This document shows, piece after piece, positions 1-64,000 of a stretch of DNA of 64,000 bases. The translations under genes were made by a program, and so were the position numbers. Origin of the DNA: Pseudomonadota bacterium. Lineage in GTDB: Bacteria > Pseudomonadota > Gammaproteobacteria > Steroidobacterales > Steroidobacteraceae. Where the stretch lies: NCBI GenBank assembly GCA_023391335.1, contig JAEWBG010000059.1, positions 504 through 64,503 on the forward strand. Reading direction: 5' to 3'. Each line of letters starts with the position of its first letter. The stretch's first letter is position 1. The notes under the pieces are model-generated. The model was not told where the DNA came from. It saw nothing but the letters and a program-made list of their open reading frames with translations, and did no database searches.

Positions 1-3000
1 CTGCGAGTGCAGCGTTGCACGACCGCATGACTGAGACCACCGTGCTCACAGCGGAAGATGCGCAACGATTGTTCTCGCATGAACGACCGCAACCGTTGCG
101 GACCATCGATCTCAAGGCGCGAGGTCGGATGGCCTTGGTTGAAGCCAATCAGTCGCTCGGGCTCGCGTTGTCCGACGATGAAATCGACTATTTGGAAGCG
201 AATTTCAATCGGTTGGGGCGCGATCCGACAGATGTCGAGTTGATGATGTTCGCGCAAGCGAATTCAGAACATTGTCGTCACAAGATTTTCAACGCCGAGT
301 GGATCATCGACGGCGAGCGCCAGGCGAAGTCGCTGTTCTCGATGATCAAGAACACGTATCAACGCAACTCCGCGGGTGTGCTCTCCGCGTACAAAGACAA
401 TGCTGCCGTGGTCGAGGGGCCGGTTGGGCATCGTTGGTTCCCGGATGTCGATACGCATCGCTATTCGTTCAACGAAGAGCCGATCGACATCTTGATGAAA
501 GTGGAAACGCACAATCATCCGACAGCGATTTCGCCGTTTCCCGGCGCGGCCACCGGATCGGGCGGCGAGATTCGCGATGAAGGTGCAACTGGGCGGGGCG
601 GCAAACCTAAAGCGGGGCTCGCCGGTTTCTCGGTTTCCAACCTGCGCATCCCTGGCTTCGAACAGCCTTGGGAGCAAAATTTCGGGCGTCCATCGCGCAT
701 TGCCTCTGCGCTCGAGATCATGACGGATGGGCCGCTCGGTGCTGCTGCGTTCAACAACGAATTCGGCCGGCCCAATATCCTCGGTTACTTCCGCACGTTC
801 GAAGCGCAATCGGCCTCGAGCGAGAGGCCTGGGCTGCGCGGGTATCACAAGCCGATCATGATCGCGGGCGGCGTCGGCAACGTGCGTCGCATGCACGTCG
901 AAAAACCGGATGTGCCGCCTGGCGCGAAGATCATCGTGCTCGGCGGCCCGGCGATGTTGATCGGTCTAGGTGGCGGCGCTGCGTCGTCCGTCGGCAGCGG
1001 ATCCAGCGCTGAAGATTTGGATTTCGCTTCCGTGCAACGCGGCAATCCTGAAATTCAACGCCGCGCTCAAGAAGTCATCGATCAATGCTGGGCGATGGGC
1101 AAAGACAATCCCATCGTGTTGATTCACGACGTCGGTGCCGGTGGTCTGTCGAATGCTATTCCAGAATCGGTGGCGCACACGCAAGGTCGTGGCGGGCGTA
1201 TCGATTTGCGCACTGTGCCGTCCGTCGAGCCGGGCATGTCGCCTGTAGAGATCTGGTGCAACGAAGCGCAAGAGCGCTATGTCCTCATCGTCGAAGCGAA
1301 GCACGTGCAGCAGTTCGCAGCGATGTGCGAGCGCGAGCGATGCCCATTCGCAGTGGTTGGCGAAATTACCAACGATGGATTGCTGACCGTCAGCGATCCA
1401 TTGCTCGGCACTGCTCCTGTCGATCTGCCGCTCGATGTCATTCTCGGCAAGCCGCCGAAGATGACACGAGACGTGAAGCGATTGAGCGGGCTGTCGGATG
1501 CTTTCGATGCATCAACCATCGACGTTCGCGAAGCGGCCTATCGAGTGCTGCGTCTACCGACGGTTGCAGACAAGACATTCCTGATCACGATCGGCGATCG
1601 AACCGTCGGCGGCATGATTAGCCGCGATCAAATGGTCGGTCCTTGGCAAGTACCCGTCAGCGACGTTGCGGTCACGTTGAGTGACTACACGTCGTCGACC
1701 GGCGAAGCGATGGCGATGGGCGAACGCACACCACTCGCCTTGCTCAATGCAGCCGCATCGGGGCGAATGGCTGTTGCTGAGGCAATTACTAATATTGCAG
1801 CCGCGGATATCGCCAAGATGTCCGATGTGCGCCTGTCCGCAAATTGGATGGCCGCTTGCGGCGAACCCGGCGAAGACGCGGATCTCTACGCAACCGTCAA
1901 GGCAGTAGGCGAGGAATTCTGTCCAGCACTCGGAATCACGATTCCTGTCGGTAAAGACTCGCTGTCGATGAAGACCAGTTGGAAAGAGTCGGGCCAGCCG
2001 CGAAAGATGACTGCGCCCCTTTCACTCATTGTTTCGGCGTTCGCTCCCGTCATCGATGCGCGGGCGACATTGACGCCGCAGCTGCGCACGGATCGAGGCG
2101 ACACAGAATTGTTGCTGATCGATCTGGGTCAAGGTCGTGATCGCATCGGCGGCTCAGCTCTCGCGCAGGTCTACGGTCAGTTCGGCAACCAAGCGCCCGA
2201 TTGCGAACAGCCGTCTCTATTGGCTGGCTTCTTCGCCGCGATACGTGCGTTGCGTTCGCAACGATTGGCGATTGCCTATCACGATCGTTCGGATGGCGGA
2301 TTGTTCGCGACGCTTGCAGAGATGGCGTTCGCGGGCCATTGCGGCTTGCAGATCGAACTTCCGTCGCCTTTGCACGGAATCGGACGCGCGTTGTTCAACG
2401 AGGAGCTCGGTGCTGTCGTTCAAGTCCGCACGGCGGACCGAGATGCGGTGCTCAACGTGCTGGCTCAGCACGGGTTGCAACTACACGCACGTCCCATCGG
2501 ACGTGTGACGAACGAAGATCGAATTGTGATCCGAGTCGGTGGCGCACTCGTTCTCAATGAGCGCCGCTCGGACTTGCATCGTGCATGGTCGGAGACCAGC
2601 TTCCGTATGGCGGAGCTGCGCGACGATCCGCGGTGCGCACGCGAGCAGTTCGACTCTGTGGGTGTGCACGACGATCCCGGTTTGCACGCTAAGTTGACGT
2701 TCAAAACCGATGACGACGTGGCTGCTCCGTTCATCGTCAAAGGTGTGCGACCGAAAGTGGCGGTTTTGAGAGAGCAAGGCGTCAATAGCCACATGGAAAT
2801 GGCTGCAGCCCTGTACCGCGCGGGATTCGAGCCGTTCGACATTCACATGACCGATCTCGTCGCCGGTCGCGCAAGTCTGAAAGACTTCCGCGGGCTTATT
2901 GCCTGCGGCGGATTTTCCTATGGTGATGTGCTTGGAGCGGGCGAGGGCTGGGCGAAGTCGATTCTGTTCAACGCGCAACTTCGCGATGCGTTCACTGCAT

Positions 3001-3521
3001 TCTTCGAACGCAACGACACGTTTTCACTTGGCGTCTGTAACGGCTGTCAGATGATGTCGGCGTTGCATTCGCTCATTCCGGGTGCCGATCTGTGGCCGCG
3101 CTTCGTGCGCAATCGTTCGGAGCAGTTCGAGGCGCGCTTCAGCTTGGTCGAAGTGGTGAAGTCGCCGTCTCTGTTCTTCACTGGCATGGAAGGCTCTCGC
3201 ATGCCGATCGCCGTGGCCCACGGCGAAGGACGCGCCGAATTCAAGAATGCTTCCGGCCTAGATATGCTCGTGAAGGCGAATCTGCTATCGCTGCGGTTCG
3301 TCGATAACTTCGGACGCGTGACGGAAACCTATCCGGCGAACCCCAGCGGCGCACCAGCCGGACTCACCGGCATCACGACGACAGATGGCCGTGTGACGCT
3401 GCTAATGCCGCACCCCGAGCGCGTGTACCGCACGCTGCAGAATTCCTGGCATCCCGATGAATGGGGCGAAGATTCACCGTGGATGCGGATGTTCCGCAAT
3501 GCTCGAGTGTGGGTGGGGTAG
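1..3521 (+). CDS. purL: phosphoribosylformylglycinamidine (FGAM) synthase, large single-chain type; the 5' end lies outside the window
   Basis: The frame is open from the window edge to stop TAG 3519-3521 (track ORF 15..3521). PurL blocks are present: [38 protein letters not shown], and the C-terminal glutaminase GVCNGCQMM ... MPHPER. At 1168 aa it is shorter than the ~1295 aa of E. coli PurL, so the N-terminus is missing. Confidence 0.95.
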
Positions 3522-3522
3522 A

Positions 3523-3773
3523 GAAGAATATTTCCACGGAGGACACGGAGAGCACGGAGGAATGGACGCAACACAAAGATCGCATAGGTCGAATACTAGA
3601 GGATTAAGCCATCGGTCCATCGATCCGAGCCTGAAATCGAGCAGCGGATCTGCGGGTGGCTTTCGCGCTGTGGCTTCGCTAAGGCCTATAAATCAACCTT
3701 TGTGCGCTTTGTGTTGCGTCTTATTCTTGGATCTCTACTCCGTGATCCCCGTGTTCTCCGTGTGAAATTCTTC
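3523..3773. repeat. Family A palindromic element (CACGGAG units, 9-nt period), carrying a nested family E element
   Basis: The left arm is GAAGAATATTTC-CACGGAG-GA-CACGGAG-AG-CACGGAG, with units at 3535, 3544 and 3553. The right arm is CTCCGTG-AT-CCCCGTG-TT-CTCCGTG-TGAAATTCTTC, with units at 3738, 3747 and 3756, and is its reverse complement. The element fills the gap between the convergent stop codons 3519-3521 and 3775-3777. Confidence 0.85.
3564..3720. repeat. Family E palindromic element (GGACGCAACACAAAG arms) nested inside the family A element
   Basis: GGACGCAACACAAAGATCGCA (3564-3584) and TGTGCGCTTTGTGTTGCGTC (3701-3720) are reverse complements. The same arm pair recurs at 30031/30131 and as a solo arm at 18229. 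Confidence 0.8.
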
Positions 3774-3774
3774 T

Positions 3775-4428
3775 TTATTTCCAGCCGCCAGCCGCATTCG
3801 TCGCGGCTTGATTCAGCGGCCGAGCAATCAATCCTGATTGCGTAATCGCCACTTGATACCGAGCGCCGTCAGCCATCGGCAAATACGTCGCGCTGCCATA
3901 GACCGCATCCACGAACGGCAACCAGCGTGGATACTGTGTCGAGAGAGTCCATAGATCGATGCCGGGATTCTCGCTCAAGGGATAGACGGTCCGTTCGGCG
4001 CGGCGTTCTTGATCGATATCGCGATAGCGGCCGCTGACTCGTTCCAATCGATATTGCGCATCCAATCCCAGTAAGGTTGCCCAACCGCGCCACTTCAGCA
4101 CGCGCGCGTCGAGTTGCCACTCATCGCCAGCAAGCACAAAGGTCTGCATCTCGCCGCTCGGCACTTGCGTGAGCGTCGCTGCGAATCGTTGTGGGCCTCG
4201 GGCTTCGAAAACGATCTCTGCAACCGGCTCTTCGTGCGTCAGTCGCGCATAAGTGTGCAGATTGGTGGTGATTAAGAAGCCTACTGCAGCTGCACCGAGC
4301 AACACCAATCCCGCGAGAGCGCTTCCTCCTGCAGCAAGGAACCGCGCTCGCACTAACCGCTGGGTCGCAAGAGCCAGGAGCAATAAGCCGAAGATCGCTA
4401 TGACAATGACGACTGCATTAGAAGGCAT
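3775..4428 (-). CDS. hypothetical membrane protein (two N-terminal TM helices plus a ~150-aa C-terminal domain)
   Basis: Track ORF 3775..4467. I prefer the ATG at 4428 (MPSNAVVIVIAIFGLLLLAL...), which sits 14 nt after the hutH stop and is preceded by AGGAG/AAAGG. Hydrophobic segments are VVIVIAIFGLLLLALA and LAGLVLLGAAAVGFLI. I do not recognise a family. Confidence 0.5.
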   Translation of the reverse strand: MPSNAVVIVIAIFGLLLLALATQRLVRARFLAAGGSALAGLVLLGAAAVGFLITTNLHTYARLTHEEPVAEIVFEARGPQRFAATLTQVPSGEMQTFVLAGDEWQLDARVLKWRGWATLLGLDAQYRLERVSGRYRDIDQERRAERTVYPLSENPGIDLWTLSTQYPRWLPFVDAVYGSATYLPMADGARYQVAITQSGLIARPLNQAATNAAGGWK

Positions 4429-4441
4429 CCTTTCGCAACTC

Positions 4442-5962
4442 CTAGGACGTGAAGGCACCCAATGCATCCGATCCGATCAACCTGGTGAGGATCGCGATAT
4501 CGCGATCCAAACGATGATCGAAAGGACGATAGGGTACGTGTTGCCGGACTAAAGTCTGAACTTGCTGCAGAGCTTGCGTCGTCGCCAGCGGTTGCTGCTT
4601 ATCGACCGCATGCGCTGCGGCGAGCAATTCCACCGCGAGTACTTGGGCTGTGTTCTCGCAAATGCGCAACAACTTGTAACCGGCCCAGGGCGCCATGCTC
4701 ACGTGGTCCTCTTGCCCCGCCGAGGTCGGAACGTTGTCGACGGAAGCGGGGTGAGCAAGCGTTCTGTTCTCTGATGTCAGGGCAGCGGCCGCGACATGCG
4801 CGATCATGAAACCCGATTCCAGGCCGGGCTCTGTCGTGAGAAACATGTTCAAGGCCGGATTGACTCGTCGATCGAGCAAGTCCGTCCGCCGCTCCGACAT
4901 ACTAGCCAGTTCCGCAACCGCGATAGCCAAGTAGTCGCTGATCATTGCGAGCGGTTCGGCGTGGAAGTTTCCACCTGAGAGAATGTCCGTCTCGAAAATC
5001 AGCGGATTGTCGGTCACCGCATTGATTGCCTTCTCGAGCACGTCACGTGCGTGTGCTATAGACGCCTCTATCGCGCCGAATACTTGCGGCATGCAGCGCA
5101 CTGCGTACGGATCTTGAACGCGATCGCAGTTTTCGTGGTCGAGATGAATTGCGCTCTCGGTGAGCAGTTTGCGAAAGCGGCGCGCGACTTCGATTTGGTG
5201 CGGCGATCGGCTCGCACGCTGAATGCGTTCGTCGAAAGGTGTGTAGCTGCCCGCTAAGCCATCGACCGTCAATGCGCCGGTGACGATCGCTGCGTCGAGC
5301 AATGTTTCGGCTCGGAACAAGCCTTCGAGTGCGAGAGCCAGACTCAGTTGCGTGCCGTTGACGAGCGCCAGCCCTTCTTTCGCTTCTAGCGTGAACGGCT
5401 CAAAACCTGCGGCTGCACAAACGGCAGCGCCTTCAAGCCGTTGCTCCCGATGAATAGCTTCTCCTTCACCTATCAACGCCAGCGCCATGTGCGCAAGCGG
5501 CGCGAGATCTCCAGAGGCACCGACCGAGCCGCGCTCGGGAATGATCGGCAGAACGTCGCGGTTGACCATGGCCACAAGCGCATCGACGAGTTCGGGCCGA
5601 ATGCCTGACAGGCCAGCTGCGAGACTGTTCGCTTTGAGCAGCAGCATGCGGCGAGTGAGTTTCGCCTCCAGCGGTTTGCCAATGCCGCTGGCGTGGCTAC
5701 GAATCAAATTGAGCTGCAATTGCTTAACTTGATCGGCAGAGATGCGCTTGTTTGCGAATGCGCCAAAGCCGGTCGTGATGCCGTAGCTGACCTGATTTGC
5801 GGCGACGGCATCCCGCACAACCTGAGCGCTGCGAGACATGCGCTCGCGAGCGCTGTGTGCAATCTCGACTTCTCTGCCTTGCGAATCGAAGCGTCGCAGC
5901 ACCGCCAACGTCAGCGACTCGCCGTCAAGGCTGAGCGGTGAGTTGGCGGCGGCGGAGGTCAC
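4442..5962 (-). CDS. hutH: histidine ammonia-lyase (MIO-dependent aromatic amino acid lyase family)
   Basis: The MIO-forming triad is present in GSVGASGDLAPLAH, along with YGITTGFGAFAN. The selectivity-switch position reads LIRSHASGIG (Ser-His, as in HALs). GTG start at 5962. Confidence 0.85.
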   Translation of the reverse strand: MTSAAANSPLSLDGESLTLAVLRRFDSQGREVEIAHSARERMSRSAQVVRDAVAANQVSYGITTGFGAFANKRISADQVKQLQLNLIRSHASGIGKPLEAKLTRRMLLLKANSLAAGLSGIRPELVDALVAMVNRDVLPIIPERGSVGASGDLAPLAHMALALIGEGEAIHREQRLEGAAVCAAAGFEPFTLEAKEGLALVNGTQLSLALALEGLFRAETLLDAAIVTGALTVDGLAGSYTPFDERIQRASRSPHQIEVARRFRKLLTESAIHLDHENCDRVQDPYAVRCMPQVFGAIEASIAHARDVLEKAINAVTDNPLIFETDILSGGNFHAEPLAMISDYLAIAVAELASMSERRTDLLDRRVNPALNMFLTTEPGLESGFMIAHVAAAALTSENRTLAHPASVDNVPTSAGQEDHVSMAPWAGYKLLRICENTAQVLAVELLAAAHAVDKQQPLATTQALQQVQTLVRQHVPYRPFDHRLDRDIAILTRLIGSDALGAFTS

Positions 5963-5965
5963 GAT

Positions 5966-7642
5966 TTACGCGTCGAGCTTCTTGTAGCGGATGCGGTGAG
6001 GAGTATCGGCGTCTTCGCCCTTGCGGCGACGTAGATCTTCTACGTATTCGGCATAGTTACCTTCGAACCACACCACTTCGCTATTTCCTTCGAAGGCGAG
6101 GATGTGAGTCGCGATTCGGTCGAGGAACCAGCGATCGTGCGAGATCACCACGGCGCAGCCGGGGAAGTTGAGCAGCGCTTCTTCAAGTGCTCGCAGCGTT
6201 TCGACGTCGAGATCGTTCGTCGGTTCGTCGAGCAAAATGACGTTGCCGCCGCTCTTCAGCACTTTGGCGAGATGTACACGATTGCGTTCGCCGCCAGACA
6301 GCTCGCCGATCAACTGCTGCTGTTGTGTACCGCGGAAGTTGAAGCGGCCGACATAACCGCGCGATGAAGTCTCGTAATTGCCGACACGGATCATGTCGAG
6401 ACCGCCCGAAATCTCTTGCCATACGGTATTGGCGTCATTCAAAGACTGACGCGACTGGTCGACATACGCCATCTGCACGGAAGGTCCGATGCGCACTTCG
6501 CCTGAGTCAGGTTTCTCTTGGCCGGTGATCATCCGGAACAACGTCGTCTTACCGGCGCCGTTCGGACCGATCACGCCGACGATACCGCCTGCAGGCAGAT
6601 TGAAACTCAAGTGATCGAACAGCAATCGATCGCCAAACGCTTTGCGCAGATCTTTCGCCTCGATAACCAACTCGCCGAGTCTCGGTCCTGGCGGAATGTA
6701 GATTTCGTTCGTCTCGTTGCGCTTCTGGAATTCCTGCGATGCCAACTCTTCGTAACGCTGCAAGCGAGCTTTGCTCTTCGCCTGACGCGCTTTCGGATTC
6801 GCACGCACCCATTCCAATTCGCGCTCGAGCGTCTTGCGCAGGCCTTCTTGTTGCTTCTCTTCGATTGCAAGGCGCTTCTCTTTTTGCTCCAGCCACGACG
6901 AATAGTTGCCCTGCCATGGAATACCGTGGCCCCGATCCAGTTCGAGAATCCAGCCTGCGACGTTGTCGAGGAAATAACGATCGTGGGTCACGGCGATCAC
7001 AGTGCCGGGATAGCTTTCGAGGAACCGCTCCAGCCACGCAACGGATTCGGCATCGAGATGGTTGGTCGGTTCGTCGAGCAGCAGCATGTCGGGCTGCGAT
7101 AGCAACAAGCGGCACAGCGCGACGCGGCGACGTTCGCCGCCGGAGATCTTCGTGACGTCTGCATCCCATGGAGGTAAGCGCAATGCATCGGCGGCTACTT
7201 CAAGCTTGCGCTCGAGCTCCCAGCCGCCTTTCGCATCAATCGCATCCTGCAGTTTCGCTTGCTCTTCGAGCAGCTTGTTCATTTCGTCCTCGCCCAGATC
7301 CGGGTCGGCGAAGCGATCGCTTACGGCATTGAACCGATCGATCAGCGCTTGGATTTCGCCGACGCCCTCGACGACGTTGCCGCGGACGTCTTTCTTCGGA
7401 TCCAAGTTCGGTTCTTGTGCGAGCAATCCGATCTTGATACCGGGCTGAGGGCGCGCTTCGCCCTCAATCTCGGTATCGAGGCCAGCCATGATGCGTAGAA
7501 GGGTCGATTTGCCGGAGCCGTTTAAACCGAGCACGCCGATCTTGGCGCCGGGGAAGAACGAGAGGGAAATGTCGCGAAGGATGACGCGCTTGGGCGGCAC
7601 TACCTTGCCGACGCGATTCATGGTGTAGATGAACTGTGCCAT
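5966..7642 (-). CDS. ettA: energy-dependent translational throttle protein EttA (ABC-F ATPase)
   Basis: It begins [19 protein letters not shown]. There are two ABC cassettes, with Walker [10 protein letters not shown] and GPNGAGKTT and signatures [11 protein letters not shown] and [12 protein letters not shown] chose the ATG at 7640-7642. The track ORF runs 93 codons further upstream through repeat DNA ([10 protein letters not shown]). Confidence 0.9.
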
Positions 7643-7697
7643 TCGGTTGGGACTCGGGCGTGATTGGAGGGCGGATTCTACCGGAGGTGGGAGCGAG

Positions 7698-7729
7698 AAA
7701 CGGCAAACGGCAAACGGCAAACGGCAAAA
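7698..7729. repeat. perfect heptamer tandem repeat (AAACGGC)x4
   Basis: AAACGGC AAACGGC AAACGGC AAACGGC AAAAC. It lies 55 nt upstream of the ettA ATG and reads GCCGTTT x4 on the ettA sense strand. Confidence 0.9.
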
Positions 7730-7800
7730 CCAGAACGCAGGCAGCGGATACCTCCATTCGAGGAAAGGACCGCAGCGACGCAAGAGCCAGGACTCAAATA

Positions 7801-7853
7801 CCTCTCCCTCGATGGGGCTCGATGGGAGAGGTCGCGCAAGGCGCGGGAGAGGG
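7801..7853. repeat. CCTCTCCC / GGGAGAGG inverted repeat with a second GGGAGAGGG copy
   Basis: CCTCTCCC (7801-7808) pairs with GGGAGAGG (7824-7831) across a loop that contains a CTCGATGGG direct repeat. GGGAGAGGG occurs again at 7845-7853. Confidence 0.6.
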
Positions 7854-8346
7854 TGGTTAATGATGTTGCGCAACGAGGACCAGGCGAGCCAGCCGCCACA
7901 ATCAATTTTCCGGACCGGCACGCAAGTACATCCTTGTAGGCCTGCGACGAAACACGTCGTGTGTTTCGACGCTCCGGAAAATCGATTCTGGCGTCTATCT
8001 CGCTTCTGTGCCCATGCTCACCGCATCGCCGGTTCTGCGCGTATGCGGAGAGTCGTCCGCTTCACGCCTAAGTTCTTCTGGCGCCACAAGTTCGCCGATG
8101 TGTGCGGTGAGGTACAACGATGCGATTCCTGCCGTTCTCCCTTGCAAAACCTCCTTTGCTTTCTCCTGAATAGCGCGGCATTGAGGCACGGCGGTGAATC
8201 CGCTCTCCATCGCACGCCACTCGTGTGAGGTGTGGGGGAAACGGCCGCTCTCGGCATCCTGCCTCTCGCGGCATAACCCTCAACTCCCAACCGTTGGCAA
8301 TGTGCCTTATGCTCGCAGCTTCTTCGCGGCCGGATCGCAGCGCTTC

Positions 8347-9315
8347 ATGGCAAGTTCGCAGGTTTTACTCGTCTCGGGCGATGAGATCGCGCGTTATGGA
8401 TTTGGCGAAGGGCATCCTTTTGGGCCGGATCGGCATGAGGTCTTCATGCGCGAATTGCATCAGGCCGGTCTCGACGGGCGGATTCAGCGCGCGAGTCCGA
8501 GACTAGCGACGCGTGAGGAGCTGGAAAGTTTTCACACGCCGGCCTACCTCGATCTCGTTCGTGATCGATCCGCAACCGGGCATGGGTACTTGGACGCCGG
8601 AGACACGCCAGCATGGAAGGGCGTGTACGAGGCGGCGAGCTATGTCGTTGGCGCGACGTTGGTGGCAGTAGAAGCGGTCATGGAAGGCCGCGCGAAGAGA
8701 GCGTTCATCCCAATCGCCGGCCTCCATCATGCGTCGCGAGGTCATGCTGCAGGGTTCTGTGTGTTCAACGACTGCGGTGTGGCGATTGAAATCTTGCGCC
8801 ACAAGTTCGGCGTTCGGCGCGTCGCGTACGTCGATATCGATGCGCATCACGGGGATGGGGTGTTTTACGGGTTCGAGTCCGATCCGGACCTGCTGTTTGC
8901 GGATTTGCACGAGGACGGTCGATATCTCTATCCAGGCACTGGCCGCGCCGAGGAAACGGGCGCAGGTGAGGCGCGCGGGACGAAGTTGAATATTCCGATG
9001 CCGCCGGGTGCGGACGATGCGGAGTTCCATCGTGCATGGGAGAAAGTCGAGGCGTATCTGCGTGCAGGACGCCCGGAATTCCTGATCCTTCAGTGCGGCG
9101 CAGACAGCCTCGAAGGGGATCCGATTACGCACATGCGCTACTCAGAAGAAGCGCACGCCTACGCCGCGCGGCGGTTATGTGACATCGCTGACGAGTTCGC
9201 ACAGGGCAGGTTGGTCGCCACGGGCGGGGGCGGCTACAACCGGCGCAATTTGGCCCGCGCGTGGACGCGCGTCGTACAGAGCTTTGTCGAGGCGGAAGAG
9301 TCCGCTACCGCTTAG
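8347..9315 (+). CDS. histone deacetylase / acetoin-utilisation (AcuC-like) family deacetylase
   Basis: Zinc and active-site blocks GLHHASRGHAAGFCVFND and YVDIDAHHGDG are present. I chose the ATG at 8347 (MASSQVLLVSGDE...). The track ORF starts 51 codons upstream. Confidence 0.8.
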   Translation: MASSQVLLVSGDEIARYGFGEGHPFGPDRHEVFMRELHQAGLDGRIQRASPRLATREELESFHTPAYLDLVRDRSATGHGYLDAGDTPAWKGVYEAASYVVGATLVAVEAVMEGRAKRAFIPIAGLHHASRGHAAGFCVFNDCGVAIEILRHKFGVRRVAYVDIDAHHGDGVFYGFESDPDLLFADLHEDGRYLYPGTGRAEETGAGEARGTKLNIPMPPGADDAEFHRAWEKVEAYLRAGRPEFLILQCGADSLEGDPITHMRYSEEAHAYAARRLCDIADEFAQGRLVATGGGGYNRRNLARAWTRVVQSFVEAEESATA

Positions 9316-9398
9316 TCGCGCCTCTAAATTCGCGGCCGCGAACCCCTGCGGCGGACCCGTTCCTGTAGAATTCGCGCCCTTCATTTCCGGAGGGCTCA

Positions 9399-10658
9399 AT
9401 GTTCCCCGCTAACACTCGCATCGCCGATTTCGACCCCGAACTGCAGCAATCCATCGACGCGGAAAAGCAGCGTCAGGAAGATCACATCGAGTTGATCGCT
9501 TCGGAAAATTACGCCAGCCCGCGCGTCCTGGAGGCACAAGGTTCGGTGCTCACGAACAAGTACGCTGAAGGCTATCCCGGCAAGCGCTACTACGGCGGCT
9601 GCGAGTTTGTCGATATCGCGGAGAAGCTCGCGATCGATCGCGCCAAGAAGTTGTTCGGCGCCGCATACGCGAACGTACAGCCTCACTCCGGTTCGCAAGC
9701 AAATGCTGCCGCGTACCTTGCACTGGTGAATCCAGGCGACACGATTCTCGGCATGAGCTTGGATCATGGCGGGCATCTCACGCACGGCGCGAAGGTCAAC
9801 TTCTCAGGCAAGGTGTTCAAAGCCGTTCAATACGGACTGAATCCTGCAACTGGCGAGATCGACTACGAGCAAGTCGAACGCCTCGCACAGGAGCATCGTC
9901 CGCGGCTAGTGATCGCAGGATTTTCGGCGTATTCGCGAGTCGTCGATTGGGCGCGCTTTCGCAAGATTGCGGATTCGATCGGCGCCTACTTCCTCGTCGA
10001 TATGGCGCACGTTGCAGGTCTCGTTGCAACTGGCGTGTATCCTAGCCCCATTCCACATGCTGACGTCGTGACGACAACGACTCACAAGACGCTGCGCGGT
10101 CCCCGCGGTGGCATGATCTTGGCGCGCGCGAACGAGGAAATTGAGAAGAAACTCAACTCGCTCGTGTTCCCTGGAACCCAGGGCGGCCCGTTGATGCACG
10201 TGATTGCGGCAAAGGCGGTTTCCTTCCTCGAAGCCCTGCAGCCCGAATTCACGACGTATCAACAGCAAGTGCTCGCAAACTCGCGTGCCATGGCAGCGGC
10301 CTTGATGAAGCGCGGTTACAAGATCGTTTCAGGCGGCACTGACAATCACTTGTTCCTTCTCGATCTGATCGACAAGAACATCACCGGAAAGGATGCAGAC
10401 GCCGCACTCGGCCGCGCGCACATCACCGTGAACAAGAATGCGGTGCCAAACGATCCGCGTCCGCCGTTTGTGACCAGCGGTCTGCGTATTGGAACGCCTG
10501 CAGTCACTACACGCGGCTTCAAGGAAGCCGAAGTCACGGAACTCGCGAACTGGATTGCCGACGTTCTCGACGAAAATGGCAGCGAAGGCGTCATCAACCG
10601 CGTTCGCGGCAAGGTCGAGGAGATCTGCAAGCGCTTTCCGGTGTACGCGCCAGGGTGA
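9399..10658 (+). CDS. glyA: serine hydroxymethyltransferase
   Basis: 419 aa. The PLP-lysine block [16 protein letters not shown] is present, GGAGGG lies upstream of the ATG, and similarity to SHMT runs the full length. Confidence 0.95.
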
Positions 10659-10745
10659 GGGAGTGAGTAAAGTGAGGAAGTGAAAGGCGACAGTCAGTGC
10701 TACTCAGCAACGACGTTCACCTCCTCACCACCCTCACTTTCTCAC
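10653..10745. repeat. Family D palindromic element (GTGAG-rich arms)
   Basis: The left arm is GGGTGAGGGAGTGAGTAAAGTGAGGAAGTGAAAGG (10653-10687) and contains the glyA stop TGA 10656-10658. The right arm is TTCACCTCCTCACCACCCTCACTTTCTCAC (10716-10745). 23 of 30 positions are complementary, and the GTGAG cores are conserved. Confidence 0.8.
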
Positions 10746-10751
10746 AATCCC

Positions 10752-11270
10752 ATGTACTGCCCCTTCTGCAATCACGAGGAAACCAAAGTCATCGACTCGC
10801 GATTGGCCGGTGAAGGTCAGCAGATCCGCCGGCGTCGCGAGTGCCTCAAGTGCGGCGAGCGTTTCACGACGTTCGAATCCGCAGAGCTCGTCATGCCGCG
10901 CATCGTGAAAAGCGACTCCAGTCGCGAGCCCTTCGATGAGCAGAAGCTCCGCAACAGCATGCTCAAGGCACTAGAAAAGCGTCCCGTTGCGAGCGAGGCG
11001 GTGGATGCGGCTGTCGCGCATATTTGCCACAAGCTGCGCACCTTGGGCGAACGCGAAGTCGCCTCGCGACTGATCGGTGAGCTCACGATGGAAGAGCTGC
11101 ATCACTTGGATGAAGTGGCGTACGTGCGTTTTGCATCCGTGTATCGGAGCTTCCAAGACGTCGATGCGTTTCGCGAAGAGATCGAGCGCATGCGCCACCG
11201 CCGCACTCGCGAAGAAACCGAAAATCAGCTCGCGCTTTGGACCGGCTCCGAGCCGCCGAAGAAGCGTTGA
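10752..11270 (+). CDS. nrdR: transcriptional repressor NrdR
   Basis: [18 protein letters not shown] forms the zinc ribbon (with CLKCGERF), followed by an ATP-cone. The ATG at 10752 matches the usual NrdR N-terminus. Confidence 0.9.
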
Positions 11271-11276
11271 CCGCAA

Positions 11277-12380
11277 ATGTTTAGCGAGCTGGACACCCGA
11301 CACATGCGGCGTGCACTCGAGCTTGCCGAGCTCGGGCGCTACTCCTGTCAGCCTAATCCGCGTGTTGGGTGTGTGATTGCGCACGGCGATCAAGTGCTTG
11401 GCGAAGGCAGTCACTTGATCGCCGGTGAAGCTCATGCAGAAGTGAATGCGTTGCGAATGGCGGGAGAGCACGCGCTCGGAGCTACGGCCTACGTCACGCT
11501 CGAGCCGCATTGCTTTCACGGCAAGACACCTCCCTGCACCGACGCGCTGATTCAAGCGGGCGTGAAGCGCGTTGTTTGCGGTGCGCTCGATCCCAATCCG
11601 AAAGTGAGTGGCGAAGGGATCCGACAACTGCAAACCGCAGGAATAGACGTTAGCAGTGGGCTACTGGAAAACGAAGCTCGCGAACTCAACCTCGGCTTCG
11701 AAAAACGCATGCGCACCGGTCAGCCGCGCGTCATCGTGAAACTGGCGGCGAGTTTGGATGGTCGCACCGCGCTCGCGAATGGCGTCAGCCGCTGGATCAC
11801 GGGCGAGGATGCGAGAGCTGATGTGCATCGGCTTCGCGCGGAATGCAGCGCGATCGTAACGGGCGTGAACACAGTGATAGCGGACGATCCGCAACTGAAT
11901 GTTCGCGATCCGGCTATCGAGATGCGGGGTCGACAGCCGCTCAAAGTGATCGTCGATTCGAACCTGCGCACACCATCGGCGGCGCGCATTTTCCTCGACG
12001 GCTCTGTATTGATTGCAACAGCACGCGAGCATCTCGACAAAGGCGCTGCATTGCAGGCGCGCGGGGCTGAACTTTTCGGTTCGAAGCTGGATAGTCGCGG
12101 GCGAGTTGATTTGCGTGCGCTCATGGCCGAGCTCGGGCGCCGGCAATGCAACGACGTGTTGATCGAGGCGGGCGCTACGCTCGCCGGATGCGTCATTGAA
12201 GAAGGCGTCGCGGATCTGTTCATCGTTTACCTCGCGCCGCTCGCGCTGGGGGATTCGGCGCGACCACTACTGCATTTGCCACCATTAGCGCGCATGGATG
12301 CCGCGCTACAATTCGAACTGAAGCAGGCCCTGCCGCTTGGGCGGGATTTAAAACTCACATACGTGCCGAAATCTCGGTAG
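11277..12380 (+). CDS. ribD: bifunctional diaminohydroxyphosphoribosylaminopyrimidine deaminase / 5-amino-6-(5-phosphoribosylamino)uracil reductase
   Basis: Deaminase motifs HAEVNAL and LEPHCFHGKTPPCTDAL are present. Length 367 aa. It sits in a rib operon context. Confidence 0.9.
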   Translation: MFSELDTRHMRRALELAELGRYSCQPNPRVGCVIAHGDQVLGEGSHLIAGEAHAEVNALRMAGEHALGATAYVTLEPHCFHGKTPPCTDALIQAGVKRVVCGALDPNPKVSGEGIRQLQTAGIDVSSGLLENEARELNLGFEKRMRTGQPRVIVKLAASLDGRTALANGVSRWITGEDARADVHRLRAECSAIVTGVNTVIADDPQLNVRDPAIEMRGRQPLKVIVDSNLRTPSAARIFLDGSVLIATAREHLDKGAALQARGAELFGSKLDSRGRVDLRALMAELGRRQCNDVLIEAGATLAGCVIEEGVADLFIVYLAPLALGDSARPLLHLPPLARMDAALQFELKQALPLGRDLKLTYVPKSR

Positions 12381-12392
12381 CGTCGAGACCCC

Positions 12393-12992
12393 ATGTTCAC
12401 TGGCATCGTTCAGGCCGTTGGCGAGATCCAGGCCATTACTCCTAAGGGCGGCGACGTCGAAATGCTGATCGGCGCGCGCGATCTAGGGCTTGCGAACGTC
12501 GCGATCGGCGACAGCATCTCGGTGTGCGGTTGTTGTCTGACGGTGACGCGTCTAACTGCGGATAGTTTCTCAGTCGACGTATCGACTGAGACGCTGAACG
12601 TGACCACGCTCAAATCGTGGCAAACCGGAACACGAGTCAATCTCGAGAAGGCATTGGTGGCGGGCCAAGCGCTCGGTGGGCATTACGTGACAGGTCACGT
12701 CGACGGCGTGGCTCGCGTGATCGAACGGCATGACGATGCGCGATCGGTTCGTGTTCAATTCGAAGTGCCAGTACCGCTTGCAAAGTACATCGCGCGGAAA
12801 GGCTCGGTTTGCATCGATGGCGTGAGTCTTACGGTCAATGACGTGGAAGGAGTGCGCTTTAGCGTCAACCTGATTCCGCACACGCTTGAAGTGACCACGC
12901 TGAATTCGTATCGCAGCGGCACGCCGGTGAACTTGGAGGTCGACATCATTGCTCGCTACGTCGAGCGTATCGCCGGAGGCGTGCATTCATGA
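12393..12992 (+). CDS. ribE: riboflavin synthase
   Basis: MFTGIVQAVGEI start, an internal two-barrel repeat (GDSISVCGCCLTV / GSVCIDGVSLTV), 199 aa. Confidence 0.9.
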   Translation: MFTGIVQAVGEIQAITPKGGDVEMLIGARDLGLANVAIGDSISVCGCCLTVTRLTADSFSVDVSTETLNVTTLKSWQTGTRVNLEKALVAGQALGGHYVTGHVDGVARVIERHDDARSVRVQFEVPVPLAKYIARKGSVCIDGVSLTVNDVEGVRFSVNLIPHTLEVTTLNSYRSGTPVNLEVDIIARYVERIAGGVHS

Positions 12993-14113
12993 ACTCCACC
13001 TCTGGGCTCAAGCTCAATAGCATCGATGAGATTCTCGCGGACATTCGTGCGGGCCGTATGGTCGTGATCATGGACGACGAAGATCGCGAGAACGAAGGCG
13101 ATCTCGTGATGGCTGCGGAGTTCGCACGCGCTCAAGACATCAACTTCATGGCGAAATACGGTCGCGGATTGATTTGTTTGACGCTCACGCGAGAACGTTG
13201 CCGCCAACTGCGGTTGCCTTTGATGGTCGGCGACACGGATCTCGATCACCGCACGAACTTCACGGTTTCGATCGAGGCGGCCGAAGGGGTGACGACCGGA
13301 ATCTCGGCACATGACCGCGCGCAGACGATCCGTGCTGCAGTTCGGCGGAATGCCCAGCCCGAAGACCTACGGCAGCCCGGCCATATATTTCCGTTGATGG
13401 CGCAACCGGGTGGCGTACTCGCGCGCGCAGGTCACACCGAAGCGGGATGCGATCTCGCACGCTTGGCCGGCCTTGAGCCCGCGGCCGTCATTGTCGAGAT
13501 CCTCAATGAAGACGGCACGATGGCGCGTCGTCCCGATCTTGAAACCTTCGCGCGGCAACATCAATTGAAGATCGGGACGATCGCGGATTTGATCCGTTAT
13601 CGACTCGAGAAGGATCGCTCGATCGAGCGTATCGACGAACAAGAAGTGGCAACGGAATTCGGACGATTCCGTATGTACTCGTACGAGGATCACGTCAATC
13701 GAACCGTGCATCTCGCGTTGGTGCGCGGCGACTTGCGCGGCCCAGATGCTCCGCTCGTGCGCGTGCATCTTCGCGATACCTTGCGCGATGTGGTCGGGAT
13801 TCAAGACGACAAGCTCGGGTTGCCGTTGCGCGCTGCATTGAAGCGTATTTCGCAAGAGCAGCACGGGGCGGTTGTGATCCTGCGCCCGGAGGAATCACCT
13901 CGCGATCTCGTAGAAGCCGTCCAAACGATCCATGCCAATCATCAAGCCGAGCCGCCCCGGCCGATTTCGGGAGCGACCGTCCTGCGAACCTACGGCATCG
14001 GCGCGCAGATCCTGCGCGACCTTGGCGTCAAACGCATGCGAGTCCTGTCCGCGCCGAAGCAGATGCATGGCCTGTCGGGGTTCGATCTGGAAGTTGTGGA
14101 GTATGTGAGTTAG
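12989..14113 (+). CDS. ribB: 3,4-dihydroxy-2-butanone-4-phosphate synthase fused to a degenerate GTP cyclohydrolase II-like domain (RibBX-type)
   Basis: The N-terminal DHBPS block is [21 protein letters not shown]. The C-terminal half aligns to GCH II, but the region equivalent to VRVHSECLTGD...CDCG reads [14 protein letters not shown] and has no Cys ligands. Its ATGA overlaps the ribE stop. Confidence 0.85.
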
Positions 14114-14273
14114 GAGAAGAGTCTCCACGGAGCACACGGAGGGCACGGAGCGGAAATGCAAAAGGAAGCCGTTGTGACGGCAAATTCGATTTTGCGCTCC
14201 ATTGATGGGGAAACTTCAAGCGATTCCCAATACTCATCTCCGTGTTCTTGTGATCTCTGTGCAGATATCTTCC
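14113..14273. repeat. Family A palindromic element (CACGGAG, 9-nt period)
   Basis: The left arm is GGAGAAGAGTCTC-CACGGAG-CA-CACGGAG-GG-CACGGAG, with units at 14126, 14135 and 14144. The right arm is CTCCGTG-TT-CTTGTG-AT-CTCTGTG-CAGATATCTTCC, with units at 14238, 14247 and 14255. It begins on the last base of the ribB stop. Confidence 0.85.
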
Positions 14274-14330
14274 GGTTCTTAGGTGCGAAGGTCGTCTAGG
14301 CGGCTATACTTCCCGCCCCGAATTCCACCC

Positions 14331-14819
14331 ATGCCCGTGACAATGGACTCCATCAAGACGATCGAAGGCGATCTGCAATGCCGCGAGCTGCGCTTTGCCA
14401 TTCTGGCGTCGCGCTTCAATGACTTCATCGTCGATCAACTGGTTCGTGGGGCCGTAGACGCATTGCGTCGCCATGGAGCCAGCGACAAGCAGATCGAAAT
14501 CGTGCGGGCGCCGGGTGCGTACGACCTGCCGGTTGTGGCTCGTAAGTTGGCATTGAGCAAGCGCTACGACGCGATCATCGCGCTGGGGGCCGTAATCAAA
14601 GGTGCGACGGCGCACTTCGACTACGTCGCGGGCGAATGTTCGAGCGGTCTGGCGCGCGTTGCGAACGACACCGGCATCCCTGTTGCGTTCGGTGTTCTGA
14701 CGACAGACACAATCGAGCAGGCGATCGAGCGGGCAGGTACCAAGGCGGGAAACAAAGGCGTCGACGCGGCGGTTACTGCGATCGAACTCGCCAATCTGCT
14801 GCGTCGAATTGAGATCTGA
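14331..14819 (+). CDS. ribH: 6,7-dimethyl-8-ribityllumazine synthase
   Basis: The block [24 protein letters not shown] is present. The start is ambiguous between the ATG at 14331 (MPVTMDSIK) and the ATG at 14343 (MDSIK). The track ORF starts at 14283. Confidence 0.9.
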
Positions 14820-14844
14820 TGGCTGCGGCCCTCGGATGTTTTGA

Positions 14845-15315
14845 GTGCAAATGTCGCAAGAATCTACTTCCAACGTACCTCCGAAATCCGCGCGCGGCTC
14901 ACGTGCGCGATCGATTGCTCGCAAGCTCGCGATGCAGGCGCTGTATCAATGGCAACTGACCGGGCAAACCCCTGCCGAACTCAGAAACCAATACTTAGAA
15001 GATGAAGGGTCGGCAGGTGTGGATCGAGATCACTTCGCTGAACTCGTGAATGGCTGTATCGAAAAACAAAAAGCGATCAAAGACGGCTTGAGTGCGTTCT
15101 TGGATCGCCCGGTCGAACAGCTCGATCCGATCGAGACCGCAGTGCTCATGGTTGGCATGTACGAGCTCAAGCATCGCATCGATGTGCCGTATCGCGTGGT
15201 AATCAACGAAGCCGTCGATCTGACGAAACGCTTCGGTGCGACGGATGCACATAAGTATGTAAACGCCGTGCTCGACCGGGCGGCTCGCGAGTTGAGGGCG
15301 ATCGAACGTCAATAG
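14845..15315 (+). CDS. nusB: transcription antitermination factor NusB
   Basis: ARKLAMQALYQWQLTG is present. Length 156 aa. The position after ribH is the conserved one. Confidence 0.9.
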   Translation: MQMSQESTSNVPPKSARGSRARSIARKLAMQALYQWQLTGQTPAELRNQYLEDEGSAGVDRDHFAELVNGCIEKQKAIKDGLSAFLDRPVEQLDPIETAVLMVGMYELKHRIDVPYRVVINEAVDLTKRFGATDAHKYVNAVLDRAARELRAIERQ

Positions 15316-15395
15316 TCGATTGCCTTCGGCGCCTGCGAAAAGAGGTCAAGGCTGTCGCGCTCGTTTCGGATCTGTTGGTGCGCTTGCGCTCTAAC

Positions 15396-15423
15396 CATTC
15401 GCTATCCGCAATCCGCTATTCAC
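15396..15423. repeat. solo family B arm (pyrimidine orientation)
   Basis: CATTCGCTATCCGCAATCCGCTATTCAC is the reverse complement of GTGAATA-GCGGATT-GCGGATA-GCGAATG. It ends 13 nt before the thiL ATG. I see no partner arm after the nusB stop. Confidence 0.7.
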
Positions 15424-15436
15424 TCAGGTAAGCAGC

Positions 15437-16396
15437 ATGCCCCTCGGCGAATTCGAGATCATCGCGCGCTACTTCAAGAAGCCAACGTCAGGCGACGTCT
15501 TGCTGGGCATCGGCGATGACGCCGCGGTGGTTTCGATCCCCTCGAGTCAGCGACTGGTCGTCGCTGTCGATACCATCGTCGAAGGCGTTCACTTTCCGGT
15601 TGGCACCGATGCCGCTGACGTGGGTTACCGCGCGCTGGCGGTGAACTTGAGCGACCTTGCTGCGATGGGATCGGTGCCGAAATGGATGACCCTCTCGCTC
15701 AGTCTCCCGGACAATGATGCGCAATGGCTAGACGGCTTTGCGTCCGGATTGTTCGATCTCGCACGCAAATTCAATGTGCAATTGATCGGCGGTGACACGG
15801 TTCGTGGGCCGCTCGTTGTGACCATCCAAATTGCCGGGTGGGTGGAGAGCAATCGTTGGTTGACTCGATCGGGTGCACAAGTGGGCGATCTGATCTTCGT
15901 CTCGGGCCACGTTGGCGATGCTGCAGGCGGACTCGCGGCGATTCAGCAAGCGATGCCGGAGGTCGAGTCGACCCGCTACTTGAAGCAACGATTCTTGCGT
16001 CCCGAGCCTCGCATCTCCTTGGGCAGGACGTTGCGAGACTTTGCGAGCGCTTGCATGGATATCTCGGATGGGCTGCTCACGGATCTCGACAAGCTTTGCA
16101 CCGCAAGCGGTGTAGGGGCTGAGATCGATGCCGATCGCTTGCCGCTGTCCTCGCAGCTTCGCGATGCTTTCGACATGGAGCGGGTTTTATCTTTTGCGCT
16201 CGCGGGGGGCGATGATTACGAGCTGCTGTTCACTTCTCACGCAGCGGATCAGTCTCGACTGCAGAACCTAAAAATACCGGTGACGCAAATCGGCAGGATC
16301 ACGGCGGATCGAACCGTTCGATGCGTGCGGAGCGGCAAGGAGTTCGATCCCAATACGCGCGGCTACGATCACTTCAAACCAGGTGCGAAGCGATGA
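15437..16396 (+). CDS. thiL: thiamine-monophosphate kinase
   Basis: MPLGEFEIIARYF and GIGDDAAVV, an AIR-synthase-like fold, 319 aa. Confidence 0.85.
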   Translation: MPLGEFEIIARYFKKPTSGDVLLGIGDDAAVVSIPSSQRLVVAVDTIVEGVHFPVGTDAADVGYRALAVNLSDLAAMGSVPKWMTLSLSLPDNDAQWLDGFASGLFDLARKFNVQLIGGDTVRGPLVVTIQIAGWVESNRWLTRSGAQVGDLIFVSGHVGDAAGGLAAIQQAMPEVESTRYLKQRFLRPEPRISLGRTLRDFASACMDISDGLLTDLDKLCTASGVGAEIDADRLPLSSQLRDAFDMERVLSFALAGGDDYELLFTSHAADQSRLQNLKIPVTQIGRITADRTVRCVRSGKEFDPNTRGYDHFKPGAKR

Positions 16397-16869
16397 AGTG
16401 GTCTGCCGATCCGTCGATACTGCGTCAACCGGTGCACCTTTTCGCATTCGGATTCGGCGCGGGATTGAGTCCCAAAGCTCCGGGCACGTTCGGTACATTG
16501 ATCGCCATTCCGATCGTCATCGTGGCGATGCATTTCGGTTGGATGACGCATTTGGCCTTCACGCTGATTGCGTGTCTTGCCGGAATCTACATTTGCGGCG
16601 AGTCAGCTAGGCGTCTGGGGGTCCACGATCATTCCGGCATCGTGTGGGATGAGATCACCGGATATTCCGTGACGATGTTGGCAGCTCCAGCAAATTGGTA
16701 CTGGTTGCTGGGCGGATTCGCGCTGTTCCGGTTCTTCGACATCGTCAAGCCCTGGCCGATCCGGGAGGCCGATCACAGTCTCTCCGGCGGGCTGGGAATT
16801 ATGCTGGATGACATCATTGCAGGTGTTTTCGCTGGTGCGATCTTGCTTGCGGTGAAGTTACTCATCTGA
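16393..16869 (+). CDS. pgpA: phosphatidylglycerophosphatase A
   Basis: GFGAGLSPKAPGTFGTL and FRFFDIVKPWPI are present. I chose the ATG at 16393, which overlaps the thiL stop (ATGA). Confidence 0.85.
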   Translation: MKWSADPSILRQPVHLFAFGFGAGLSPKAPGTFGTLIAIPIVIVAMHFGWMTHLAFTLIACLAGIYICGESARRLGVHDHSGIVWDEITGYSVTMLAAPANWYWLLGGFALFRFFDIVKPWPIREADHSLSGGLGIMLDDIIAGVFAGAILLAVKLLI

Positions 16870-16889
16870 CGCTTGATAACCAAAAGCCT

Positions 16890-18197
16890 GTGAACTCAAC
16901 GAGCGCCCCGACCGTTCAGCGCAGCGCACCGACGCGCGATTCGCGTATTCCGGAACGCATCGGCAAATACGTCATCGTCAAGGAAGTGGGGCGCGGCAGC
17001 ACGGGCGTCGTCTATCTTTCGCACGATCCGTACTATCGCCGCGACGTCGCCATCAAGGTCTACAACCTCGAATCGCACGACGAAGACCGCGCGCGCGTCA
17101 CGCACAAAATGTTTCTTTCGGAAGCGCACATGGTCGGCATGCTGCAGCATCCGAACATCCTTCCTATCTACGATGCGGGCGAGGAGAACGGTCACTACTA
17201 CATCGTCACCGAACACGTTCACGGCGCGCGCACGCTATCGGCGTACTGCAAGCCCGACAACCTGCTGCCTGTCGATGATGTCGTGGAGATCATGTACAAG
17301 TGCGCGAAGGCGTTGCACTACGCGCACAGTCGTGGCGTGATCCATCGCGATATCAAACCGTCGAACTTGATGCTCACGCAGGCCAATGACGTTCGCATCA
17401 TCGATTTCGGTATCGCGTTGGTTCAAGACTCGGAGATCTCTCGTATCGACGGCATCGCCGGCAGCCCTTCGTACATGTCGCCGGAGCAGGTGCAATCGCT
17501 CGATATCACGAATCGCTCCGATCTGTATTCGCTCGGTGCAGTGATGTACGAGATGCTCACCGGGTACCGACCATTCCGCGGCGGCAATCTTTCGAAGCTG
17601 CTGCATCAGATTGTTTACGCGACGCCTCAACCGATTCACGTGCTGCGTCCGGACATTCCAGAGGTACTGGAGAACACCGTAGCCAAGGCGCTGCAGAAGG
17701 ACCCGGCAAAGCGTTATCGCAACGGCTTAGAACTCGCGGCGGATCTGACTCGCGTGCACCAGACGATCCGCGACGGCTCGTCGAAGATCGACAAGCAAGA
17801 GCAATTCTCGATCCTACGCACGCTCAAGTTCTTCCATGACTTCTCGCAAGCCGAGATTCTCGAAGTGCTGCGCGCGAGCACTTGGCAGGATTACGAAGAA
17901 GGCGAGGAGATCGTCAAAGAAGGCGAGATGGACGATCGCTTCTACGTGATTGTCTCAGGCAGCGTCGCCGTGATGCGCAACGGCAAAGCGGTCGGCCAGC
18001 TGGATGAAGGCGACTGCTTCGGTGAAACCAGCTACGTTCGCGGCGCGAAACGCTTGGCGACGATCAAGGCACTCTCCGCAGTGACCTTGATGAAGGTCAG
18101 CTCGACGCTGCTGGAGCAGGGTTCTGCTGCGTGTCAGTTGCGATTCAACAAAGTCTTCTTGCGCAGCTTGATCAGCCGCTTGCAGAGCGTCAGCTGA
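16890..18197 (+). CDS. Hanks-type Ser/Thr protein kinase with a C-terminal cyclic-nucleotide-binding domain
   Basis: Kinase blocks are VIHRDIKPSNLML, IIDFGIAL and GSPSYMSPEQ. The C-terminal cNMP fold is FYVIVSGSVAV...GDCFGETSYV...RLATIKA. GTG start. Confidence 0.8.
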   Translation: MNSTSAPTVQRSAPTRDSRIPERIGKYVIVKEVGRGSTGVVYLSHDPYYRRDVAIKVYNLESHDEDRARVTHKMFLSEAHMVGMLQHPNILPIYDAGEENGHYYIVTEHVHGARTLSAYCKPDNLLPVDDVVEIMYKCAKALHYAHSRGVIHRDIKPSNLMLTQANDVRIIDFGIALVQDSEISRIDGIAGSPSYMSPEQVQSLDITNRSDLYSLGAVMYEMLTGYRPFRGGNLSKLLHQIVYATPQPIHVLRPDIPEVLENTVAKALQKDPAKRYRNGLELAADLTRVHQTIRDGSSKIDKQEQFSILRTLKFFHDFSQAEILEVLRASTWQDYEEGEEIVKEGEMDDRFYVIVSGSVAVMRNGKAVGQLDEGDCFGETSYVRGAKRLATIKALSAVTLMKVSSTLLEQGSAACQLRFNKVFLRSLISRLQSVS

Positions 18198-18228
18198 CGC
18201 ATAGCGCGCGAAGCGAGACTAAGATTTC

Positions 18229-18263
18229 GGACGCAACACAAGGAACGCAAAGAACAAGAAAAA
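18229..18263. repeat. solo family E arm
   Basis: GGACGCAACACAAGGAACGCAAAGAACAAGAAAAA lies 31 nt after the kinase stop. It is followed by the hairpin GAACGCA(18274-18280)/TGCGTTC(18297-18303). Confidence 0.65.
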
Positions 18264-18433
18264 TAGCCGCAGAGAACGCAAAAAAGAAATCCAAGGTGCG
18301 TTCTGCCCGATTCGTCGAAGCTCGTGTCTACATGAGTAGTGCGCTTGCTTCCCGAATCGATGACGGCCGGTCCTCGTCAGGGTGACAAGCTTGGTGTTGG
18401 CACACGGGGGGCCTCGAATTCACACTGTCAACC

Positions 18434-18485
18434 GTGACCCGTGACCTCTTGCTAGTCACTAGTCACTAGTCACCAGTCACTTCTC
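18434..18485. repeat. Family B mini-palindrome overlapping the folE2 stop codon
   Basis: GTGACCC-GTGACC (18434-18446), then TCTTG, then CTAGTCAC-TAGTCAC-TAGTCAC-CAGTCAC-TTCTC (18452-18485). On the folE2 strand this reads GAGAAG-TGA..., so the folE2 TGA (18477-18479) lies in the first GTGACT unit. Confidence 0.8.
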
Positions 18486-19292
18486 TTTCTCTATCAATGC
18501 ATACGCCGAGTGATTGTGGATCGACTCGAAGTTCTCCGCTTCGACGACATAAGCGCGCACGCGAGGTTCATTGTTGAGGCGGACAGCGACGTCGCGGACA
18601 ATGTCTTCGACGAACTTCGGATTGTCGTAGGCGCGCTCGGTCACGTACTTCTCGTCGGGGCGCTTGAGAATCCCGTACACCTCGCAGGAAGCTTCGTCTT
18701 CTGCGATATCGATGAGTTCTTCCAGCCACATGTGGCCGTCGATGCGCGCCTTGATCGTGATATGCGAGCGCTGGTTGTGAGCACCGTAATCAGAGATGCG
18801 CTTCGAGCACGGGCACAAGCTGGTCGCGGCGACGACGACTTTGATCCAAAGCTCCGACTCCCCGTTGTGCAGTTCGCCGATCAGTGAGGCCTGATAGTTC
18901 ATCAAGCTCTCCACGCCCGAGACGGGCGCCTTCTTCATCACGAAAAACGGAAATTCCATTTCGATGTGGCCGGACTTCGCGTCCAGCTTCTCGGTCATTT
19001 CAGCGAGGATGTCGCGAAACGACTCGACGGATATCTCACGTTCGTTGCGATGTAGCACTTCGACAAAGCGCGACATGTGCGTGCCTTTGAAGTCATGAGG
19101 CAGCGCGACGTACATATTGAAGTTCGCGATCGTGTGCTGCTCGCCGCTAGCGCGATCTTTCACCCGTACCGGATGGTAGACATCTTTGATTCCAACCTTA
19201 TTGATCGGAATCCGGCGCGAATCGGCGCGGCTCTGCACATCTTCGATGACAGAGGCGGCGGATTTATTGAGTGTGTCTGAAGAGCTGGCCAT
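18477..19292 (-). CDS. folE2: GTP cyclohydrolase FolE2 (type IB)
   Basis: 271 aa. The blocks [15 protein letters not shown] and [25 protein letters not shown] match what I recall of the GCYH-IB family. Confidence 0.8.
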
Positions 19293-19393
19293 AACAGAGG
19301 GCGGATTGGGGTCGCCCGGCGGTAATCAAGTGCGGCGCAGTATAAGCGAAGGCCCCGGCGTGCGCCGGGTGCGGCGGGGAAAGAGTGAATTTC

Positions 19394-21280
19394 CTACGAC
19401 GCCGCGGCGCGGGCGGGAACGTGCCACCAACGCGTAATCGCCAGTTCGATGGATGCCGCGTCTAATCCGGCTGAAACCAAGCAATCCTCGCGAGACCCGT
19501 GTTCGATGAATCGATCGGGGATGCCCAAATGCAGCAACGGCAGCGTGTGACCGTGTGCGTTGAGCAATTCGGCAATCGCGCTGCCGGCGCCGCCTGCGAC
19601 AACGTTCTCTTCAACTGTGACGAAGCTGCGATGAGTCGATGCGATTCGCAGCAATAGTTCTTCATCGAGCGGCTTCACGAAACGCAGATTCACGAGTGTG
19701 GCATCGAGCTTCTCGGCAATGCGTTCGCAGAACGGCACCATGGCGCCGATGCCGATGATTGCCAGGCCGCTGCGACCCTCGCGGCGCACCTGTGCTTTCC
19801 CGATCGGCAAAGCACGCATCGCTTTCTCGAGCGGCGTACCTGGGCCTTGTCCTCGCGGGTAACGGACTGCCGCAGGCACTCCGCTTTCAACAGCGGTAAA
19901 CAGCATCTGCCGGCATTCGTTCTCATCGGCAGGCGCCATGATGAGCATGTTCGGAATGCATCGCAGATAGCTCAGATCGTAGCTACCTTGATGGGTTGCG
20001 CCGTCTCCGCCGACGAGCCCGGCCCGGTCAACCGCAAACGTCACCGGCAAGTTCTGCAAGGCGACGTCGTGAATCAACTGATCGTAGGCGCGTTGTAAGA
20101 ACGTCGAGTAAATCGCGACGACCGGCTTCAATCCGTCGCATGCCATGCCCGCAGCCAGCGTAACGGCGTGCTGTTCGGCGATCGCCACATCGAAATAGCG
20201 GTCGGGGAAGCGCTTGGAGAATTCCACCATTCCCGAGCCTTCGCGCATCGCGGGCGTGATGCCGACGACCTTCGAATCTGCTGCAGCCATGTCGCACAAC
20301 CAATCGCCGAACACTTGCGAGTAACTGGGGCCGCTGGTCTTTTCCTTGAAAATGACGCCGCTCTTGGGGTCGAAAGGACCTGGGCCGTGCCACTTGATCG
20401 GATCCGCTTCAGCCGGTGCGTAGCCTTTGCCCTTGCGCGTGATGACATGCAGAAACTGCGGGCCTTTCAAATCGCGCAAGTTTTTGAGCGTAGCGGTCAG
20501 CGCGTTGACATCGTGGCCGTCGACTGGCCCGATGTAGTTGAACCCGAGTTCTTCGAAAATCGTGCCGGGAAGCACCATGCCTTTCATGTGTTCCTCGGAG
20601 CGTCGCGCTAATTCCCAAACCGTGGGCATCCGTCGGAGCACTTTCTTGCCGCCCTCACGGAGCGTTGCGTAGAGCTTTCCGGAAAGAACGCGCGCGAAGT
20701 AATTCGAGAAGGCGCCGACGTTTTCCGAGATCGACATGTCGTTGTCATTGAGAATGACCAGCATGTCGACATCCAAGCTGCCGGCGTGATTGAGCGCCTC
20801 GAAAGCCATGCCGGCACTCATCGCTCCATCGCCGATCACGGCAACGACGCGACGATCAATTCCTTGGCGCGCGGCGGCGATGGCCATTCCCAATGCCGCG
20901 CTGATCGAGGTGCTCGAGTGGCCGACGCCGAATGTGTCGTACTCGCTTTCGCTGCGAGTCGGAAACGGCGCGAGGCCGTCCTTCAGCTTGATGGTGCCGA
21001 GCCGGTCGCGGCGGCCCGTGAGCACCTTGTGCGGATACGCTTGATGGCCAACATCCCACACCAGACGGTCGCGAGGTGTATCGAAGACATAATGCAGAGC
21101 CACTGTGAGCTCTACGGTGCCCAGGCCCGCCGCAAAGTGGCCGCCCATCTGGCTCACCGTGTCGATCAGGTACTGCCGCAACTCGCTCGACACAGCCGGC
21201 AGATCCGACTCAGGGAGCTTGCGAAGATCCGCCGGAGAGTCGAGCGCCGAGAGGAGCGGGTAAGAATGGACGGAGTTCAT
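19394..21280 (-). CDS. dxs: 1-deoxy-D-xylulose-5-phosphate synthase
   Basis: [14 protein letters not shown] and the ThDP motif [18 protein letters not shown] are present. 628 aa, in xseB-ispA-dxs synteny. Confidence 0.95.
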
Positions 21281-21353
21281 AAGAAGGCGCGCAGTTTACA
21301 GGAAACCTCGGGGAAGCTCGTGGCCTGTAAGCGGATTTCCGAGTTGCGCCGGA

Positions 21354-22253
21354 TCAGGATTTTCTCAGCACCAGCCAGTTAGAAATCGCCACCAGCGGCG
21401 TGTTCTCCAAACCTTCGCGGCGAAGCGCATTCAAAGCGGCCTCATGCAACTCATGCATGCGTTTGCGCGAAGCTTCCACCCCCGCAACGGCTGGGTAGGT
21501 CGGCTTGTTCAATGCGGAATCCGCTCCGGTCGCTTTGCCTATTACTGCCGGGTCGCCTTCCACATCTAGAAGATCATCCTGAATTTGGAAGGCAAGACCG
21601 ATAGCGCGTGCGTACTCATCGAGGGCTTGCAGCCTTTCGTTAGAGAGATCGTTCGAACAGCTGGCTGCCATCAATACGCTGGCATGAATCAACGCGCCGG
21701 TTTTGCGTGCGTGCACTTGCTCGACTTCTGCAAGATTCAATTTGCGCCCGGTGGCAGCGAGATCCAATGCCTGCCCGCCGGCCATCCCCTGCGTGCCGCT
21801 GGCCCGCGCGAGCAGGCTTACCAATTTCAAGCGCATCGTTGTCGACGGCGGTAACCCGGGCCCGTCCGTCAGCAGTTCGAAAGCGAGAACCTGCAATGCA
21901 TCGCCGACCAGAATCGCGGTCGCTTCGTCGAACGCTTTGTGACACGTGGGCCGACCACGGCGGAGGTCATCGTTGTCCATGGCGGGCAGATCGTCATGAA
22001 CCAGCGAGTAGGCGTGGATGAGTTCGACTGCACACGCAGCGCCGTCCACCTGATCCGCTGGAATGCCGAGCGCTGCCGCCGTCGCATACACGAGCGCCGG
22101 CCGGACGCGCTTGCCGCCGCCGAGCGCGCTATATCTCAGTGCTTCATGCAGACGTTGAGGGGGCTCCGCAGGGGAGGGCAATCGCGCGTCGAGTTGTTCT
22201 TCGATGCGCGTCTGCCACGCGCGCAACATGGTCGCGAACGAATCCTGATGCAT
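21354..22253 (-). CDS. ispA: (2E,6E)-farnesyl diphosphate synthase
   Basis: The FARM motif VHDDLPAMDNDDLRRG and the SARM motif FQIQDDLLD are present. I chose the ATG at 22253 (MHQDSFATML...). The track ORF extends 51 codons upstream. Confidence 0.9.
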   Translation of the reverse strand: MHQDSFATMLRAWQTRIEEQLDARLPSPAEPPQRLHEALRYSALGGGKRVRPALVYATAAALGIPADQVDGAACAVELIHAYSLVHDDLPAMDNDDLRRGRPTCHKAFDEATAILVGDALQVLAFELLTDGPGLPPSTTMRLKLVSLLARASGTQGMAGGQALDLAATGRKLNLAEVEQVHARKTGALIHASVLMAASCSNDLSNERLQALDEYARAIGLAFQIQDDLLDVEGDPAVIGKATGADSALNKPTYPAVAGVEASRKRMHELHEAALNALRREGLENTPLVAISNWLVLRKS

Positions 22254-22261
22254 GCGGCAGC

Positions 22262-22516
22262 TCAGGTTTCGTCGTCGCTGTCGAATTCTGCGCGCTCGAA
22301 TTGCTCGGGCTCGCCGCTGCGCCGCAGAAGAATCTCGACCTTTTGTTCGGCCTGCTTGAGAGCAGCTTGGCAGGTGCGAGTAAGTTGCACGCCGCGTTCG
22401 AAACACTTCAGGGATTCATCGAGCGAGAGATCGCCTTGCTCGAGCTTTTCGACTAGCGCTTCGAGTTCAGTCAACGAGCGTTCGAAATCGGCGGGCGGCG
22501 TTTGCGGTTCGGCCAT
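22262..22516 (-). CDS. xseB: exodeoxyribonuclease VII small subunit
   Basis: 84 aa from the ATG at 22516. [33 protein letters not shown] is typical XseB. Confidence 0.85.
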
Positions 22517-22612
22517 GTCGGTGAGTACAGATCTGGGCGGGTACGAGGGCGCGGCAAGCTTGCATTCCTGCCTGCGACCGGTCAAATGCACAACGTGACT
22601 AAAGTTCGGTCG

Positions 22613-22641
22613 TTGACTTGCCTGACAGGCGGGCATAGATT
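22613..22641 (+). promoter_or_regulatory. candidate sigma70 promoter for the rubrerythrin cluster
   Basis: TTGACT (22613-22618), a 17-nt spacer, then TAGATT (22636-22641). It lies 143 nt upstream of the rubrerythrin ATG. Confidence 0.5.
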
Positions 22642-22651
22642 CGCACCCGCA

Positions 22652-22666
22652 TTAGACTTTGTCTAA
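22652..22666. promoter_or_regulatory. candidate operator palindrome TTAGAC-N3-GTCTAA
   Basis: A perfect 6-3-6 inverted repeat begins 11 nt after the putative -10. CTAACGGCA is repeated directly at 22663-22671 and 22696-22704, 33 nt apart. Confidence 0.35.
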
Positions 22667-22783
22667 CGGCACGGTTTTTCACCAGCGGAAAGTTACTAAC
22701 GGCAGCGCACGCTTCCGGCAGCGGACTTTTCGTTGCGAATGGCCTACGCAATCACGCAACGATACTTAAGTGAGGATCCTGCA

Positions 22784-23200
22784 ATGAAAAACTTGAAGGG
22801 CACCAGCACGGAAAAGAATCTCAAGGACGCCTTTGCCGGCGAATCCCAAGCCAACCGTCGCTATCTATATTTCGCAGCCAAGGCTGACGTCGAAGGTTTC
22901 AATGACGTCGCTGCTGTGTTCCGTTCGACTGCGGAAGGCGAGACCGGCCATGCGCATGGTCACTTGGAATATCTGGAAGCTGTCGGTGATCCGGCAACGG
23001 GCCTGCCGATCGGCGCGACTTCCGCAAACCTGAAGGCTGCCATTGCCGGTGAGACTCACGAGTACACCGACATGTATCCGGGCATGGCCAAGCAGGCGCG
23101 CGAAGAAGGTTTCGATGAAATCGCCGATTGGTTCGAGACGCTGGCGAAGGCAGAGCGCTCGCATGCCAATCGTTTCCAGAAGGCGCTCGATACGCTTTAA
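22784..23200 (+). CDS. rubrerythrin-family diiron protein (ferritin-like domain only, no rubredoxin domain)
   Basis: 138 aa from the ATG at 22784. Diiron ligand blocks are [27 protein letters not shown] and ERSHANRF. There is no C-terminal CxxC pair. Confidence 0.8.
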
Positions 23201-23233
23201 CTAGTGACTTGTGACTAGTGACTAGCGGATAGG
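23201..23233. repeat. solo family B arm (purine orientation) immediately after the rubrerythrin stop
   Basis: CTAGTGACTTGTGACTAGTGACTAGCGGATAGG starts on the base after TAA 23198-23200. Confidence 0.8.
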
Positions 23234-23241
23234 TCAGAAAA

Positions 23242-23265
23242 CTCGCGCCCGATCTCGGGCGCGAG
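23242..23265. terminator. perfect GC-rich hairpin (possible terminator)
   Basis: CTCGCGCCCGA-TC-TCGGGCGCGAG has an 11-bp perfect stem. It is preceded by AAAA, and there is no T-tract on the + strand, so function and direction are uncertain. Confidence 0.4.
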
Positions 23266-23313
23266 TGGTCGACGATCCAAAGCGATTTAGCGGAAGACAG
23301 ACGGCTGGTTGGG

Positions 23314-23356
23314 TCTCTGGCTCCAGCCCCGGGTCTCCGGTCTCCAGCCTCCAGCC
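23314..23356. repeat. solo family C arm (pyrimidine orientation)
   Basis: TCTCTGG-CTCCAGC-CCCGGG-TCTCCGG-TCTCCAG-CCTCCAG-CC is the reverse complement of GGCTGGAG-type units. It ends 11 nt before the ATG at 23368. Confidence 0.75.
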
Positions 23357-23367
23357 TGCGAAGCTCC

Positions 23368-24717
23368 ATGTCCCAAGAAAAATCCGGTCCAGCGCGCGAA
23401 GGCAGTCTCGAAGCTCCGACGCGTCATCCGATCGCGTGGAAAGATCCTCAGTATTTAGACGAAAACCTGCTCTTCAAAGAGCTGGAACGTGTGTTCGACA
23501 TCTGCCATGGATGCCGCCGCTGTTTCAGTCTCTGCAATGCGTTCCCAACGTTGTTCGATGCGGTGGATGAGTCGAGTACGGGCGAAGTCGAGAGCGTCGA
23601 TCGCAAGGTGTACTGGGATGTCGTAGATCATTGTTACCTCTGCGACATGTGTTACATGACGAAGTGCCCATACGTTCCGCCGCACCCTTGGAACGTGGAC
23701 TTTCCGCATTTGATGCTGCGCGCGAAAGCATTCAAGTTCAAAAATCAGCCCGTCAAAACGCGCGACAAGATCCTGAGCTCGACCGACGCTGTCGGCAGCA
23801 TCGCCGGGATTCCCGTCGTGTCCGAAGTGGTGAACACGGTGAATCGCACCGCATTCGGCCGCTCGATGCTCGACAAAGTGCTGGGCGTGCATCCGCAAGC
23901 CCCGATTCCCGAATATCACAGTCCTTCCTACCGCAAGCGCTTCGCTAAAGCTAAGCACCCGCAAATCACAGCGACACCTGCAGGTGAGACCAAAGGCAAG
24001 GTGGCACTTTTCGCGACCTGCTATGGCAATCGCAATGAGCCGGCACTCAACGAAGATTTAGTCGCGATTTTCGAGCACAACGGCATCCCTGTGACGATCG
24101 CGGCGCAGGAGAAGTGCTGCGGCATGCCCAAGTTGGAATTGGGCGATTTGGAATCGATCGAGAAGCTCAAAGAAGAAAACATTCCAGCGTTGGTGAAGTT
24201 GGTCGATCAAGGCTGGGACATCGTGACGCCGGTGCCATCGTGCACGTTGATGTTCAAACAAGAATTGCCGCTCATGTTTCCCGACGATGAGCGCGTGCAG
24301 AAAGTCCGAGATGCGATGTTCGATCCGTTCGAATATCTCTGGGAACGCTACAAGGCGGGTTTGTTGAAGACCGAATTCAAACATCGCCTGGGCAAGATCA
24401 GTTATCACGTGCCGTGCCATTTGCGCGTGCAGAACCTTGGGCTAAAAACTCGGGATGTGCTGATGCTGGTGCCGGAAACGCACGTCGAGCCGATCGAACG
24501 CTGCTCTGGTCATAACGGAACTTATGGCGTGAAGCGCGAGTACCGGGATACGTCGATGAAGATCGGCAAGCCCGTGTTTCGTCGCGTTGCCGATTCCGGC
24601 GCGGACCACTACTCGAGCGACTGCCCGATGGCGGGGCATCAAATCGAATCTGGATTGGAAGGGAACAAGGAACCGACGCATCCGCTGACCCTGCTTCGCA
24701 GGGCTTACGGAATATAG
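23368..24717 (+). CDS. (Fe-S)-binding protein, heterodisulfide-reductase / GlcF-like (two 4Fe-4S motifs plus CCG domains)
   Basis: CHGCRRCFSLCNAFP, CYLCDMCYMTKCPYVPPH and CCGMP are present. 449 aa. Confidence 0.75.
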   Translation: MSQEKSGPAREGSLEAPTRHPIAWKDPQYLDENLLFKELERVFDICHGCRRCFSLCNAFPTLFDAVDESSTGEVESVDRKVYWDVVDHCYLCDMCYMTKCPYVPPHPWNVDFPHLMLRAKAFKFKNQPVKTRDKILSSTDAVGSIAGIPVVSEVVNTVNRTAFGRSMLDKVLGVHPQAPIPEYHSPSYRKRFAKAKHPQITATPAGETKGKVALFATCYGNRNEPALNEDLVAIFEHNGIPVTIAAQEKCCGMPKLELGDLESIEKLKEENIPALVKLVDQGWDIVTPVPSCTLMFKQELPLMFPDDERVQKVRDAMFDPFEYLWERYKAGLLKTEFKHRLGKISYHVPCHLRVQNLGLKTRDVLMLVPETHVEPIERCSGHNGTYGVKREYRDTSMKIGKPVFRRVADSGADHYSSDCPMAGHQIESGLEGNKEPTHPLTLLRRAYGI

Positions 24718-24753
24718 GAAAGGATCTCCGCGGAGCTCACCGAGCACACGGAG
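24718..24753. repeat. solo family A arm (purine orientation)
   Basis: GAAAGGATCTC-CGCGGAG-CT-CACCGAG-CA-CACGGAG, with units at 24729, 24738 and 24747 (9-nt period). It starts right after the stop TAG 24715-24717. Confidence 0.75.
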
Positions 24754-24774
24754 AAACGACCTCAGGAACTTGCT

Positions 24775-25389
24775 ATGCATCTGCGCAAACTTACTCGCAC
24801 CGACTTGATGAGCCTCGAGCAGTACTCGACGGCGCGCAAAGATTTTCGTGCGAAGGTCATCGATCACAAGAGCCGTCGCACGATCGCCGTCGGCCCGAAC
24901 GCCACGTGGTGCTTCGAAGATCAGTTGACGGTGCAATACCAAGTACAAGAAATGTTGCGAGTGGAACGCATCTTCGAAGCGGCGGGGATCCAAGACGAAC
25001 TCGACGCGTACAACCCGCTGATTCCCGATGGAAGCAATTGGAAGGTCACGTTCTTGATCGAATTTCCTGATCCGAGTGAGCGTCGTGAGCGCCTGGCGCA
25101 GATGAAGGGAATCGAAGATCGCTGCTGGGTTCAGGTTTCGGGGTTCGATCGCGTCTTTGCCATTGCGGATGAAGACCTCGAACGGGGGAACGACGAGAAG
25201 ACCTCGTCCGTGCACTTCTTGCGCTTCGAGCTCACGCCACAAATGTCCTCTGCCGCGCAGCAGGGGGCAGATATCTCGATCGGTATCGATCATCCGGCGT
25301 ATTCCCATTCGGTGTCGCCGCTTCCCAAATCCTCTCGCGATTCTCTTGCCAAGGATCTTGGCGAACCGGTTGAAGCGCATCGCGCTTAG
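24775..25389 (+). CDS. DUF3501-like protein of unknown function
   Basis: 204 aa. From memory, the N-terminus (TRTDLMSLEQYSTARKDFRAKVIDHK) resembles the DUF3501 family, which I recall as commonly adjacent to this type of Fe-S protein and rubrerythrin. This was not verified by a search. Confidence 0.6.
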   Translation: MHLRKLTRTDLMSLEQYSTARKDFRAKVIDHKSRRTIAVGPNATWCFEDQLTVQYQVQEMLRVERIFEAAGIQDELDAYNPLIPDGSNWKVTFLIEFPDPSERRERLAQMKGIEDRCWVQVSGFDRVFAIADEDLERGNDEKTSSVHFLRFELTPQMSSAAQQGADISIGIDHPAYSHSVSPLPKSSRDSLAKDLGEPVEAHRA

Positions 25390-25398
25390 GGGCAGACC

Positions 25399-25575
25399 GG
25401 AGGTATCTCCACGGAGTACACGGAGAGCACGGAGAGAAGATAAACGATCGGAACTGAGCGAACGTTGAAGGACCACGGCTCGTGGCGTCCGATCAATCAT
25501 TGCGCCCGTTCTCTCCAGTTCTGAGGCCGTTCTCCGTGTCCTCTGTGCTCTCCGTGGAGATATTCCTTTTCTTCC
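25399..25575. repeat. Family A palindromic element (CACGGAG, 9-nt period)
   Basis: The left arm is GGAGGTATCTC-CACGGAG-TA-CACGGAG-AG-CACGGAG, with units at 25410, 25419 and 25428. The right arm is CTCCGTG-TC-CTCTGTG-CT-CTCCGTG-GAGATATTCCTTTTCTTCC, with units at 25532, 25541 and 25550. Confidence 0.85.
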
Positions 25576-25696
25576 ACAACGGGTCCTCATGTTTTGCCTG
25601 ACCGAATCGCGCTCGAGCGCATGCTAGACTCGCCGCAAAGGCCGGGCGCTCACTAAAGTGTCCTGCGATTCCAACACCTAATCTCGTTCGGTAGCG

Positions 25697-27583
25697 ATGT
25701 CATATACCGCTTCAGATATTGAAGTCCTCAGCGGACTCGATCCCGTGCGCCGTCGGCCCGGGATGTACACGGATACCAGTCGCCCCAATCACCTCGCGCA
25801 TGAAGTCGTCGACAACTCCGTCGACGAAGCGCTTTCTGGCCACGCGAAGCGCATCGACGTTACCGTCTTCAAAGACGGTTCGTTGCAAGTCGCCGACGAC
25901 GGGCGCGGGATGCCGGTCGACATTCACCCGAAAGAGAAGGTGAGCGGTGTCGAATTAATTCTGACGCGCCTGCACGCGGGCGGTAAGTTCTCAGACAAGA
26001 ACTACAAATTCTCCGGCGGTTTGCATGGCGTCGGCGTCTCTGTCGTGAATGCACTCTCCAAGCATCTCGAGTGCTGGGTGAAGCGCGGCGGCAAGGAATA
26101 CAACATCAGCTTCAAGGACGGGAAGGCCAAGTCCAAGCTTGAAGTTGTCGGCGATGTCGGCAAGAACAACACCGGCACCACTGTGCGGTTTTGGCCGGAT
26201 CCGCAGTATTTCGAGTCGCCGACGATCTCGATTCCCAAGCTGAAACACGTGTTGCGCGCCAAGGCCGTGCTGTGTCCCGGCCTGAAGATGACGCTGCATG
26301 TCGAGCAGACCGGCGAGAAAGAAGAATGGCTCTACACCGGTGGCCTCACGGAATACTTACGCGAAGCGCTCGGAGACGGCGAGTGGCTGCCGCAAGAGTT
26401 GTTCACTGGCGCGATCGAAGGCGAAAAGGAAGCAGCGGAGTGGGCACTCGCGTGGCGCGTCGATGAAGGTCCCAAGGTCGAAGAGAGCTACGTCAATCTG
26501 ATTCCGACGGCGCAAGGTGGCACACATGTCAATGGCTTGCGTGTTGGACTCACCGATGCGATTCGTGAGTTCTGCGAATTCCGCAATCTCTTGCCGAAAG
26601 GTCTGAAGCTCGCGCCGGAAGATGTGTGGGATGGATTGAGCTACGTGCTCTCCACCAAGATGAAAGAAGCGCAGTTTGCGGGGCAGACCAAAGAGCGACT
26701 GTCTTCGCGTGAAGCCGCGGCGTTTGTCTCGGGTGTCGTTAAAGATCAATTCGGCTTGTGGCTAAACCAACATCCTGAAAGCGGCGAGAAGATCGCGCAG
26801 CTCGCCATTGCGGGTGCGCAGGCGCGACTGAAGGCGTCGAAGTCGGTGGCACGTAAACGCGTGGTCAGCGGACCGGCGCTGCCGGGCAAACTTGCCGATT
26901 GCACCTCGCAAGAGCCGGAGCGCTCAGAGCTCTTCTTGGTGGAGGGCGACTCTGCAGGTGGCTCCGCGAAGCAAGCGCGCGATCGTGAATTCCAGGCCGT
27001 GATGCCATTGCGCGGCAAGATCCTGAACACATGGGAAGTCGAAGCCGGCGATGTGCTGCAATCACAAGAAGTGCATCACATCGCGATTGCGATTGGCGTC
27101 GATCCCGGCTCCGATAACCTGACTGGTTTGCGTTACCACAAGATCTGCATCCTGGCCGATGCGGACTCTGACGGTCAGCACATCGCGACGTTGCTGTGCG
27201 CATTGTTCTTGCGTCACTTCCGTCCCCTGGTTTTGGCCGGCCACGTGTACGTTGCGATGCCGCCGCTGTTTCGCGTCGATGTGGGCAAGCAGGTTTACTA
27301 CGCACTCGATGAGGCTGAGCGAGCCGGCATTCTCGATCGCATTGCTGCCGAAAATCCGCGCGCGAAGCCAACTGTCACGCGCTTCAAAGGTCTCGGCGAA
27401 ATGAGCGCGATGCAACTGCGCGAAACGACGATGGCACCCGAGACGCGTCGGTTGGTCCAGCTCACCGTCGAAGCCAAAGACGAAGCCGACCAAATGCTGG
27501 ATATGCTGCTCGCGAAAAAGCGTGCCGCCGATCGCCGCGAATGGCTCGAGACGAAGGGAAACCTTGCAGAAGTGCAGGTGTAA
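25697..27583 (+). CDS. parE: DNA topoisomerase IV subunit B
   Basis: 628 aa, lacking the insertion seen in proteobacterial GyrB. The GHKL block is HLAHEVVDNSVDEAL. The Toprim blocks are LFLVEGDSAGGSAKQARDREFQAVMPLRGKILN and ILADADSDGQHI. parC follows. Confidence 0.9.
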   Translation: MSYTASDIEVLSGLDPVRRRPGMYTDTSRPNHLAHEVVDNSVDEALSGHAKRIDVTVFKDGSLQVADDGRGMPVDIHPKEKVSGVELILTRLHAGGKFSDKNYKFSGGLHGVGVSVVNALSKHLECWVKRGGKEYNISFKDGKAKSKLEVVGDVGKNNTGTTVRFWPDPQYFESPTISIPKLKHVLRAKAVLCPGLKMTLHVEQTGEKEEWLYTGGLTEYLREALGDGEWLPQELFTGAIEGEKEAAEWALAWRVDEGPKVEESYVNLIPTAQGGTHVNGLRVGLTDAIREFCEFRNLLPKGLKLAPEDVWDGLSYVLSTKMKEAQFAGQTKERLSSREAAAFVSGVVKDQFGLWLNQHPESGEKIAQLAIAGAQARLKASKSVARKRVVSGPALPGKLADCTSQEPERSELFLVEGDSAGGSAKQARDREFQAVMPLRGKILNTWEVEAGDVLQSQEVHHIAIAIGVDPGSDNLTGLRYHKICILADADSDGQHIATLLCALFLRHFRPLVLAGHVYVAMPPLFRVDVGKQVYYALDEAERAGILDRIAAENPRAKPTVTRFKGLGEMSAMQLRETTMAPETRRLVQLTVEAKDEADQMLDMLLAKKRAADRREWLETKGNLAEVQV

Positions 27584-27759
27584 GGAGAAGTGACTGGCGG
27601 ATAGCGGATAGCGGATTGGAACAGAGGACATAGGTCCACCTCCGTCGTTTAGCTAAAGGCTGGTACTTCGATCGCGACTGCCTCGCATGATCGTATCCAA
27701 GGCAATGCAGATGTCGTTTCGCCGGTTCGTGCTTCTTCTATCCGCTAGTCACTAGTCAC
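27584..27759. repeat. Family B palindromic element filling the parE-parC junction
   Basis: The left arm is GGAGAA-GTGACTG-GCGGATA-GCGGATA-GCGGATT-GG (27584-27619). The right arm is CTTCTTC-TATCCGC-TAGTCAC-TAGTCAC (27732-27759). The unit numbers differ between the arms. Confidence 0.85.
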
Positions 27760-27774
27760 CATCCAACTTCCTAC

Positions 27775-30027
27775 ATGCCCACCCAACCACCCCTCAACTT
27801 CGAAGGCATCGAACGGCTGCCACTGCGGACGTTCACGGAAAAGGCGTATCTCGACTACTCGATGTACGTCATTTTGGATCGCGCATTGCCGAACATCGGC
27901 GATGGCTTGAAGCCGGTGCAGCGACGCATCGTGTATGCGATGAGCGAACTCGGGTTGTCCGCAGCCTCGAAGCACAAGAAGTCGGCGCGCACGATCGGCG
28001 ATGTGATCGGCAAGTTTCATCCGCACGGCGACTCTGCTTGTTACGAAGCGATGGTCCTCATGGCTCAGCCGTTTTCGTATCGCTATCCGCTGGTGGATGG
28101 CCAAGGCAATTTCGGGTCGCCGGACGATCCGAAATCGTTCGCGGCGATGCGTTACACGGAATCGCGTCTGACGCGTTACTCGGCGCTGCTGCTTTCGGAG
28201 TTGGGGCAGGGCACGGTCGATTGGGCGCCGAACTTCGATGGCACGCTCGAAGAACCGGTGTTGTTGCCGGCGCGGGTGCCGAACGTACTCTTGAATGGCG
28301 CGACGGGTATCGCGGTCGGTATGGCGACGGATATTCCGCCGCACAATCTGCGCGAAGTGGTCACAGCGTGTATTCGATTGCTCGAAGATCCGGATGTGAC
28401 CCTGAAGGAGCTGTGCAAGCACGTCCAAGGTCCCGATTTTCCGACGGGCGCCGAGATCATTTCGCCGCGCGCTGAGATTCGTCAGATCTACGAGACCGGC
28501 AACGGCTCAATCCGCGCACGGGCTGTTTATGAGATCGAAGACGGCGACATCGTCATCACGCAATTGCCCTATCAAGTCTCCGGCAGCCGCATTCAAGAAC
28601 AGGTCGCCGCACAGATGCAGGCGAAGAAACTGCCGATGGTCGAGGACATCCGCGATGAGTCCGATCACGAGCATCCGACTCGCATCGTGATTGTGCCGCG
28701 CTCCAATCGCGTGGATATCGAACAGTTGATGGCGCACTTGTTCGCGACGACTGATCTCGAGCGCACCTATCGAGTGAATCTCAACATCATCGGCCTCGAT
28801 GGTCGGCCGAAGGTGATGGGTCTCAAGACGTTGCTCGAAGAATGGTTGACGTATCGCATCAACACCGTCACCAGGCGTTTGAATTGGCGCCTGGAAAAAG
28901 TGCAGGCGCGGTTGCACATCCTCGAAGGCTTGCTTGCTGCCTACCTCAATTTGGATGAAGTGATCCGCATCATCCGTCGGGAAGAAGAGCCAAAACCGGT
29001 GCTGATGAAGCGCTTCAAGTTAAGCGAGATTCAAGCCGAGGCAATACTCGAAACCAAGTTGCGCCACTTGGCGAAGCTCGAAGAGATGAAGATCCGCGGC
29101 GAACAAAAGGAATTGGCCGAAGAGCAAGAAGAACTGGACAAGATCCTCAAGAGCAAAGCGCGTCTGCGTAAGCTCGTGCGCGACGAACTCGAAAAGGATG
29201 CAAAAGAGTTCGGCGATGATCGGCGCAGCCGCATCGTGGAGCGCGCAGCCGCACAGGCAATCGACGAAACATCTCTTGTTACGAGCGAACCGATGACGGT
29301 TGTGCTGTCGGAGCGTGGGTGGGTGCGCGCCGCCAAAGGACACGACATCGATCCGGCGACGCTCTCATATAAGACAGGCGATGCGTTCCAATCGGCAGCA
29401 CGCGGCAAGAGCACGCAGCAAGCCGTATTCCTCGATAGCACCGGCCGCGCCTACAGCTTGCTCGCACACACGCTGCCGTCCGCTCGCGGTCAAGGCGAGC
29501 CGTTGTCGGGTCGCATCGATCCGCCGGAAGGCGCGACGTTCGCGGGCGTGATGATTGGCGATCCAGAGGATCGCTGGGTGGTGGCTTCCGATGCGGGCTA
29601 TGGATTTGTCGTGAAGCTGGAAGAGCTGCATTCGCGCAATCGCGCCGGCAAGGCGGTGCTCAAGGTTCCCGAAAAGTCTGGTGTGCTCGCCCCGGCCCCG
29701 GTGCCTGCGAGCGATGAAGCGTTGCTATGCGCCGTGAGCTCGGACGGCAAGTTGCTCGCGTTCCCAGTAAAGGATCTGCCGGAACTTCCACGCGGCAAGG
29801 GCAATAAGATTTTTGGCCTTTCATCCAAGAAGGTGGAGAGCCGCGATGAGTTCTTGGCAGCGATCGCTGTCGTATCGCCCGATCAGAATCTCATCGTGCG
29901 TTCAGGCGATCGCAAAATGACCCTGAAGTTCTCTGAGCTCAAAGACTATCGCGGCGAACGCGCACAGCGTGGTGCGGTGCTGCCGCGTGGCTGGCGCAAG
30001 GTTGAGCGATTGGAAGTGGAAGGCTGA
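27775..30027 (+). CDS. parC: DNA topoisomerase IV subunit A
   Basis: 750 aa. The active-site Tyr block is [12 protein letters not shown], and [24 protein letters not shown] is the N-terminal signature. Confidence 0.9.
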
Positions 30028-30030
30028 TCC

Positions 30031-30153
30031 GACGTAACACAAAGAGCACATAAATTCGAAAGTAGGTCGGCTCGTTCGATACGCAACGCGCCGTCTGTGA
30101 CCCCAGCCCGATCGTTTTTCGATTTTTCTCTGCGCGCTTTGTGTTGCGTCCGG
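30031..30153. repeat. Family E palindromic element between convergent parC and the FimX-like gene
   Basis: GACGTAACACAAAGAGCACA (30031-30050) pairs with TGCGCGCTTTGTGTTGCGTCCGG (30131-30153). About 20 of 23 positions are complementary. Confidence 0.8.
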
Positions 30154-30163
30154 CTCTTCGCTG

Positions 30164-32221
30164 TCAGCCGATGACGACTTGCTCGGGCTCATTCACGAAG
30201 TAGCCCTGAATGAACTCGATGCCGAGCTGCCACAGCACGGCCATGGTGTTCGCGTCTTCGACGCGCTCGGCGATCGTCGCGACTTTCTTTCCCTTCGCCT
30301 GATCCACGAGCTCGCGAACTTTCTGTTGTAGGTTCGGATCGACTGCTAATCCCTGCATCAGCGTGCCGTCGACCTTGATGAAGTTGATCGGCAAGTGAGC
30401 CAGCAACCGCGAAGGATCGCGTCCCGTGCCGAAGTGTTCGAGCGCGAATAAAAATCCTGCTTTGCGCAACCCGCCGACGAGATCCGTCGTGTCGGCAAGA
30501 TATTCGGTGGCGACTTGCTCGCTGATTTGAAACGCGATGCGTTGCGGGTCGATGCGGCTTGCTTTTAATTGATTCGAGAGCCACTGCACGAGCGACTTGT
30601 CGCGGACAGAATCCTTCGACAGGCGCACGAAGAGTTGCTTCACAGGACGACTGGCGCAGAAAGTCATCGAAGCGCCGATGATCCAGCGATCGATGTTCTT
30701 CATCAGATCATTGCGTTCGGCGGCGGCCATGAATTCTGCGGGCAGAAGCTCTTGCCCCGACTCGTCGACCATGCGCACCAGCACGTCGTACATGCCGCGA
30801 TCTTCGCCGAGTAGGCTCGCGATCGGCTGTTGCATGAGACGGAAGCGGTTCTCCATGAGCGCCGCTTTGATATGGCGCACCCAGATTTCATCCGCCGCTT
30901 GGCGCTTAGTGTCTTCGTCCTGGTGATCGATGACGACAACGCGCTTGCCGCCGGCTTCCTGGGCATTGCGACGCGCCGTGATCGCATCGTTGATCGACAG
31001 CTCGATGTTTGGACTTCGAGGGTCGATGGCGCCGACACCGATGCTGCACGTGCAAGAGATTTGTTTCTCGCCGACGCGGAAGACTTGCGCCGAAACTTTC
31101 TTGATCAAGTTGTTGGCCCAGACCTCGACATCCCGAGGTGTGCCGCGCTCCATGAGTAACATCAGGGCGCCGTCGCCCATCCGTCCGAAAAGATCTCCGG
31201 ACTGCCGCGTTTCCCCGACGAGTCCCGCGAATTGTCCGATGAAGTCTTCGACCGCGAGGGGGCCTAAGTCATCGCAGAGTGCGGCGAGCTTGTCAGGTTC
31301 GACCGAGACAAGTTGGCGAATGCCGGCCTTGATGGGGTGTGCGAGCGACTTCCTCAATCGCTCGATGAAGAACTTGCGTTGCAAGGCGCCGGTTGCCGCA
31401 TCGCGCTCGAGCGCGTCGTTTAGCTGATCGTTCAGATGCGTCGTGCTGTTCGTCGGTTTTGTCGAAGGAATGCACAAGCGAACCGCCGGTTCAGAGTCGA
31501 ACTCGACCTTGGACAGCTCCATTTCCAGCGGAACCGGCGACCCATCGCTCAAGATCGCATTCGCCTTCAACACGTGGTCCGACCACCGGCCTTGCAGGCA
31601 GGCGACCAAGGCACCTTTGATGGCGGCGTGCGCTTCGGAATCGAAGGTGTCCATCAACGGCGTGCCGACGATCGAGTCCACGTCGGGAATTCCGAAGAGC
31701 TCTAGCCACGCAGGATTCGCGTCGACGACGATGCCTTCTTGCACGTGGGCGATCGCGTCGGCGGAGCCGGCCATGAATGACTTGAGCTGTTCTCGATACT
31801 CGCGTGCGGCGCTGACTGTCGCGTTGAGCTCTCGTGCCTGACGATGCGCTTCGAGTTCGCGATGGACGACCGCTTGCAAGCGTTGGGGATGCTTCAGCGT
31901 CACGACGTCGCGTGCACCTTGTTGCATTGCCGCGGCGATGATTTCTTCATCGACTTGATCGCGCGCGATGATCACGGGAACCGTCGGGCCGAACTGATTG
32001 CGCACAGACATGATCTTGGTCGTGTCCGCTGGGTCCGGCCCCACGAAGGCAATCAGCATGTGAGCATTGATCTGCGCCAGCGCATCGGCGAGATCGTTGA
32101 GTTCACGAATCCAACTGCAGCGAGCTGCCGTGCCGCCGTTGCGCAAGGTGCTGTTGATCGCTTCGACGTTGTCCTGATGACGCGTCAGAACGATCATCGG
32201 CACTGCACTTTGTTCGGCCAA
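30164..32221 (-). CDS. REC-PAS-GGDEF-EAL signalling protein with all catalytic motifs degenerate (FimX-like c-di-GMP sensor candidate)
   Basis: 685 aa. The GGDEF position reads RMGDGALMLL. The EAL position reads MYDVLVRM. Metal-ligand blocks are substituted: FVRLS where NLS is expected, FQISEQ for LEITE, and ALEHFGTG for ALDDFGTG. The receiver-like N-terminus has no Asp at the expected acceptor site (AHMLIAFVG). Confidence 0.7.
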   Translation of the reverse strand: MAEQSAVPMIVLTRHQDNVEAINSTLRNGGTAARCSWIRELNDLADALAQINAHMLIAFVGPDPADTTKIMSVRNQFGPTVPVIIARDQVDEEIIAAAMQQGARDVVTLKHPQRLQAVVHRELEAHRQARELNATVSAAREYREQLKSFMAGSADAIAHVQEGIVVDANPAWLELFGIPDVDSIVGTPLMDTFDSEAHAAIKGALVACLQGRWSDHVLKANAILSDGSPVPLEMELSKVEFDSEPAVRLCIPSTKPTNSTTHLNDQLNDALERDAATGALQRKFFIERLRKSLAHPIKAGIRQLVSVEPDKLAALCDDLGPLAVEDFIGQFAGLVGETRQSGDLFGRMGDGALMLLMERGTPRDVEVWANNLIKKVSAQVFRVGEKQISCTCSIGVGAIDPRSPNIELSINDAITARRNAQEAGGKRVVVIDHQDEDTKRQAADEIWVRHIKAALMENRFRLMQQPIASLLGEDRGMYDVLVRMVDESGQELLPAEFMAAAERNDLMKNIDRWIIGASMTFCASRPVKQLFVRLSKDSVRDKSLVQWLSNQLKASRIDPQRIAFQISEQVATEYLADTTDLVGGLRKAGFLFALEHFGTGRDPSRLLAHLPINFIKVDGTLMQGLAVDPNLQQKVRELVDQAKGKKVATIAERVEDANTMAVLWQLGIEFIQGYFVNEPEQVVIG

Positions 32222-32311
32222 CTGGCAAGTCTCCGCGATTGAAGGGATTACGCGCTTGAAGATCGCGTCATCGAGATATCGGCCGGGATTGTAGCATCTG
32301 AAATCGGTCGC

Positions 32312-33361
32312 TTAAGGGATTGCCGTCACAGGCATTTTTGCGGGTGCCCCGGCGATCTCACGCACGAGTTTCGGGACCAAATAGCCTGGCAGACGGGCCG
32401 CCAGTTGGGTGTGAATTTCCAGCGCTTTGGCGTCTGCGATCGCAAAATGGGCTGCACCGGCCACCTTGTCTAGCACGTGCAAGTAATAGGGCAGGACGCC
32501 CACCGCGAAGAGGGCCTCGCTCAACTCAGCCAGCGTCGAGGCATCGTCATTTACGCCTGCCAAGAGCACGCTCTGATTGAGTAGCGTCACACCTCGTTCT
32601 CGCAATCGAGTGCACGCCGATCGAACACTGTCGTCGATCTCTTGAGCATGGTTGGCGTGGATCACCAAGACCTTCTGAAGCGACACTCCTTCCAGCCACG
32701 CAAGCAGTCCTGCATCGACACGCTCCGGCAAAACGATCGGGTACCGCGTGTGAATACGCAGGCGCTTCACGTGCGGTACGGTCGCAAGCTGATCAGTGAG
32801 CTGAATCAGCCGCCGATCGCTTAGGCTCAAAGGGTCGCCGCCGCTCAGAATGACTTCGTTGACGCTGGTATCCGCACGCACCTGGTCTAGGGCGGCGCTC
32901 CAGCCGTTCTGCAAAGCCGATTCGTCCGAATAGGGGAAGTGACGCCGAAAACAATATCGACAGTGCACCGCGCAGGCGCCCGTCGCGATCAAGAGTGCTC
33001 GCCCTTCGTACTTATGTAGCAATCCGGTTGCAGCACGGCTCAAGAGATCGCCGACGGGATCAACCCCGAATCCGGCCACTGCTTTTTCCTCAGCGGCGAA
33101 TGGGAATACCTGCAGCAGGAGTGGGTCGTTCGCGTCGCCACGGCGCATGCGGGAGACGAAGCCTCGTGGGACTTTCAATGGAAATTCACGCAGGGCGCTG
33201 GCGCCCGGGGACATCTGCTCGAGGTCGATGTTCAGCAGTCGACACAGTTCATCGGCGGAGCTGACTGCATCCGCGAGTGCTTTACGCCAGGCGACGGGCT
33301 CGATCGAGGCTTCCGCCGACGATGCGATGAACTGGCTAGAGAGGGAGGTTGCGGCTATCAT
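32312..33361 (-). CDS. epmB: EF-P beta-lysylation protein EpmB (lysine 2,3-aminomutase-like radical SAM)
   Basis: The radical SAM motif [15 protein letters not shown] is present. It is divergent from efp. I chose the ATG at 33361; the track ORF starts 15 codons upstream. Confidence 0.85.
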
Positions 33362-33425
33362 CTGCGCCCTTTTCGGCGCGACCGGCGCCGGACCACATTC
33401 TCGCATCAGTCAGCGGCGGTGCCAT

Positions 33426-33995
33426 ATGGGCAGTTTCTCGACGAACGAATTTAAGTCTGGCCTCAAGATCATGTTGGAGAACGATCCTTACTCGATCGTC
33501 GAGAACGAGATGGTCAAACCCGGCAAGGGCCAGGCCTTCAACCGCGTCAAAGTGCGTAACCTCAAGACGGGGCGCGTCATCGAGCGAACGTTCAAGTCGG
33601 GCGACACGGTCGAGTCTGCCGATGTGGTCGAGACTGAGATGCAGTATCTCTACACTGACGGCGAGTTCTGGCACTTCATGGTTCCGGATACCTTCGAGCA
33701 ATACACCGCGGGCAAAGAAGCGCTAGGCGAAGGATCGATTTGGCTGAAGGACGGCATGAGCTGCACCGTCATGTTGTGGAATGGCGTGCCTTTGAACGTG
33801 ACGCCTCCGGCTCACGTCGAGTTGAAGGTGATCGAGACCGACCCCGGCCTCCGCGGCGATACGGCAACGGGTGGTGCAAAGCCAGCGAAGCTTGAAACCG
33901 GCGCGACGGTCCGCGTGCCGCTGTTCATCAATGAAGGCGAGTTCATCCGCGTGGATACTCGTACTGGCGAGTACATCGCTCGTGCGAAGGGCTGA
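33426..33995 (+). CDS. efp: elongation factor P
   Basis: 189 aa from the ATG at 33426. The loop [19 protein letters not shown] carries the modifiable Lys. Confidence 0.95.
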
Positions 33996-34040
33996 GAGCT
34001 AGTGACTCGCGGATAGCGGATAGCGGATAGAAGAAAAAAG
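33996..34040. repeat. solo family B arm (purine orientation) directly after the efp stop
   Basis: GAGCTA-GTGACTC-GCGGATA-GCGGATA-GCGGATA-GAAGAAAAAAG. I see no convincing partner arm before the convergent gene at 34143. Confidence 0.8.
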
Positions 34041-34142
34041 CGTGGGTCGGGGATCGTGGATCGCCGAACCCTGCCGCACACGGATGTGCTAATGCCGCGG
34101 GAGGCAGGACGCTGAGAGCGGCCGAACCCGGATGTGACCTGC

Positions 34143-34631
34143 TTATCTCTCGAGCTGACGCAGCAAGATCTCGACAAACGCCTCCAGCCCCCTCCGATCC
34201 TCTTCATCGAAGCGATTCTTCATCGGGCTATCGATATCCAGCACGCCGAGTAGTTGATCGTTCTTGATCATCGGCACCACGATTTCTGAGTTGGACGCCG
34301 AGTCGCACGCGATGTGTCCTGGAAATTGATTGACGTCCCGCACGACGATGCTTTCTCTGCGTTGAGCCGCTGTTCCACAAACTCCGCGGCCGAGTGCTAT
34401 GCGGACGCATGCCGGCTTGCCTTGGAATGGTCCGACGACGAGTTCGTTTTCGCGCAGCAGATAGAAGCCTGACCAATTCACGTTCTCGAGGGAATGAAAG
34501 AGCAGGGCGGAGGTGTTTGCCAAATTGGCAATCCAGTCCGATTCGCCCGCGATCAACGCCTGCAGTTCGCCGCAGAGCGCAGCATAGAACTGCGGTTTCG
34601 GCAAAGATCGATCGATGCTGCTTTCGTGCAT
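34143..34631 (-). CDS. msrC: GAF-domain protein, free methionine-(R)-sulfoxide reductase (MsrC/YebR)-like
   Basis: 162 aa. GRGVCGTAAQRRESIVVRDVNQFPGHIACDSASNSEIVVPM matches my recollection of YebR-type GAF proteins. Confidence 0.7.
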   Translation of the reverse strand: MHESSIDRSLPKPQFYAALCGELQALIAGESDWIANLANTSALLFHSLENVNWSGFYLLRENELVVGPFQGKPACVRIALGRGVCGTAAQRRESIVVRDVNQFPGHIACDSASNSEIVVPMIKNDQLLGVLDIDSPMKNRFDEEDRRGLEAFVEILLRQLER

Positions 34632-34632
34632 G

Positions 34633-35586
34633 TCAGGCTCGCTCGAACGGAAAGGTCAGTACATCGTGAATGTGTTTCGCGTCCACCGCGCACATCACCA
34701 AACGATCGAAGCCCAGCGCGACTCCCGAGCACTCCGGTAAGCCATGCTCAAGTGCCGATAGAAAGCGTTCATCGATTGGCATCTGCGGCAAGCCGCGTTT
34801 GCGGCGCTGCTCGAGATCCGCTTCGAATCGCGCGCGCTGCTCTGAAGCATTCGCGAGTTCATGAAATCCGTTCGCCAGTTCGACACCATCTAGATACGCC
34901 TCGAATCGTGACGCCACCGGTCCGCGAATCCGAGCGAGGGCTGCCTGTGAGGCGGGATAGTCATAGATAAATGTGAGTCGGCCGTGCCCAAGATGCGGCC
35001 CGACGAGCGTGCTCATGATCAAGTCCAAGCATGCGTCGCGATCGGTGTGCAGATCGCGCGGCACATCGATGTTCGCGCTCTCGAGCCGAGCAACGAGCAC
35101 CGCAACGGGATCCTCGAGCGCATCGACTCCGGCGTGCAACTGAACTGCGTCTCTATACGTCACGCGCTCTGCCCGATCGAATTGTTTGGCGGCCGGCAGA
35201 GCGGCGTTGATTAACCGCTCGACATCGGACATCAGCGAGTGATGATCCATGCCGATGCGATACCACTCGATCAAGGTGAACTCTGGGTTGTGCCAGCGCC
35301 CGACTTCGCCATCGCGATATACGCGACCGATTTGCCAGAGATCGCCACAGCCGGCTGCGAGCAATCGCTTCATTGCATATTCCGGAGAGGTAATCAGATA
35401 GCGCCGATCATTGTTCGCACGTGCTTCCACGCTCGCGAGGTGCACATCGGTCACTGCGGTGGCGCTCAAGGTTGGCGTTTCAACCTCCAACGCACGCGTG
35501 GCAGCGAAGTAGTCGCGAATGGAGCGGAGCATCTTCGCGCGCACTTCGAGCGTCGCGATTGATGCGGTAGGCCTCCAATCGTTCAT
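34633..35586 (-). CDS. epmA: EF-P--(R)-beta-lysine ligase EpmA (truncated class II LysRS paralogue)
   Basis: 317 aa. Class II aaRS core blocks (NPEFTLIEWYR, GVALGFDRL) are present. It lies near efp and epmB. Confidence 0.85.
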   Translation of the reverse strand: MNDWRPTASIATLEVRAKMLRSIRDYFAATRALEVETPTLSATAVTDVHLASVEARANNDRRYLITSPEYAMKRLLAAGCGDLWQIGRVYRDGEVGRWHNPEFTLIEWYRIGMDHHSLMSDVERLINAALPAAKQFDRAERVTYRDAVQLHAGVDALEDPVAVLVARLESANIDVPRDLHTDRDACLDLIMSTLVGPHLGHGRLTFIYDYPASQAALARIRGPVASRFEAYLDGVELANGFHELANASEQRARFEADLEQRRKRGLPQMPIDERFLSALEHGLPECSGVALGFDRLVMCAVDAKHIHDVLTFPFERA

Positions 35587-36461
35587 GAGCGCACGAGGCC
35601 GATGGCGCTTCCAAGCTGGATAGTCGCGTCTGGGAACAATGTGGAGTTCCAGTCCGCGCGCCCTTTTTCGAACAGTAGGATGACGGTCGAGCCCATGTTG
35701 AAGCGGCCGAGCTCTGCGCCTTTCTCAAATCGCTGGCCGATTCCCTCGTCGATTCGAACCGGCCGTTTTCCACGGCGCGGAGGTGGATTCACTTCTCCGC
35801 AATGAACGGTTTCGATGCTGCCGACGAACAGCGCCCCGATGAGGATGACCGTCATGCGGCCTGCGATGGTGTCGAACTCGCAGATCAATCGCTCGTTGCG
35901 CGCGAAGACGCGCGGCACGGCTCGTGCGGTCGCAGCGTTCACGCTGAACAACTCACCTGGAATGTAGATGGTGTCGCGCGCAACGCCCGCAAGCGGCATG
36001 TGAATGCGATGGTAGTTGTAAGGCGCCAAGTAGATGCAGGCGAACGTGCCGTTGCGATACGAGCTCGCGCGTTGTGCATCTCCAAGCAGGTCCTCGAGCG
36101 AGTAGTAATGCCCCTTGGCTTGAATGAGCAAATTGTCGCGCAACGGTCCACATTGACTCAGCGTGCCATCCACGGGGCATGCAATGCTGTTGGCCGCACT
36201 GTCAATCGGTCGCGCATCCGCCTTCAGCGCACGCGTAAAGAAGGCGTTAAAACTGGGATACGCGAATGGGTTCGGCTCCACTGCCTCTTGCATCGTCACG
36301 CGGTAACCGCGCAAAAAGATCTTCAATATCGCATTACGAACCCATATGGTTTCGCTACGCGTGATGGCATAGATGAATCGCGAAAGAAGATGTTTGGGCA
36401 GCAGGTACTGCAGAATCGCAAACAAGCGATCGGAGAGAGTGGCGGCCGGTGCTTCGGTCAT
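35583..36461 (-). CDS. psd: phosphatidylserine decarboxylase proenzyme
   Basis: 292 aa. The self-cleavage region is FNMGSTVILLF (the xGST motif). Confidence 0.9.
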   Translation of the reverse strand: MTEAPAATLSDRLFAILQYLLPKHLLSRFIYAITRSETIWVRNAILKIFLRGYRVTMQEAVEPNPFAYPSFNAFFTRALKADARPIDSAANSIACPVDGTLSQCGPLRDNLLIQAKGHYYSLEDLLGDAQRASSYRNGTFACIYLAPYNYHRIHMPLAGVARDTIYIPGELFSVNAATARAVPRVFARNERLICEFDTIAGRMTVILIGALFVGSIETVHCGEVNPPPRRGKRPVRIDEGIGQRFEKGAELGRFNMGSTVILLFEKGRADWNSTLFPDATIQLGSAIGLVRS

Positions 36462-37099
36462 GAGTGTGGTGCGGAGATCAGACGGCGATAATCGGCAGCG
36501 ATCAGCTTAGCTTGCAGCGGCGGGGAAAACAGCGCATGCCAGTTGCCATTGGGATCGATAACGAAGACAGCGCCCGAATGATCCACGGTGTAGGTGCCGT
36601 CGGCGGCTTTATTGATTGCGACAGGGACGCCCATTGACGTCGTGAATGCTTGGATCTGCTGCGGTGCTGCCGTGATACCGGTGAATTGAGGATCGAAGAA
36701 CCGTACGTAGCTTGCGATCCGTTCCGGTGTGTCGCGCTCAGGATCCACTGAGACGAACACAACTTGCGGCTGCTGCTCTTGTGGCAGATCGGCGAGCTGC
36801 TTCTTCGTCTGTGCCAACAAAGCCAACGTTGTCGGACACACGTCCGGGCAATTGGTGAATCCGAAGAACATGAAGGTCCAGTGACCTTTGAGCCGATCCA
36901 CATTGAATGGACGCTGCGCCTGATCGACGAACTGCATTGCGGGTAATGGACGCGGCGGGCTAATGGCCGTGCCTGACGTAAGCTCTACCGGGCTGTCGTT
37001 CTTCTGCCTTAGGAGCCAATGAGCCGAGAGTGCGCCGACGACAATCGATAGAATGCCGATGCCGATCGCCAGTGCGATGGTTTGAGTGCGAGTAGCCAT
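36458..37099 (-). CDS. SCO1/SenC family copper chaperone (thioredoxin fold)
   Basis: FGFTNCPDVCPTTL (CxxxC), an N-terminal TM anchor, 213 aa. Confidence 0.8.
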   Translation of the reverse strand: MATRTQTIALAIGIGILSIVVGALSAHWLLRQKNDSPVELTSGTAISPPRPLPAMQFVDQAQRPFNVDRLKGHWTFMFFGFTNCPDVCPTTLALLAQTKKQLADLPQEQQPQVVFVSVDPERDTPERIASYVRFFDPQFTGITAAPQQIQAFTTSMGVPVAINKAADGTYTVDHSGAVFVIDPNGNWHALFSPPLQAKLIAADYRRLISAPHS

Positions 37100-37136
37100 G
37101 ATGTCGATGAATTATCGCAGATAGCAGCGCCGTCCG

Positions 37137-38033
37137 ATGAGTAATCCGTTGCCCACAAAAACTGTCCGACAGTGGATTGAATTCGGCGCTGCCAAGTTCG
37201 ATGAGGCGGGGCTATGGTTCGGCCACGGATCCGACAACGCATTCGACGACGCCGCAGAACTCGTGTTCTTCGCTGCCGGATTGCGCCACGAAGAAGCGGA
37301 CTCTGTGTACAACCAGCCGGTCGCGAGCGGCCAAGCAGCTCGCATCAACGAACTCTTCGATCGACGCGTTCGCGAGCGCGTGCCCGCCGCTTACCTCACG
37401 CAGCGGATGTGGTTCGCGGGCCATGAGTTCTATGTCGATGAACGCGTGTTGGTTCCAAGATCTCCGATTGCGGAATTGATTGAGGCGCGATTCGAGCCTT
37501 GGATCGCGAGCGCGCGCATCCATCGACTGTTGGATATCGGTACCGGCTCTGGGTGCATCGCAATTGCGGCGGCTTTGGCGCTGCCCGACGCCCGAGTGGA
37601 TGCGAGCGATATTTCCGCCGATGCGCTCGAGGTCACGAAGATGAATATTGCGCGCTACGGACTCGAAGGGCGCGTGAGTGCCATTCAGTCCGATGTGTTC
37701 GATGGGCTTGGGTCAGCTCGCTACGACGTCATCGTCTCCAACCCTCCCTACGTGGGTGATGACGAGATGGCTTCCCTTCCGCACGAATACACGCGTGAGC
37801 CGCGCTTGGCGTTGCATTCCGGGGTCGATGGTTTGGATATCACACGTCGAATCCTGCAGGGCGCTCGCGAACATCTGACTGCCGGTGGAATCTTGATCGT
37901 CGAAGTCGGCAACTCTGAAGTCGCCTTGGAAGAAGCGTATCCCGAGGTGCCCTTTACCTGGCTCGAGTTCGAACGCGGCGGCGGCGGAGTGTTCGTGCTG
38001 ATGGCGGACCAGCTGGAAGCTAGTGACTGGTGA
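37137..38033 (+). CDS. prmB: 50S ribosomal protein L3 N5-glutamine methyltransferase
   Basis: The SAM block LDIGTGSGCIAIAAA and the catalytic VSNPPYV are present. It lies upstream of aroC, as in E. coli. The last four codons (ASDW) and the TGA lie inside family B repeat units. Confidence 0.8.
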   Translation: MSNPLPTKTVRQWIEFGAAKFDEAGLWFGHGSDNAFDDAAELVFFAAGLRHEEADSVYNQPVASGQAARINELFDRRVRERVPAAYLTQRMWFAGHEFYVDERVLVPRSPIAELIEARFEPWIASARIHRLLDIGTGSGCIAIAAALALPDARVDASDISADALEVTKMNIARYGLEGRVSAIQSDVFDGLGSARYDVIVSNPPYVGDDEMASLPHEYTREPRLALHSGVDGLDITRRILQGAREHLTAGGILIVEVGNSEVALEEAYPEVPFTWLEFERGGGGVFVLMADQLEASDW

Positions 38034-38234
38034 CTAGTGACTAGCGGATAGGAAGCCGATCCGGAGGGTAGATGGGATGATTCCTCGTAATCTCAGATTG
38101 GAAATCGAGTTACTGATGGCATGAGCTCGCCATTGATAGCCCCTCCGAGTTCACCCTGCAGCTGCGGATAGCGGCTAGAATGCCGCGCATCTTGGATCTC
38201 CTAGTCACTATCCGCTAGTCACTAGTCACTTCTC
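38016..38234. repeat. Family B palindromic element spanning the prmB 3' end to 6 nt before the aroC ATG
   Basis: The left arm is GAAGCTA-GTGACTG-GTGACTA-GTGACTA-GCGGATA-GGAAG, with units at 38023, 38030, 38037 and 38044. The right arm is CTCCTAGTCAC-TATCCGC-TAGTCAC-TAGTCAC-TTCTC (38198-38234). An extra internal GCGGATAGCGGCTAG lies at 38164-38178. Confidence 0.9.
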
Positions 38235-38240
38235 ATACCC

Positions 38241-39341
38241 ATGTCCGGCAACACCTTCGGCACCTTATTCACAGTGACAACCTTCGGCGAGAGCCACGGG
38301 CCAGCGCTCGGGTGCATCGTCGATGGATGTCCTCCTGGGATGGAGCTGTCGGAAGCAGATATCCAACCGGATCTGGAGCGGCGTCGCACCGGTACCTCGC
38401 GTCACACGAGTCAGCGTAAAGAGCCGGACCAAGTCAAAATTCTTTCCGGTGTGTTCGAGGGCAGGACGACGGGAACGCCGATCGGCTTGTTGATCGAGAA
38501 CGAAGACCAGCGTTCGCGCGACTACGAAAAGATCAAGGATCGGTTTCGCCCCGGGCACGCCGATTACACGTATCAGCAGAAATATGGCTTTCGCGACTAT
38601 CGCGGCGGTGGGCGTTCGTCGGCGCGCGAAACCGCGATGCGAGTGGCCGCGGGCGCGATTGCACGCAAGTATCTGCGCGAACGGTTGGGCGTTTCGATCT
38701 TCGGTTATCTCGCACAGCTGGGTCCGCTGCGTCTAGATCCGATCGACTTGACCGCCGTGTACGACAATCCCTTCTTCAGCCCGGATCCGTCGCGCAACGA
38801 AGAACTTGAAAACTACATGATCAACCTGCGTCGCGAGGGGGATTCCGTCGGCGCACGCGTCAATGTGGTCGCCACTGGAGTACCGCCTGGACTGGGTGAG
38901 CCGGTGTTCGATCGTCTCGATGCCGACATCGCGTACGCGATGATGAGCATCAATGCAGTGAAGGGCGTAGAGATTGGGGCGGGGTTTGCCTCAGTCGAAC
39001 AAAAAGGCAGCCAGCACCGCGATGAGCTCACGCCGACGGGATTCAAAACTAACAACGCGGGCGGCGTGCTAGGCGGCATTAGCTCGGGACAGGACATCCT
39101 CGTCAGCATTGCGCTCAAGCCCACCTCGAGCATCATCATCCCGGGCCAGAGCATCGATCTGGACGGCAATTCGGTCGAGGTCGTTACGACAGGGCGTCAC
39201 GATCCTTGTGTGGGACTGAGAGCAACGCCGATTGCTGAAGCGATGCTGGCGCTGGTGTTGATGGATCACTATCTGCGGCACCGCGCGCAGAACGCCGATG
39301 TGAAGAGCGTCACGCCGGTGATTCCCGCACAGACTAAATAA
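38241..39341 (+). CDS. aroC: chorismate synthase
   Basis: [33 protein letters not shown], 366 aa. Confidence 0.95.
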
Positions 39342-39555
39342 GCACTTCGAGTGTGATCCAGCGCGTGTTTTCGCGCGCAAAAGTTATCTTATGTGCAGTG
39401 TTTATTGTAGTGTTCGGCATCTCTTGCGCCGGGCGCTCTAACGAGTCCCAGTAGGTGCAGAGCGCGGCCGCGGCGATGGCGATCTCACGCGGCGCTTAGA
39501 CGGGTCATTAACCCGCATGTGATCAAGCGATCGGTTTTGCTGTGTTGAGGCACTG

Positions 39556-40578
39556 ATGAGCAAAGGTTGGAATGTGGCCGTGGTCGGTGCGACCGGGCTA
39601 GTGGGCGGCACGATGCTGTCCATTCTCGAGCAACGCAATTTCCCGGTGAATGAAATCTTCCCGCTGGCGAGTTCGCGCTCGGTGGGCAAGACGATTCGTT
39701 TTCGCGGGCGCGATGTGCCGGTGCAGGACCTCGAGACCTTCGATTTCTCTCGCACCCAAATAGGTTTGTTTTCAGCGGGTGCCTCCGTTTCGAAAGTCCA
39801 TGCAGTGCGTGCCGGTCAAGCGGGGTGCGTGGTGGTCGATAACACCTCGCAGTTCCGCTATCAGGACGACGTGCCGCTGGTCGTGACCGAAGTCAATCCG
39901 CATGCAATCGCCGGCTACAAGAAGCACAACATCATCGCGAATCCGAATTGTTCGACGATGCAGATGCTCGTGGCATTGAAGCCGCTGCACGATGCGGCCG
40001 GTATTCAGCGCATCAACGTGTGCACATATCAGTCCGTGTCCGGCGGTGGGCAGAAGGCGATGAATGAACTGACCGAGCAGGTGCAAGCACTTGCGAACGG
40101 CGGTTCGGTGTCTCCGAAGGTGATTGCGAAGCAGATCGCGTACAACGCGGTGCCGCAAATCGACGTGTTCCTCGACAACGGCTACACCAAAGAAGAGATG
40201 AAGATGTTCTGGGAAACGCAAAAGATCCTGGAAGACACATCCATCAAGGTGAATGCGACGGCGGTGCGAGTGCCGGTCTATGTCGGTCACTCGGAGGCTG
40301 TGAATATTGAGACGCGTCGCAAGCTGACGGAAGGACAGGCGCGTGAGCTCTTGGCGAAGATGCCCGGCGTCGTCGTGATCGACGAGAGAAAGCCGGGTGG
40401 TTACCCAACGGCAGTGACGGAAGCGGCAGGGACTGATCCGGTGTACGTCGGGCGAATCAGGGAAGACCTGAGCCACGAGCACGGTCTGAATTTGTGGATC
40501 GTGTCCGATAACGTTCGCAAAGGAGCTGCGCTAAATAGCGTACAGATCGCTGAGATTTTGGTGAAAGATTATTTGTAA
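39556..40578 (+). CDS. asd: aspartate-semialdehyde dehydrogenase
   Basis: The NAD block is VAVVGATGLVGGTM and the active-site Cys block is IIANPNCSTMQMLVAL. 340 aa. Confidence 0.9.
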   Translation: MSKGWNVAVVGATGLVGGTMLSILEQRNFPVNEIFPLASSRSVGKTIRFRGRDVPVQDLETFDFSRTQIGLFSAGASVSKVHAVRAGQAGCVVVDNTSQFRYQDDVPLVVTEVNPHAIAGYKKHNIIANPNCSTMQMLVALKPLHDAAGIQRINVCTYQSVSGGGQKAMNELTEQVQALANGGSVSPKVIAKQIAYNAVPQIDVFLDNGYTKEEMKMFWETQKILEDTSIKVNATAVRVPVYVGHSEAVNIETRRKLTEGQARELLAKMPGVVVIDERKPGGYPTAVTEAAGTDPVYVGRIREDLSHEHGLNLWIVSDNVRKGAALNSVQIAEILVKDYL

Positions 40579-40716
40579 GCTATAGTTGCGCGCGCAAAGT
40601 CAAGAAGCACATGAGCTTTGACTACAGCTCGCGCCTAAGCAAAACGACCCCTAAAAAGGCCCTTGAAGGTCCGGAAATTATCTAGGGACGCTTCGGGACA
40701 TGTATCGGGAGAGCTG

Positions 40717-43584
40717 ATGAGAAGACAACTGCCGCGCCTGCTGCTGACGGGCGCCCTGCTGTCCCCCGCAACGCTTTACGCGCTGGGGTTGGGTGAAATC
40801 CACACGAACTCCGCTTTGAACCAGCCATTCAATGCTGAGATCGAGTTGATTGGGCCCACCGCAGAAGAGCTGTCGTCACTTAAGGTGGGTCTCGCGAGCA
40901 ACGATCTGTTCGCGCGCTACGGCATCGACCGTCCTGCGTTCCTCTCCTCTTTCAATTTCTCGGTGGGTCGCGGGTCTGATGGCCGTCCCACCATCAAAGT
41001 TAGTTCGAATCGTTCGGTTACGGAGCCGTTCGTAACCCTGCTCGTAGAGGCAAGCTGGGGTCGCGGTCGCTTGGTGCGCGAGTACACCGTGCTGCTCGAT
41101 CCGCCGGTGTTCATGCCGTCGCAGCCTCAAGCGGCCCCACCGGTAACCACACCGCGTTCGGGCGCGCAGACCGAAGGTCGGATCGAACGTCAGCCAGCTC
41201 CGGCACCTCAAGCTCCAAGTCCAGAATCGACATCAACGCCGTTACCGGCGCCAGCGCCCGAGAGCGCTCCAGCTGCGGCTGCGCCAAGCGAAACGGTTCC
41301 GAGCGAAAGCGCACTTGGCGGCGAATACTCGGTGCAGCGTAACGACACGCTGTTCAGAATCGCGAGCCGCGTTAACCCAGGCCCGCGTCGCGTCGTCAAC
41401 CAGACGATGATCGCGCTGTTCCGCGCGAATCCTCAGGCTTTCGGCGGCAATATCAATCGTCTGCGTGCCGGTGCCGTGCTGCGAATTCCGGAGATCTCGG
41501 AAATCGAAGCGATCTCCACGCAAGACGCAACGCAAGAAGTCGCTCGTCAAACGCAAGAGTGGAGTGGCGCGCAGCCGACTGAGACGGTGGAAGAAAGCAA
41601 CCGTCTCCGGTTGGTCACACCGGAAGAAGCGCCGACCGCTCCCGCGCCTGCGCCGGCTACCACAGCTCAACCTGAAGCATCGGGCCGAGCGGGTACGACT
41701 ACAGCCCCGAGCCAGGATCGCCGTTTGGGAGTGAATAATCCCGAATTGGCGGGTGCTCAGCAGAACGCTGCGCCGCCTGCACCCGAGGCAGAGACGCCTC
41801 CCGTTACCGAAGAAGCTCCAGCTCCTGTAGCCGAGGAGCCCGCGCCGACTGCCCAAGAGCCTGCGGCCGCACCAGAACAGCAACCCGTGAAGCGGCCGCC
41901 CGCACGTCCAGCGGCGCCACAGCCGGAAGAGCCTTCGCTGATGGAGCGAATCGGCGATTACTGGTGGGTGCTGGTACTGCTCGGCATCGTCGGCGTAATC
42001 GCGCTGATCGCAAACACGATTCGCAAGCGCCGCGAAGAATCGTCCGACTCGCTCGATTCGCTGCCACCGATGAGCTACGAGCCTGCCGTCGAGCGTTCGC
42101 GCCGGGCGGATTCGTTCGCGATGGACAATGACATCGAAGAACCCGTCGCAGCCGACGACGTGGAAGAACCCGCGCCCGTGACCACGCGTCGCGAACCGGC
42201 GCCGCGAGTTCCTGAGCCAGTTGAACCCGCTTACAACAAGGTGGGCGACGACACCCTCAGCAGCGAAACCTCCGTGCGTCTGGACCAGCAAGATGCGCTT
42301 GCGGAAGCCGACTTCCACATGGCGTACGGCTTGTACGATCAGGCCGCCGATCTGGTGAAAATCGCCATCGAGCGCGAACCGGATCGCCGTGATCTGAAAT
42401 TGAAGTTGCTCGAGATCTACTTCGTCTGGGGCAACAAAGAACTGTTCTTGGATACCGCTCGCGATCTGCACTCCACGCGCGATCAGGCGGCGGCCGGCGA
42501 GTGGGACAAGATCGTCATCATGGGCAAGCAGATTGCTCCGGACGATTCGATGTTCAAAGGCGAGTCCGCATCGCCGCATATGGATTTGGTGGACGTCAAC
42601 TTGGAAGGCGGCGAAAACCGCGTCGACGTCGATTTGTTCGCAGAGCCTGCAGCCACGGACGAGCCCGCTGGCTTGGATCTCGAATTCGGCAGCGGTGAGC
42701 ACAAGGTCGCGAGCGACGGCGAGGATTTCGACCTGCTGTTGAATGAAGAAAAGTCAGGTGTCGAAGACGAGCCCACCCGCGAATTGGATCCGCTCGCTCG
42801 TACGCAAGAAACGCCGACGATCGAATCGCCGATTCTCGATAGGGATTCGACCAAATCACGAACGCTGGACAGCAGCGGCGCCGATCAGACTTCTGAGATT
42901 TCACTGGATGATCTCGGTCTCGACGTAGATCAAATGGACCAGTCGGGCGCGTTCGAGGAGACGACCAGTCTGGCGCGCGACACTGGATCCACCGAGATCG
43001 CCCGTCCGATCGCAGACGACGAAATGACCCAGCTGGCTCCATCGCTCAGCAGCATGGATCGCACGATGGAAGCGCCGCGGGTCGAGAAATTCGACATCGA
43101 AAGCACCGGCACCATCTATATCGATCACGTCGATCTATCGGGTGGCGGTGATACGGTTGAGCAGCGGCGTCCGGACGTTGACTCCACGGCATCACTGAAG
43201 CGCCCCAGCACGCTGGATGTGGATCTTGACGACCTTGGGGCTATCGAAACCAACGACACCATTCGTCACGCACGTCCCGATACAGAATTCTCGGACGTGT
43301 TCGATGACAAGGCCTCAGCGGAGCATCACGTCGATTTGGATGTCGGCGAACCTCTTGCTCACGAGGATTCATCGCCGACCAGCACTCGCGACGTGAACGA
43401 GATGGAACTGTCCGAACTCGAACCGGTGACGATGAGCGAAGTGGGGACCAAGCTCGATCTCGCTCGTGCCTACATGGATATGGGCGATCCGGATGGAGCG
43501 CGCAGCATTCTCGAAGAGGTTCTCCAGGAAGGTAATCCTGGTCAGAAGCAAGAAGCGAACCGCCTTCTGGAATCGATTCGCTGA
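40717..43584 (+). CDS. fimV: FimV-like peptidoglycan-binding type IV pilus assembly protein
   Basis: It has a signal-like N-terminus, a LysM block YSVQRNDTLFRIASRV, a long Pro/Ala/Glu-rich linker, a TM segment YWWVLVLLGIVGVIALIA, an acidic region, and the C-terminal FimV motif TKLDLARAYMDMGDPDGARSILEEVLQEG. It sits in asd-fimV-truA synteny. I chose the ATG at 40717. Confidence 0.75.
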   Translation: MRRQLPRLLLTGALLSPATLYALGLGEIHTNSALNQPFNAEIELIGPTAEELSSLKVGLASNDLFARYGIDRPAFLSSFNFSVGRGSDGRPTIKVSSNRSVTEPFVTLLVEASWGRGRLVREYTVLLDPPVFMPSQPQAAPPVTTPRSGAQTEGRIERQPAPAPQAPSPESTSTPLPAPAPESAPAAAAPSETVPSESALGGEYSVQRNDTLFRIASRVNPGPRRVVNQTMIALFRANPQAFGGNINRLRAGAVLRIPEISEIEAISTQDATQEVARQTQEWSGAQPTETVEESNRLRLVTPEEAPTAPAPAPATTAQPEASGRAGTTTAPSQDRRLGVNNPELAGAQQNAAPPAPEAETPPVTEEAPAPVAEEPAPTAQEPAAAPEQQPVKRPPARPAAPQPEEPSLMERIGDYWWVLVLLGIVGVIALIANTIRKRREESSDSLDSLPPMSYEPAVERSRRADSFAMDNDIEEPVAADDVEEPAPVTTRREPAPRVPEPVEPAYNKVGDDTLSSETSVRLDQQDALAEADFHMAYGLYDQAADLVKIAIEREPDRRDLKLKLLEIYFVWGNKELFLDTARDLHSTRDQAAAGEWDKIVIMGKQIAPDDSMFKGESASPHMDLVDVNLEGGENRVDVDLFAEPAATDEPAGLDLEFGSGEHKVASDGEDFDLLLNEEKSGVEDEPTRELDPLARTQETPTIESPILDRDSTKSRTLDSSGADQTSEISLDDLGLDVDQMDQSGAFEETTSLARDTGSTEIARPIADDEMTQLAPSLSSMDRTMEAPRVEKFDIESTGTIYIDHVDLSGGGDTVEQRRPDVDSTASLKRPSTLDVDLDDLGAIETNDTIRHARPDTEFSDVFDDKASAEHHVDLDVGEPLAHEDSSPTSTRDVNEMELSELEPVTMSEVGTKLDLARAYMDMGDPDGARSILEEVLQEGNPGQKQEANRLLESIR

Positions 43585-43594
43585 TTGCTGCGCT

Positions 43595-43696
43595 GGCTAG
43601 AGGCTGGAGGCTATAGGCTGGAGGTAGGCGCACTTCGTGCGCTTCCGGTTTGCTATTCTGACCCCAGCCCCCAGTCTCCCGTCTCCAGCCTCTTCC
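43595..43696. repeat. Family C palindromic element (GGCTGGA heptamers) filling the fimV-truA junction
   Basis: The left arm is GGCTAGA-GGCTGGA-GGCTATA-GGCTGGA-GGTAGG (43595-43628, exact 7-nt phasing). The centre has the hairpin CGCAC-TTC-GTGCG. The right arm is CCCCAGC-CCCCAGT-CTCCCGT-CTCCAGC-CTCTTCC (43662-43696). Confidence 0.85.
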
Positions 43697-43699
43697 CTA

Positions 43700-44509
43700 A
43701 TGCCTCGCATTGCGCTCGGACTTGAATACGACGGCAGCGCCTTCCGCGGCTGGCAAGCACAGGCCGATGCGCTCGGCGTGCAAACTCCTCTCGAACAGGC
43801 CCTCTCGCGGGTGGCCGATCATCCCATTGAAGTGACGGCTGCAGGCCGCACAGACGCGGGCGTTCACGCCAGCATGCAGGTTGTGCATTTCGACACGGAG
43901 TCAGTGCGCACCGCGCGGGGGTGGGTGCTCGGTGCAAACACCAACCTGCCTCCTCAGATCAGCGCCCTGTGGGCTCAGGAAGTGCCTCCTGCTTTTCATG
44001 CTCGCTACAGCGCGTTGGCTCGCCGCTATCGCTACTTGATTCTGAATCGCGGCTCGCGCCCGGCTTTGGATGCCAACCGCGTGTGTTGGATTCGAGATGC
44101 GCTCGATGCGCCGAGGATGCACGAAGCTGCGCAACTCTTGATCGGAGAGCACGATTTCTCTTCGTTTCGCGCAGCCGAGTGCCAAGCGCGAACCCCGATG
44201 CGCTGTGTCTATCGAATCGATGTCACCCGCGAGCGTGAGTTCGTGACGTTGGATGTCACCGCCAACGCGTTCTTACATCACATGGTGCGCAATATCGCTG
44301 GCGTCCTGATTGCGATTGGCGTCGGCGAACGACCGATCGAGTGGGTTGCAGAGGTCTTATCTGCGCGTGATCGCAAACAGGGCGGGGTCACTGCCGCACC
44401 TGGAGGGTTGTACCTCGCCGGGGTTCGCTATGCCGAGTCCCTACGCTTACCCAGTGAGAGCAGCCAATCCTGGGTCGCGGCTTGCCGCGCAAAGCCAGAC
44501 GAAGTATAG
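43700..44509 (+). CDS. truA: tRNA pseudouridine(38-40) synthase
   Basis: MPRIALGLEYDGSAFRGWQ and the catalytic Asp block AAGRTDAGVHA are present. I chose the ATG at 43700. Confidence 0.9.
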   Translation: MPRIALGLEYDGSAFRGWQAQADALGVQTPLEQALSRVADHPIEVTAAGRTDAGVHASMQVVHFDTESVRTARGWVLGANTNLPPQISALWAQEVPPAFHARYSALARRYRYLILNRGSRPALDANRVCWIRDALDAPRMHEAAQLLIGEHDFSSFRAAECQARTPMRCVYRIDVTREREFVTLDVTANAFLHHMVRNIAGVLIAIGVGERPIEWVAEVLSARDRKQGGVTAAPGGLYLAGVRYAESLRLPSESSQSWVAACRAKPDEV

Positions 44510-44585
44510 ATGCGCACTCTTTTGGACCGCCGCAATGCAGGCGTGAGCGGCCCTAAGCTCGTTGAGAAATAAAGGGTTTCGATAG

Positions 44586-45449
44586 ATGACTTGGTTCGAG
44601 AAGATCATGCCTTCGCGTATCAAAACCGAACGCCGAACGCGCTCGGTTCCCGAAGGCTTGTGGATGAAATGCACCGCGTGCGATGCGGTGCTGTATCGCG
44701 CAGAGCTCGAACGCAACATGCATGTGTGTCCGAAATGCGGTCATCACATGCGTATCGGCGGTCGCGAACGCTTGGAGCACTTCCTGGACCCAGAAGGGGC
44801 TGAAGAGCTTGCCGCGAACGTCGAGCCCGAAGATCCGCTGAAGTTTCGCGATACGAAAAAATATCGCGATCGAGTTCTCCAGGCGCAGAAGACCACGCAA
44901 GAACGGGATGCGCTGATCGTGATGAGCGGGACGCTGCACGGGCTGCCGATTGTCGCCTGCGCATTCGAGTTTACTTTCATGGGCGGATCGATGGGTTCGG
45001 TCGTAGGCGAGCGATTCGTGCGTGCGGTCGAACATTGCTTGGAACATCGCAAACCGCTCATCTGCTTTTCTGCAAGCGGCGGTGCCCGGATGCAAGAAGC
45101 GTTGTTGTCGCTCCTGCAGATGGCGAAAACGAGTGCTGCGCTGGCGCGCATGGCCGAAGCGCGCTTGCCCTACATCTCAGTGTTGACTGATCCGACTACG
45201 GGTGGCGTCTCGGCGAGCTTGGCGATGCTCGGCGACGTCAACATCGGCGAGCCTAAAGCGCTGATCGGATTCGCTGGTGCGCGCGTGATTCAGCAGACCG
45301 TTCGCGAGACGCTGCCGGAAGGATTTCAACGCAGCGAATTTCTGTTAGAGCACGGCGCCATCGACATGATCGTGGATCGGCGCGACATGCGCGATCGTAT
45401 CGCGGGCTTGCTGACGATGTTCCTGCAAAAACCCGCACCGCAGGCCTGA
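44586..45449 (+). CDS. accD: acetyl-CoA carboxylase carboxyltransferase subunit beta
   Basis: The zinc ribbon [26 protein letters not shown] is present. 287 aa. Confidence 0.9.
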
Positions 45450-45542
45450 TCTGCGCCGCGCGGTTGGGTGGAATTCGTAGGGCTTCGAACCGCGCCGCAG
45501 CAGCATCCGATTGTTCATTCTCAACGAGTTCAGTTCGCTTCC

Positions 45543-46814
45543 ATGAAGCACGCGACGCTTGCGGATTGGCTGTCATGGCAAGAGACGCTTCATCCGAGAG
45601 CGATCGATTTGGGCCTCGAGCGGCTGCAGCGCACGCTTTTGCGTCTTCGCTGGCAGCGTCCGACGTGCCCTGTCATTACGGTAGCGGGCACGAATGGCAA
45701 AGGCTCTACGGTTGCGCTGCTCGCGCGGATCTATGCGGAACAGGGCTATCGGACCGCAACCTTCACGTCACCCCATCTTCTTCAGTACAACGAACGCATT
45801 TGTATCTCCGAGCATCCGGTTTCCGACGAATCGCTCATCGCGACTTTCGAGCGAATCGATGCGGCACGCGAGGATGAGACGCTCACGTTCTTCGAATTCA
45901 ATACGCTCGCTGCACTGTTGATCTTCGAAACCGCTAAGCCGGATCTTGTGATTCTCGAGGTCGGCATGGGGGGGCGGCTTGATGCGGTAAACATCGTCGA
46001 TGCCGACGTGGCAGTGATTACCTCGATCGCCCTGGATCACTGCGAGTGGTTGGGAACTGACGTCGAAGCGATCGGCCGCGAAAAGGCCGGAATCATGAGG
46101 GCCGGGCGGCCTGTGATGTTCGGCGACAGGGCAATGCCCAAGTCGATAACCGCCGTCGCATCCGACGTGGGCGCGGTGCTCTTTCGACTCGGGGCAGAGT
46201 TCGACTGGCAGCGCAATGGCGATGAATGGAATTGGCGCGGACTCGGCACGGCATTCTCGAATCTGCCGCGCCCCGCGTTGCATGGTGAGATTCAATACAA
46301 CAACGCATCCGCAGTGCTGGCGACCATCGCCGCACTTGGAGATCGGTTGCCGGTCGAACCTGCGGCGATTGATCGAGGCCTTCGCACCGTGAACTTGCGG
46401 GGCCGCTTCGAGGCCGTTCCAAATCCCAGAAGTGCCGCGCGATGGATCGTCGATGTCGCTCACAATCCAGCAGCTGCACAGACGCTGGCAGCTCAACTTG
46501 AGCGCGCACCGACTACGGGCCGAACCATTGCGGTGTGCGGAATACTCGGCGACAAGGACGTGGAGGGCGTCGTGGCGACCCTCAAAGATCGCGTTGATGT
46601 GTGGATCGTCTGCAGTCTGGCGAGCGCCAGAGCATTGCCGGTTTCAGATCTCGCTGCCCGATTCGGTTCCGCCGGGGTAACAGTGGCTCATCGAGCGGAT
46701 GATGTTACGAGCGCGTGCGCGATTGCAGAGCGGATAGCGCAGTCCGACGACCGAGTCATCGTGTTTGGGTCTTTCCTGACCGCCGCCGCGGCGATCGAGT
46801 ACTTGGGCCGCTGA
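45543..46814 (+). CDS. folC: bifunctional folylpolyglutamate synthase / dihydrofolate synthase
   Basis: The P-loop ITVAGTNGKGST is present. It sits in accD-folC-dedD synteny. I chose the ATG at 45543. Confidence 0.85.
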   Translation: MKHATLADWLSWQETLHPRAIDLGLERLQRTLLRLRWQRPTCPVITVAGTNGKGSTVALLARIYAEQGYRTATFTSPHLLQYNERICISEHPVSDESLIATFERIDAAREDETLTFFEFNTLAALLIFETAKPDLVILEVGMGGRLDAVNIVDADVAVITSIALDHCEWLGTDVEAIGREKAGIMRAGRPVMFGDRAMPKSITAVASDVGAVLFRLGAEFDWQRNGDEWNWRGLGTAFSNLPRPALHGEIQYNNASAVLATIAALGDRLPVEPAAIDRGLRTVNLRGRFEAVPNPRSAARWIVDVAHNPAAAQTLAAQLERAPTTGRTIAVCGILGDKDVEGVVATLKDRVDVWIVCSLASARALPVSDLAARFGSAGVTVAHRADDVTSACAIAERIAQSDDRVIVFGSFLTAAAAIEYLGR

Positions 46815-46896
46815 AACGCATTCTGTTGAATGGCCTGTCGATAGCGGAGGATAGAAACTCGCATCGAACCCGTGTCGCCCTTTTATACTTCGCGCC

Positions 46897-47601
46897 GTGG
46901 AGCGACTCGTAAAAGAACGTCTGGTTGGCGCCGCAGTGCTGCTTGCAGCTGCCGTGATTCTCATTCCAGAAATGCTGTCCGGCCCGAAGCACGAGCAGGC
47001 GAGGCCGTCTGCTGCGCTTCCCGACAACTCGCCGACGAAGACTTACACGATCGATCTCAGTCAACCTGCGCAAGCCCCGGCGGTTTCAAGCGCCCCTGAG
47101 CAAGCAGAGACGACCGCTGCGCCTCCTCCCGAGTCAGCTGATTTGCAGTCGCTCACCCCGATTGAGGCGAGCCCTGAATCGACTGTGCAGCAAAGCGAAT
47201 CGACGCCTCAGGAATCTCATACGTCGACTAGCAGACCCGCACCCGACGTTCAGGCGCAAGCGTCGCGCCCCGCTGCTGCTGTACCGATGGCCGCAAAGCC
47301 CGCGCCAGAGCCGAGCGCATCCACTGCGAAACCAGCACCCGTTGCTTCCGATCGGACCGTCCCCACATCCAGGGGCTGGGCAGTTCAGCTGGGCAGCTTC
47401 TCGAAGCGAGAGACCGCGGAGCATCTGGCCCAGCAGGTCAGCAGCAAGGGGCACAAAGCGTTTGTGATGCCGGTGAAGTCAGGGAACGGTACTTTGTATC
47501 GCGTTCGAGTAGGGCCGCTGCAGGATCGGGCCGCGGCTGACGCCCTGCAGCGTCAGCTCAAGAGCGAGAACTCCGGCGCCACTGTCGTGCCTCATCCTTG
47601 A
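46897..47601 (+). CDS. dedD: SPOR-domain cell-division protein (DedD-like)
   Basis: It has an N-terminal TM segment (LVGAAVLLAAAVILIP), a Pro/Ala/Ser-rich linker and a C-terminal SPOR domain (GWAVQLGSFSKRETAEHLA...YRVRVGPL). GTG start. Confidence 0.7.
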   Translation: MERLVKERLVGAAVLLAAAVILIPEMLSGPKHEQARPSAALPDNSPTKTYTIDLSQPAQAPAVSSAPEQAETTAAPPPESADLQSLTPIEASPESTVQQSESTPQESHTSTSRPAPDVQAQASRPAAAVPMAAKPAPEPSASTAKPAPVASDRTVPTSRGWAVQLGSFSKRETAEHLAQQVSSKGHKAFVMPVKSGNGTLYRVRVGPLQDRAAADALQRQLKSENSGATVVPHP

Positions 47602-47619
47602 GCGGAATTGGGACGCTTC

Positions 47620-47650
47620 TTGGGCACGTTCGAAGGGGCACTGGTAGAAT
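47620..47650 (+). promoter_or_regulatory. candidate extended -10 sigma70 promoter for cvpA-purF
   Basis: TTGGGC (47620-47625), a 19-nt spacer, then TGG-TAGAAT (47642-47650). The spacer is longer than ideal. Confidence 0.35.
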
Positions 47651-47741
47651 CTGCGCCGCCGCATCGGCATCGCTGTATGCGAGCCTTTCGGCATTCCTCA
47701 TGTCGCCTTTCGTCCGTTAGTCTCAGTTCGCATCGCCGCCT

Positions 47742-48275
47742 ATGAATGGTGCTGATTACTTGATCTTGGGCGTGCTCGTCGCATCGATGGCCCTTGGCAT
47801 GGTGCGAGGCTTTGTGCGCGAAGCGATCGGGTTGTTGGCATGGTTGGGCGGCTTGTGGTTGGCATGGCGCTATGCGCCGTTGGTCGAGCACTACTTGGGC
47901 GGCGCAGTCGGCAAACCGCCTGCGAGCACCTGGACTGCACGTCTTTTAATTCTCCTCGCCGTGTTGATCGTCGGCTGGCTCTTTGCTGCCGCGCTGAGTT
48001 ATCTGCTCAGACATTCGGGTCTGAGCTTGCTGGTGGATCGATTGCTGGGTCTGTTCTTCGGTGTCGTACGCGGTGCCGTCGTGATTGCAGTCTTCGTCCT
48101 GCTCGCCCAGTTCGTGGAACTACCGCGCGTCGGATGGTGGAAACAATCTCGATTGCTTCCTTATGCGGAAGAAGCTGCGGGCTGGCTGCAAACCTTCGCC
48201 GAAACAGGCATGAACTTGGTTGACGTCAAGGCGCATCGCACCGATGCGAGTGGGCGTCATATCGTGAGGAGCTGA
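47742..48275 (+). CDS. cvpA: colicin V production protein CvpA (membrane protein)
   Basis: 177 aa with four hydrophobic segments. It lies immediately upstream of purF, as in E. coli. Confidence 0.8.
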
Positions 48276-48277
48276 TC

Positions 48278-49789
48278 ATGTGCGGTATTGTCGGAATCGT
48301 TGGCCATTCGCCTGCGAATCAACAGTTGTACGACGCACTGACGGTGCTGCAACATCGCGGTCAGGATGCTGCAGGCATCATGACCTGCCACGAAGGCGAA
48401 CTGTTTCTGCGTAAGCAGACAGGTCTGGTGCGCGATGTGTTCCAGCATCGGCACATGTTGGCGCTCAAGGGCAATATCGGCATCGGCCATGTGCGCTATC
48501 CCACCGCAGGTTGCGATACCTCCTCAGAAGCGCAGCCATTCTTCGTCAACTCACCCTACGGAATTTGCCTCGGTCACAATGGCAACCTCACGAACGCGAC
48601 TGAACTCGCTGAAGTGCTGATTCGCGAAGATCGTCGCCATCTCAACACGAGCTCGGATTCGGAAGTCCTGCTCAACGTGTTGGCGAGCGAGTTGTCGCAC
48701 GCAGGCACGCCGCGCGCTTCGGCCCAAGATATTTTCAGTGCGGTGAGCGCAGTCTATCGACGCGCGCGCGGCGGGTTTGCGGTGGTTTCGATGATCGTGG
48801 GCCATGGGTTGCTTGGATTCCGCGATCCACATGGCATTCGCCCGCTTGTTATCGGGCGCCGCGACCACGCGCAGGGTCCTGAGTACATGCTGGCATCCGA
48901 AAGCGTCGCGCTCGATCAAGCTGGATTCACTTTGTTGCGCGACGTTGGGCCGGGCGAAGCGGTGTTCATCGATGAACATGGACGCTTTTATTCGCAGCAA
49001 TGCGTGGCGGTCGATCGCCACACGCCCTGCATCTTCGAATACGTTTATTTCGCGCGACCCGATTCCATCATCGACAACATCTCGGTACATAAAGCGCGAT
49101 TGCGTATGGGCGACCTGCTTGCCGAAAAAATTCGTCGCGTCTGGCCGGATCACGACATCGATGTGGTAATTCCGATTCCCGACACGAGTCGCACCGCCGC
49201 TGTCCAAGTGGCGCAACTGCTCGGCATCAAGTATCGCGAAGGGTTCGTGAAGAATCGCTACATTGGCCGCACGTTCATCATGCCGGGTCAGGAGCAGCGC
49301 GCGAAATCGGTACGCTCGAAGCTGAATGTGATCGATCTGGAGTTCCGCGGTAAGAATGTGCTGCTGATCGATGACTCCATCGTGCGCGGTACAACTTCCG
49401 CGCAAATCATCGACCTGGCTCGTGAGGCTGGCGCGCGCCGCGTGTACTTCGCCTCCGCCGCACCGCCGGTGCGTTATGCGAACGTATATGGCATCGATAT
49501 GCCGGCGAGTTCTGAGCTCGTCGCTGCCGGGCGCACGGAAGAAGAAGTGGCACGCTTGATCGGCGCTGACCGGTTGATCTATCAGGATCTCGAAGATCTC
49601 ATCCGGGCCTGCACGCATCACGATTCGCAGATCCACGCGTTCGATGACTCGTGCTTCTCCGGCAACTACGTCACGGGCGATGTCACGCCTGAATATTTGG
49701 CGAGACTGCAACAAGAGCGCTCAGATTTGGCCAAGGCGCAGCGACGTCAAGTCAATCGCAGTTCGTTGAAAGCGATACGCGCGGTCTGA
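48278..49789 (+). CDS. purF: amidophosphoribosyltransferase
   Basis: It has the Ntn start [10 protein letters not shown] and the PRPP loop [14 protein letters not shown]. 503 aa. Confidence 0.95.
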
Positions 49790-49814
49790 CGCTGCTCTCA
49801 CGTCAAGTCTTCGC

Positions 49815-51098
49815 ATGAGTGCAGCAGGGCGACTGGCGAGCAACAGCGCGATCGTCGCCCCTCGCTTCCTCATAGTCAGCGACCATACGCCGCTCGCTCG
49901 CTCGCTCGAGCAACACCTCTCGATTGTCTTCCCGGATGCGGAGTGCCGCATCCATGCTCCGAAGCACTCGGGGCGATTCCATTCGGCTTTCACTGCGGTC
50001 GGTTACGACGCTGTGCTGCTCGATTATTCTGTGGACAATAATCGCGGCATCGAGTGGCTCGAAAATCTACTGCACCGGCCGGAGTTTCCGCCGGTTTTGT
50101 TCGTAGCGCCAGGCGAAGATCCTGCACTTGCCACGCGCGCGGTGGATTGTGGCGCAGTCGATTCACTCGTGCGGGAACGGATCGAAACGCGACGCATGGC
50201 GAGCGCGTTGAAAGATGCGGTGCAACGTCGACGTCACGATGTGGCACTGCTGCGAACTGGCAGTCGCTTGAACGACTTGTGCCGCTTCGGGTCGATCACG
50301 ATTCTGGGCCATCGGTTCGTCAAGGAACTCGCGACCGGCGGCACATCCATGGTTTATCTCGCCGAAAGCGAGCGCGCCGGTGAGATGGTCGTGCTCAAGG
50401 TTTTGCGAGACGAACCCAACGTGAGCTCGCACACACAGTTCCAACGCTTCCTGCAAGAGTACGAATTGATCTCGAAGATTCGTCATCCCAATGTCGTACG
50501 AATCGTCGATTTGGGAATTGCGGACGACCACGCTTACATCGCGATGGAATACTTCGCACGCGGCGACTTGCGATCCCAGATCTCTCAAGGGATGGGTCCG
50601 GTGCAGGCATTGAATTATTTAGCGCAGATGGCGAGTGCTCTGGATGCCGTGCATGACGTCGGTGTGCTGCATCGAGACTTGAAGCCGGGCAACATCATGG
50701 TGCGCACGGATGACTCAGTGGCGATCATCGATTTCGGGCTCGCGAAGCGCTCGCAACAAGCGCTGGAAATCACCGGTGCCGGAGTCATTTTCGGTACGCC
50801 GTTTTATATGAGCCCGGAGCAAGGGCACGGACGCGATCTGGACGTACGCAGCGACTTGTACAGCTTAGGCGTCGTGTTCTACGAGATGCTGACGGGGCGT
50901 AAGCCGTTCGTGGCTCCAACGCCGATGGCCGTCATTTACATGCACGGCAATGCTCCAGTGCCGGTATTGAACGAGCCGCTCGATCGCTTGCAGCCGCTCA
51001 TCGACCGGTTGCTTGCGAAAGATCCCAATGATCGTTTCGCATCCTCAGCGGAATTGATCGCCGCAATTGCTGCAATCGACCGGACCGGACTTGAATGA
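49815..51098 (+). CDS. Hanks-type Ser/Thr protein kinase with an N-terminal receiver-like domain
   Basis: Kinase blocks are VLHRDLKPGNIMV, IIDFGLAKR and FYMSPEQG. The N-terminal ~125 aa looks like a CheY fold (RFLIVSDH..., DAVLLDYSV, GAVDSLVRE) with partly degenerate signature residues. Confidence 0.75.
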   Translation: MSAAGRLASNSAIVAPRFLIVSDHTPLARSLEQHLSIVFPDAECRIHAPKHSGRFHSAFTAVGYDAVLLDYSVDNNRGIEWLENLLHRPEFPPVLFVAPGEDPALATRAVDCGAVDSLVRERIETRRMASALKDAVQRRRHDVALLRTGSRLNDLCRFGSITILGHRFVKELATGGTSMVYLAESERAGEMVVLKVLRDEPNVSSHTQFQRFLQEYELISKIRHPNVVRIVDLGIADDHAYIAMEYFARGDLRSQISQGMGPVQALNYLAQMASALDAVHDVGVLHRDLKPGNIMVRTDDSVAIIDFGLAKRSQQALEITGAGVIFGTPFYMSPEQGHGRDLDVRSDLYSLGVVFYEMLTGRKPFVAPTPMAVIYMHGNAPVPVLNEPLDRLQPLIDRLLAKDPNDRFASSAELIAAIAAIDRTGLE

Positions 51099-51709
51099 AC
51101 GCCGTCGCCATCCCGTTACCACACTCCATTCTCGCCGCCCCAACGCCGGTGCGCTGGTATGAAGTTGCCGCGGAGCGCTGGCAAGAGCTGCTGATCGACC
51201 ACGCCAATTGTGAGAAGAAGGCCGCATCGACCGCGTTGAGTTTGATTTTCACTTATCCAGAGGATGTGCAGCTGACTCAGCGCATGTCGCGCCTTGCCCG
51301 AGAAGAGTTGCGGCATTTCGAGCAAGTTCAGCAACTCATGTCTGAGCTGAAGGTCTCGTTCATTCGCATGGCGCCGTCACGCTATGCCGACGGCCTGCGT
51401 CGATCGCTGCGCAAGGATGAGCCGGGGCGTTTGTTGGATTTACTTCTGTGCGGCGCGTTGATCGAGGCTCGCTCATGCGAGCGATTCGTCGGGCTTGCTC
51501 CGCGCTTGCAGGACCCGCTTGCGAAGTTTTATGCGGCGCTTGCGCACTCTGAGGCGCGGCACGGAAGTTTGTACTTGAAGTTGGCTGAGGCGAGGGCGCA
51601 TGGAACCGATTGGCTGACAAGGCTTGCCAATCTTGCGCAAGTCGAGGCAGAGCTGATCACTAGCCCCGACCCTCAATTTCGATTCCATTCCGGCCTGCCG
51701 CAGGTCTAG
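51095..51709 (+). CDS. miaE: tRNA-(ms2io6A37)-hydroxylase MiaE (diiron, ferritin-like)
   Basis: HANCEKKAASTALSL, REELRHFE, EARSCERF and HSEARHG are diiron ExxH-type blocks. 204 aa. The ATG overlaps the kinase stop (ATGA at 51095-51098). Confidence 0.75.
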   Translation: MNAVAIPLPHSILAAPTPVRWYEVAAERWQELLIDHANCEKKAASTALSLIFTYPEDVQLTQRMSRLAREELRHFEQVQQLMSELKVSFIRMAPSRYADGLRRSLRKDEPGRLLDLLLCGALIEARSCERFVGLAPRLQDPLAKFYAALAHSEARHGSLYLKLAEARAHGTDWLTRLANLAQVEAELITSPDPQFRFHSGLPQV

Positions 51710-52443
51710 GCGGCGCGCTTGAGTCCTGCGAGTTCATAGCCGTCGCGATTCCATCGCAAGACGCTGCCTTGTTCGTACCAATCGCCGAGCACGATCCTTG
51801 TGGCGGGCTTTGCGTCCACTGAGAGCTGATGGACCGCTGGTCGGTGCGTATGCCCGTGAATCATGCAATCCACGCCGTATCGTTTGAGAGTTGCCACCAC
51901 CTCGCCTTGGTTCACGTCCATGATCTGCGGCGCGGCGCGATCCATTGCCTGGATGTGTGCTTTGCTTCCTTCGCGCATGCGCGCCGCAAGCCGTTGCCGT
52001 TGTCGCAGACTTAAGCGACGCATGACGAACTGCACGAAGGGATTGCGAACAATTCGCCGCAGTCGTTGATACGACGGATCGTCTATACACAGGGTATCGC
52101 CGTGCAGGAGCAGCACTCGGCGGCCGTATAGATCGACGACCGTGCCGTCCTCAATGAGTTCTGCTCCCGTTTCGCGAGCGAAGCGCGTGCCGAGCAGGAA
52201 GTCACGATTGCCGTGCATCACGTAACAGCGCACGCCTTTCGAGGTCGTTTGCTTGAGGGCGGCGATGATGCGGCGCTTGTCCCGGTCGGGATCGTCATCC
52301 CCAATCCAGGCTTCGAATAAATCGCCGAGGATGTAGAGCGCTTCGGCGTGGACGGCTTCGTTATCCAAGAAGCTCAAGAACTGAGCAGTGATCTCCGGAT
52401 GCGTCGCATCGAGATGCAAATCGGAGATGAAAAGCGTGGTCAC
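51706..52443 (-). CDS. lpxH: UDP-2,3-diacylglucosamine diphosphatase
   Basis: Calcineurin-like motifs TLFISDLHLD, GNRDFLLG and HGHTHRP are present. 245 aa. Confidence 0.85.
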   Translation of the reverse strand: MTTLFISDLHLDATHPEITAQFLSFLDNEAVHAEALYILGDLFEAWIGDDDPDRDKRRIIAALKQTTSKGVRCYVMHGNRDFLLGTRFARETGAELIEDGTVVDLYGRRVLLLHGDTLCIDDPSYQRLRRIVRNPFVQFVMRRLSLRQRQRLAARMREGSKAHIQAMDRAAPQIMDVNQGEVVATLKRYGVDCMIHGHTHRPAVHQLSVDAKPATRIVLGDWYEQGSVLRWNRDGYELAGLKRAA

Positions 52444-52448
52444 GAACG

Positions 52449-53063
52449 TCAGCGCTGCGTGGGAGCTGCAACGTTCGGGGCGTTTGGTTTGGCTCCCGGT
52501 GTGCCGAGTTCTTCTACCTTCTGAATGACGACGTTCTTCATCGGCGCATCGCGCTCGAAGGGTCCGACTTGGCCCGTGGCCACAGCTCCAATCTGATCTA
52601 CGACGTTCATACCTTCCACAATGCGGCCGAATACCGCGTAGCCCCAGCGGCTGGGCTTAGGATCGAGGCTCAGGTTGTCCGCAAGGTTGATATAGAACTG
52701 CGAGGTGCCGCTGTGGGGTTCGGCTGTCCGCGCCATGCCGACAGTTCCGCGCACGTTCGATAAACCGTTTCCCGATTCGTTCGGCACTGCTGCATGCGTA
52801 GGCTTTTCCACGAACTTTTCGTCGTAGCCGCCGCCCTGCGCCACAAAGTTCGCAATCACGCGATGGAAAATCGTGCCTTCATAGTGCCCAGAGCGCGCGT
52901 AGTCGAGGAAATTGCTGACGGATAGAGGAGCGCGCTCTGGATCGAGTTCGATCACGAATGCGCCGAGATTCGTCTGCACCCGCACACGAGGGGCTTGCTG
53001 CGCCTGAGCTGCGTGTGAAATCGGCAGGAGAGCGAGAGCACAGATCAAGCCGAGAATTCGCAT
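52449..53063 (-). CDS. ppiA: periplasmic peptidyl-prolyl cis-trans isomerase (cyclophilin type)
   Basis: The signal peptide is MRILGLICALALLPISHAAQA and the cyclophilin block is FHRVIANFVAQGGG. Confidence 0.85.
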   Translation of the reverse strand: MRILGLICALALLPISHAAQAQQAPRVRVQTNLGAFVIELDPERAPLSVSNFLDYARSGHYEGTIFHRVIANFVAQGGGYDEKFVEKPTHAAVPNESGNGLSNVRGTVGMARTAEPHSGTSQFYINLADNLSLDPKPSRWGYAVFGRIVEGMNVVDQIGAVATGQVGPFERDAPMKNVVIQKVEELGTPGAKPNAPNVAAPTQR

Positions 53064-53193
53064 GGTTCGGTACCGCAGTGAGAAGACGCGCGAATGGTAC
53101 CAAAGTGTCTCGCCGGATCTGGGGTTCTCAGCCGATATGCTTGCGATGGATGGGGCGTATAGAATGCGCGCTCCCCACGATCTGCCTGCCTAG

Positions 53194-54612
53194 ATGACAT
53201 CCACACCCTTCGTCACGCGCTTCGCCCCGAGTCCAACGGGCATGTTGCACCTAGGCAATGCGCGAACCGCGTTGCTCAGTTATTTGGCTGCGCGTAAGAG
53301 CGGCGGCCGCTTCATTCTGCGCATCGAAGATACCGATGAGGCACGCTCTCAGGAAAGTTACACAGAGCGCTTGCTCGAAGACCTGCGTTGGTTGGGACTC
53401 GAGTGGGACGAGGGCCCAGATGTAGGCGGGCCTCATCCTCCTTATCGCCAGCAGCAGCGCCGCGCTATTTACGAAGAGTGGTTGCAGAAACTCGATGCGT
53501 TCGGACTGACGTATCCGTGCTTCTGCACGCCTACGGAATTGAACCTCTCTCGAAAGCGTCAGTTGGCTGCGGGTAAACCGCCACGCTATCCAGGAACGTG
53601 CCGCAATTTGACCGCTGAACAGCGGGCCGAGCGTAGCCTTCGGGGATTGCCGGCGGCGCTGCGGTTCCGGGTGCCGAATGGACAGATCGTTGCATTCAAC
53701 GATCTCGTGCACGGCGAGCAGAAATTCAACTCTGACGATATCGGCGATTTCATCATCCGTCGTACCGATGGCAGTACTGCATTTTTCTTCTCGAACGCGT
53801 TGGACGATTCGTTGATGGGCGTAACGCTCGTCTTGCGTGGCGACGACCACATGACGAACACGCCACGTCAGTTGTTGATCCTGCAAGCGCTCGGACTTCC
53901 GACTCCGCAGTACGCACACGTCGCACTGCTGCTAGGTATGGATGGCGCACCGCTGTCGAAACGACATGGCGCGATGAGCCTCCAGGACCTGCGTGAACGC
54001 GGCTTCCTCGCGGGCGCGGTCAGCAATCAATTGGTGCGACTAGGTCATACCTGCGCGAGCGATGCATTTTTGGATCCGGACGCCTTAGTACGCGAGTTCG
54101 ACATCGCGCGATTGGGCAAGGCGGCTGCAAAGTTCGACGAAGCGCAGTTGCTGCATTGGCAGAGAGAGGCCGTCGCGCATCTCTCCGCAGAGGACTTTCG
54201 CAACTGGATCGGAGTGAAGTTGCCGCAGCAATTGAACGATGAGCAGATTGAAAAATTCATGACCGCGATTCGTCACAACGTTGCGTTTCCAATCGATGCT
54301 CAGCAATGGGCGGACGTGATTTTTGGTGCGGCCCCACTGATGCACGAAGAAGCTCGCGTAGCGATTCAAACTGCTGGCCCCGACTTCTTTGCGCGCGCAC
54401 ATGAAGTGTTCAGTCGCGGAGTTGCGGAGCTCAAGGAAAATACGAAGGAGCTCGGTCGCGTCACTGGGCGCAAAGGGCCGGCGCTTTTCATGCCGCTGCG
54501 CGCAGCACTAACTGGCGCAACGCATGGGCCAGAGTTGGCGCCGATCGTGGCCTTGCTGACGCCCGATCAAATTCGTGAGCGTCTGACCAGCGCTCAAAAC
54601 ATGGCCGCGTGA
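53194..54612 (+). CDS. gltX: glutamate--tRNA ligase
   Basis: The HIGH region is [19 protein letters not shown] and the KMSKS-like block is PLSKRHG. It is 472 aa, so full length rather than GluQRS. Confidence 0.9.
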
Positions 54613-56024
54613 TGCTGATTTTCAATTCGCTGACAGGGCAGAAGGAAGAACTGCGTCCGCTCGAGCCTGGTGCTGTGCGGATTTACGTTTGTGGCGACAC
54701 CGTTTATGACTTCTGCCACATCGGTCATGCGCGCTCGAAGATGGCCTTCGATATCGTGCGGCGCTATCTCGCATTCAGTGGGCTCAAGGTGACCTTCGTT
54801 CGCAACATCACGGACATCGACGACAAGATCATCAAGCGCGCTGCCGAGAACAACGAATCCGTCCAGGCGCTCACGTCGCGTTTTATCGCTGCGATGCATG
54901 AGGATTACGATCGTCTCGGAATCTTGCGTCCGGATAGCGAGCCACGCGCAACTCACCACATCCCGACGATCATTGCGATCACGCAAAAACTGATCGAGAA
55001 AGGCTATGCGTACGTCGCGAGCAACGGTGACGTGATGTATTCGGTCGCCAAGTTCGAAGGATACGGAAAGTTATCGGGCAAGCATCTTGCCGACTTGCGT
55101 GCCGGCGCGCGTGTTGCTGTCGACGACGCAAAGCGCGATCCCCTGGACTTCGTGCTTTGGAAGCAAGCGAAACCGGGTGAGCCTTTCTGGGCTTCGCCTT
55201 GGGGCGACGGACGGCCCGGCTGGCATATCGAATGCTCGGCCATGTGTTTGGACATTCTGGGTACGCACTTCGATATTCACGGTGGCGGAACGGATTTGAA
55301 GTTTCCGCACCATGAGAATGAGATCGCACAGTCGTGTGCGGCGACGGGCGATAAATTCGCGAACATTTGGATGCACAACGGCTTCGTCAACGTCGACAAC
55401 GAAAAGATGTCGAAGTCGTTGAACAACTTTTTCCGCATTCGCGATGTGCTCGATTCGGGTCACGTTCGAGATCCGGAAGTGCTGCGCTACTTTCTGATCG
55501 CGAGTCACTATCGCGGTCCGATCAATTATTCGCTCGTGCAGATCGAACAGGCGGATGCGGCGTTAACTCGTCTGTACACCGCGCTGCGCGACGTTGACTC
55601 ATCGTGCGCTTATGAAGCTGGCGACGCGACACGACGCTTCAAAGAAGTCATGGACGATGACTTCAACACGCCCGAAGCCATCGCTGTACTACAAACGCTC
55701 GCGACAGAAGTGAACAAGGCCAAATCTGCGCAGGATCCGACCCGCGCTTCGCAACTCGCAAGAGAACTGCGCGAGTTGGGCGGCGTGTTGGGTTTGCTGC
55801 AACTTGCGCCCGAGGAATTCTTACGCAAGCCCTCGCGTGCTCCGTCCGACGCACAAGGGGCTGGCCTTAGCGACGACCAAATTGAACAGCTCATTGCTGC
55901 TCGGGCCGCGGCGAGAAAGGCGAAAGACTTCAAAGAATCCGACCGCATTCGCGATGAGCTATTGACGGCCGGCATTGCACTCGAAGACAAGCCGGGTGGC
56001 ACGACCACTTGGCGCAGGACATAA
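54609..56024 (+). CDS. cysS: cysteine--tRNA ligase
   Basis: CHIGHARS (HIGH) and KMSKSLNNF are present. 471 aa. The start (GTG 54609 or ATG 54612) overlaps the gltX stop. Confidence 0.9.
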
Positions 56025-56071
56025 GCGGGGCGCCCGTTCAGGTTCTCATCTGCAGTCACTCATCTTTCAAA

Positions 56072-56100
56072 TTGACGCTCTGGAGCCCCATCCGTATGAT
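56072..56100 (+). promoter_or_regulatory. candidate sigma70 promoter for the tRNA cluster
   Basis: TTGACG (56072-56077), a 17-nt spacer, then TATGAT (56095-56100). It lies 29 nt upstream of tRNA-Pro. Confidence 0.6.
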
Positions 56101-56129
56101 TCGCGGCCCGAGCGGAGCCGGGTTGCTGT

Positions 56130-56206
56130 CGGGGCATGGCGCAGTCTGGTAGCGCATCTGCTTTGGGAGCAGAGGGTCGCAGGTTCGAATCCTGCTGCCC
56201 CGACCA
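56130..56206 (+). tRNA. tRNA-Pro (anticodon TGG)
   Basis: Hand-folded cloverleaf. The acceptor stem is CGGGGCA/TGCCCCG, the anticodon arm is TCTGC-TTTGGGA-GCAGA, the T arm is GCAGG-TTCGAAT-CCTGC, and CCA is encoded. Confidence 0.9.
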
Positions 56207-56247
56207 TTCCGGTTCCTGAAGCGTTGAGTCGGTGAGTTTGGAACGCT

Positions 56248-56324
56248 GCGCCCGTAGCTCAGCTGGATAGAGCACCGGCCTTCTAAGCCGGGGGTCGCAG
56301 GTTCGAGTCCTGCCGGGCGCGCCA
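56248..56324 (+). tRNA. tRNA-Arg (anticodon TCT)
   Basis: The acceptor stem is GCGCCCG/CGGGCGC, the anticodon arm is CCGGC-CTTCTAA-GCCGG, the T arm is GCAGG-TTCGAGT-CCTGC, and CCA is encoded. Confidence 0.9.
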
Positions 56325-56371
56325 TTGGCGCGGAACGGTGGACGAGAACGTGCGAAATGACGTACGCGTCA

Positions 56372-56480
56372 TCGCAGGTTCGACAAAAATCGCCGGGAGC
56401 GATTTTTGAACAGACGTCAGGCTGGCCTCGAAGAGGTGCCGGCCAGGACGGCGAAGGCATATTTCCTGCCGGGCGCGCCA
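56372..56480 (+). pseudogene. split duplicate of the tRNA-Arg 3' part (T arm to CCA) interrupted by an 80-nt insert
   Basis: TCGCAGGTTCGA (56372-56383) is identical to 56295-56306 of tRNA-Arg. TCCTGCCGGGCGCGCCA (56464-56480) is identical to 56308-56324. The insert 56384-56463 contains the hairpin AAAAATCGC-CGGGA-GCGATTTTT (56385-56407). Confidence 0.75.
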
Positions 56481-56580
56481 CTGGCGCTGTGAGGCAGGAC
56501 GGAGTAAATGAAATTCTCTGGCGAAGCGCATTGAGCGTTACGTGAGAGTGCGGTGCAAATGCATCGCAGCATTGGACGAT

Positions 56581-56657
56581 GGTGGACGTAGCTCAGTTGG
56601 TAGAGCCCCGGATTGTGATTCCGGCCGTCGTGGGTTCGAGTCCCATCGTCCACCCCA
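56581..56657 (+). tRNA. tRNA-His (anticodon GTG)
   Basis: An extra 5' G(-1) is present. The acceptor stem is GTGGACG/CGTCCAC, the anticodon arm is CCGGA-TTGTGAT-TCCGG, and CCA is encoded. Confidence 0.9.
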
Positions 56658-56660
56658 TTC

Positions 56661-56784
56661 CTAGTGGATAGCGGATGGCGGGCAGTGACTAGGAAGAGAG
56701 TCTTCCGAGACCGCCAAAAGTAGACCGCAGCGGGAAGTTTGGGCAGTTCTTCTGACCATTCACGATCCGCCAGTCACGAGTCAC
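56661..56784. repeat. Family B palindromic element between tRNA-His and tRNA-Lys
   Basis: The left arm is CTA-GTGGATA-GCGGATG-GCGGGCA-GTGACTA-GGAAG (56661-56696). The right arm is CTTCTGACCATTCAC-GATCCGC-CAGTCAC-GAGTCAC (56749-56784). It starts 3 nt after the tRNA-His CCA and ends 8 nt before tRNA-Lys. Confidence 0.8.
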
Positions 56785-56792
56785 GTCGATGT

Positions 56793-56868
<76 letters not shown>

Positions 56869-57088
56869 CTTTCCTTCGCGCCCTGCGCCCCCTGATTCGA
56901 TCCAAAACACGCCGCTTGCGGTTCCTGAAACTCGGCTTCGCCCGGGGCTGCTCAGCCGTTGACGTGTCCGCCCCAGCGGTTCAGAAACAGGGTGATTTCA
57001 AGCCTTCCTTAGGTATACTCCGCGGCCCGCTGCGTCGGTCGGCCGATGCAGAGTACGCGCCTGGATAAGCAATCCCAGACGCTCGGCC

Positions 57089-57174
57089 GCGAAAGTGGCG
57101 GAACTGGTAGACGCGCTGGATTTAGGTTCCAGTGGGTAACCCCCGTGAGGGTTCGAGTCCCTCCTTTCGCACCA
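57089..57174 (+). tRNA. tRNA-Leu (anticodon TAG), long variable arm
   Basis: The acceptor stem is GCGAAAG/CTTTCGC, the anticodon arm is CTGGA-TTTAGGT-TCCAG, the T arm is GAGGG-TTCGAGT-CCCTC, and CCA is encoded. 86 nt. Confidence 0.9.
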
Positions 57175-57218
57175 CTGATATGAGTGGGCACCGTGCTTCA
57201 ACACAGAGGTCTTGATCA

Positions 57219-58511
57219 ATGCACGTTTCGGTAGAGTCGACCGGCACGCTCGAGCGCCGGATGGAAGTTCAGGTGCCTGCTGAGCGCATTCAGAAGGCAG
57301 TCGACGAACGCCTGCAGAAGCTCAGTCGCACGGTTCGTTTGAAGGGCTTCCGTCCCGGCAAGGTTCCGGTGAAGGTCGTGCGTCAGCAGTTCGGCGAGCA
57401 AGTTCGCCAAGAAGTGCTCGGCGATGTCGTGCAGTCGACGTTTGCGGAGGCGGTTTCTCAAGAGAAGCTCACGCCCGCCGGCGGACCTCGCATCGAGCCG
57501 CTGAATCTGGAGCAGGGCGGTGATCTCAAATACCGCGCCACGTTCGAAATCGTGCCCCCCATTCAACTTGCACCTGTCGAGAACCTCGAAATTGCGCGTC
57601 CCGCGGTGGAAGTCACGCCAGCCGACGTCGAGACGATGATTCAGAACCTGCGTGAACAGCGTCCTATTTATACGGCGGTCGATCGCGAAGCGAAGGACAC
57701 GGATCGCGTCACCATCGACTTCGAGGGTACGGTCGATGGGCAGCCGTTCGAAGGCAACAAGGGCGAGAACATTGCGATCGTCATCGGGGCCGGCCGCATG
57801 CTCGCGGACTTCGAAGCAGGCCTCAAAGGTGCAAAGCCCGGTGAGCAGAAGACGATCGAGCTGGTTTTCCCGGAGAACTATCCCGCGGATCTCGCTGGTA
57901 AGAAGGCAGTGTTCGCCATCAACGTGAAGAGCGTCGAAGAACGCACGCTCCCCGAGCTCGATGACGCGTTCTGCAAATCGTTCGGCATCGAGCAGGGCGG
58001 TGCGGAGCAGTTGCGCAAGGAAGTGGAAGAGAACATGAAGACCGAGCTGGCCGATGCGGTGCGCTCGAATGTGAAGAAGCAGGTAATGGATGGCCTCTTG
58101 GCGGCCAACCAGGTCGAGCTGCCGAAGACCATGGTCGACACGCAAGTGCGCGAGCTCCAAGTCGATGCGGCGCGTCGCATGGGCGCACGCGATGCCTCGC
58201 AGATTCCGCCTGCGGAGAACTTCATGGAAGCGGCGCGGCGCAGAGTTGCGTTGACGTTGCTGGTCAGTGAATTGGTGCGGAGCGCCGGAATTAAGGTGAA
58301 TCAATCGCAGGTGATGGCGCGCTTTCAAGAACTCGCGCAGCAGCTCGATGACCCTGCGCAGGCGCTACAAACGTATCGCCAAAATCCGCAATTGCAGCGG
58401 CAGATGGAAGCCTCGGTGCTCGAGGACCAGGTTGTCGAGTGGGTGTTGGAGCGCGCTCGGGTGACGGATAAGCCGTCGACCTTTAAAGAAGTGATGAACT
58501 TCGGCGCGTAG
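57219..58511 (+). CDS. tig: trigger factor
   Basis: 430 aa. The N-terminal ribosome-binding region includes GFRPGKVPVKVV. It sits in tig-clpP-clpX-lon synteny. Confidence 0.9.
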   Translation: MHVSVESTGTLERRMEVQVPAERIQKAVDERLQKLSRTVRLKGFRPGKVPVKVVRQQFGEQVRQEVLGDVVQSTFAEAVSQEKLTPAGGPRIEPLNLEQGGDLKYRATFEIVPPIQLAPVENLEIARPAVEVTPADVETMIQNLREQRPIYTAVDREAKDTDRVTIDFEGTVDGQPFEGNKGENIAIVIGAGRMLADFEAGLKGAKPGEQKTIELVFPENYPADLAGKKAVFAINVKSVEERTLPELDDAFCKSFGIEQGGAEQLRKEVEENMKTELADAVRSNVKKQVMDGLLAANQVELPKTMVDTQVRELQVDAARRMGARDASQIPPAENFMEAARRRVALTLLVSELVRSAGIKVNQSQVMARFQELAQQLDDPAQALQTYRQNPQLQRQMEASVLEDQVVEWVLERARVTDKPSTFKEVMNFGA

Positions 58512-58566
58512 AGTGCCTGCGTATGGCGTGCTCGTTGGGAGTGAGGTAGAAAGCTCAAATCGAGGA

Positions 58567-58594
58567 CTTGCTCATTGCAAGTTCGTCCCCACTT
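58567..58594 (+). promoter_or_regulatory. candidate sigma32 (heat-shock) promoter for clpP-clpX
   Basis: CTTGCTC (58567-58573), a 13-nt spacer, then CCCCACTT (58587-58594). Compare the consensus CTTGAAA-N13/14-CCCCATNT. Confidence 0.45.
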
Positions 58595-58629
58595 CAGCGA
58601 GCACACTTTAGATCAAAGGCCACAGTCGA

Positions 58630-59265
58630 ATGAGTCGCGGAGCTATGAACCTAGTCCCAATGGTCGTCGAGCAAACGGCTCGCGGCGAACGTGCTTATGA
58701 CATCTATTCGCGCCTGTTGAAGGAGCGAGTGATCTTCATCGTGGGTCCGATCGAGGACCATATGGCGAATTTGATCGTGGCGCAGCTGTTGTTCTTGGAG
58801 TCCGAGAACCCGGAAAAGGACATCGCGCTGTACATCAATTCTCCTGGTGGTTCGGTGAGCGCGGGCCTCTCGATCTACGACACGATGCAATTCATCAAGC
58901 CAGACGTAAGCACCATGTGCGTAGGTCAGGCAGCCAGCATGGGAGCAGTGCTCCTGGCGGGGGGCGCCAAGGGGAAGCGTTTCTCGTTGCCGCACTCGCG
59001 CATCATGATTCACCAGCCATTGGCTGGCTTTCAGGGCCAAGCTTCAGACATCGACATTCACGCCCGCGAGGTGCTCGAAACCCGCGACCGCCTGAATCGA
59101 ATCCTGTCCAAACATACTGGCCAAACGATCGACAAGATCCGCCAGGACACCGATCGCGACAATTTCATGGGTGGCGAGGCGGCATGCGCCTATGGATTGA
59201 TCGACCGCGTTATGGAACGGCGCGGTGAGGCCACGGCAGCAGCAGCGACACCGTCTGCTAAGTAA
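58630..59265 (+). CDS. clpP: ATP-dependent Clp protease proteolytic subunit
   Basis: Catalytic triad blocks are [11 protein letters not shown] (Ser) and IMIHQPLAG (His), with [11 protein letters not shown] also present. Confidence 0.95.
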
Positions 59266-59416
59266 CTCACTTCCATCGGTTTTTTACTTACTCCGGGGCA
59301 GATCTTCGGCCCGGAGCAGGGCGTCTTTGCAGCTTGATGGCGCTGCGTGCTATATAGCCCCGACACCGTTTTCTTGCCCGAAAACGGTGGTTCGCGCTGA
59401 CCTTCGAGGGTGATCC

Positions 59417-60736
59417 ATGTCCGACGATTCCCGCGGCAAACACGATGACGGCAAGCTGCTCTACTGCTCTTTCTGCGGAAAGAGCCAGCACGAAGTGCGC
59501 AAGCTCATCGCTGGCCCATCTGTGTTCGTATGCGATGAGTGTGTAGAGCTCTGCAACGACATTATCCGCGAGGAGCTCGAAGAGCGCGCCGAGCGCACTC
59601 GCGACAAGCTGCCCCGCCCTCACGAGATCAAGAAAGTGCTGGATGAGTACGTGATCGGCCAGCAGCGCGCCAAGAAGGTGCTGTCGGTTGCGGTCTACAA
59701 CCATTACAAGCGCTTGCAGACCAAGACCTCCGAGCAGCGTTCGAAGGACGAGGTCGAGCTCGCCAAGAGCAATATCTTGCTGATTGGCCCGACGGGTTGC
59801 GGCAAGACCTTGCTCGCCGAGACATTAGCCCGCCTGCTCAACGTGCCGTTTACGATTGCCGACGCAACCACCCTCACGGAAGCGGGCTATGTCGGTGAGG
59901 ACGTCGAGAACATCATTCAAAAGCTGCTACAGAAGTGCGACTACGATGTTGAGAAGGCGCAGACCGGTATCGTCTACATCGACGAGATCGACAAGATTTC
60001 GCGCAAGTCTGACAACCCTTCGATCACACGCGATGTGTCTGGCGAAGGTGTGCAGCAGGCACTGTTGAAGCTTATCGAAGGCACGATTGCTTCCGTGCCG
60101 CCGCAGGGCGGCCGCAAGCATCCGCAGCAGGAATTCTTGCAGGTCGATACTTCGAACATTCTGTTTATATGCGGCGGCGCATTCGCGGGTCTGGAAAAGA
60201 TCATCATGAACCGCACCCAAAAGACCGGCATTGGCTTCACGGCCGATGTGCGCCAGCAGAGCGAACGGCCGCATGGGAGCGACGTGTTCCATGACGTCGA
60301 GCCGGAGGATCTGATCAAGTACGGTTTGATTCCGGAATTCGTCGGTCGTCTGCCGGTTGTCGCAACGCTCGATGAACTCGATGAATCTGCGCTCGTCTCC
60401 ATTTTGCTCGAGCCGAAGAACGCGTTGAGCAAGCAGTACCGCAAGCTATTCGACATGGAAGGCGTGGAGCTGGAGTTCCGTCCGGACGCACTCAAGGCAG
60501 TGGCCAAGAAAGCAATGCAGCGTAAAACCGGTGCTCGCGGCTTACGCACCATCCTCGAGAACATCCTGCTCGAGACGATGTACGAATTGCCGTCTTTGAG
60601 AAATGTACAGAAAGTGGTCGTCGACGAGAGCGTCATCCTGGGAGAGAGCAAGCCGTACATTCTTTATGGCAATGCCGAAGATGCACGGTTATCCGCTGTT
60701 GAGGAGCGACGTCCGACAGGTAGCGATCATCATTGA
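59417..60736 (+). CDS. clpX: ATP-dependent Clp protease ATP-binding subunit ClpX
   Basis: The zinc finger is [26 protein letters not shown] and the Walker A is [14 protein letters not shown]. Confidence 0.95.
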
Positions 60737-60760
60737 TCGCGGACCGGACGGTGAGGAATC

Positions 60761-60793
60761 AACAGGGCGCTTCGAGCGCCCTGTTTTGTTTTT
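60761..60793 (+). terminator. Rho-independent terminator after clpX
   Basis: AACAGGGCGCT-TCG-AGCGCCCTGTT (11-bp stem) is followed by TTGTTTTT. Confidence 0.8.
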
Positions 60794-61024
60794 AGCGGTG
60801 GAGTTTCGATCGATGTCGCCGTACGCACCACACGCTGAGATGAATCTCTGCGTCGCAATGAGTTCATCCCTGCATTTCAAATGTGACGTGCGCCGCATCG
60901 GCAAAACCCGAAAGAATCTGCGCTCCTAAACGCTAGCGAGCGCGCTGTGCTTCCGGTATTTTCCTTAAACACATCTGCGATTCTTCCGTTTCGCAGCAGG
61001 ACGACTCACATATAGGTACTCCGC

Positions 61025-63481
61025 GTGAGCACAGATACTCCCGAAAACGCATCCCCAGAGAACTCGCAACCTGGCAGCCCCACGGCGATCCCCGTGCTGC
61101 CGCTGCGTGATGTCGTCGTCTATCCCCACATGGTCATTCCACTGTTCGTGGGGCGCGAGAAATCCATTCTCGCCCTCGATCAGGCGATGCGCTCCGGCAA
61201 GCAGATTCTGCTGGTCGCCCAAAAGCAAGCCGATGTGGACGATCCCAGCGCTCAGGATCTGTACCGTCTAGGCACGGTCGCGACGATTCTGCAGTTGCTC
61301 AAGCTGCCGGACGGCACCGTCAAGGTGCTCGTTGAAGGTGCTGAGCGCGCCAAGATCGAGAAGCTCAACACCGGCCAATTCTTCTCGGCCGAGATCAGCC
61401 CATACAAAGATATCGAGCAGTACGACGACCGCGAAATGGATGTGCTCGCGCGTTCGGTGACGTCCCAGTTCGAGCAGTACGTAAAGCTGAATCGCAAGGT
61501 GCCGCCGGAGGTGCTGACAGCCCTTGCCGGCATCGAACAGCCTGGCCGACTCGCGGATAACGTGGCGGCGCACATGTCGCTGAAGCTCGATGCCAAGCAG
61601 AAGGTGCTCGAGATCCAAGACGTTCGCAAACGCCTCGAACACATCCTCGCTCTCATCGAAGGCGAAATGGATGTACTGCAAATCGAGAAGCGCATCCGTG
61701 GCCGCGTGAAGCAGCAGATGGAAAAGAGCCAGCGCGAGTACTACCTAAATGAGCAGATGAAGGCCATTCAGAAGGAACTCGGCGAAATCGAAGATGCACC
61801 GAACGAACTCGCTGAGCTCGAACAGCGTATTCAGAAGGCGGGCATGCCGAAGGAAGCGCGCGACAAGGCCATGTCAGAGCTCAACAAGTTGAAGCTCATG
61901 TCGCCGATGTCGGCTGAAGCCACGGTGGTGCGTAACTACGTCGATTGGCTGGTGAAGTGCCCTTGGAAGAAGAAGACCAAGGTGCATAACGACATCGCCT
62001 TTGCCGAGAAAGTGCTCGACGAAGATCACTACGGTCTCGAGAAGGTCAAAGAACGCATCGTCGAATATCTCGCCGTGCAGCAGCGTGTGAAGACCTTGAA
62101 AGGTCCGATTCTCTGCTTGGTCGGGCCCCCGGGTGTGGGCAAGACCTCGCTCGGTCAATCGATCGCGAGATCGACGAATCGCAAGTTTGTCCGCATGTCG
62201 CTCGGCGGCGTGCGCGATGAAGCTGAAATTCGCGGGCACCGCCGCACCTACATTGGTTCGATGCCCGGCAAGATCATTCAGAACATGGTGAAGACGGGTG
62301 TTCACAATCCGCTGTTCTTGCTGGATGAAATCGACAAGATGGCAATGGACTTCCGCGGCGATCCGTCATCCGCGTTGCTCGAGGTTCTCGATCCGGAGCA
62401 GAACTCCACGTTCAGCGATCACTATCTCGAGGTCGACTTCGATTTGTCTGAAGTGATGTTCGTTTGCACTGCGAACAGCCTAAATATTCCGGCTCCGTTG
62501 CTCGATCGTATGGAAGTAATTCGACTGCCTGGGTACACGGAAGACGAGAAGAGTGCGATCTCGCAGCGGTATCTGTTGCCTAAACAGAAGAAGCAGAACG
62601 GCTTGAAGGACGATGAGTTGAAAGTGTCCGAAGCGACGCTGCTCGACATCATTCGGTACTACACGCGCGAAGCCGGCGTTCGTAACCTCGAGCGCGAGGT
62701 GTCGAAGATCTGCCGCAAGGCCGTGAAGCAGTTGCTGGCCAAGCCCGACACGGGTGTCGTGAACGTCACGCCGAAGAACTTGAGCAAGTATCTGGGTGTA
62801 CGACGATTCCGCTACGGTCGTGCGGAGGAGCAAGATCATGTCGGTCAAGTGACTGGGCTTGCGTGGACCGAAGTCGGCGGCGAATTGCTGACGATCGAAG
62901 CAGCCGTGGTGCCCGGCAAGGGCAAACTCACGCACACCGGCCAACTCGGCGAGGTGATGCAGGAGTCGATTCAGGCAGCGATGACGGTCGTGCGTAGTCG
63001 CGCCGCGGTGCTGGGATTGGATGCTGATTTCTATCAGAAGGTCGACGTGCACATTCACGTGCCGGAAGGCGCAACGCCGAAAGACGGGCCGAGTGCGGGC
63101 ATCGGCATGTGCACAGCCCTCGTATCGTCGCTGACGAAAGTCCCAGTGCGTTCCGACGTGGCGATGACGGGCGAAATTACTTTGCGCGGACAGGTGCTCC
63201 CGATTGGCGGCCTGAAGGAGAAGCTGCTGGCGGCTCATCGCGGCGGCATTCGTACGGTCTTGATTCCCGACGACAACACTAAGGATCTGGCGGACATCCC
63301 GCAGAACATCAAGGACAGTCTCGAAATCAAGCCGGTGAAGTGGATTGATGAAGTCCTGCAAGTCGCGTTGACGCACATGCCTGCTCCTACGCAGGCCGCT
63401 ACCGACGCACCACGCGCGAACGACAAAGGCCGCACGCGCCGCGTTGGAAAGCGCGCGAACAAGCAGGTGAGGGCGCATTAG
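61025..63481 (+). CDS. lon: Lon protease (LonA)
   Basis: 818 aa. The Walker A is [13 protein letters not shown] and the catalytic Ser block is [18 protein letters not shown] start. Confidence 0.95.
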
Positions 63482-63500
63482 ACGGCGACTACGTCGCCGT
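63482..63500 (+). terminator. hairpin immediately after the lon stop (weak terminator candidate)
   Basis: ACGGCGAC-TAC-GTCGCCGT has an 8-bp perfect stem. No T-tract follows. Confidence 0.3.
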
Positions 63501-63504
63501 GACC

Positions 63505-63574
63505 GGGTGAGGCGTTAGGGAAGTGAAACGTGGAGAGCGCGCCGAGCCGCGCTACACCTTTCACTTGCTCACCC
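63505..63574. repeat. Family D palindromic element (GTGAG-rich arms)
   Basis: GGGTGAGGCGTTAGGGAAGTGAAACGTGG (63505-63533) pairs with CCTTTCACTTGCTCACCC (63557-63574). The centre has the hairpin AGCGCG-CCGAGC-CGCGCT. The outer GGGTGAG and inner AAGTGAAA boxes match those at 10653-10745. Confidence 0.75.
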
Positions 63575-63606
63575 GATCATATTTTTCACTTTATTCCGCA
63601 TAACCG

Positions 63607-63636
63607 TTGACCCTCCCTTTGGTGCGCTGCTATAAC
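63607..63636 (+). promoter_or_regulatory. candidate sigma70 promoter for hupB
   Basis: TTGACC (63607-63612), an 18-nt spacer, then TATAAC (63631-63636). It lies 52 nt upstream of the hupB ATG. Confidence 0.5.
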
Positions 63637-63688
63637 GCGCCGCCGCCGAGAAGGCGGACATTTTCGATTGAGAGCGTAGGTATTTCAC

Positions 63689-63961
63689 ATGAACAAAGCC
63701 GAATTGATCGATGCTGTGAGCGGACAGACGGGCCTGCAAAAGGCTGACGCGACTCGTGCAGTGGATGCCGTGTTCGAGTCCATCACCGCGGCGCTCAAGT
63801 CCGGCGATTCCGTGGCTCTGCTGGGCTTCGGTACCTTTGTCGTGAAGGGTCGTGCCGCTCGTGCTGGTCGCAATCCGCGCACTGGCGAAACAATCGAAAT
63901 CGCCGCCAGCAAAGTACCCGCTTTCAAAGCTGGCAAGGCTCTAAAGGATGCTGTAAATTAG
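63689..63961 (+). CDS. hupB: DNA-binding protein HU-beta
   Basis: 90 aa. [10 protein letters not shown]... and the arm [12 protein letters not shown] are present. It lies downstream of lon, as in E. coli. Confidence 0.9.
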
Positions 63962-64000
63962 CGCGCCTTTCGCGGGGGCTCGATAGCGAGCGCACCGTGT

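Follow-up and report, generated by a model that had tools for sequence, protein, structure and literature searches.

The window analysed here, a 64-kb stretch of DNA from a soil Steroidobacteraceae gammaproteobacterium, carries ordered arrays of 7-, 8- or 9-nt units at about 16 intergenic sites (Table 1), 12 of which hold inverted pairs that form long imperfect hairpins across the gene-to-gene gap. TRF reported period-7 or period-9 arrays at 3535, 3738, 7698, 10655, 14126, 18452, 23200, 23342, 25410, 27597, 27745, 34009, 38020, 38201 and 43595, and an inverted-repeat search of the window returned the pairs 25404/25531, 3565/3686, 38020/38196, 43599/43668, 27590/27738 and 30031/30131. All sites listed in the original prediction were found, at the positions given there or a few bases away.

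Chance expectation was taken from 100 dinucleotide-preserving shuffles per pattern. GTGACNNGTGAC matched 11 times in the window against 0.10 expected; with at most two mismatches, CACGGAGNNCACGGAG matched 12 times against 0.82 and GCGGATAGCGGATA 8 times against 0.60, and none of the 100 shuffles for each pattern reached the observed count. Only 9% of the window is non-coding, and under corrected gene calls the period-7 arrays are almost confined to that share. The array signal is confirmed as real and well above chance, and the proposed architecture of tandem-unit arms around unique centres proves to be non-random and intergenic.

Table 1. Repeat arrays and inverted elements in the 64-kb window, with the features that flank them
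Feature	Position	Strand	Description
A 5' arm	3522..3561	+	Purine box AGAAGAATATTTC then (CACGGAGNN)3; begins directly after purL stop codon (TAG 3519-3521); TRF
Nested E element	3564..3720	.	Arms 3565-3599 / 3686-3720 (GGACGCAACACAAAG...), 86-nt centre; inverted-repeat search
A 3' arm	3738..3774	+	(CTCCGTGNN)3 then GAAATTCTTCTT; ends at stop codon of convergent gene 3775-4467; TRF
Solo (AAACGGC)4.4	7698..7728	+	Divergent gap upstream of ABC-F gene (true start probably near 7636); TRF
Solo D array (GTGAGNNA)4, period 8	10653..10687	+	Straddles stop/start junction of genes 9399-10658 and 10680-11270; TRF
A element	14114..14278	.	Between gene ending 14113 and ribH; 5' arm 14114-14152 = GAGAAGAGTCTC then (CACGGAGNN)3; degenerate 3' arm ~14238-14278
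Solo B 3'-type arm (TATCCGC/AATCCGC/TATTCAC)	15396..15423	+	13 nt 5' of start codon 15437
E-like arm modules	18229..18307	+	GGACGCAACACAAGGAACGCAAAGAAC, then GCCGCAGAGAACGCAAAAAAGA with short partner TGCGTTCTGC; compare pair at related locus L013
Compact B hairpin	18434..18480	.	(GTGACCC)2, loop, (CTAGTCA)3 CCAGTCAC; folE2 stop codon is TGA within outermost unit; TRF
Mixed B/C pair	23201..23357	.	Downstream of rubrerythrin gene; B 5' arm 23201-23233; GC-rich hairpin 23243-23267; C 3' arm (TCCAGCC)n 23314-23357, ending 10 nt before start codon 23368
Solo degenerate A 5' arm	24718..24756	+	Immediately 3' of stop codon 24715-24717
A element	25399..25575	.	Arms 25399-25443 (5') and 25531-25575 (3'); arm cores 32 nt, 84% complementary; inverted-repeat search
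B element, parE/parC junction	27584..27765	.	Fills junction; 5' arm 27584-27617 = GGAGAA, GTGACTG, (GCGGATA)3; 3' arm 27734-27759 = TATCCGC, (TAGTCAC)2; inverted-repeat search
E element, convergent parC / GGDEF-EAL gene gap	30031..30150	.	Arms 30031-30050, 30131-30150; inverted-repeat search
Solo B 5' arm and array	33999..34063	+	CTAGTGACTC, (GCGGATA)3, GAAGAA; four bases past efp stop codon; short (CGTGGAT)-like array follows, 34041-34063; TRF
B element, prmB/aroC junction	38016..38235	.	Arms 38016-38055 (5') and 38196-38235 (3'), 22 nt at 100% complementarity; 5' arm replaces last prmB codons and provides prmB stop codon; centre has older (GCGGNTA)2 GAATGCCGCG segment, 38164-38190, orthologous to L101 and L102 arrays; inverted-repeat search
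C element, fimV/truA gap	43595..43693	.	5' arm (GGCTNGA)4 43595-43624; 3' arm 43668-43693, intergenic with ATG 43700 taken as the most likely truA start; TRF and inverted-repeat search
B element, tRNA-His/tRNA-Lys gap	56661..56784	.	Arms 56661-56694 (5') and 56750-56784 (3')
D hairpin downstream of lon	63505..63574	.	GGGTGAG..GAAGTGAAA, GC-rich tip, TTTCACTT..CTCACCC

Arm construction and unit families

Each unit combines 5-7 conserved bases with 1-2 free bases. At least six unit families occur in the window, mostly unable to form G-quadruplexes, and at least 10 coexist within one genome. B1 (GTGACTA) and B2 (GCGGATA) are variants of a single GYGRNTA unit with a preferred order, GTGAC units lying outermost; more than 30 B arms run from a purine box through GTGAC units and GCGGA units to GAAG, and outermost units are the most diverged. 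Ten A arms, one of them from a distant relative, have the leader (stop codon)-AGAAGAaTaTYTC(A) in common, with CACGGAGNN units after it. Three Steroidobacteraceae-type MAGs contain the same exact 22-mer, in 17 stretches altogether. Judged by these shared blocks, the arms of a family are homologous across loci and partly across genera, and are not independent products of slippage.

The purine boxes expected on the outer side of the arrays are present, but boxes (GAGAAG/GAAGAA) also lie on the inner side. The sites assigned to the five lettered families exist as well; family D has a period of 8, and family E is an A-rich arm of ~20-35 nt with no 7-9-nt tandem array. Between partner arms the cores match at ~95% while the spacer bases between them are unpaired. 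Partners are only modestly more alike than non-partners (mean rank 8.9 versus 13.5 expected), and rare units common to both sit out of register.

Only the arms recur: an all-against-all blastn-short comparison of 28 centres returned only the arms of nested copies and the short, GC-rich tips of hairpins, which bears out the claim that centres are unrelated. Several finer readings were likewise correct, namely the unequal unit numbers of the arms at 27590 and 27739, the nesting of E arms within A arms at 3523-3774, the pairing of a B arm at 23204 with a C arm at 23314-23357, and the solo arms at 15396, 24718, 33996, 7698 and 10653.

Folding and placement at gene ends

The predicted folds of intergenic regions that contain a pair are much more stable than those of shuffled controls, and the arms make up the terminal stem. 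The z-scores are -7.1 for the nested A/E region at 3519-3777, -5.6 for the B element at 38016, -4.6 and -3.4 for the A elements at 25399 and 14114, and -3.1 for the E element at 30031. The predicted hairpins enclose the whole untranslated gap. The sense fold is more stable than the antisense fold in only six of nine co-directional cases, and neither of two window elements scanned satisfies the strict terminator consensus.

Polarity is nearly uniform: of 37 pairs, 35 have more G in the 5' arm than in the 3' arm and 36 have more purine there, and the G-rich 5' polarity spans at least 12 unit families. Elements extend from a stop codon to the next stop or start codon. Within the window they occupy all four convergent gaps and about 10 of the 29 co-directional ones, and the four divergent gaps hold one solo array and no other element.

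Junctions in related genomes

A comparison of filled and empty sites, proposed with the original prediction, was positive, as the parE/parC and efp/GAF junctions are empty in relatives. In most of 17 relatives parE and parC overlap or lie no more than ~25 nt apart, and the longer gaps among the 17 (~40-150 nt) contain no array arms. In the window a B element of 191 nt fills the same junction, and in related locus L046, whose ParC is 70% identical, an A element of ~300 nt (8 and 4 units) does so. The efp/GAF gap is an empty 19 nt in L102; the window has a B arm there, and L101 has an A arm. Between the kinase gene and folE2, the gap is wholly different among the window, L016 and L009, with flanking genes 93-99% identical and the same right boundary; strains this close have unlike unit families at one junction. 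At prmB/aroC, the window has B arms and L101 has (GCGGTTA)3-4 arms; L102 retains two units as a remnant, and L104 has nothing of the kind. Comparison of these junctions shows the cassettes to be insertions relative to the related genomes, with quick turnover at fixed positions.

The prmB/aroC junction also holds an ancestral segment inside the B pair, adjoining the 3' arm, and a single whole-element insertion is therefore insufficient as an explanation. The arrangement suggests that arms may be gained separately, or that cassettes are reshuffled by recombination. Slippage, which had been put forward for the unequal unit numbers, is supported indirectly at most: unit number differs between L112 and L114, where the neighbouring protein is identical. 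Arrays at two orthologous window sites are stable at ~7% divergence.

Known repeats and the spread of the arrays

The architecture itself is already known from Xanthomonas (Rehm et al. 2015, PMC4692102), with similar cyanobacterial STRRs, and the Xanthomonas heptamer pairs, being of the same kind, overturn the statement that proteobacteria have no described equivalent. Those GGGAATC arrays form 70-75 convergent inverted pairs per genome, are intergenic, lie no more than 50 bp from a stop or start codon, are transcribed and are mostly conserved in position between two Xanthomonas species (83%); GGGAATC / GGGGA(C/T)T heptamers occur in Xanthomonas and Nostoc, the paired inverted arrangement being rare in Nostoc (Rehm et al. 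2015, PMC4692102). Like the window arrays, they are tandem, almost only intergenic, arranged in inverted pairs, variable in unit number and under-represented between divergent genes, and both hosts are gammaproteobacteria. Xanthomonas has, however, a single G-rich unit, read as G-quadruplex-forming and preferred in four copies, whereas the window has at least six families, mostly without G-quadruplex potential, with periods of 7, 8 and 9 and with arms built as ordered composites that share a conserved leader; in the window lineage, moreover, families replace one another at the same junction. Centres, nesting and polarity, analysed here, were left unanalysed in the Xanthomonas work (PMC4692102). 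What is new is the coexistence of many families incapable of forming G-quadruplexes, the composite TIR-like arms, the rapid turnover at fixed junctions and the link to a PF05635 gene described below.

The likening to STRRs is apt, since these heptamers of heterocystous cyanobacteria also comprise several coexisting families that are tandem, intergenic and lineage-specific, albeit in another phylum and with unrelated unit sequences; pneumococcal BOX elements are a poor precedent. Foldback (FB) transposons, known from Drosophila and other eukaryotes, have long inverted arms of short tandem repeats, variable in length between and within copies, around a central segment that is heterogeneous or unrelated and at times gene-carrying; they are eukaryotic and kilobase-scale, and the likeness is one of architecture only. 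The Correia/NEMIS elements of Neisseria, like other bacterial MITEs, are small intergenic inverted-repeat elements, inserted at TA near genes and co-transcribed, that form hairpins, processed by RNase III in the Correia case. Correia copies, however, have their core in common and a TIR of constant length (26 bp) that contains no tandem units, whereas in the window the arms alone recur. REP/BIME/REPIN repeats are likewise abundant, intergenic and hairpin-forming, and stand at gene 3' ends in inverted doublets. A single REP, in contrast, is in itself an imperfect palindrome of 20-40 nt that bears a GTAG or CGTC tag and depends on a RAYT for its mobility; no window arm forms a palindrome by itself, and we saw no RAYT. 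The view that the elements fit neither classical MITEs nor REP/BIME, CRISPR or attC is supported, and no Rfam family and no plasmid record matched the arms.

rRNA intervening sequences (IVS) resemble the window elements in being inserts whose complementary ends pair into a long stem, cut by RNase III in the IVS, and in occurring sporadically between strains. Some carry a four-helix-bundle gene, and in related loci that gene lies between heptamer arms; the window elements differ in lying between protein and tRNA genes, outside rRNA helices, and none has the gene. We know of no described IVS stem reported as a heptamer array. The gene belongs to PF05635 (23S_rRNA_IVP / Avd-like four-helix bundle), known from rRNA intervening sequences, and is beside or between inverted heptamer arrays at six of six loci examined (L018, L106, L108, L109, L110 from Brevundimonas, and L112); TRF found no further intergenic arrays in L106, L109 or L110. 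XCC0516 of Xanthomonas (PDB 2GSC) is a PF05635 homologue (E = 1.4e-27), and the supplement of Rehm et al. 2015 (PMC4692102) lists it as a neighbour of GGGAATC repeat no. 15. From these seven loci (the six and XCC0516) the repeats seem tied to a PF05635 gene, although the window contains no such gene.

The arrays could be mutational by-products that arise without dedicated machinery: an existing intergenic hairpin would gain an array at its side by heptamer slippage, quasi-palindrome correction through intrastrand template switching would mirror the array onto the other flank, and microhomology copying via GAAGAA/TTCTTC runs would move arrays between loci. Such a course agrees with the purine runs on both sides of arrays, with the many B pairs in related loci that enclose GC-rich hairpins with GAAGAA/TTCTTC flanks (the L006 hairpin meets the terminator consensus), and with the solo arms, expected as intermediates. 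The rare unit variants shared out of register by partner arms, the divergence of outermost units, as in slippage-evolved arrays, the ancestral segment at prmB/aroC and the polymorphic unit number between samples also speak for it. We nevertheless consider it unlikely. Unpaired spacers beside cores matching at ~95% are unexpected for recent mirror copying, the retention of a 7-nt core and leader at 70% ParC identity points to sequence-specific recognition or selection, the polarity across families is not predicted by a strand-symmetric process, and the PF05635 association is left unexplained.

If selection kept the cores, the arrays might be host cis-regulatory signals, either binding-site arrays for a nucleic-acid-binding protein or structural signals (G-quadruplex, terminator extension, Rho shield or translational-coupling stem) that individual gene ends evolved or acquired for their usefulness. 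Strict conservation of cores beside free spacers would fit, as would exact placement at stop and start codons with avoidance of promoter-containing divergent gaps, predicted hairpins that sequester the entire untranslated gap inside operons, and the positional conservation and transcription of the Xanthomonas arrays (Rehm et al. 2015, PMC4692102). This seems quite improbable to us, however, as the same junction is empty or holds other families in close relatives, the housekeeping genes concerned work without elements there, and at least 10 families in one genome would need many specificities. Nor is the G-quadruplex a common factor, because the window units (GTGACTA, GCGGATA, CACGGAG) have no G3 tracts.

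Very doubtful are classical MITEs, which would derive by deletion from a DDE-type insertion sequence (e.g. IS630/Tc1-like, TA target), be moved by cut-and-paste as whole units and have tandem transposase-binding sites in their terminal inverted repeats: the arms do resemble 35-45-nt TIRs with a family-specific leader, many termini adjoin TA(A/G) and elements are present or absent at the same site between genomes, but no two copies have a common centre, the 23201/23314 pair mixes families, the prmB/aroC pair encloses ancestral sequence, 7-9-nt units are short for transposase binding sites, and we found no clean target duplication, no plasmid match and no insertion sequence with such ends in ~700 kb of related loci.

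The explanation we prefer, and to which we give an even chance, is that these are lineage-specific fold-back repeat cassettes, in which two inverted tandem-unit arms surround a near-arbitrary centre and the arms are what is copied or recognised. The cassettes would be cargo-less and would spread between loci, possibly through recognition of the repeated cores by a trans-acting factor, possibly by microhomology-mediated or template-switch copying. We found no enzyme that would mobilise them; many termini have the sequence TA(G/A)+GAGAAG, and since no copies have a common centre, no whole-element move can be demonstrated. The cassettes probably act as RNA hairpins. They would be co-transcribed with neighbouring genes, and their arm stem would behave like that of an rRNA intervening sequence, the double-stranded RNA being processed by RNase III, or it may serve instead as an insulator, a 3'-end protector or a terminator extension. 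The window copies would be cargo-less relatives of cassettes that hold a PF05635 gene between like arms, and such a stem would make insertions inside operons, as in parE-parC, tolerable.

Arrays at gene ends in the window

The window (59% G+C) carries housekeeping genes on both strands, including purL, parE-parC, aroC, asd, fimV, a five-tRNA cluster and tig-clpP-clpX-lon. The original prediction described intergenic palindromes with arms of short tandem repeats and unrelated centers; TRF recovered period-7 and period-9 arrays at the sites it had named, and sequence comparison found no homology between the centers of different copies. Core patterns occurred 11, 12 and 8 times against shuffled expectations of 0.10, 0.82 and 0.60, and none of 100 shuffles reached the observed count. 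Non-coding DNA makes up 9% of the window and holds nearly all of the 14 period-7 arrays once gene calls are corrected with Pfam, which was run on selected ORFs. A repeat search recovered six inverted pairs, and site-by-site reading yielded 12: three of family A (unit CACGGAG), four of B (GTGACTA/GCGGATA), one of C (GGCTGGA), one of D (GGGTGAG-type, period 8), two of E (A-rich arm) and one mixed B/C pair, together with five solo arms (see table).

All four convergent gene gaps in the window contain an element, as do about 10 of 29 co-directional gaps, and the four divergent gaps hold one solo array in total. The 5' arms start 0-20 nucleotides from the preceding stop codon, and at prmB and folE2 the arm itself provides the stop; the 3' arms end 10-15 nucleotides upstream of the next start codon. 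Folded as single strands, the gaps with paired arms (z -3.1 to -7.1 versus shuffled controls) form long imperfect hairpins across the untranslated gap, with the arms as the terminal stem.

The longest truA ORF starts at a GTG within the family C element; comparison with two related loci, L102 and L104, suggests that the real start is ATG 43700. The nested A/E element is abutted by a 230-amino-acid ORF, for which Pfam gave no match. Neither aroC nor parC has a recognizable Shine-Dalgarno sequence at its start codon (38241 and 27775, respectively). We dropped the idea that the stem brings the outer purine box close to the start codon as a Shine-Dalgarno sequence, as the spacing would be 15-17 nucleotides and aroC lacks such a sequence also in relatives without the element.

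Positions of solo arms, PF05635 genes and other features in the window and in related loci (L numbers)
Feature	Sequence	Position	Remark
Solo arm	window	15396	
Solo arm	window	24718	
Solo arm	window	33996	
Solo arm	window	7698	
Solo arm	window	10653	
PF05635 gene between inverted heptamer arrays	L018	2783-3294	122 amino acids
PF05635 gene between inverted heptamer arrays	L106	1433-1975	
PF05635 gene between inverted heptamer arrays	L108	1400-2096	
PF05635 gene between inverted heptamer arrays	L109	147-672	Steroidobacteraceae MAG
PF05635 gene between inverted heptamer arrays	L110	1164-1614	Brevundimonas
PF05635 gene between inverted heptamer arrays	L112	660-1245	
Kinase/folE2 gap	window	18198-18476	
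Kinase/folE2 gap	L016	1921-2082	
truA start region	window	43637-43702	GTG at 43637
ORF abutting nested A/E element	window	3775-4467	- strand
Structured repeat, ~55 nt	window	34070-34124	
Structured repeat, ~55 nt	L002	5675-5792	
Structured repeat, ~55 nt	L018	4239-4613	
Structured repeat, ~55 nt	L010	77-182	
Repeat of ~20-nt units	L102	1864-2130	downstream of parC
Sub-threshold V_AS9 match	window	13107-13207	- strand

Arm anatomy, polarity and turnover

In the window and in loci of related MAGs, more than 30 B arms follow one order, a purine run (GAGAAGAA), GTGACTN units, GCGGATA units and GAAG; their loci were picked by an exact 22-mer, which biases arm-to-arm comparisons. Variants of the form GYGRNTA (GTGACTA, GCGGATA, GCGGTTA, GTGGATA and GGGGATA) lie one to three bases apart. 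Likewise, the leader (stop codon)-AGAAGAaTaTYTC(A) precedes the CACGGAGNN units in ten A arms, one of them from L046, a relative whose ParC is just 70% identical. The number and order of units in A and B arms vary between copies. A 22-nucleotide arm sequence was found in 17 stretches from three MAGs (two labeled Steroidobacteraceae, one an uncultured gammaproteobacterium); a single further occurrence, in a Bacteroidaceae MAG, looks like chance. Far from being random simple sequence, the arms are thus conserved as ordered modules, and the centers are not.

Between partner arms, the 5-7-nucleotide cores match at about 95% and the 1-2-nucleotide spacers are unpaired, so that the stem alternates between short helices and small internal loops. 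Partner arms are just modestly more similar to each other than arms are across loci, and rare units common to both are out of register. Of 37 pairs, 35 have more G in the 5' arm than in the 3' arm, and 36 have more purine there. Given that an inverted repeat is identical on both strands, this polarity is a real constraint, and it is the same for all families, at least 12 by unit.

Two contigs of one Steroidobacteraceae MAG (L016 and L009) match window positions 16277-23265 at 93-99% identity, and AroC of the window shares 97% identity with a protein from Steroidobacteraceae, which makes the host a soil gammaproteobacterium of this family. The expectation that some relatives would have filled sites and others empty ones was borne out. 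In most of 17 relatives read, parE and parC overlap or lie at most about 25 nucleotides apart, and the longer exceptions (about 40-150 nucleotides) are without array arms; the window has a B element of 191 nucleotides here, and L046 has an A element of roughly 300 nucleotides with arms of 8 and 4 units. The efp/GAF junction is 19 nucleotides long in L102, with a B arm in the window and an A arm in L101. At prmB/aroC, there are B arms in the window, (GCGGTTA)3-4 arms in L101, a two-unit remnant in L102 and nothing in L104. The center of this window pair retains an older GCGGNTA array beside the 3' arm, which is hard to reconcile with a single insertion of a complete element. Three kinase/folE2 haplotypes, with genes 93-99% identical, have three different fillings and the same right-hand boundary, one filling having period-8 (GTGATGAN) arms. 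The elements are therefore insertions, and they turn over.

Identity to L016 is 94.6% left of the kinase/folE2 gap and 99.2% right of it, so the repeat-filled gap falls at a recombination breakpoint between haplotypes; allele replacement by recombination may account for part of the turnover. The element termini often adjoin TA(A/G).

Other units occur in the same layout, such as (GGGGTTA)3-4 in L021, (CGGTTAT)2 in L025 and (GCGGTTA/G) in L104. The MAG closest to the window has at least 10 families and array-packed intergenic stretches of roughly 600 nucleotides. Within such stretches, crowded by 4-6 different heptamer arrays, sits a structured repeat of ~55 nucleotides (GCCGCACAYGGAYGTGCYAATGCCGCGRRAGGCAGGACGCYGAGAGCGGCC), often in tandem pairs, for which Rfam gave no match. 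A different type of repeat, with ~20-nucleotide units (GCCGTCATTCGGC...) and two CCGGCCTGCGCCGGGATG hairpin copies, lies downstream of parC in L102.

Comparison with known repeats and rRNA intervening sequences

The original prediction recognized no equivalent in proteobacteria. This did not hold, as Rehm et al. (2015, PMC4692102) reported arrays of GGGAATC in two genomes of Xanthomonas, and of GGGGA(C/T)T in Nostoc, which puts this kind of feature on record in a gammaproteobacterium. Those arrays are intergenic, at most 50 bp from stop codons (sense strand) or start codons (antisense strand), scarce between divergent genes and variable in unit number, with 70-75 convergent inverted pairs per Xanthomonas genome; the authors took them to form G-quadruplexes and did not settle on a function (PMC4692102). 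The window shares with them the concentration of tandem heptamers in non-coding DNA, the placement at stop and start codons, the convergent inverted pairs and the polarity. However, their units, GGGNATC or GGGGAYT with at least four G3 tracts, can form G-quadruplexes, whereas CACGGAG, GTGACTA, GCGGATA, GGCTGGA and AAACGGC in the window lack G3 tracts. G-quadruplexes were therefore rejected as the common explanation; arrays of GGGACTC, GGGAATN and GGGGATA do occur in related loci. In cyanobacteria, heptamer arrays between genes were described decades ago. Several tandem heptamer families occupy intergenic DNA there as in the window, but STRR1-3 and the like belong to heterocystous cyanobacteria and are unrelated in unit to those of this Steroidobacteraceae host.

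As direct tandem arrays, the arms also differ from REP, BIME and REPIN sequences, which are associated with a RAYT (Y1 transposase) gene and whose unit is itself an imperfect palindrome of 20-40 nucleotides tagged by GTAG or CGTC. At each site the two arms are inverted and do not form a direct-repeat array, unlike the evenly spaced direct repeats and unique spacers of a CRISPR or the R''-L''/L'-R' attC sites beside integron cassettes, and both exclusions made in the original prediction stand. In architecture, the nearest counterpart is the Foldback transposon of eukaryotes, with tandem-repeat arms of unequal length and heterogeneous centers; inverted arms of short tandem repeats, copy numbers differing between arms and copies, and heterogeneous centers are all found in the window. 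An Rfam search of the window (gathering thresholds; E <= 1) returned just five tRNAs and two irrelevant weak matches. A sub-threshold match to the Vibrio antisense RNA V_AS9 (46.9 bits versus a gathering score of 50) lies inside a riboflavin-operon coding region and probably reflects coding-sequence conservation.

Three further ideas were abandoned. The 7-nucleotide period could serve to place a stop codon in every frame in GTGACTA, GCGGATA and GTGATGA, but this fails as a general rule for CACGGAG, GGCTGGA, GGGACTC and GGGGAAC. CsrA-type GGA sites are found in some units only. DNA-uptake sequences, which in Neisseria and Haemophilus frequently form inverted terminator pairs, were rejected given the many co-existing families and the tandem units.

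Intervening sequences (IVS) of rRNA resemble the window elements in that complementary ends form a long stem around an insert. They differ in lying inside a 16S or 23S rRNA helix, whereas the window elements lie between protein and tRNA genes, and the window has no rRNA gene. A subset of IVS carries a PF05635 ORF. No PF05635 gene occurs in the window or its elements, but L018, which continues the right end of the window, encodes an Avd-like four-helix-bundle protein of PF05635 (23S_rRNA_IVP, equivalent to TIGR02436), bracketed by (GGGACTC)8 and (GAATCCC)3. Homologues fetched with their flanks (L106, L108, L109, L110 and L112 to L116) each have inverted heptamer arrays around them, G-rich on the 5' side, and include another Steroidobacteraceae MAG and an alphaproteobacterium. 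The arrangement holds in six of six loci examined, the link comprising seven loci in all. Unit number differs between the L112 and L114 samples, whose proteins are identical, and TRF found no intergenic arrays elsewhere in L106, L109 or L110. The sole homologue with a solved structure is Xanthomonas XCC0516 (PDB 2GSC); GGGAATC repeat no. 15, listed as its neighbor, overlaps the XCC0516 start codon (Rehm et al. supplement, PMC4692102). PF05635, described as functionally uncharacterized, occurs in rRNA intervening sequences that RNase III cuts and is homologous to Avd, an accessory protein of DGRs. A literature search found no published link between PF05635 and heptamer arrays.

Origin and significance of the elements

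We favor propagating fold-back cassettes, with about evenly balanced confidence. The window elements would then be cargo-less members of the class that includes the PF05635-bearing ones. They may be co-transcribed with their neighbors, and by analogy with IVS their stems might serve as RNase III substrates, insulators or 3'-end protectors, which would account for tolerated insertions in the parE/parC junction or among tRNA genes. Solo arms, the mixed pair and a pair that encloses an ancestral segment speak against simple transposition of whole elements.

Spread without dedicated machinery, through slippage and template switching, seems unlikely; purely local slippage is disfavored by the conserved cores with free spacers, the conservation across genera and the polarity common to families. 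We consider it quite unlikely that the elements are host regulatory signals. No match to a strict terminator consensus (GC-rich stem-loop plus T-run) or promoter consensus was found at window 23150-23400 or 63450-63700; a terminator match does lie inside the B pair of L006, and related loci often have GC-rich tips flanked by GAAGAA/TTCTTC. Sense versus antisense folding, as a sign of selection at the RNA level, was uninformative (6 of 9), and compensatory-pairing analysis gave no evidence of selection for arm pairing. Classical MITEs, which the original prediction had already set aside, are improbable: the arms, as leader plus ordered units, are family-shared terminal inverted repeats, but MITE copies have homologous internal sequence and these centers do not. 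Across about 700 kb of related loci we noticed no autonomous insertion sequence bearing such ends, and blastn against 72,556 plasmids found no match for the A/E element or a B element.

The fold-back cassette reading might tentatively be widened, so that array fold-backs would be the ends of widespread, unrecognized bacterial cassettes with a PF05635 gene in their full-length form. Such cassettes might have given rise to rRNA intervening sequences (by landing in rRNA helices), the Xanthomonas GGGAATC repeats, the cyanobacterial STRRs and the cargo-less copies in the window. The repeated cores could be recognized by the small PF05635 protein or a recruited partner, as Avd recruits a reverse transcriptase, and RNase III could remove the arm stem from transcripts.

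New here are a paired gene-end architecture independent of G-quadruplex-forming units, arms that are ordered, family-specific modules gained and replaced at fixed junctions, and a single strand polarity obeyed by all families. Composite arms, the many families, nesting and turnover likewise go beyond Rehm et al. In practical terms, the repeats break short-read assemblies: contig L001 (Logan SRR13358416_2627) starts at window 38201, so that it ends within the prmB/aroC 3' arm, and contigs with PF05635 homologues are mostly just 1-5 kb long. The PF05635 link offers a testable handle on the role of this protein family, on the origin of rRNA intervening sequences and on the spread of heptamer repeats.

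Follow-up and report, generated by a model that had tools for sequence, protein, structure and literature searches.

It has been observed in Xanthomonas and Nostoc that repeats of the G-rich heptamer GGGAATC are under-represented between divergent ORFs and occur at convergent pairs; these repeats are transcribed, vary between close relatives, and their words form G-quadruplexes (G4) in vitro (PMC4692102). REPs (PMC3733652) and Correia/ERIC elements (PMC10969869) act as RNA hairpins at gene ends. The spacer between parE and parC in the window (the whole 64,000-nt stretch of DNA analysed in this work) contains one copy of an abundant, lineage-wide class of intergenic repeats, the "word-array foldback". 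These repeats follow the same positional and orientation rule as the GGGAATC heptamers (PMC4692102), and their distribution is similar to that of REPs (PMC3733652). The cyanobacterial STRR repeats and the G-rich heptamers of Xanthomonas and Nostoc are the same thing as the word arrays described here, and REP/BIME elements have a similar lifestyle. In contrast, the G4 reading does not transfer, because the words at parE-parC are devoid of G3 tracts.

Results

Structure of the parE-parC spacer

The intergenic region between parE and parC is 191 nt long. The spacer and the flanking signals are composed as follows:

27581..27583, plus strand: parE stop codon TAA, with the purine arm directly 3' (ORF 25697-27583, sequence read)
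27584..27619, plus strand: purine/G-rich arm, consisting of the terminal tract GGAGAAG, GTGACTG, then three GCGGATA words
27620..27737, plus strand: non-repeated centre of the element, the loop of the predicted hairpin
27738..27774, plus strand: pyrimidine arm, CTATCCGC-TAGTCAC-TAGTCAC (27738-27759) plus CATCCAACTTCCTAC
27775..27777, plus strand: parC start codon ATG, at which a 750-aa gene is called

By direct reading, the upstream ORF ends with GTG TAA, and in an identical contig it is called as a 628-aa gene with topoisomerase Pfam domains. The purine arm reads GGAGAAG-GTGACTG-GCGGATA-GCGGATA-GCGGATT-GG; TRF found a repeat of period 7 in it (27597-27616, 2.9 copies, 100% match) and also detected a tandem repeat in the pyrimidine arm (27745-27759). 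In the repeat search the two arms appeared as an inverted repeat of 22 nt with 82% complementarity and 126 nt between the copies. The geometry given in the preliminary description was borne out: the purine arm starts with the base following TAA, and 15 nt separate the end of its complement from the parC ATG, a gap that shrinks to 1-4 nt when the outer GGAG:CUUCC pairs are included. When the spacer was folded with RNAfold the arms paired, as did the AGGAG following the stop codon with a CUUCC located 4 nt before the AUG. The predicted energy was -72.6 kcal/mol (z=-2.4), a value equalled by 3 of 200 shuffled sequences.

No promoter-like or terminator-like motif was found in the centre (27620..27737), which has no homologue among the other spacers. 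The parE-parC spacer as a whole contains neither a sigma-70 nor an intrinsic-terminator pattern, and the genome's own promoter motif (TAnRnT, then a GC-rich discriminator) is also absent from it. With no such motif in the spacer, parC is most likely expressed from a message crossing the element. No Shine-Dalgarno sequence is present within 25 nt 5' of the parC ATG (anti-SD duplex +1.0 kcal/mol).

Other elements in the window

About 15 word-repeat elements were found in the window. In addition to the parE-parC copy, the following were characterized:

3522..3774, no strand: nested element between the convergent purL and ORF 3775-4467, 0 nt from both stop codons; reads AGAAGAAT..(CACGGAGNN)3..GACGCAACACAAAG ... 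CTTTGTGTTGCGTC..(NNCTCCGTG)3..ATTCTTCT
10650..10751, plus strand: glyA-nrdR element of GTGAG-type words; glyA TGA within the purine arm, pyrimidine arm ending 6 nt 5' of the nrdR ATG (10752); fold -45 kcal/mol, z=-4.0
14114..14282, plus strand: ribBA-ribH element, GAGAAGAGTCTC(CACGGAGNN)3 ... CTCCGTG/CTCTGTG words, beginning at the first base after the stop
15400..15423, plus strand: lone pyrimidine arm of TATCCGC words, 13 nt 5' of the thiL ATG
18229..18485, no strand: kinase/folE2 convergent spacer with non-matching arms, left GACGCAACACAAGG.., right (TAGTCAC)n; folE2 stop within the first word (minus strand)
23201..23367, plus strand: rubrerythrin-Fe-S gene spacer; a GTGACTA/GCGGATA arm begins at the stop, and a 3' arm of the unrelated CTCCAGC type ends 11 nt before the ATG
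24718..24760, plus strand: lone purine arm of CGCGGAG/CACGGAG words, beginning at the Fe-S gene stop
25399..25580, plus strand: CACGGAG-type element 9 nt after the DUF3501 stop, leaving about 120 nt to parE, including a parE promoter-like motif at 25625
30031..30150, no strand: parC/GGDEF-EAL convergent spacer, GACGTAACACAAAG ... CTTTGTGTTGCGTC, at 3 nt from one stop and 13 nt from the other
33996..34063, plus strand: purine arrays behind the efp stop, in the order GAGCTAGTGACTC, (GCGGATA)3 and GTGGATC words
38017..38240, plus strand: prmB-aroC element, whose arm doubles as the 3' end of prmB (final four codons plus the stop at 38031-38033); pyrimidine arm ending 6 nt 5' of the aroC ATG; fold -99.9 kcal/mol, z=-5.6
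43595..43699, plus strand: fimV-truA element, (GGCTRGA)4 ... CCAGTCTCCCGTCTCCAGCCTC, separated by 10 nt from the fimV stop and by 3-7 nt from the truA ATG (43700)
56661..56784, plus strand: tRNA-His/tRNA-Lys element, 3 nt after the first and 8 nt before the second tRNA
63505..63583, plus strand: hairpin of GTGA words, 23 nt downstream of the lon stop

The identities of purL, glyA, nrdR, ribBA, ribH, nusB, thiL, the Ser/Thr kinase, folE2, rubrerythrin, the GlpC-like Fe-S protein, efp, prmB, aroC, fimV and truA were confirmed with NCBIfam, that of DUF3501 with Pfam.

Each arm is a tandem array of 7-9-nt G-rich words (GTGACTA, GCGGATA, CACGGAG, GGCTGGA and others) drawn from a vocabulary of at least a dozen, in mosaic combinations and capped by a purine tract (GAGAAG, AGAAGAA). 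Taken alone, the arms are not palindromes and contain neither a GTAG/CGTC tag nor G3 tracts. The prmB-aroC arms have a 22-nt perfect complement in common, and the arm supplies the C-terminal codons of prmB (...AGT GAC TGG TGA). Because a conserved promoter-like TAGAATGCCGCGC at 38176 is enclosed by these arms, aroC can be transcribed with the pyrimidine arm only. The view that the arms are complementary pairs held for parE-parC and other copies, and failed for about one third of them, which have mismatched (23201-23367 and 18198-18476) or single arms (24718-24760, 15400-15423 and 33996-34063). The analysis revealed neither a mobilising enzyme nor a target-site duplication, and no clean empty/filled pair.

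Placement and orientation

It had been proposed that the arms sit on translation signals, and re-measurement reproduced the distances. The purine arm begins 0 nt from the stop codon of purL, ribBA, the Fe-S gene, parE, efp and rubrerythrin, encloses the stop of glyA, prmB and folE2, and lies farther away from those of parC (3 nt), DUF3501 (9 nt), fimV (10 nt), lon (23 nt) and the kinase (31 nt). The pyrimidine arm ends 6 nt before nrdR and aroC, 8 nt before tRNA-Lys, 11 nt before the Fe-S gene, 13 nt before thiL and 15 nt before parC; for truA the distance, previously given as 3 nt, is 3-7 nt depending on the chosen arm end.

In 11 co-directional spacers with an element, its mean fractional position was 0.18 vs 0.5 expected, nearer to the stop than to the start (Monte-Carlo p=3e-5). 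Seven of the 11 elements are in junctions with at most 25 nt of non-element DNA, which make up 8% of spacer nucleotides (P=5.5e-6). The frequency per spacer was the same in tight and loose junctions (7/24 vs 4/21) and did not depend on spacer length. This equality shows that adjacency to starts is the product of stop-anchoring and a short spacer. Convergent spacers were occupied in 4 of 5 cases, divergent ones in 0 of 5 (p=0.048). In a wider Steroidobacteraceae sample, in which the relatives' loci were ascertained with the GTGACTAG pattern and genes in the fetched loci were called by our own ORF scoring, stop-neighboured tandem arrays had a median distance of 10 nt from the stop, 29 of 38 being within -14..+13 nt. 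The placement is real, non-random and anchored to gene 3' ends (stop codons, tRNA ends).

The 5' end of the G-rich strand points toward the nearer gene boundary in 55 of 64 arrays (p=3.5e-9; 14 of 15 in the window). Read 5'->3', the G-rich copy thus leads away from the gene edge and into the spacer, and an arm pair is a purine-first inverted repeat on both strands. Sense and antisense folds were equally stable (sense favoured in 9/19, p=0.69).

Alleles in relatives

In the loci where parE immediately precedes a gene for a ParC homologue (65-88% identity), about 15 join the two genes as TGATG or ATGA, the closest relative (L021) among them, and about 15 others have a junction of 1-25 nt. The ancestral parE/parC arrangement was a translationally coupled junction, either overlapping or tight. 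Within Povalibacter the spacer is 74, 164, 191 or 456 nt long and exists in four or five alleles with differing words or none; the 74-nt form (L101) has no arms, the 456-nt form (L102) contains other repeats, and a Shine-Dalgarno sequence is absent from all forms. The order stop, purine arm, pyrimidine arm, start is kept in 3 of 5 genus-level alleles, among them the word-swapped L103 and L104, despite exchanged words: GCGGATA has become GCGGTTA, and the partner arm is changed to match. Such retention of the layout could reflect selection for the hairpin. In other lineages a CACGGAG element is found at the parE-parC junction (L047), and other words follow the parC stop at the site corresponding to the parC/GGDEF-EAL spacer (L022, L026, L035); the elements at these two sites have independent origins.

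Whole spacers are exchanged between strains of 93-99% identity, the swapped segment reaching from one stop codon to the other. In strain L002 CACGGAG words have taken the place of the efp spacer together with the stop codon, and the kinase/folE2 spacer has three alleles, being wholly replaced in L017 and complete and nested in L010. The prmB-aroC spacer measures 73, 89, 92, 148 or 207 nt, and the centre of the element in it diverges by 14% vs 3.3% at 4-fold sites (p=5e-8). The arrays turn over very fast.

Discussion

The explanation that we favour, with about even confidence, is that word arrays are fast-turnover repeats anchored at gene 3' ends which persist where they are harmless, the parE-parC hairpin being tolerable through unmasking by termination. 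Arrays would persist wherever they do no harm, and if a downstream gene is close by, the second arm would necessarily end just before its start. At parE-parC the element would have been inserted into an ancestrally overlapping stop/start junction and would be transcribed through. A ribosome terminating on parE would cover the 5' base of the hairpin with its footprint, and each termination would open the stem, exposing the C/U-rich, Shine-Dalgarno-less parC start. The neutral alternative offered in the preliminary description, that only such positions tolerate the elements, agrees better with the data as a whole than coupling does. Tolerance alone does not obviously explain the 0-nt abutment at convergent stops and the G-first order in all word families, and the apparent cost of inserting a hairpin of about -70 kcal/mol into an essential coupled operon may hint at a benefit.

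We consider it possible, though doubtful, that the elements are hairpins under selection at gene ends, their arms being kept for the function of the transcribed stem. The stem might shield the upstream message from 3' exonucleases, be processed by RNase III between cistrons, or terminate transcription at convergent genes without needing a U-tract; the purine-first order would be an advantage, we infer, because the C-rich arm would never be single-stranded and Rho could not load. Long near-perfect stems are predicted, the G-first rule holds in every word family, and canonical U-tract terminators are no commoner than in shuffled sequence, yet 4 of 5 convergent pairs carry elements. Some copies in related MAGs (L007, L018, L010) enclose a classic terminator hairpin, and REPs (PMC3733652) and Correia/ERIC elements (PMC10969869) act in this way. 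However, stability is equal in sense and antisense, in about one third of the copies an arm is missing or the two do not match, arm-less alleles exist at the same junctions, and conservation of the arms does not exceed that of 4-fold sites (1/73 vs 3.3%). Moreover, termination within parE-parC or ribBA-ribH would be harmful.

A dedicated device for translational coupling or shunting, in which the hairpin would unite the upstream stop with the downstream start and ribosomes would reinitiate or unmask in place of Shine-Dalgarno-dependent initiation, appears unlikely. The parC start is 4-15 nt beyond the base of the predicted stem of about -70 kcal/mol, whose opposite side begins at the parE stop. 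Since the stem base is within the footprint of the terminating ribosome, unmasking of parC by termination is physically coherent, and ribosome-dependent unmasking fits this geometry; it cannot explain the repeat family as a whole. Generally, the 5' arm encloses the stop or lies 0-13 nt from it, the start follows the 3' arm after 3-15 nt, and at parE/parC the junction was ancestrally overlapping, the spacer lacks promoter and terminator motifs, and the layout survives in the word-swapped alleles. Starts adjacent to arms had been described as specially devoid of Shine-Dalgarno sequences: the absence was verified for parC, whereas only about 19% of the other window genes have a strong one, so that the feature is not special to these starts. 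Anti-SD complementarity is nevertheless weaker for genes 3' of an arm (p=0.014). Against coupling, the genome is Shine-Dalgarno-poor overall and the arm-less L101 has none either, the 74-nt and 456-nt spacers (L101, L102) exist within the genus, and the same flush geometry is found where nothing downstream is translated: four of the five convergent pairs have it, with each arm touching a stop (0 nt on either side for purL/ORF3775), and so does the tRNA-His/tRNA-Lys spacer. Copies with only one arm or with arms that do not match are common, the per-spacer frequency is unrelated to junction tightness, the conserved promoter-like motif of aroC is between the arms, and folding has no strand bias (9/19 sense, p=0.69).

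A role of the arrays in the DNA itself, as a structure or a set of binding sites where transcription units end (G-quadruplex/i-motif, cruciform, or sites for gyrase, IHF or another protein), or alternatively scars of repair that added G-rich repeats to 3' ends at spacer breaks, would suit the symmetry of the element on both strands without RNA strand bias, the G-rich strand running 5'->3' into the spacer from both edges, the replacement of whole spacers up to coding boundaries, the hypervariable centre and the G4 formed in vitro by the Xanthomonas/Nostoc words (PMC4692102), but is very unlikely, as the parE-parC words without G3 tracts make the G4 reading non-transferable, inverted-repeat copying explains the same words mirrored in both arms more easily than independent end-addition, and the conserved terminal purine tract suggests defined element ends. 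We know of no candidate protein for a DNA-level role.

Conclusions

The parE-parC copy represents a positional pattern known from Xanthomonas and cyanobacteria, here built of different words. Returning to stop-anchored repeats that are tolerated, we read the unmasking of parC as the condition that would make the insertion tolerable in an essential operon, rather than as a device that the element evolved to provide.

The parE-parC spacer

In the parE-parC junction, two arms made of short G-rich words and their complements enclose a stretch of unique sequence.

Features of the parE-parC junction
25697-27583, + strand: parE, ending GTG TAA
Spacer of 191 nt, + strand, left part: GGAGAAG-GTGACTG-(GCGGATA)2-GCGGATT-GG
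Spacer, middle: 118 nt of unique sequence between the arms
Spacer, right part: CTATCCGC-TAGTCAC-TAGTCAC-CATCCAACTTCCTAC
27775, + strand: ATG start of parC, read from the sequence

A repeat search identified the arms as a 22-nt inverted repeat, 82% complementary, with word counts of 1+3 in the left and 2+1 in the right arm. The distances from stop codon to arm and from arm to start codon listed in the preliminary description were all re-measured and proved correct within the choice of the arm boundary. Folding of the junction transcript, which had been suggested there, yielded one long predicted hairpin (-72.6 kcal/mol, z=-2.4), at the base of which the AGGAG following the stop is paired with CUUCC 4 nt before the AUG. 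Motif scans detected neither a sigma-70 pattern nor the promoter motif typical of this genome nor an intrinsic-terminator pattern in the spacer, and judging from this, parE and parC are probably on one transcript.

Anatomy of the word arrays

Approximately 15 spacers in the window carry arms of this type. The arms are arrays with periods of 7 to 9 nt (TRF), in which the words GTGACTA, GCGGATA, CACGGAGNN, GGCTGGA and a GTGAG type were recognized, together with the non-tandem GACGCAACACAAAG. Related MAGs contain further words (GCGGTTA, GTGATGA, GGTTGAC, GGGACTC, ACGGAAA, CAGGGAA and others). The k-mers of the words are 15-60 times enriched in spacers. Words are mixed as mosaics and are also nested, as at purL, where CACGGAG arrays lie outside and ACACAAAG arms inside, and the words are usually preceded by a purine tract such as GAGAAG, AGAAGAAT or GGAAGAA. 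The two arms of a pair consist of identical words in mirrored order and in unequal copy number; about one third of the copies have a single arm or arms of differing word types. The mismatched arms of the kinase/folE2 spacer represent a deletion derivative, because a 93%-identical strain retains complete, nested arms at this place.

The sequences between the arms are unrelated among the copies of this genome: when all spacers were compared by BLAST, the matches comprised arms and a few short modules, not centres. A few copies in the CAWBKN MAG share the arms plus a terminator-like centre. Single arms are not palindromes and fold at 0 to -3 kcal/mol, with one exception (-10.8 kcal/mol) that folds via CTAG sites, and no GTAG or CGTC tag was found on the single arms examined. 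The arms at parE-parC, prmB-aroC, purL and fimV contain no GGG tract, the few G3-bearing words (GGGACTC, GGGGATC) occurring only elsewhere. No direct repeat indicating target-site duplication was found beside the parE-parC, prmB-aroC or purL copies, which do have inverted termini. In the Rfam search the gathering score was reached by tRNAs only, and matches with E<=5 in the 23000-39000 interval were noise. A literature search with the exact word strings found no paper.

Some other sequences were encountered in the course of the analysis. Behind the efp arrays, at window positions 34071-34128, lies a further dispersed module, about 55 nt long, with the sequence CTGCCGCACA.GGA.GTGC.AATGCCGCG..AGGCAGGACGC.GAGAGCGGCC; in two related MAG loci (L003:5660-5800 and L019:4230-4630) it occurs in several tandem copies split by CCCGTTT words. 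Elsewhere in L019 (2760-3302), a spacer between convergent genes has arms of (GGGACTC)n and (GAATCCC)n, which enclose a 120-aa ORF. Its product belongs to the family of 23S rRNA-intervening-sequence proteins (PF05635, E=4.7e-30; the bAvd-like match is weak). Foldback elements can therefore carry such cargo, and the arm-ORF-arm layout resembles the stem-flanked intervening sequences of rRNA. The 22-nt seed GTGACTAGTGACTAGCGGATAG had one match in a Bacteroidaceae MAG from goat caecum (L012, 897-918), which could be due to contamination, chance or transfer; all remaining matches were in MAGs of Steroidobacteraceae or unclassified Gammaproteobacteria (contig series DASTSB, CAWBKN and CAZKLS).

Placement and orientation of the arrays

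Automatic detection of arrays by spacer class missed several non-tandem arms and produced one false positive, hence the elements of the window were counted after visual curation. In the fetched loci, genes were called by our own codon-usage scoring and their start codons are uncertain; loci L003-L020 were ascertained by the pattern GTGACTAG...GCGGATAG.

The 5' end of the G-rich copy faced the nearer gene boundary in 55 of 64 arrays (p=3.5e-9), and in 14 of 15 arrays of the window. With the G-rich 5' end directed toward the gene edge, an arm pair is thus purine-first on both strands. Arrays bordered on the outside by a stop codon lay at a median distance of 10 nt from it, 29 of 38 falling within -14 to +13 nt. 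Those having a start codon as outer neighbour were scattered more widely (median 62 nt), with a cluster at 4-18 nt. In the window, where the statistics rest on 11-15 elements, the 11 co-directional cases, with a mean fractional position of 0.18, were nearer to the stop than to the start (p=3e-5). Of these 11, seven were in junctions with no more than 25 nt of non-element DNA, which account for 8% of the spacer nucleotides (P=5.5e-6); counted per spacer, hits were equally frequent in tight (7/24) and loose (4/21) junctions. The simplest reading is that there is one slot per gene 3' end, and that adjacency to a start arises when the next gene is close.

Four of five convergent and none of five divergent spacers of the window were occupied (p=0.048, a small sample), and arrays were found in 3 of 15 divergent spacers of the fetched loci. 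Both arms of the element between the convergent purL and ORF3775 touch stop codons, and the tRNA-His/tRNA-Lys spacer is filled by one element located 3 nt from one tRNA and 8 nt from the other. The preliminary description had placed the arms on translation signals; since flush placement is also found at convergent stops and between tRNAs, it is not specific to such signals.

Variation among related strains

Gene order in the window is gammaproteobacterial, and the G+C content is 58.7%. Two contigs from Steroidobacteraceae MAGs match the window, one being identical and the other 98% identical, and the ParC cluster carries the label Povalibacter sp. Among 80 metagenomic loci whose ParC is 65-85% identical, a directly upstream parE usually overlaps parC (TGATG/ATGA) or is 1-25 nt away, and the junction is tight in the closest relative (L021) too. 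The lineage of the window therefore gained its spacer in a translationally coupled junction. The alleles found at the genus level (ParC at least 90% identical) and in close strains differ in length and arms.

Alleles of the parE-parC spacer
L101 (genus-level allele): 74 nt, without word arms
L103 and L104 (genus-level alleles): 164 nt, (GCGGTTA)4...(TAACCGC)4 arms, at 9 nt from the stop and 8-9 nt from the start
98.8%-identical strain: 164 nt (spacer length alone)
L102 (genus-level allele): 456 nt, other inverted repeats
Window: 191 nt

A 304-nt element of the CACGGAG type is present in the parE-parC junction of an unrelated lineage (L047). In a distant lineage (L091:2248-2784, ParC 65% identical) the parE-parC spacer contains an IS200-like Y1 transposase ORF (PF01797, E=7.5e-7), which has GT-rich repeats on either side and a RAYT-like appearance. 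Evidently, different repeat systems have landed in this junction repeatedly. The convergent spacer between parC and an EAL gene is variable as well.

Convergent parC/EAL spacers in related loci
L022:5242-5400: telomere-like (TTAGGGG)4 and (CCCCTAA)3 arms, flush with both stops, around a terminator-like hairpin
L026: GGTTATTC arms
L035: CGCAGAGG array
L021: plain hairpin
L023: no element

At efp and at kinase/folE2, the entire spacer is replaced between 98-99%-identical strains, beginning with the stop codon itself (TGA in one, TAA in the other). Around the replaced kinase/folE2 spacer (close strain L017 compared with window 16277-23265) the two flanks are 94.6% and 99.2% identical. Between another close strain, L002, and window 33320-40811, flank identity shifts at the replaced spacer (99.6% vs 98.0%). 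With n=2, the elements may be markers of recombination breakpoints.

The prmB-aroC element and a promoter-like motif

Alleles of the prmB-aroC spacer measure 73, 89, 92, 148 and 207 nt. Except for the most distant one (L109), all have in common a core in which TAGAAT precedes a G+C-rich stretch; in the window this core reads TAGAATGCCGCGC. It matches a promoter-like motif of this genome, TAnRnT (in many copies TAGAAT or TATACT) with a G+C-rich 8-mer immediately after it. The density of the motif in spacers is four times that in genes, and copies precede glyA, rubrerythrin, parE and the tRNA operon.

Copies of the promoter-like motif in the window
38176-38189: copy between the prmB-aroC arms
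9366, 22636, 25625, 46884, 47645, 53160, 56095 and 57014: further copies

The copy between the prmB-aroC arms is conserved in relatives of 90-95% identity. The arms would accordingly flank a putative aroC promoter, with the right arm as part of the aroC leader. The preservation of this motif in relatives with spacers of 73-89 nt led us to drop the idea that prmB-aroC was an ancestrally tight junction.

The loop region of this element is hypervariable. In the centre (38053-38195 compared with L002), 20 of 142 positions are substituted (14%), in addition to 19 gap columns, against 3.3% at 4-fold degenerate sites (binomial p=5e-8). The arms differ by one change in 73 nt; compared with the same 3.3%, no purifying selection on the arms is detectable between the strains.

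In window 1-60000, hairpins with U-tracts were not in excess over shuffled sequences (16 vs 18.6, 22 vs 19.2 and 18 vs 18.7), and a scan with the sigma-70 consensus yielded fewer sites than shuffled sequence. The organism appears to rely on other 3'-end and promoter signals.

Explanations for the elements

The account that we prefer, giving it about an even chance of being right, is that these are foldback repeats of fast turnover, tolerated only at dead spacer edges, where they would survive chiefly right after stop codons. At parE-parC, opening of the stem by the ribosome would render the insertion tolerable. We infer for this junction that the genes are co-transcribed, that the hairpin forms in vivo and that its stem is opened by a terminating ribosome.

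A selected role in RNA 3'-end formation or processing, in which Rho evasion could underlie the purine-first rule, is a possibility that we regard as rather improbable. Sense and antisense energies and G.U counts were compared for 19 co-directional elements and gave no folding advantage to the sense strand (9/19, p=0.69), and selection at the RNA level on the sense strand was dropped for this reason.

The geometry was seen in the preliminary description as compatible with translational coupling, by termination-reinitiation or by unmasking of the downstream start, for which the hairpin would be a dedicated device. At parE-parC several observations agree with this: the junction was ancestrally coupled, the spacer is free of sigma-70, genome-type promoter and intrinsic-terminator patterns, and the parC start is just outside a very stable predicted stem whose 5' side begins at the parE stop. 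From the known footprint of the ribosome, one terminating at this stop would open approximately the first 10 pairs. The geometry is that of an upstream stop within ribosome reach of a predicted stem covering the downstream initiation region; at aroC the promoter-like motif lies between the arms. As a general account, however, coupling has to contend with copies at convergent gene pairs and between tRNAs, with lone arms and arm-less alleles, with an element frequency that is independent of the junction type, with the promoter-like motif inside the prmB-aroC element, with a genome poor in Shine-Dalgarno sequences and with a sense strand that has no folding advantage. A dedicated device is, in our opinion, unlikely.

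Two further ideas were considered and given up. The genes nrdR, parC, aroC and truA had been described as having no Shine-Dalgarno sequence, and the anti-SD complementarity of genes downstream of an arm is weaker than that of other genes (p=0.014). But with a threshold of -6 kcal/mol for the anti-SD duplex, a strong Shine-Dalgarno precedes only about 19% of the other window genes, and about half of the window genes have essentially none, many leaders being A/C- or C/U-rich and start calls partly uncertain; its absence was thus dropped as a special mark. Stop-like triplets followed by purines are enriched on the opposite strand at start-side termini (7/14 vs 5.7%). As 4 of the 7 cases overlap the complement of ATG, and T before any purine tract gives TAA, TAG or TGA almost automatically, the notion that the element brings its own stop at each terminus was dropped as independent evidence.

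A DNA-level role of the elements, or their origin as repair scars, we consider the least probable of these explanations.

Comparison with known repeats and coupling systems

In Xanthomonas and cyanobacteria, repeated heptamers beside start and stop codons have long been known, and the cyanobacterial STRR heptamers, too, are close counterparts of the present elements. The repeats studied by Rehm et al. 2015 (PMC4692102) were GGGAATC in Xanthomonas and GGGGA(C/T)T in Nostoc; coding-strand copies were 0-50 bp from the stop or overlapped it, non-coding-strand copies were just upstream of ORFs, and the 5' neighbour was always nearer. The repeats were scarce between divergent ORFs, formed 70-75 convergent inverted pairs per genome, were mostly transcribed and varied strongly among close relatives; G-quadruplexes were proposed and the function was left open. 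The present elements share with them the tandem G-rich units in non-coding DNA, with the G-rich strand being the coding one near or over stops and the non-coding one near starts, the nearer 5' neighbour, the rarity between divergent ORFs, the convergent inverted pairs capable of forming stem-loops and the variation among close relatives. They differ in the number of word families, which is high in each genome and includes periods of 7, 8 and 9, in the mosaic arrangement of the words with a conserved purine cap, in abutting genes at the single-nucleotide scale, where they sometimes supply the stop codon, and in the documented replacement of whole spacers between strains. Moreover, most words, including those at parE-parC, are without G3 tracts and could not form the proposed G-quadruplex; four or more G3-4 tracts are not found in the arms at parE-parC, prmB-aroC, purL and fimV.

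REP, BIME and REPIN elements of E. coli, Pseudomonas and Stenotrophomonas are located downstream of genes and form inverted dimers (Di Nocera et al. 2013, PMC3733652). Like these, the arrays are high-copy, extragenic, situated between co-directional and convergent ORFs, arranged in inverted pairs that give long hairpins, mosaic and probably transcribed. In contrast to the REP units, 20-40-nt imperfect palindromes having GTAG or CGTC as a tag at one end, the arms are untagged, non-palindromic tandem words, and the sequence separating them is long (40-160 nt) and unrelated among copies. No RAYT gene was seen in the ~64-kb window and scattered loci of the genome, a Y1_Tnp ORF being present in the distant L091 only.

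In Correia/NEMIS, ERIC and Chunjie MITEs, RNase III cuts the hairpin RNA, or RNase E sites become exposed in it, and the stability of the flanking message is altered as a result (reviewed in PMC10969869). The elements resemble co-transcribed MITEs in their terminal inverted repeats and in their insertion beside or inside operons without abolishing them. Unlike MITEs, they show no target-site duplication at the copies inspected, their interior is not conserved among the copies of this genome (a classic MITE with conserved interior was looked for here and not found), and arm length varies by whole words, independently for each arm. We know of no transposase related to these elements.

Coupling by structure opening is exemplified by MS2 coat-replicase, E. 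coli rpmI-rplT, the split ribosome-binding sites of T4 genes 25 and 38, and the ribosome shunt of CaMV. As those systems require, the stop here is located on or within the 5' side of a predicted stem, and the 3' side of this stem covers the region before the next start. Whereas those are single, conserved, gene-specific structures, the present one is a predicted structure formed by a dispersed, polymorphic repeat that also occurs where nothing downstream is translated. In Drosophila FB foldback transposons the arms are variable numbers of short tandem repeats and the middle is heterogeneous, sometimes bearing genes. The inverted arms of tandem words, the heterogeneous centre and the PF05635 ORF in L019 are reminiscent of these, but FB elements are eukaryotic, kilobase-scale and have a known transposase, and an evolutionary link is not implied.

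Integron attC sites were dismissed because the element ends have no R''/R' cores (RYYYAAC...GTTRRRY) and the flanking genes are core housekeeping genes; uptake sequences and CRISPR were dismissed on sequence features. The large mosaic vocabulary, the non-G4 words, the defined purine termini, the nucleotide-level abutment and the cassette-like replacement set the elements apart from heptamers, REPs and MITEs; they are not a new class.

Implications

The rule of position and orientation established for heptamers extends to many unrelated words, most of them unable to form G-quadruplexes, and the published structural explanation is therefore not general. Anchoring at gene 3' ends has nucleotide resolution, tRNA ends included, spacers are swapped wholesale between near-identical strains, and one copy sits in the formerly overlapping stop/start junction of an essential topoisomerase operon.

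A bolder version of the coupling idea, to which we attach little probability, is that in this lineage stop-anchored foldback repeats have repeatedly replaced overlapping stop/start coupling in essential operons, parE-parC among them, by a ribosome-gated hairpin, the purine-first order existing because it prevents the C-rich arm from acting as a free Rho-loading site. A ribosome terminating on the upstream gene would melt the base of the stem and pass the SD-less downstream start to initiation. If true, the repeats would be mobile, modular rewiring of operon junctions, not passive passengers. Should the hairpins gate downstream translation, the reading of thousands of similar junctions in soil Proteobacteria would have to be revised; otherwise, the elements would still provide a useful case of compact genomes tolerating fast-evolving selfish or slippage-born DNA only at exact gene edges.
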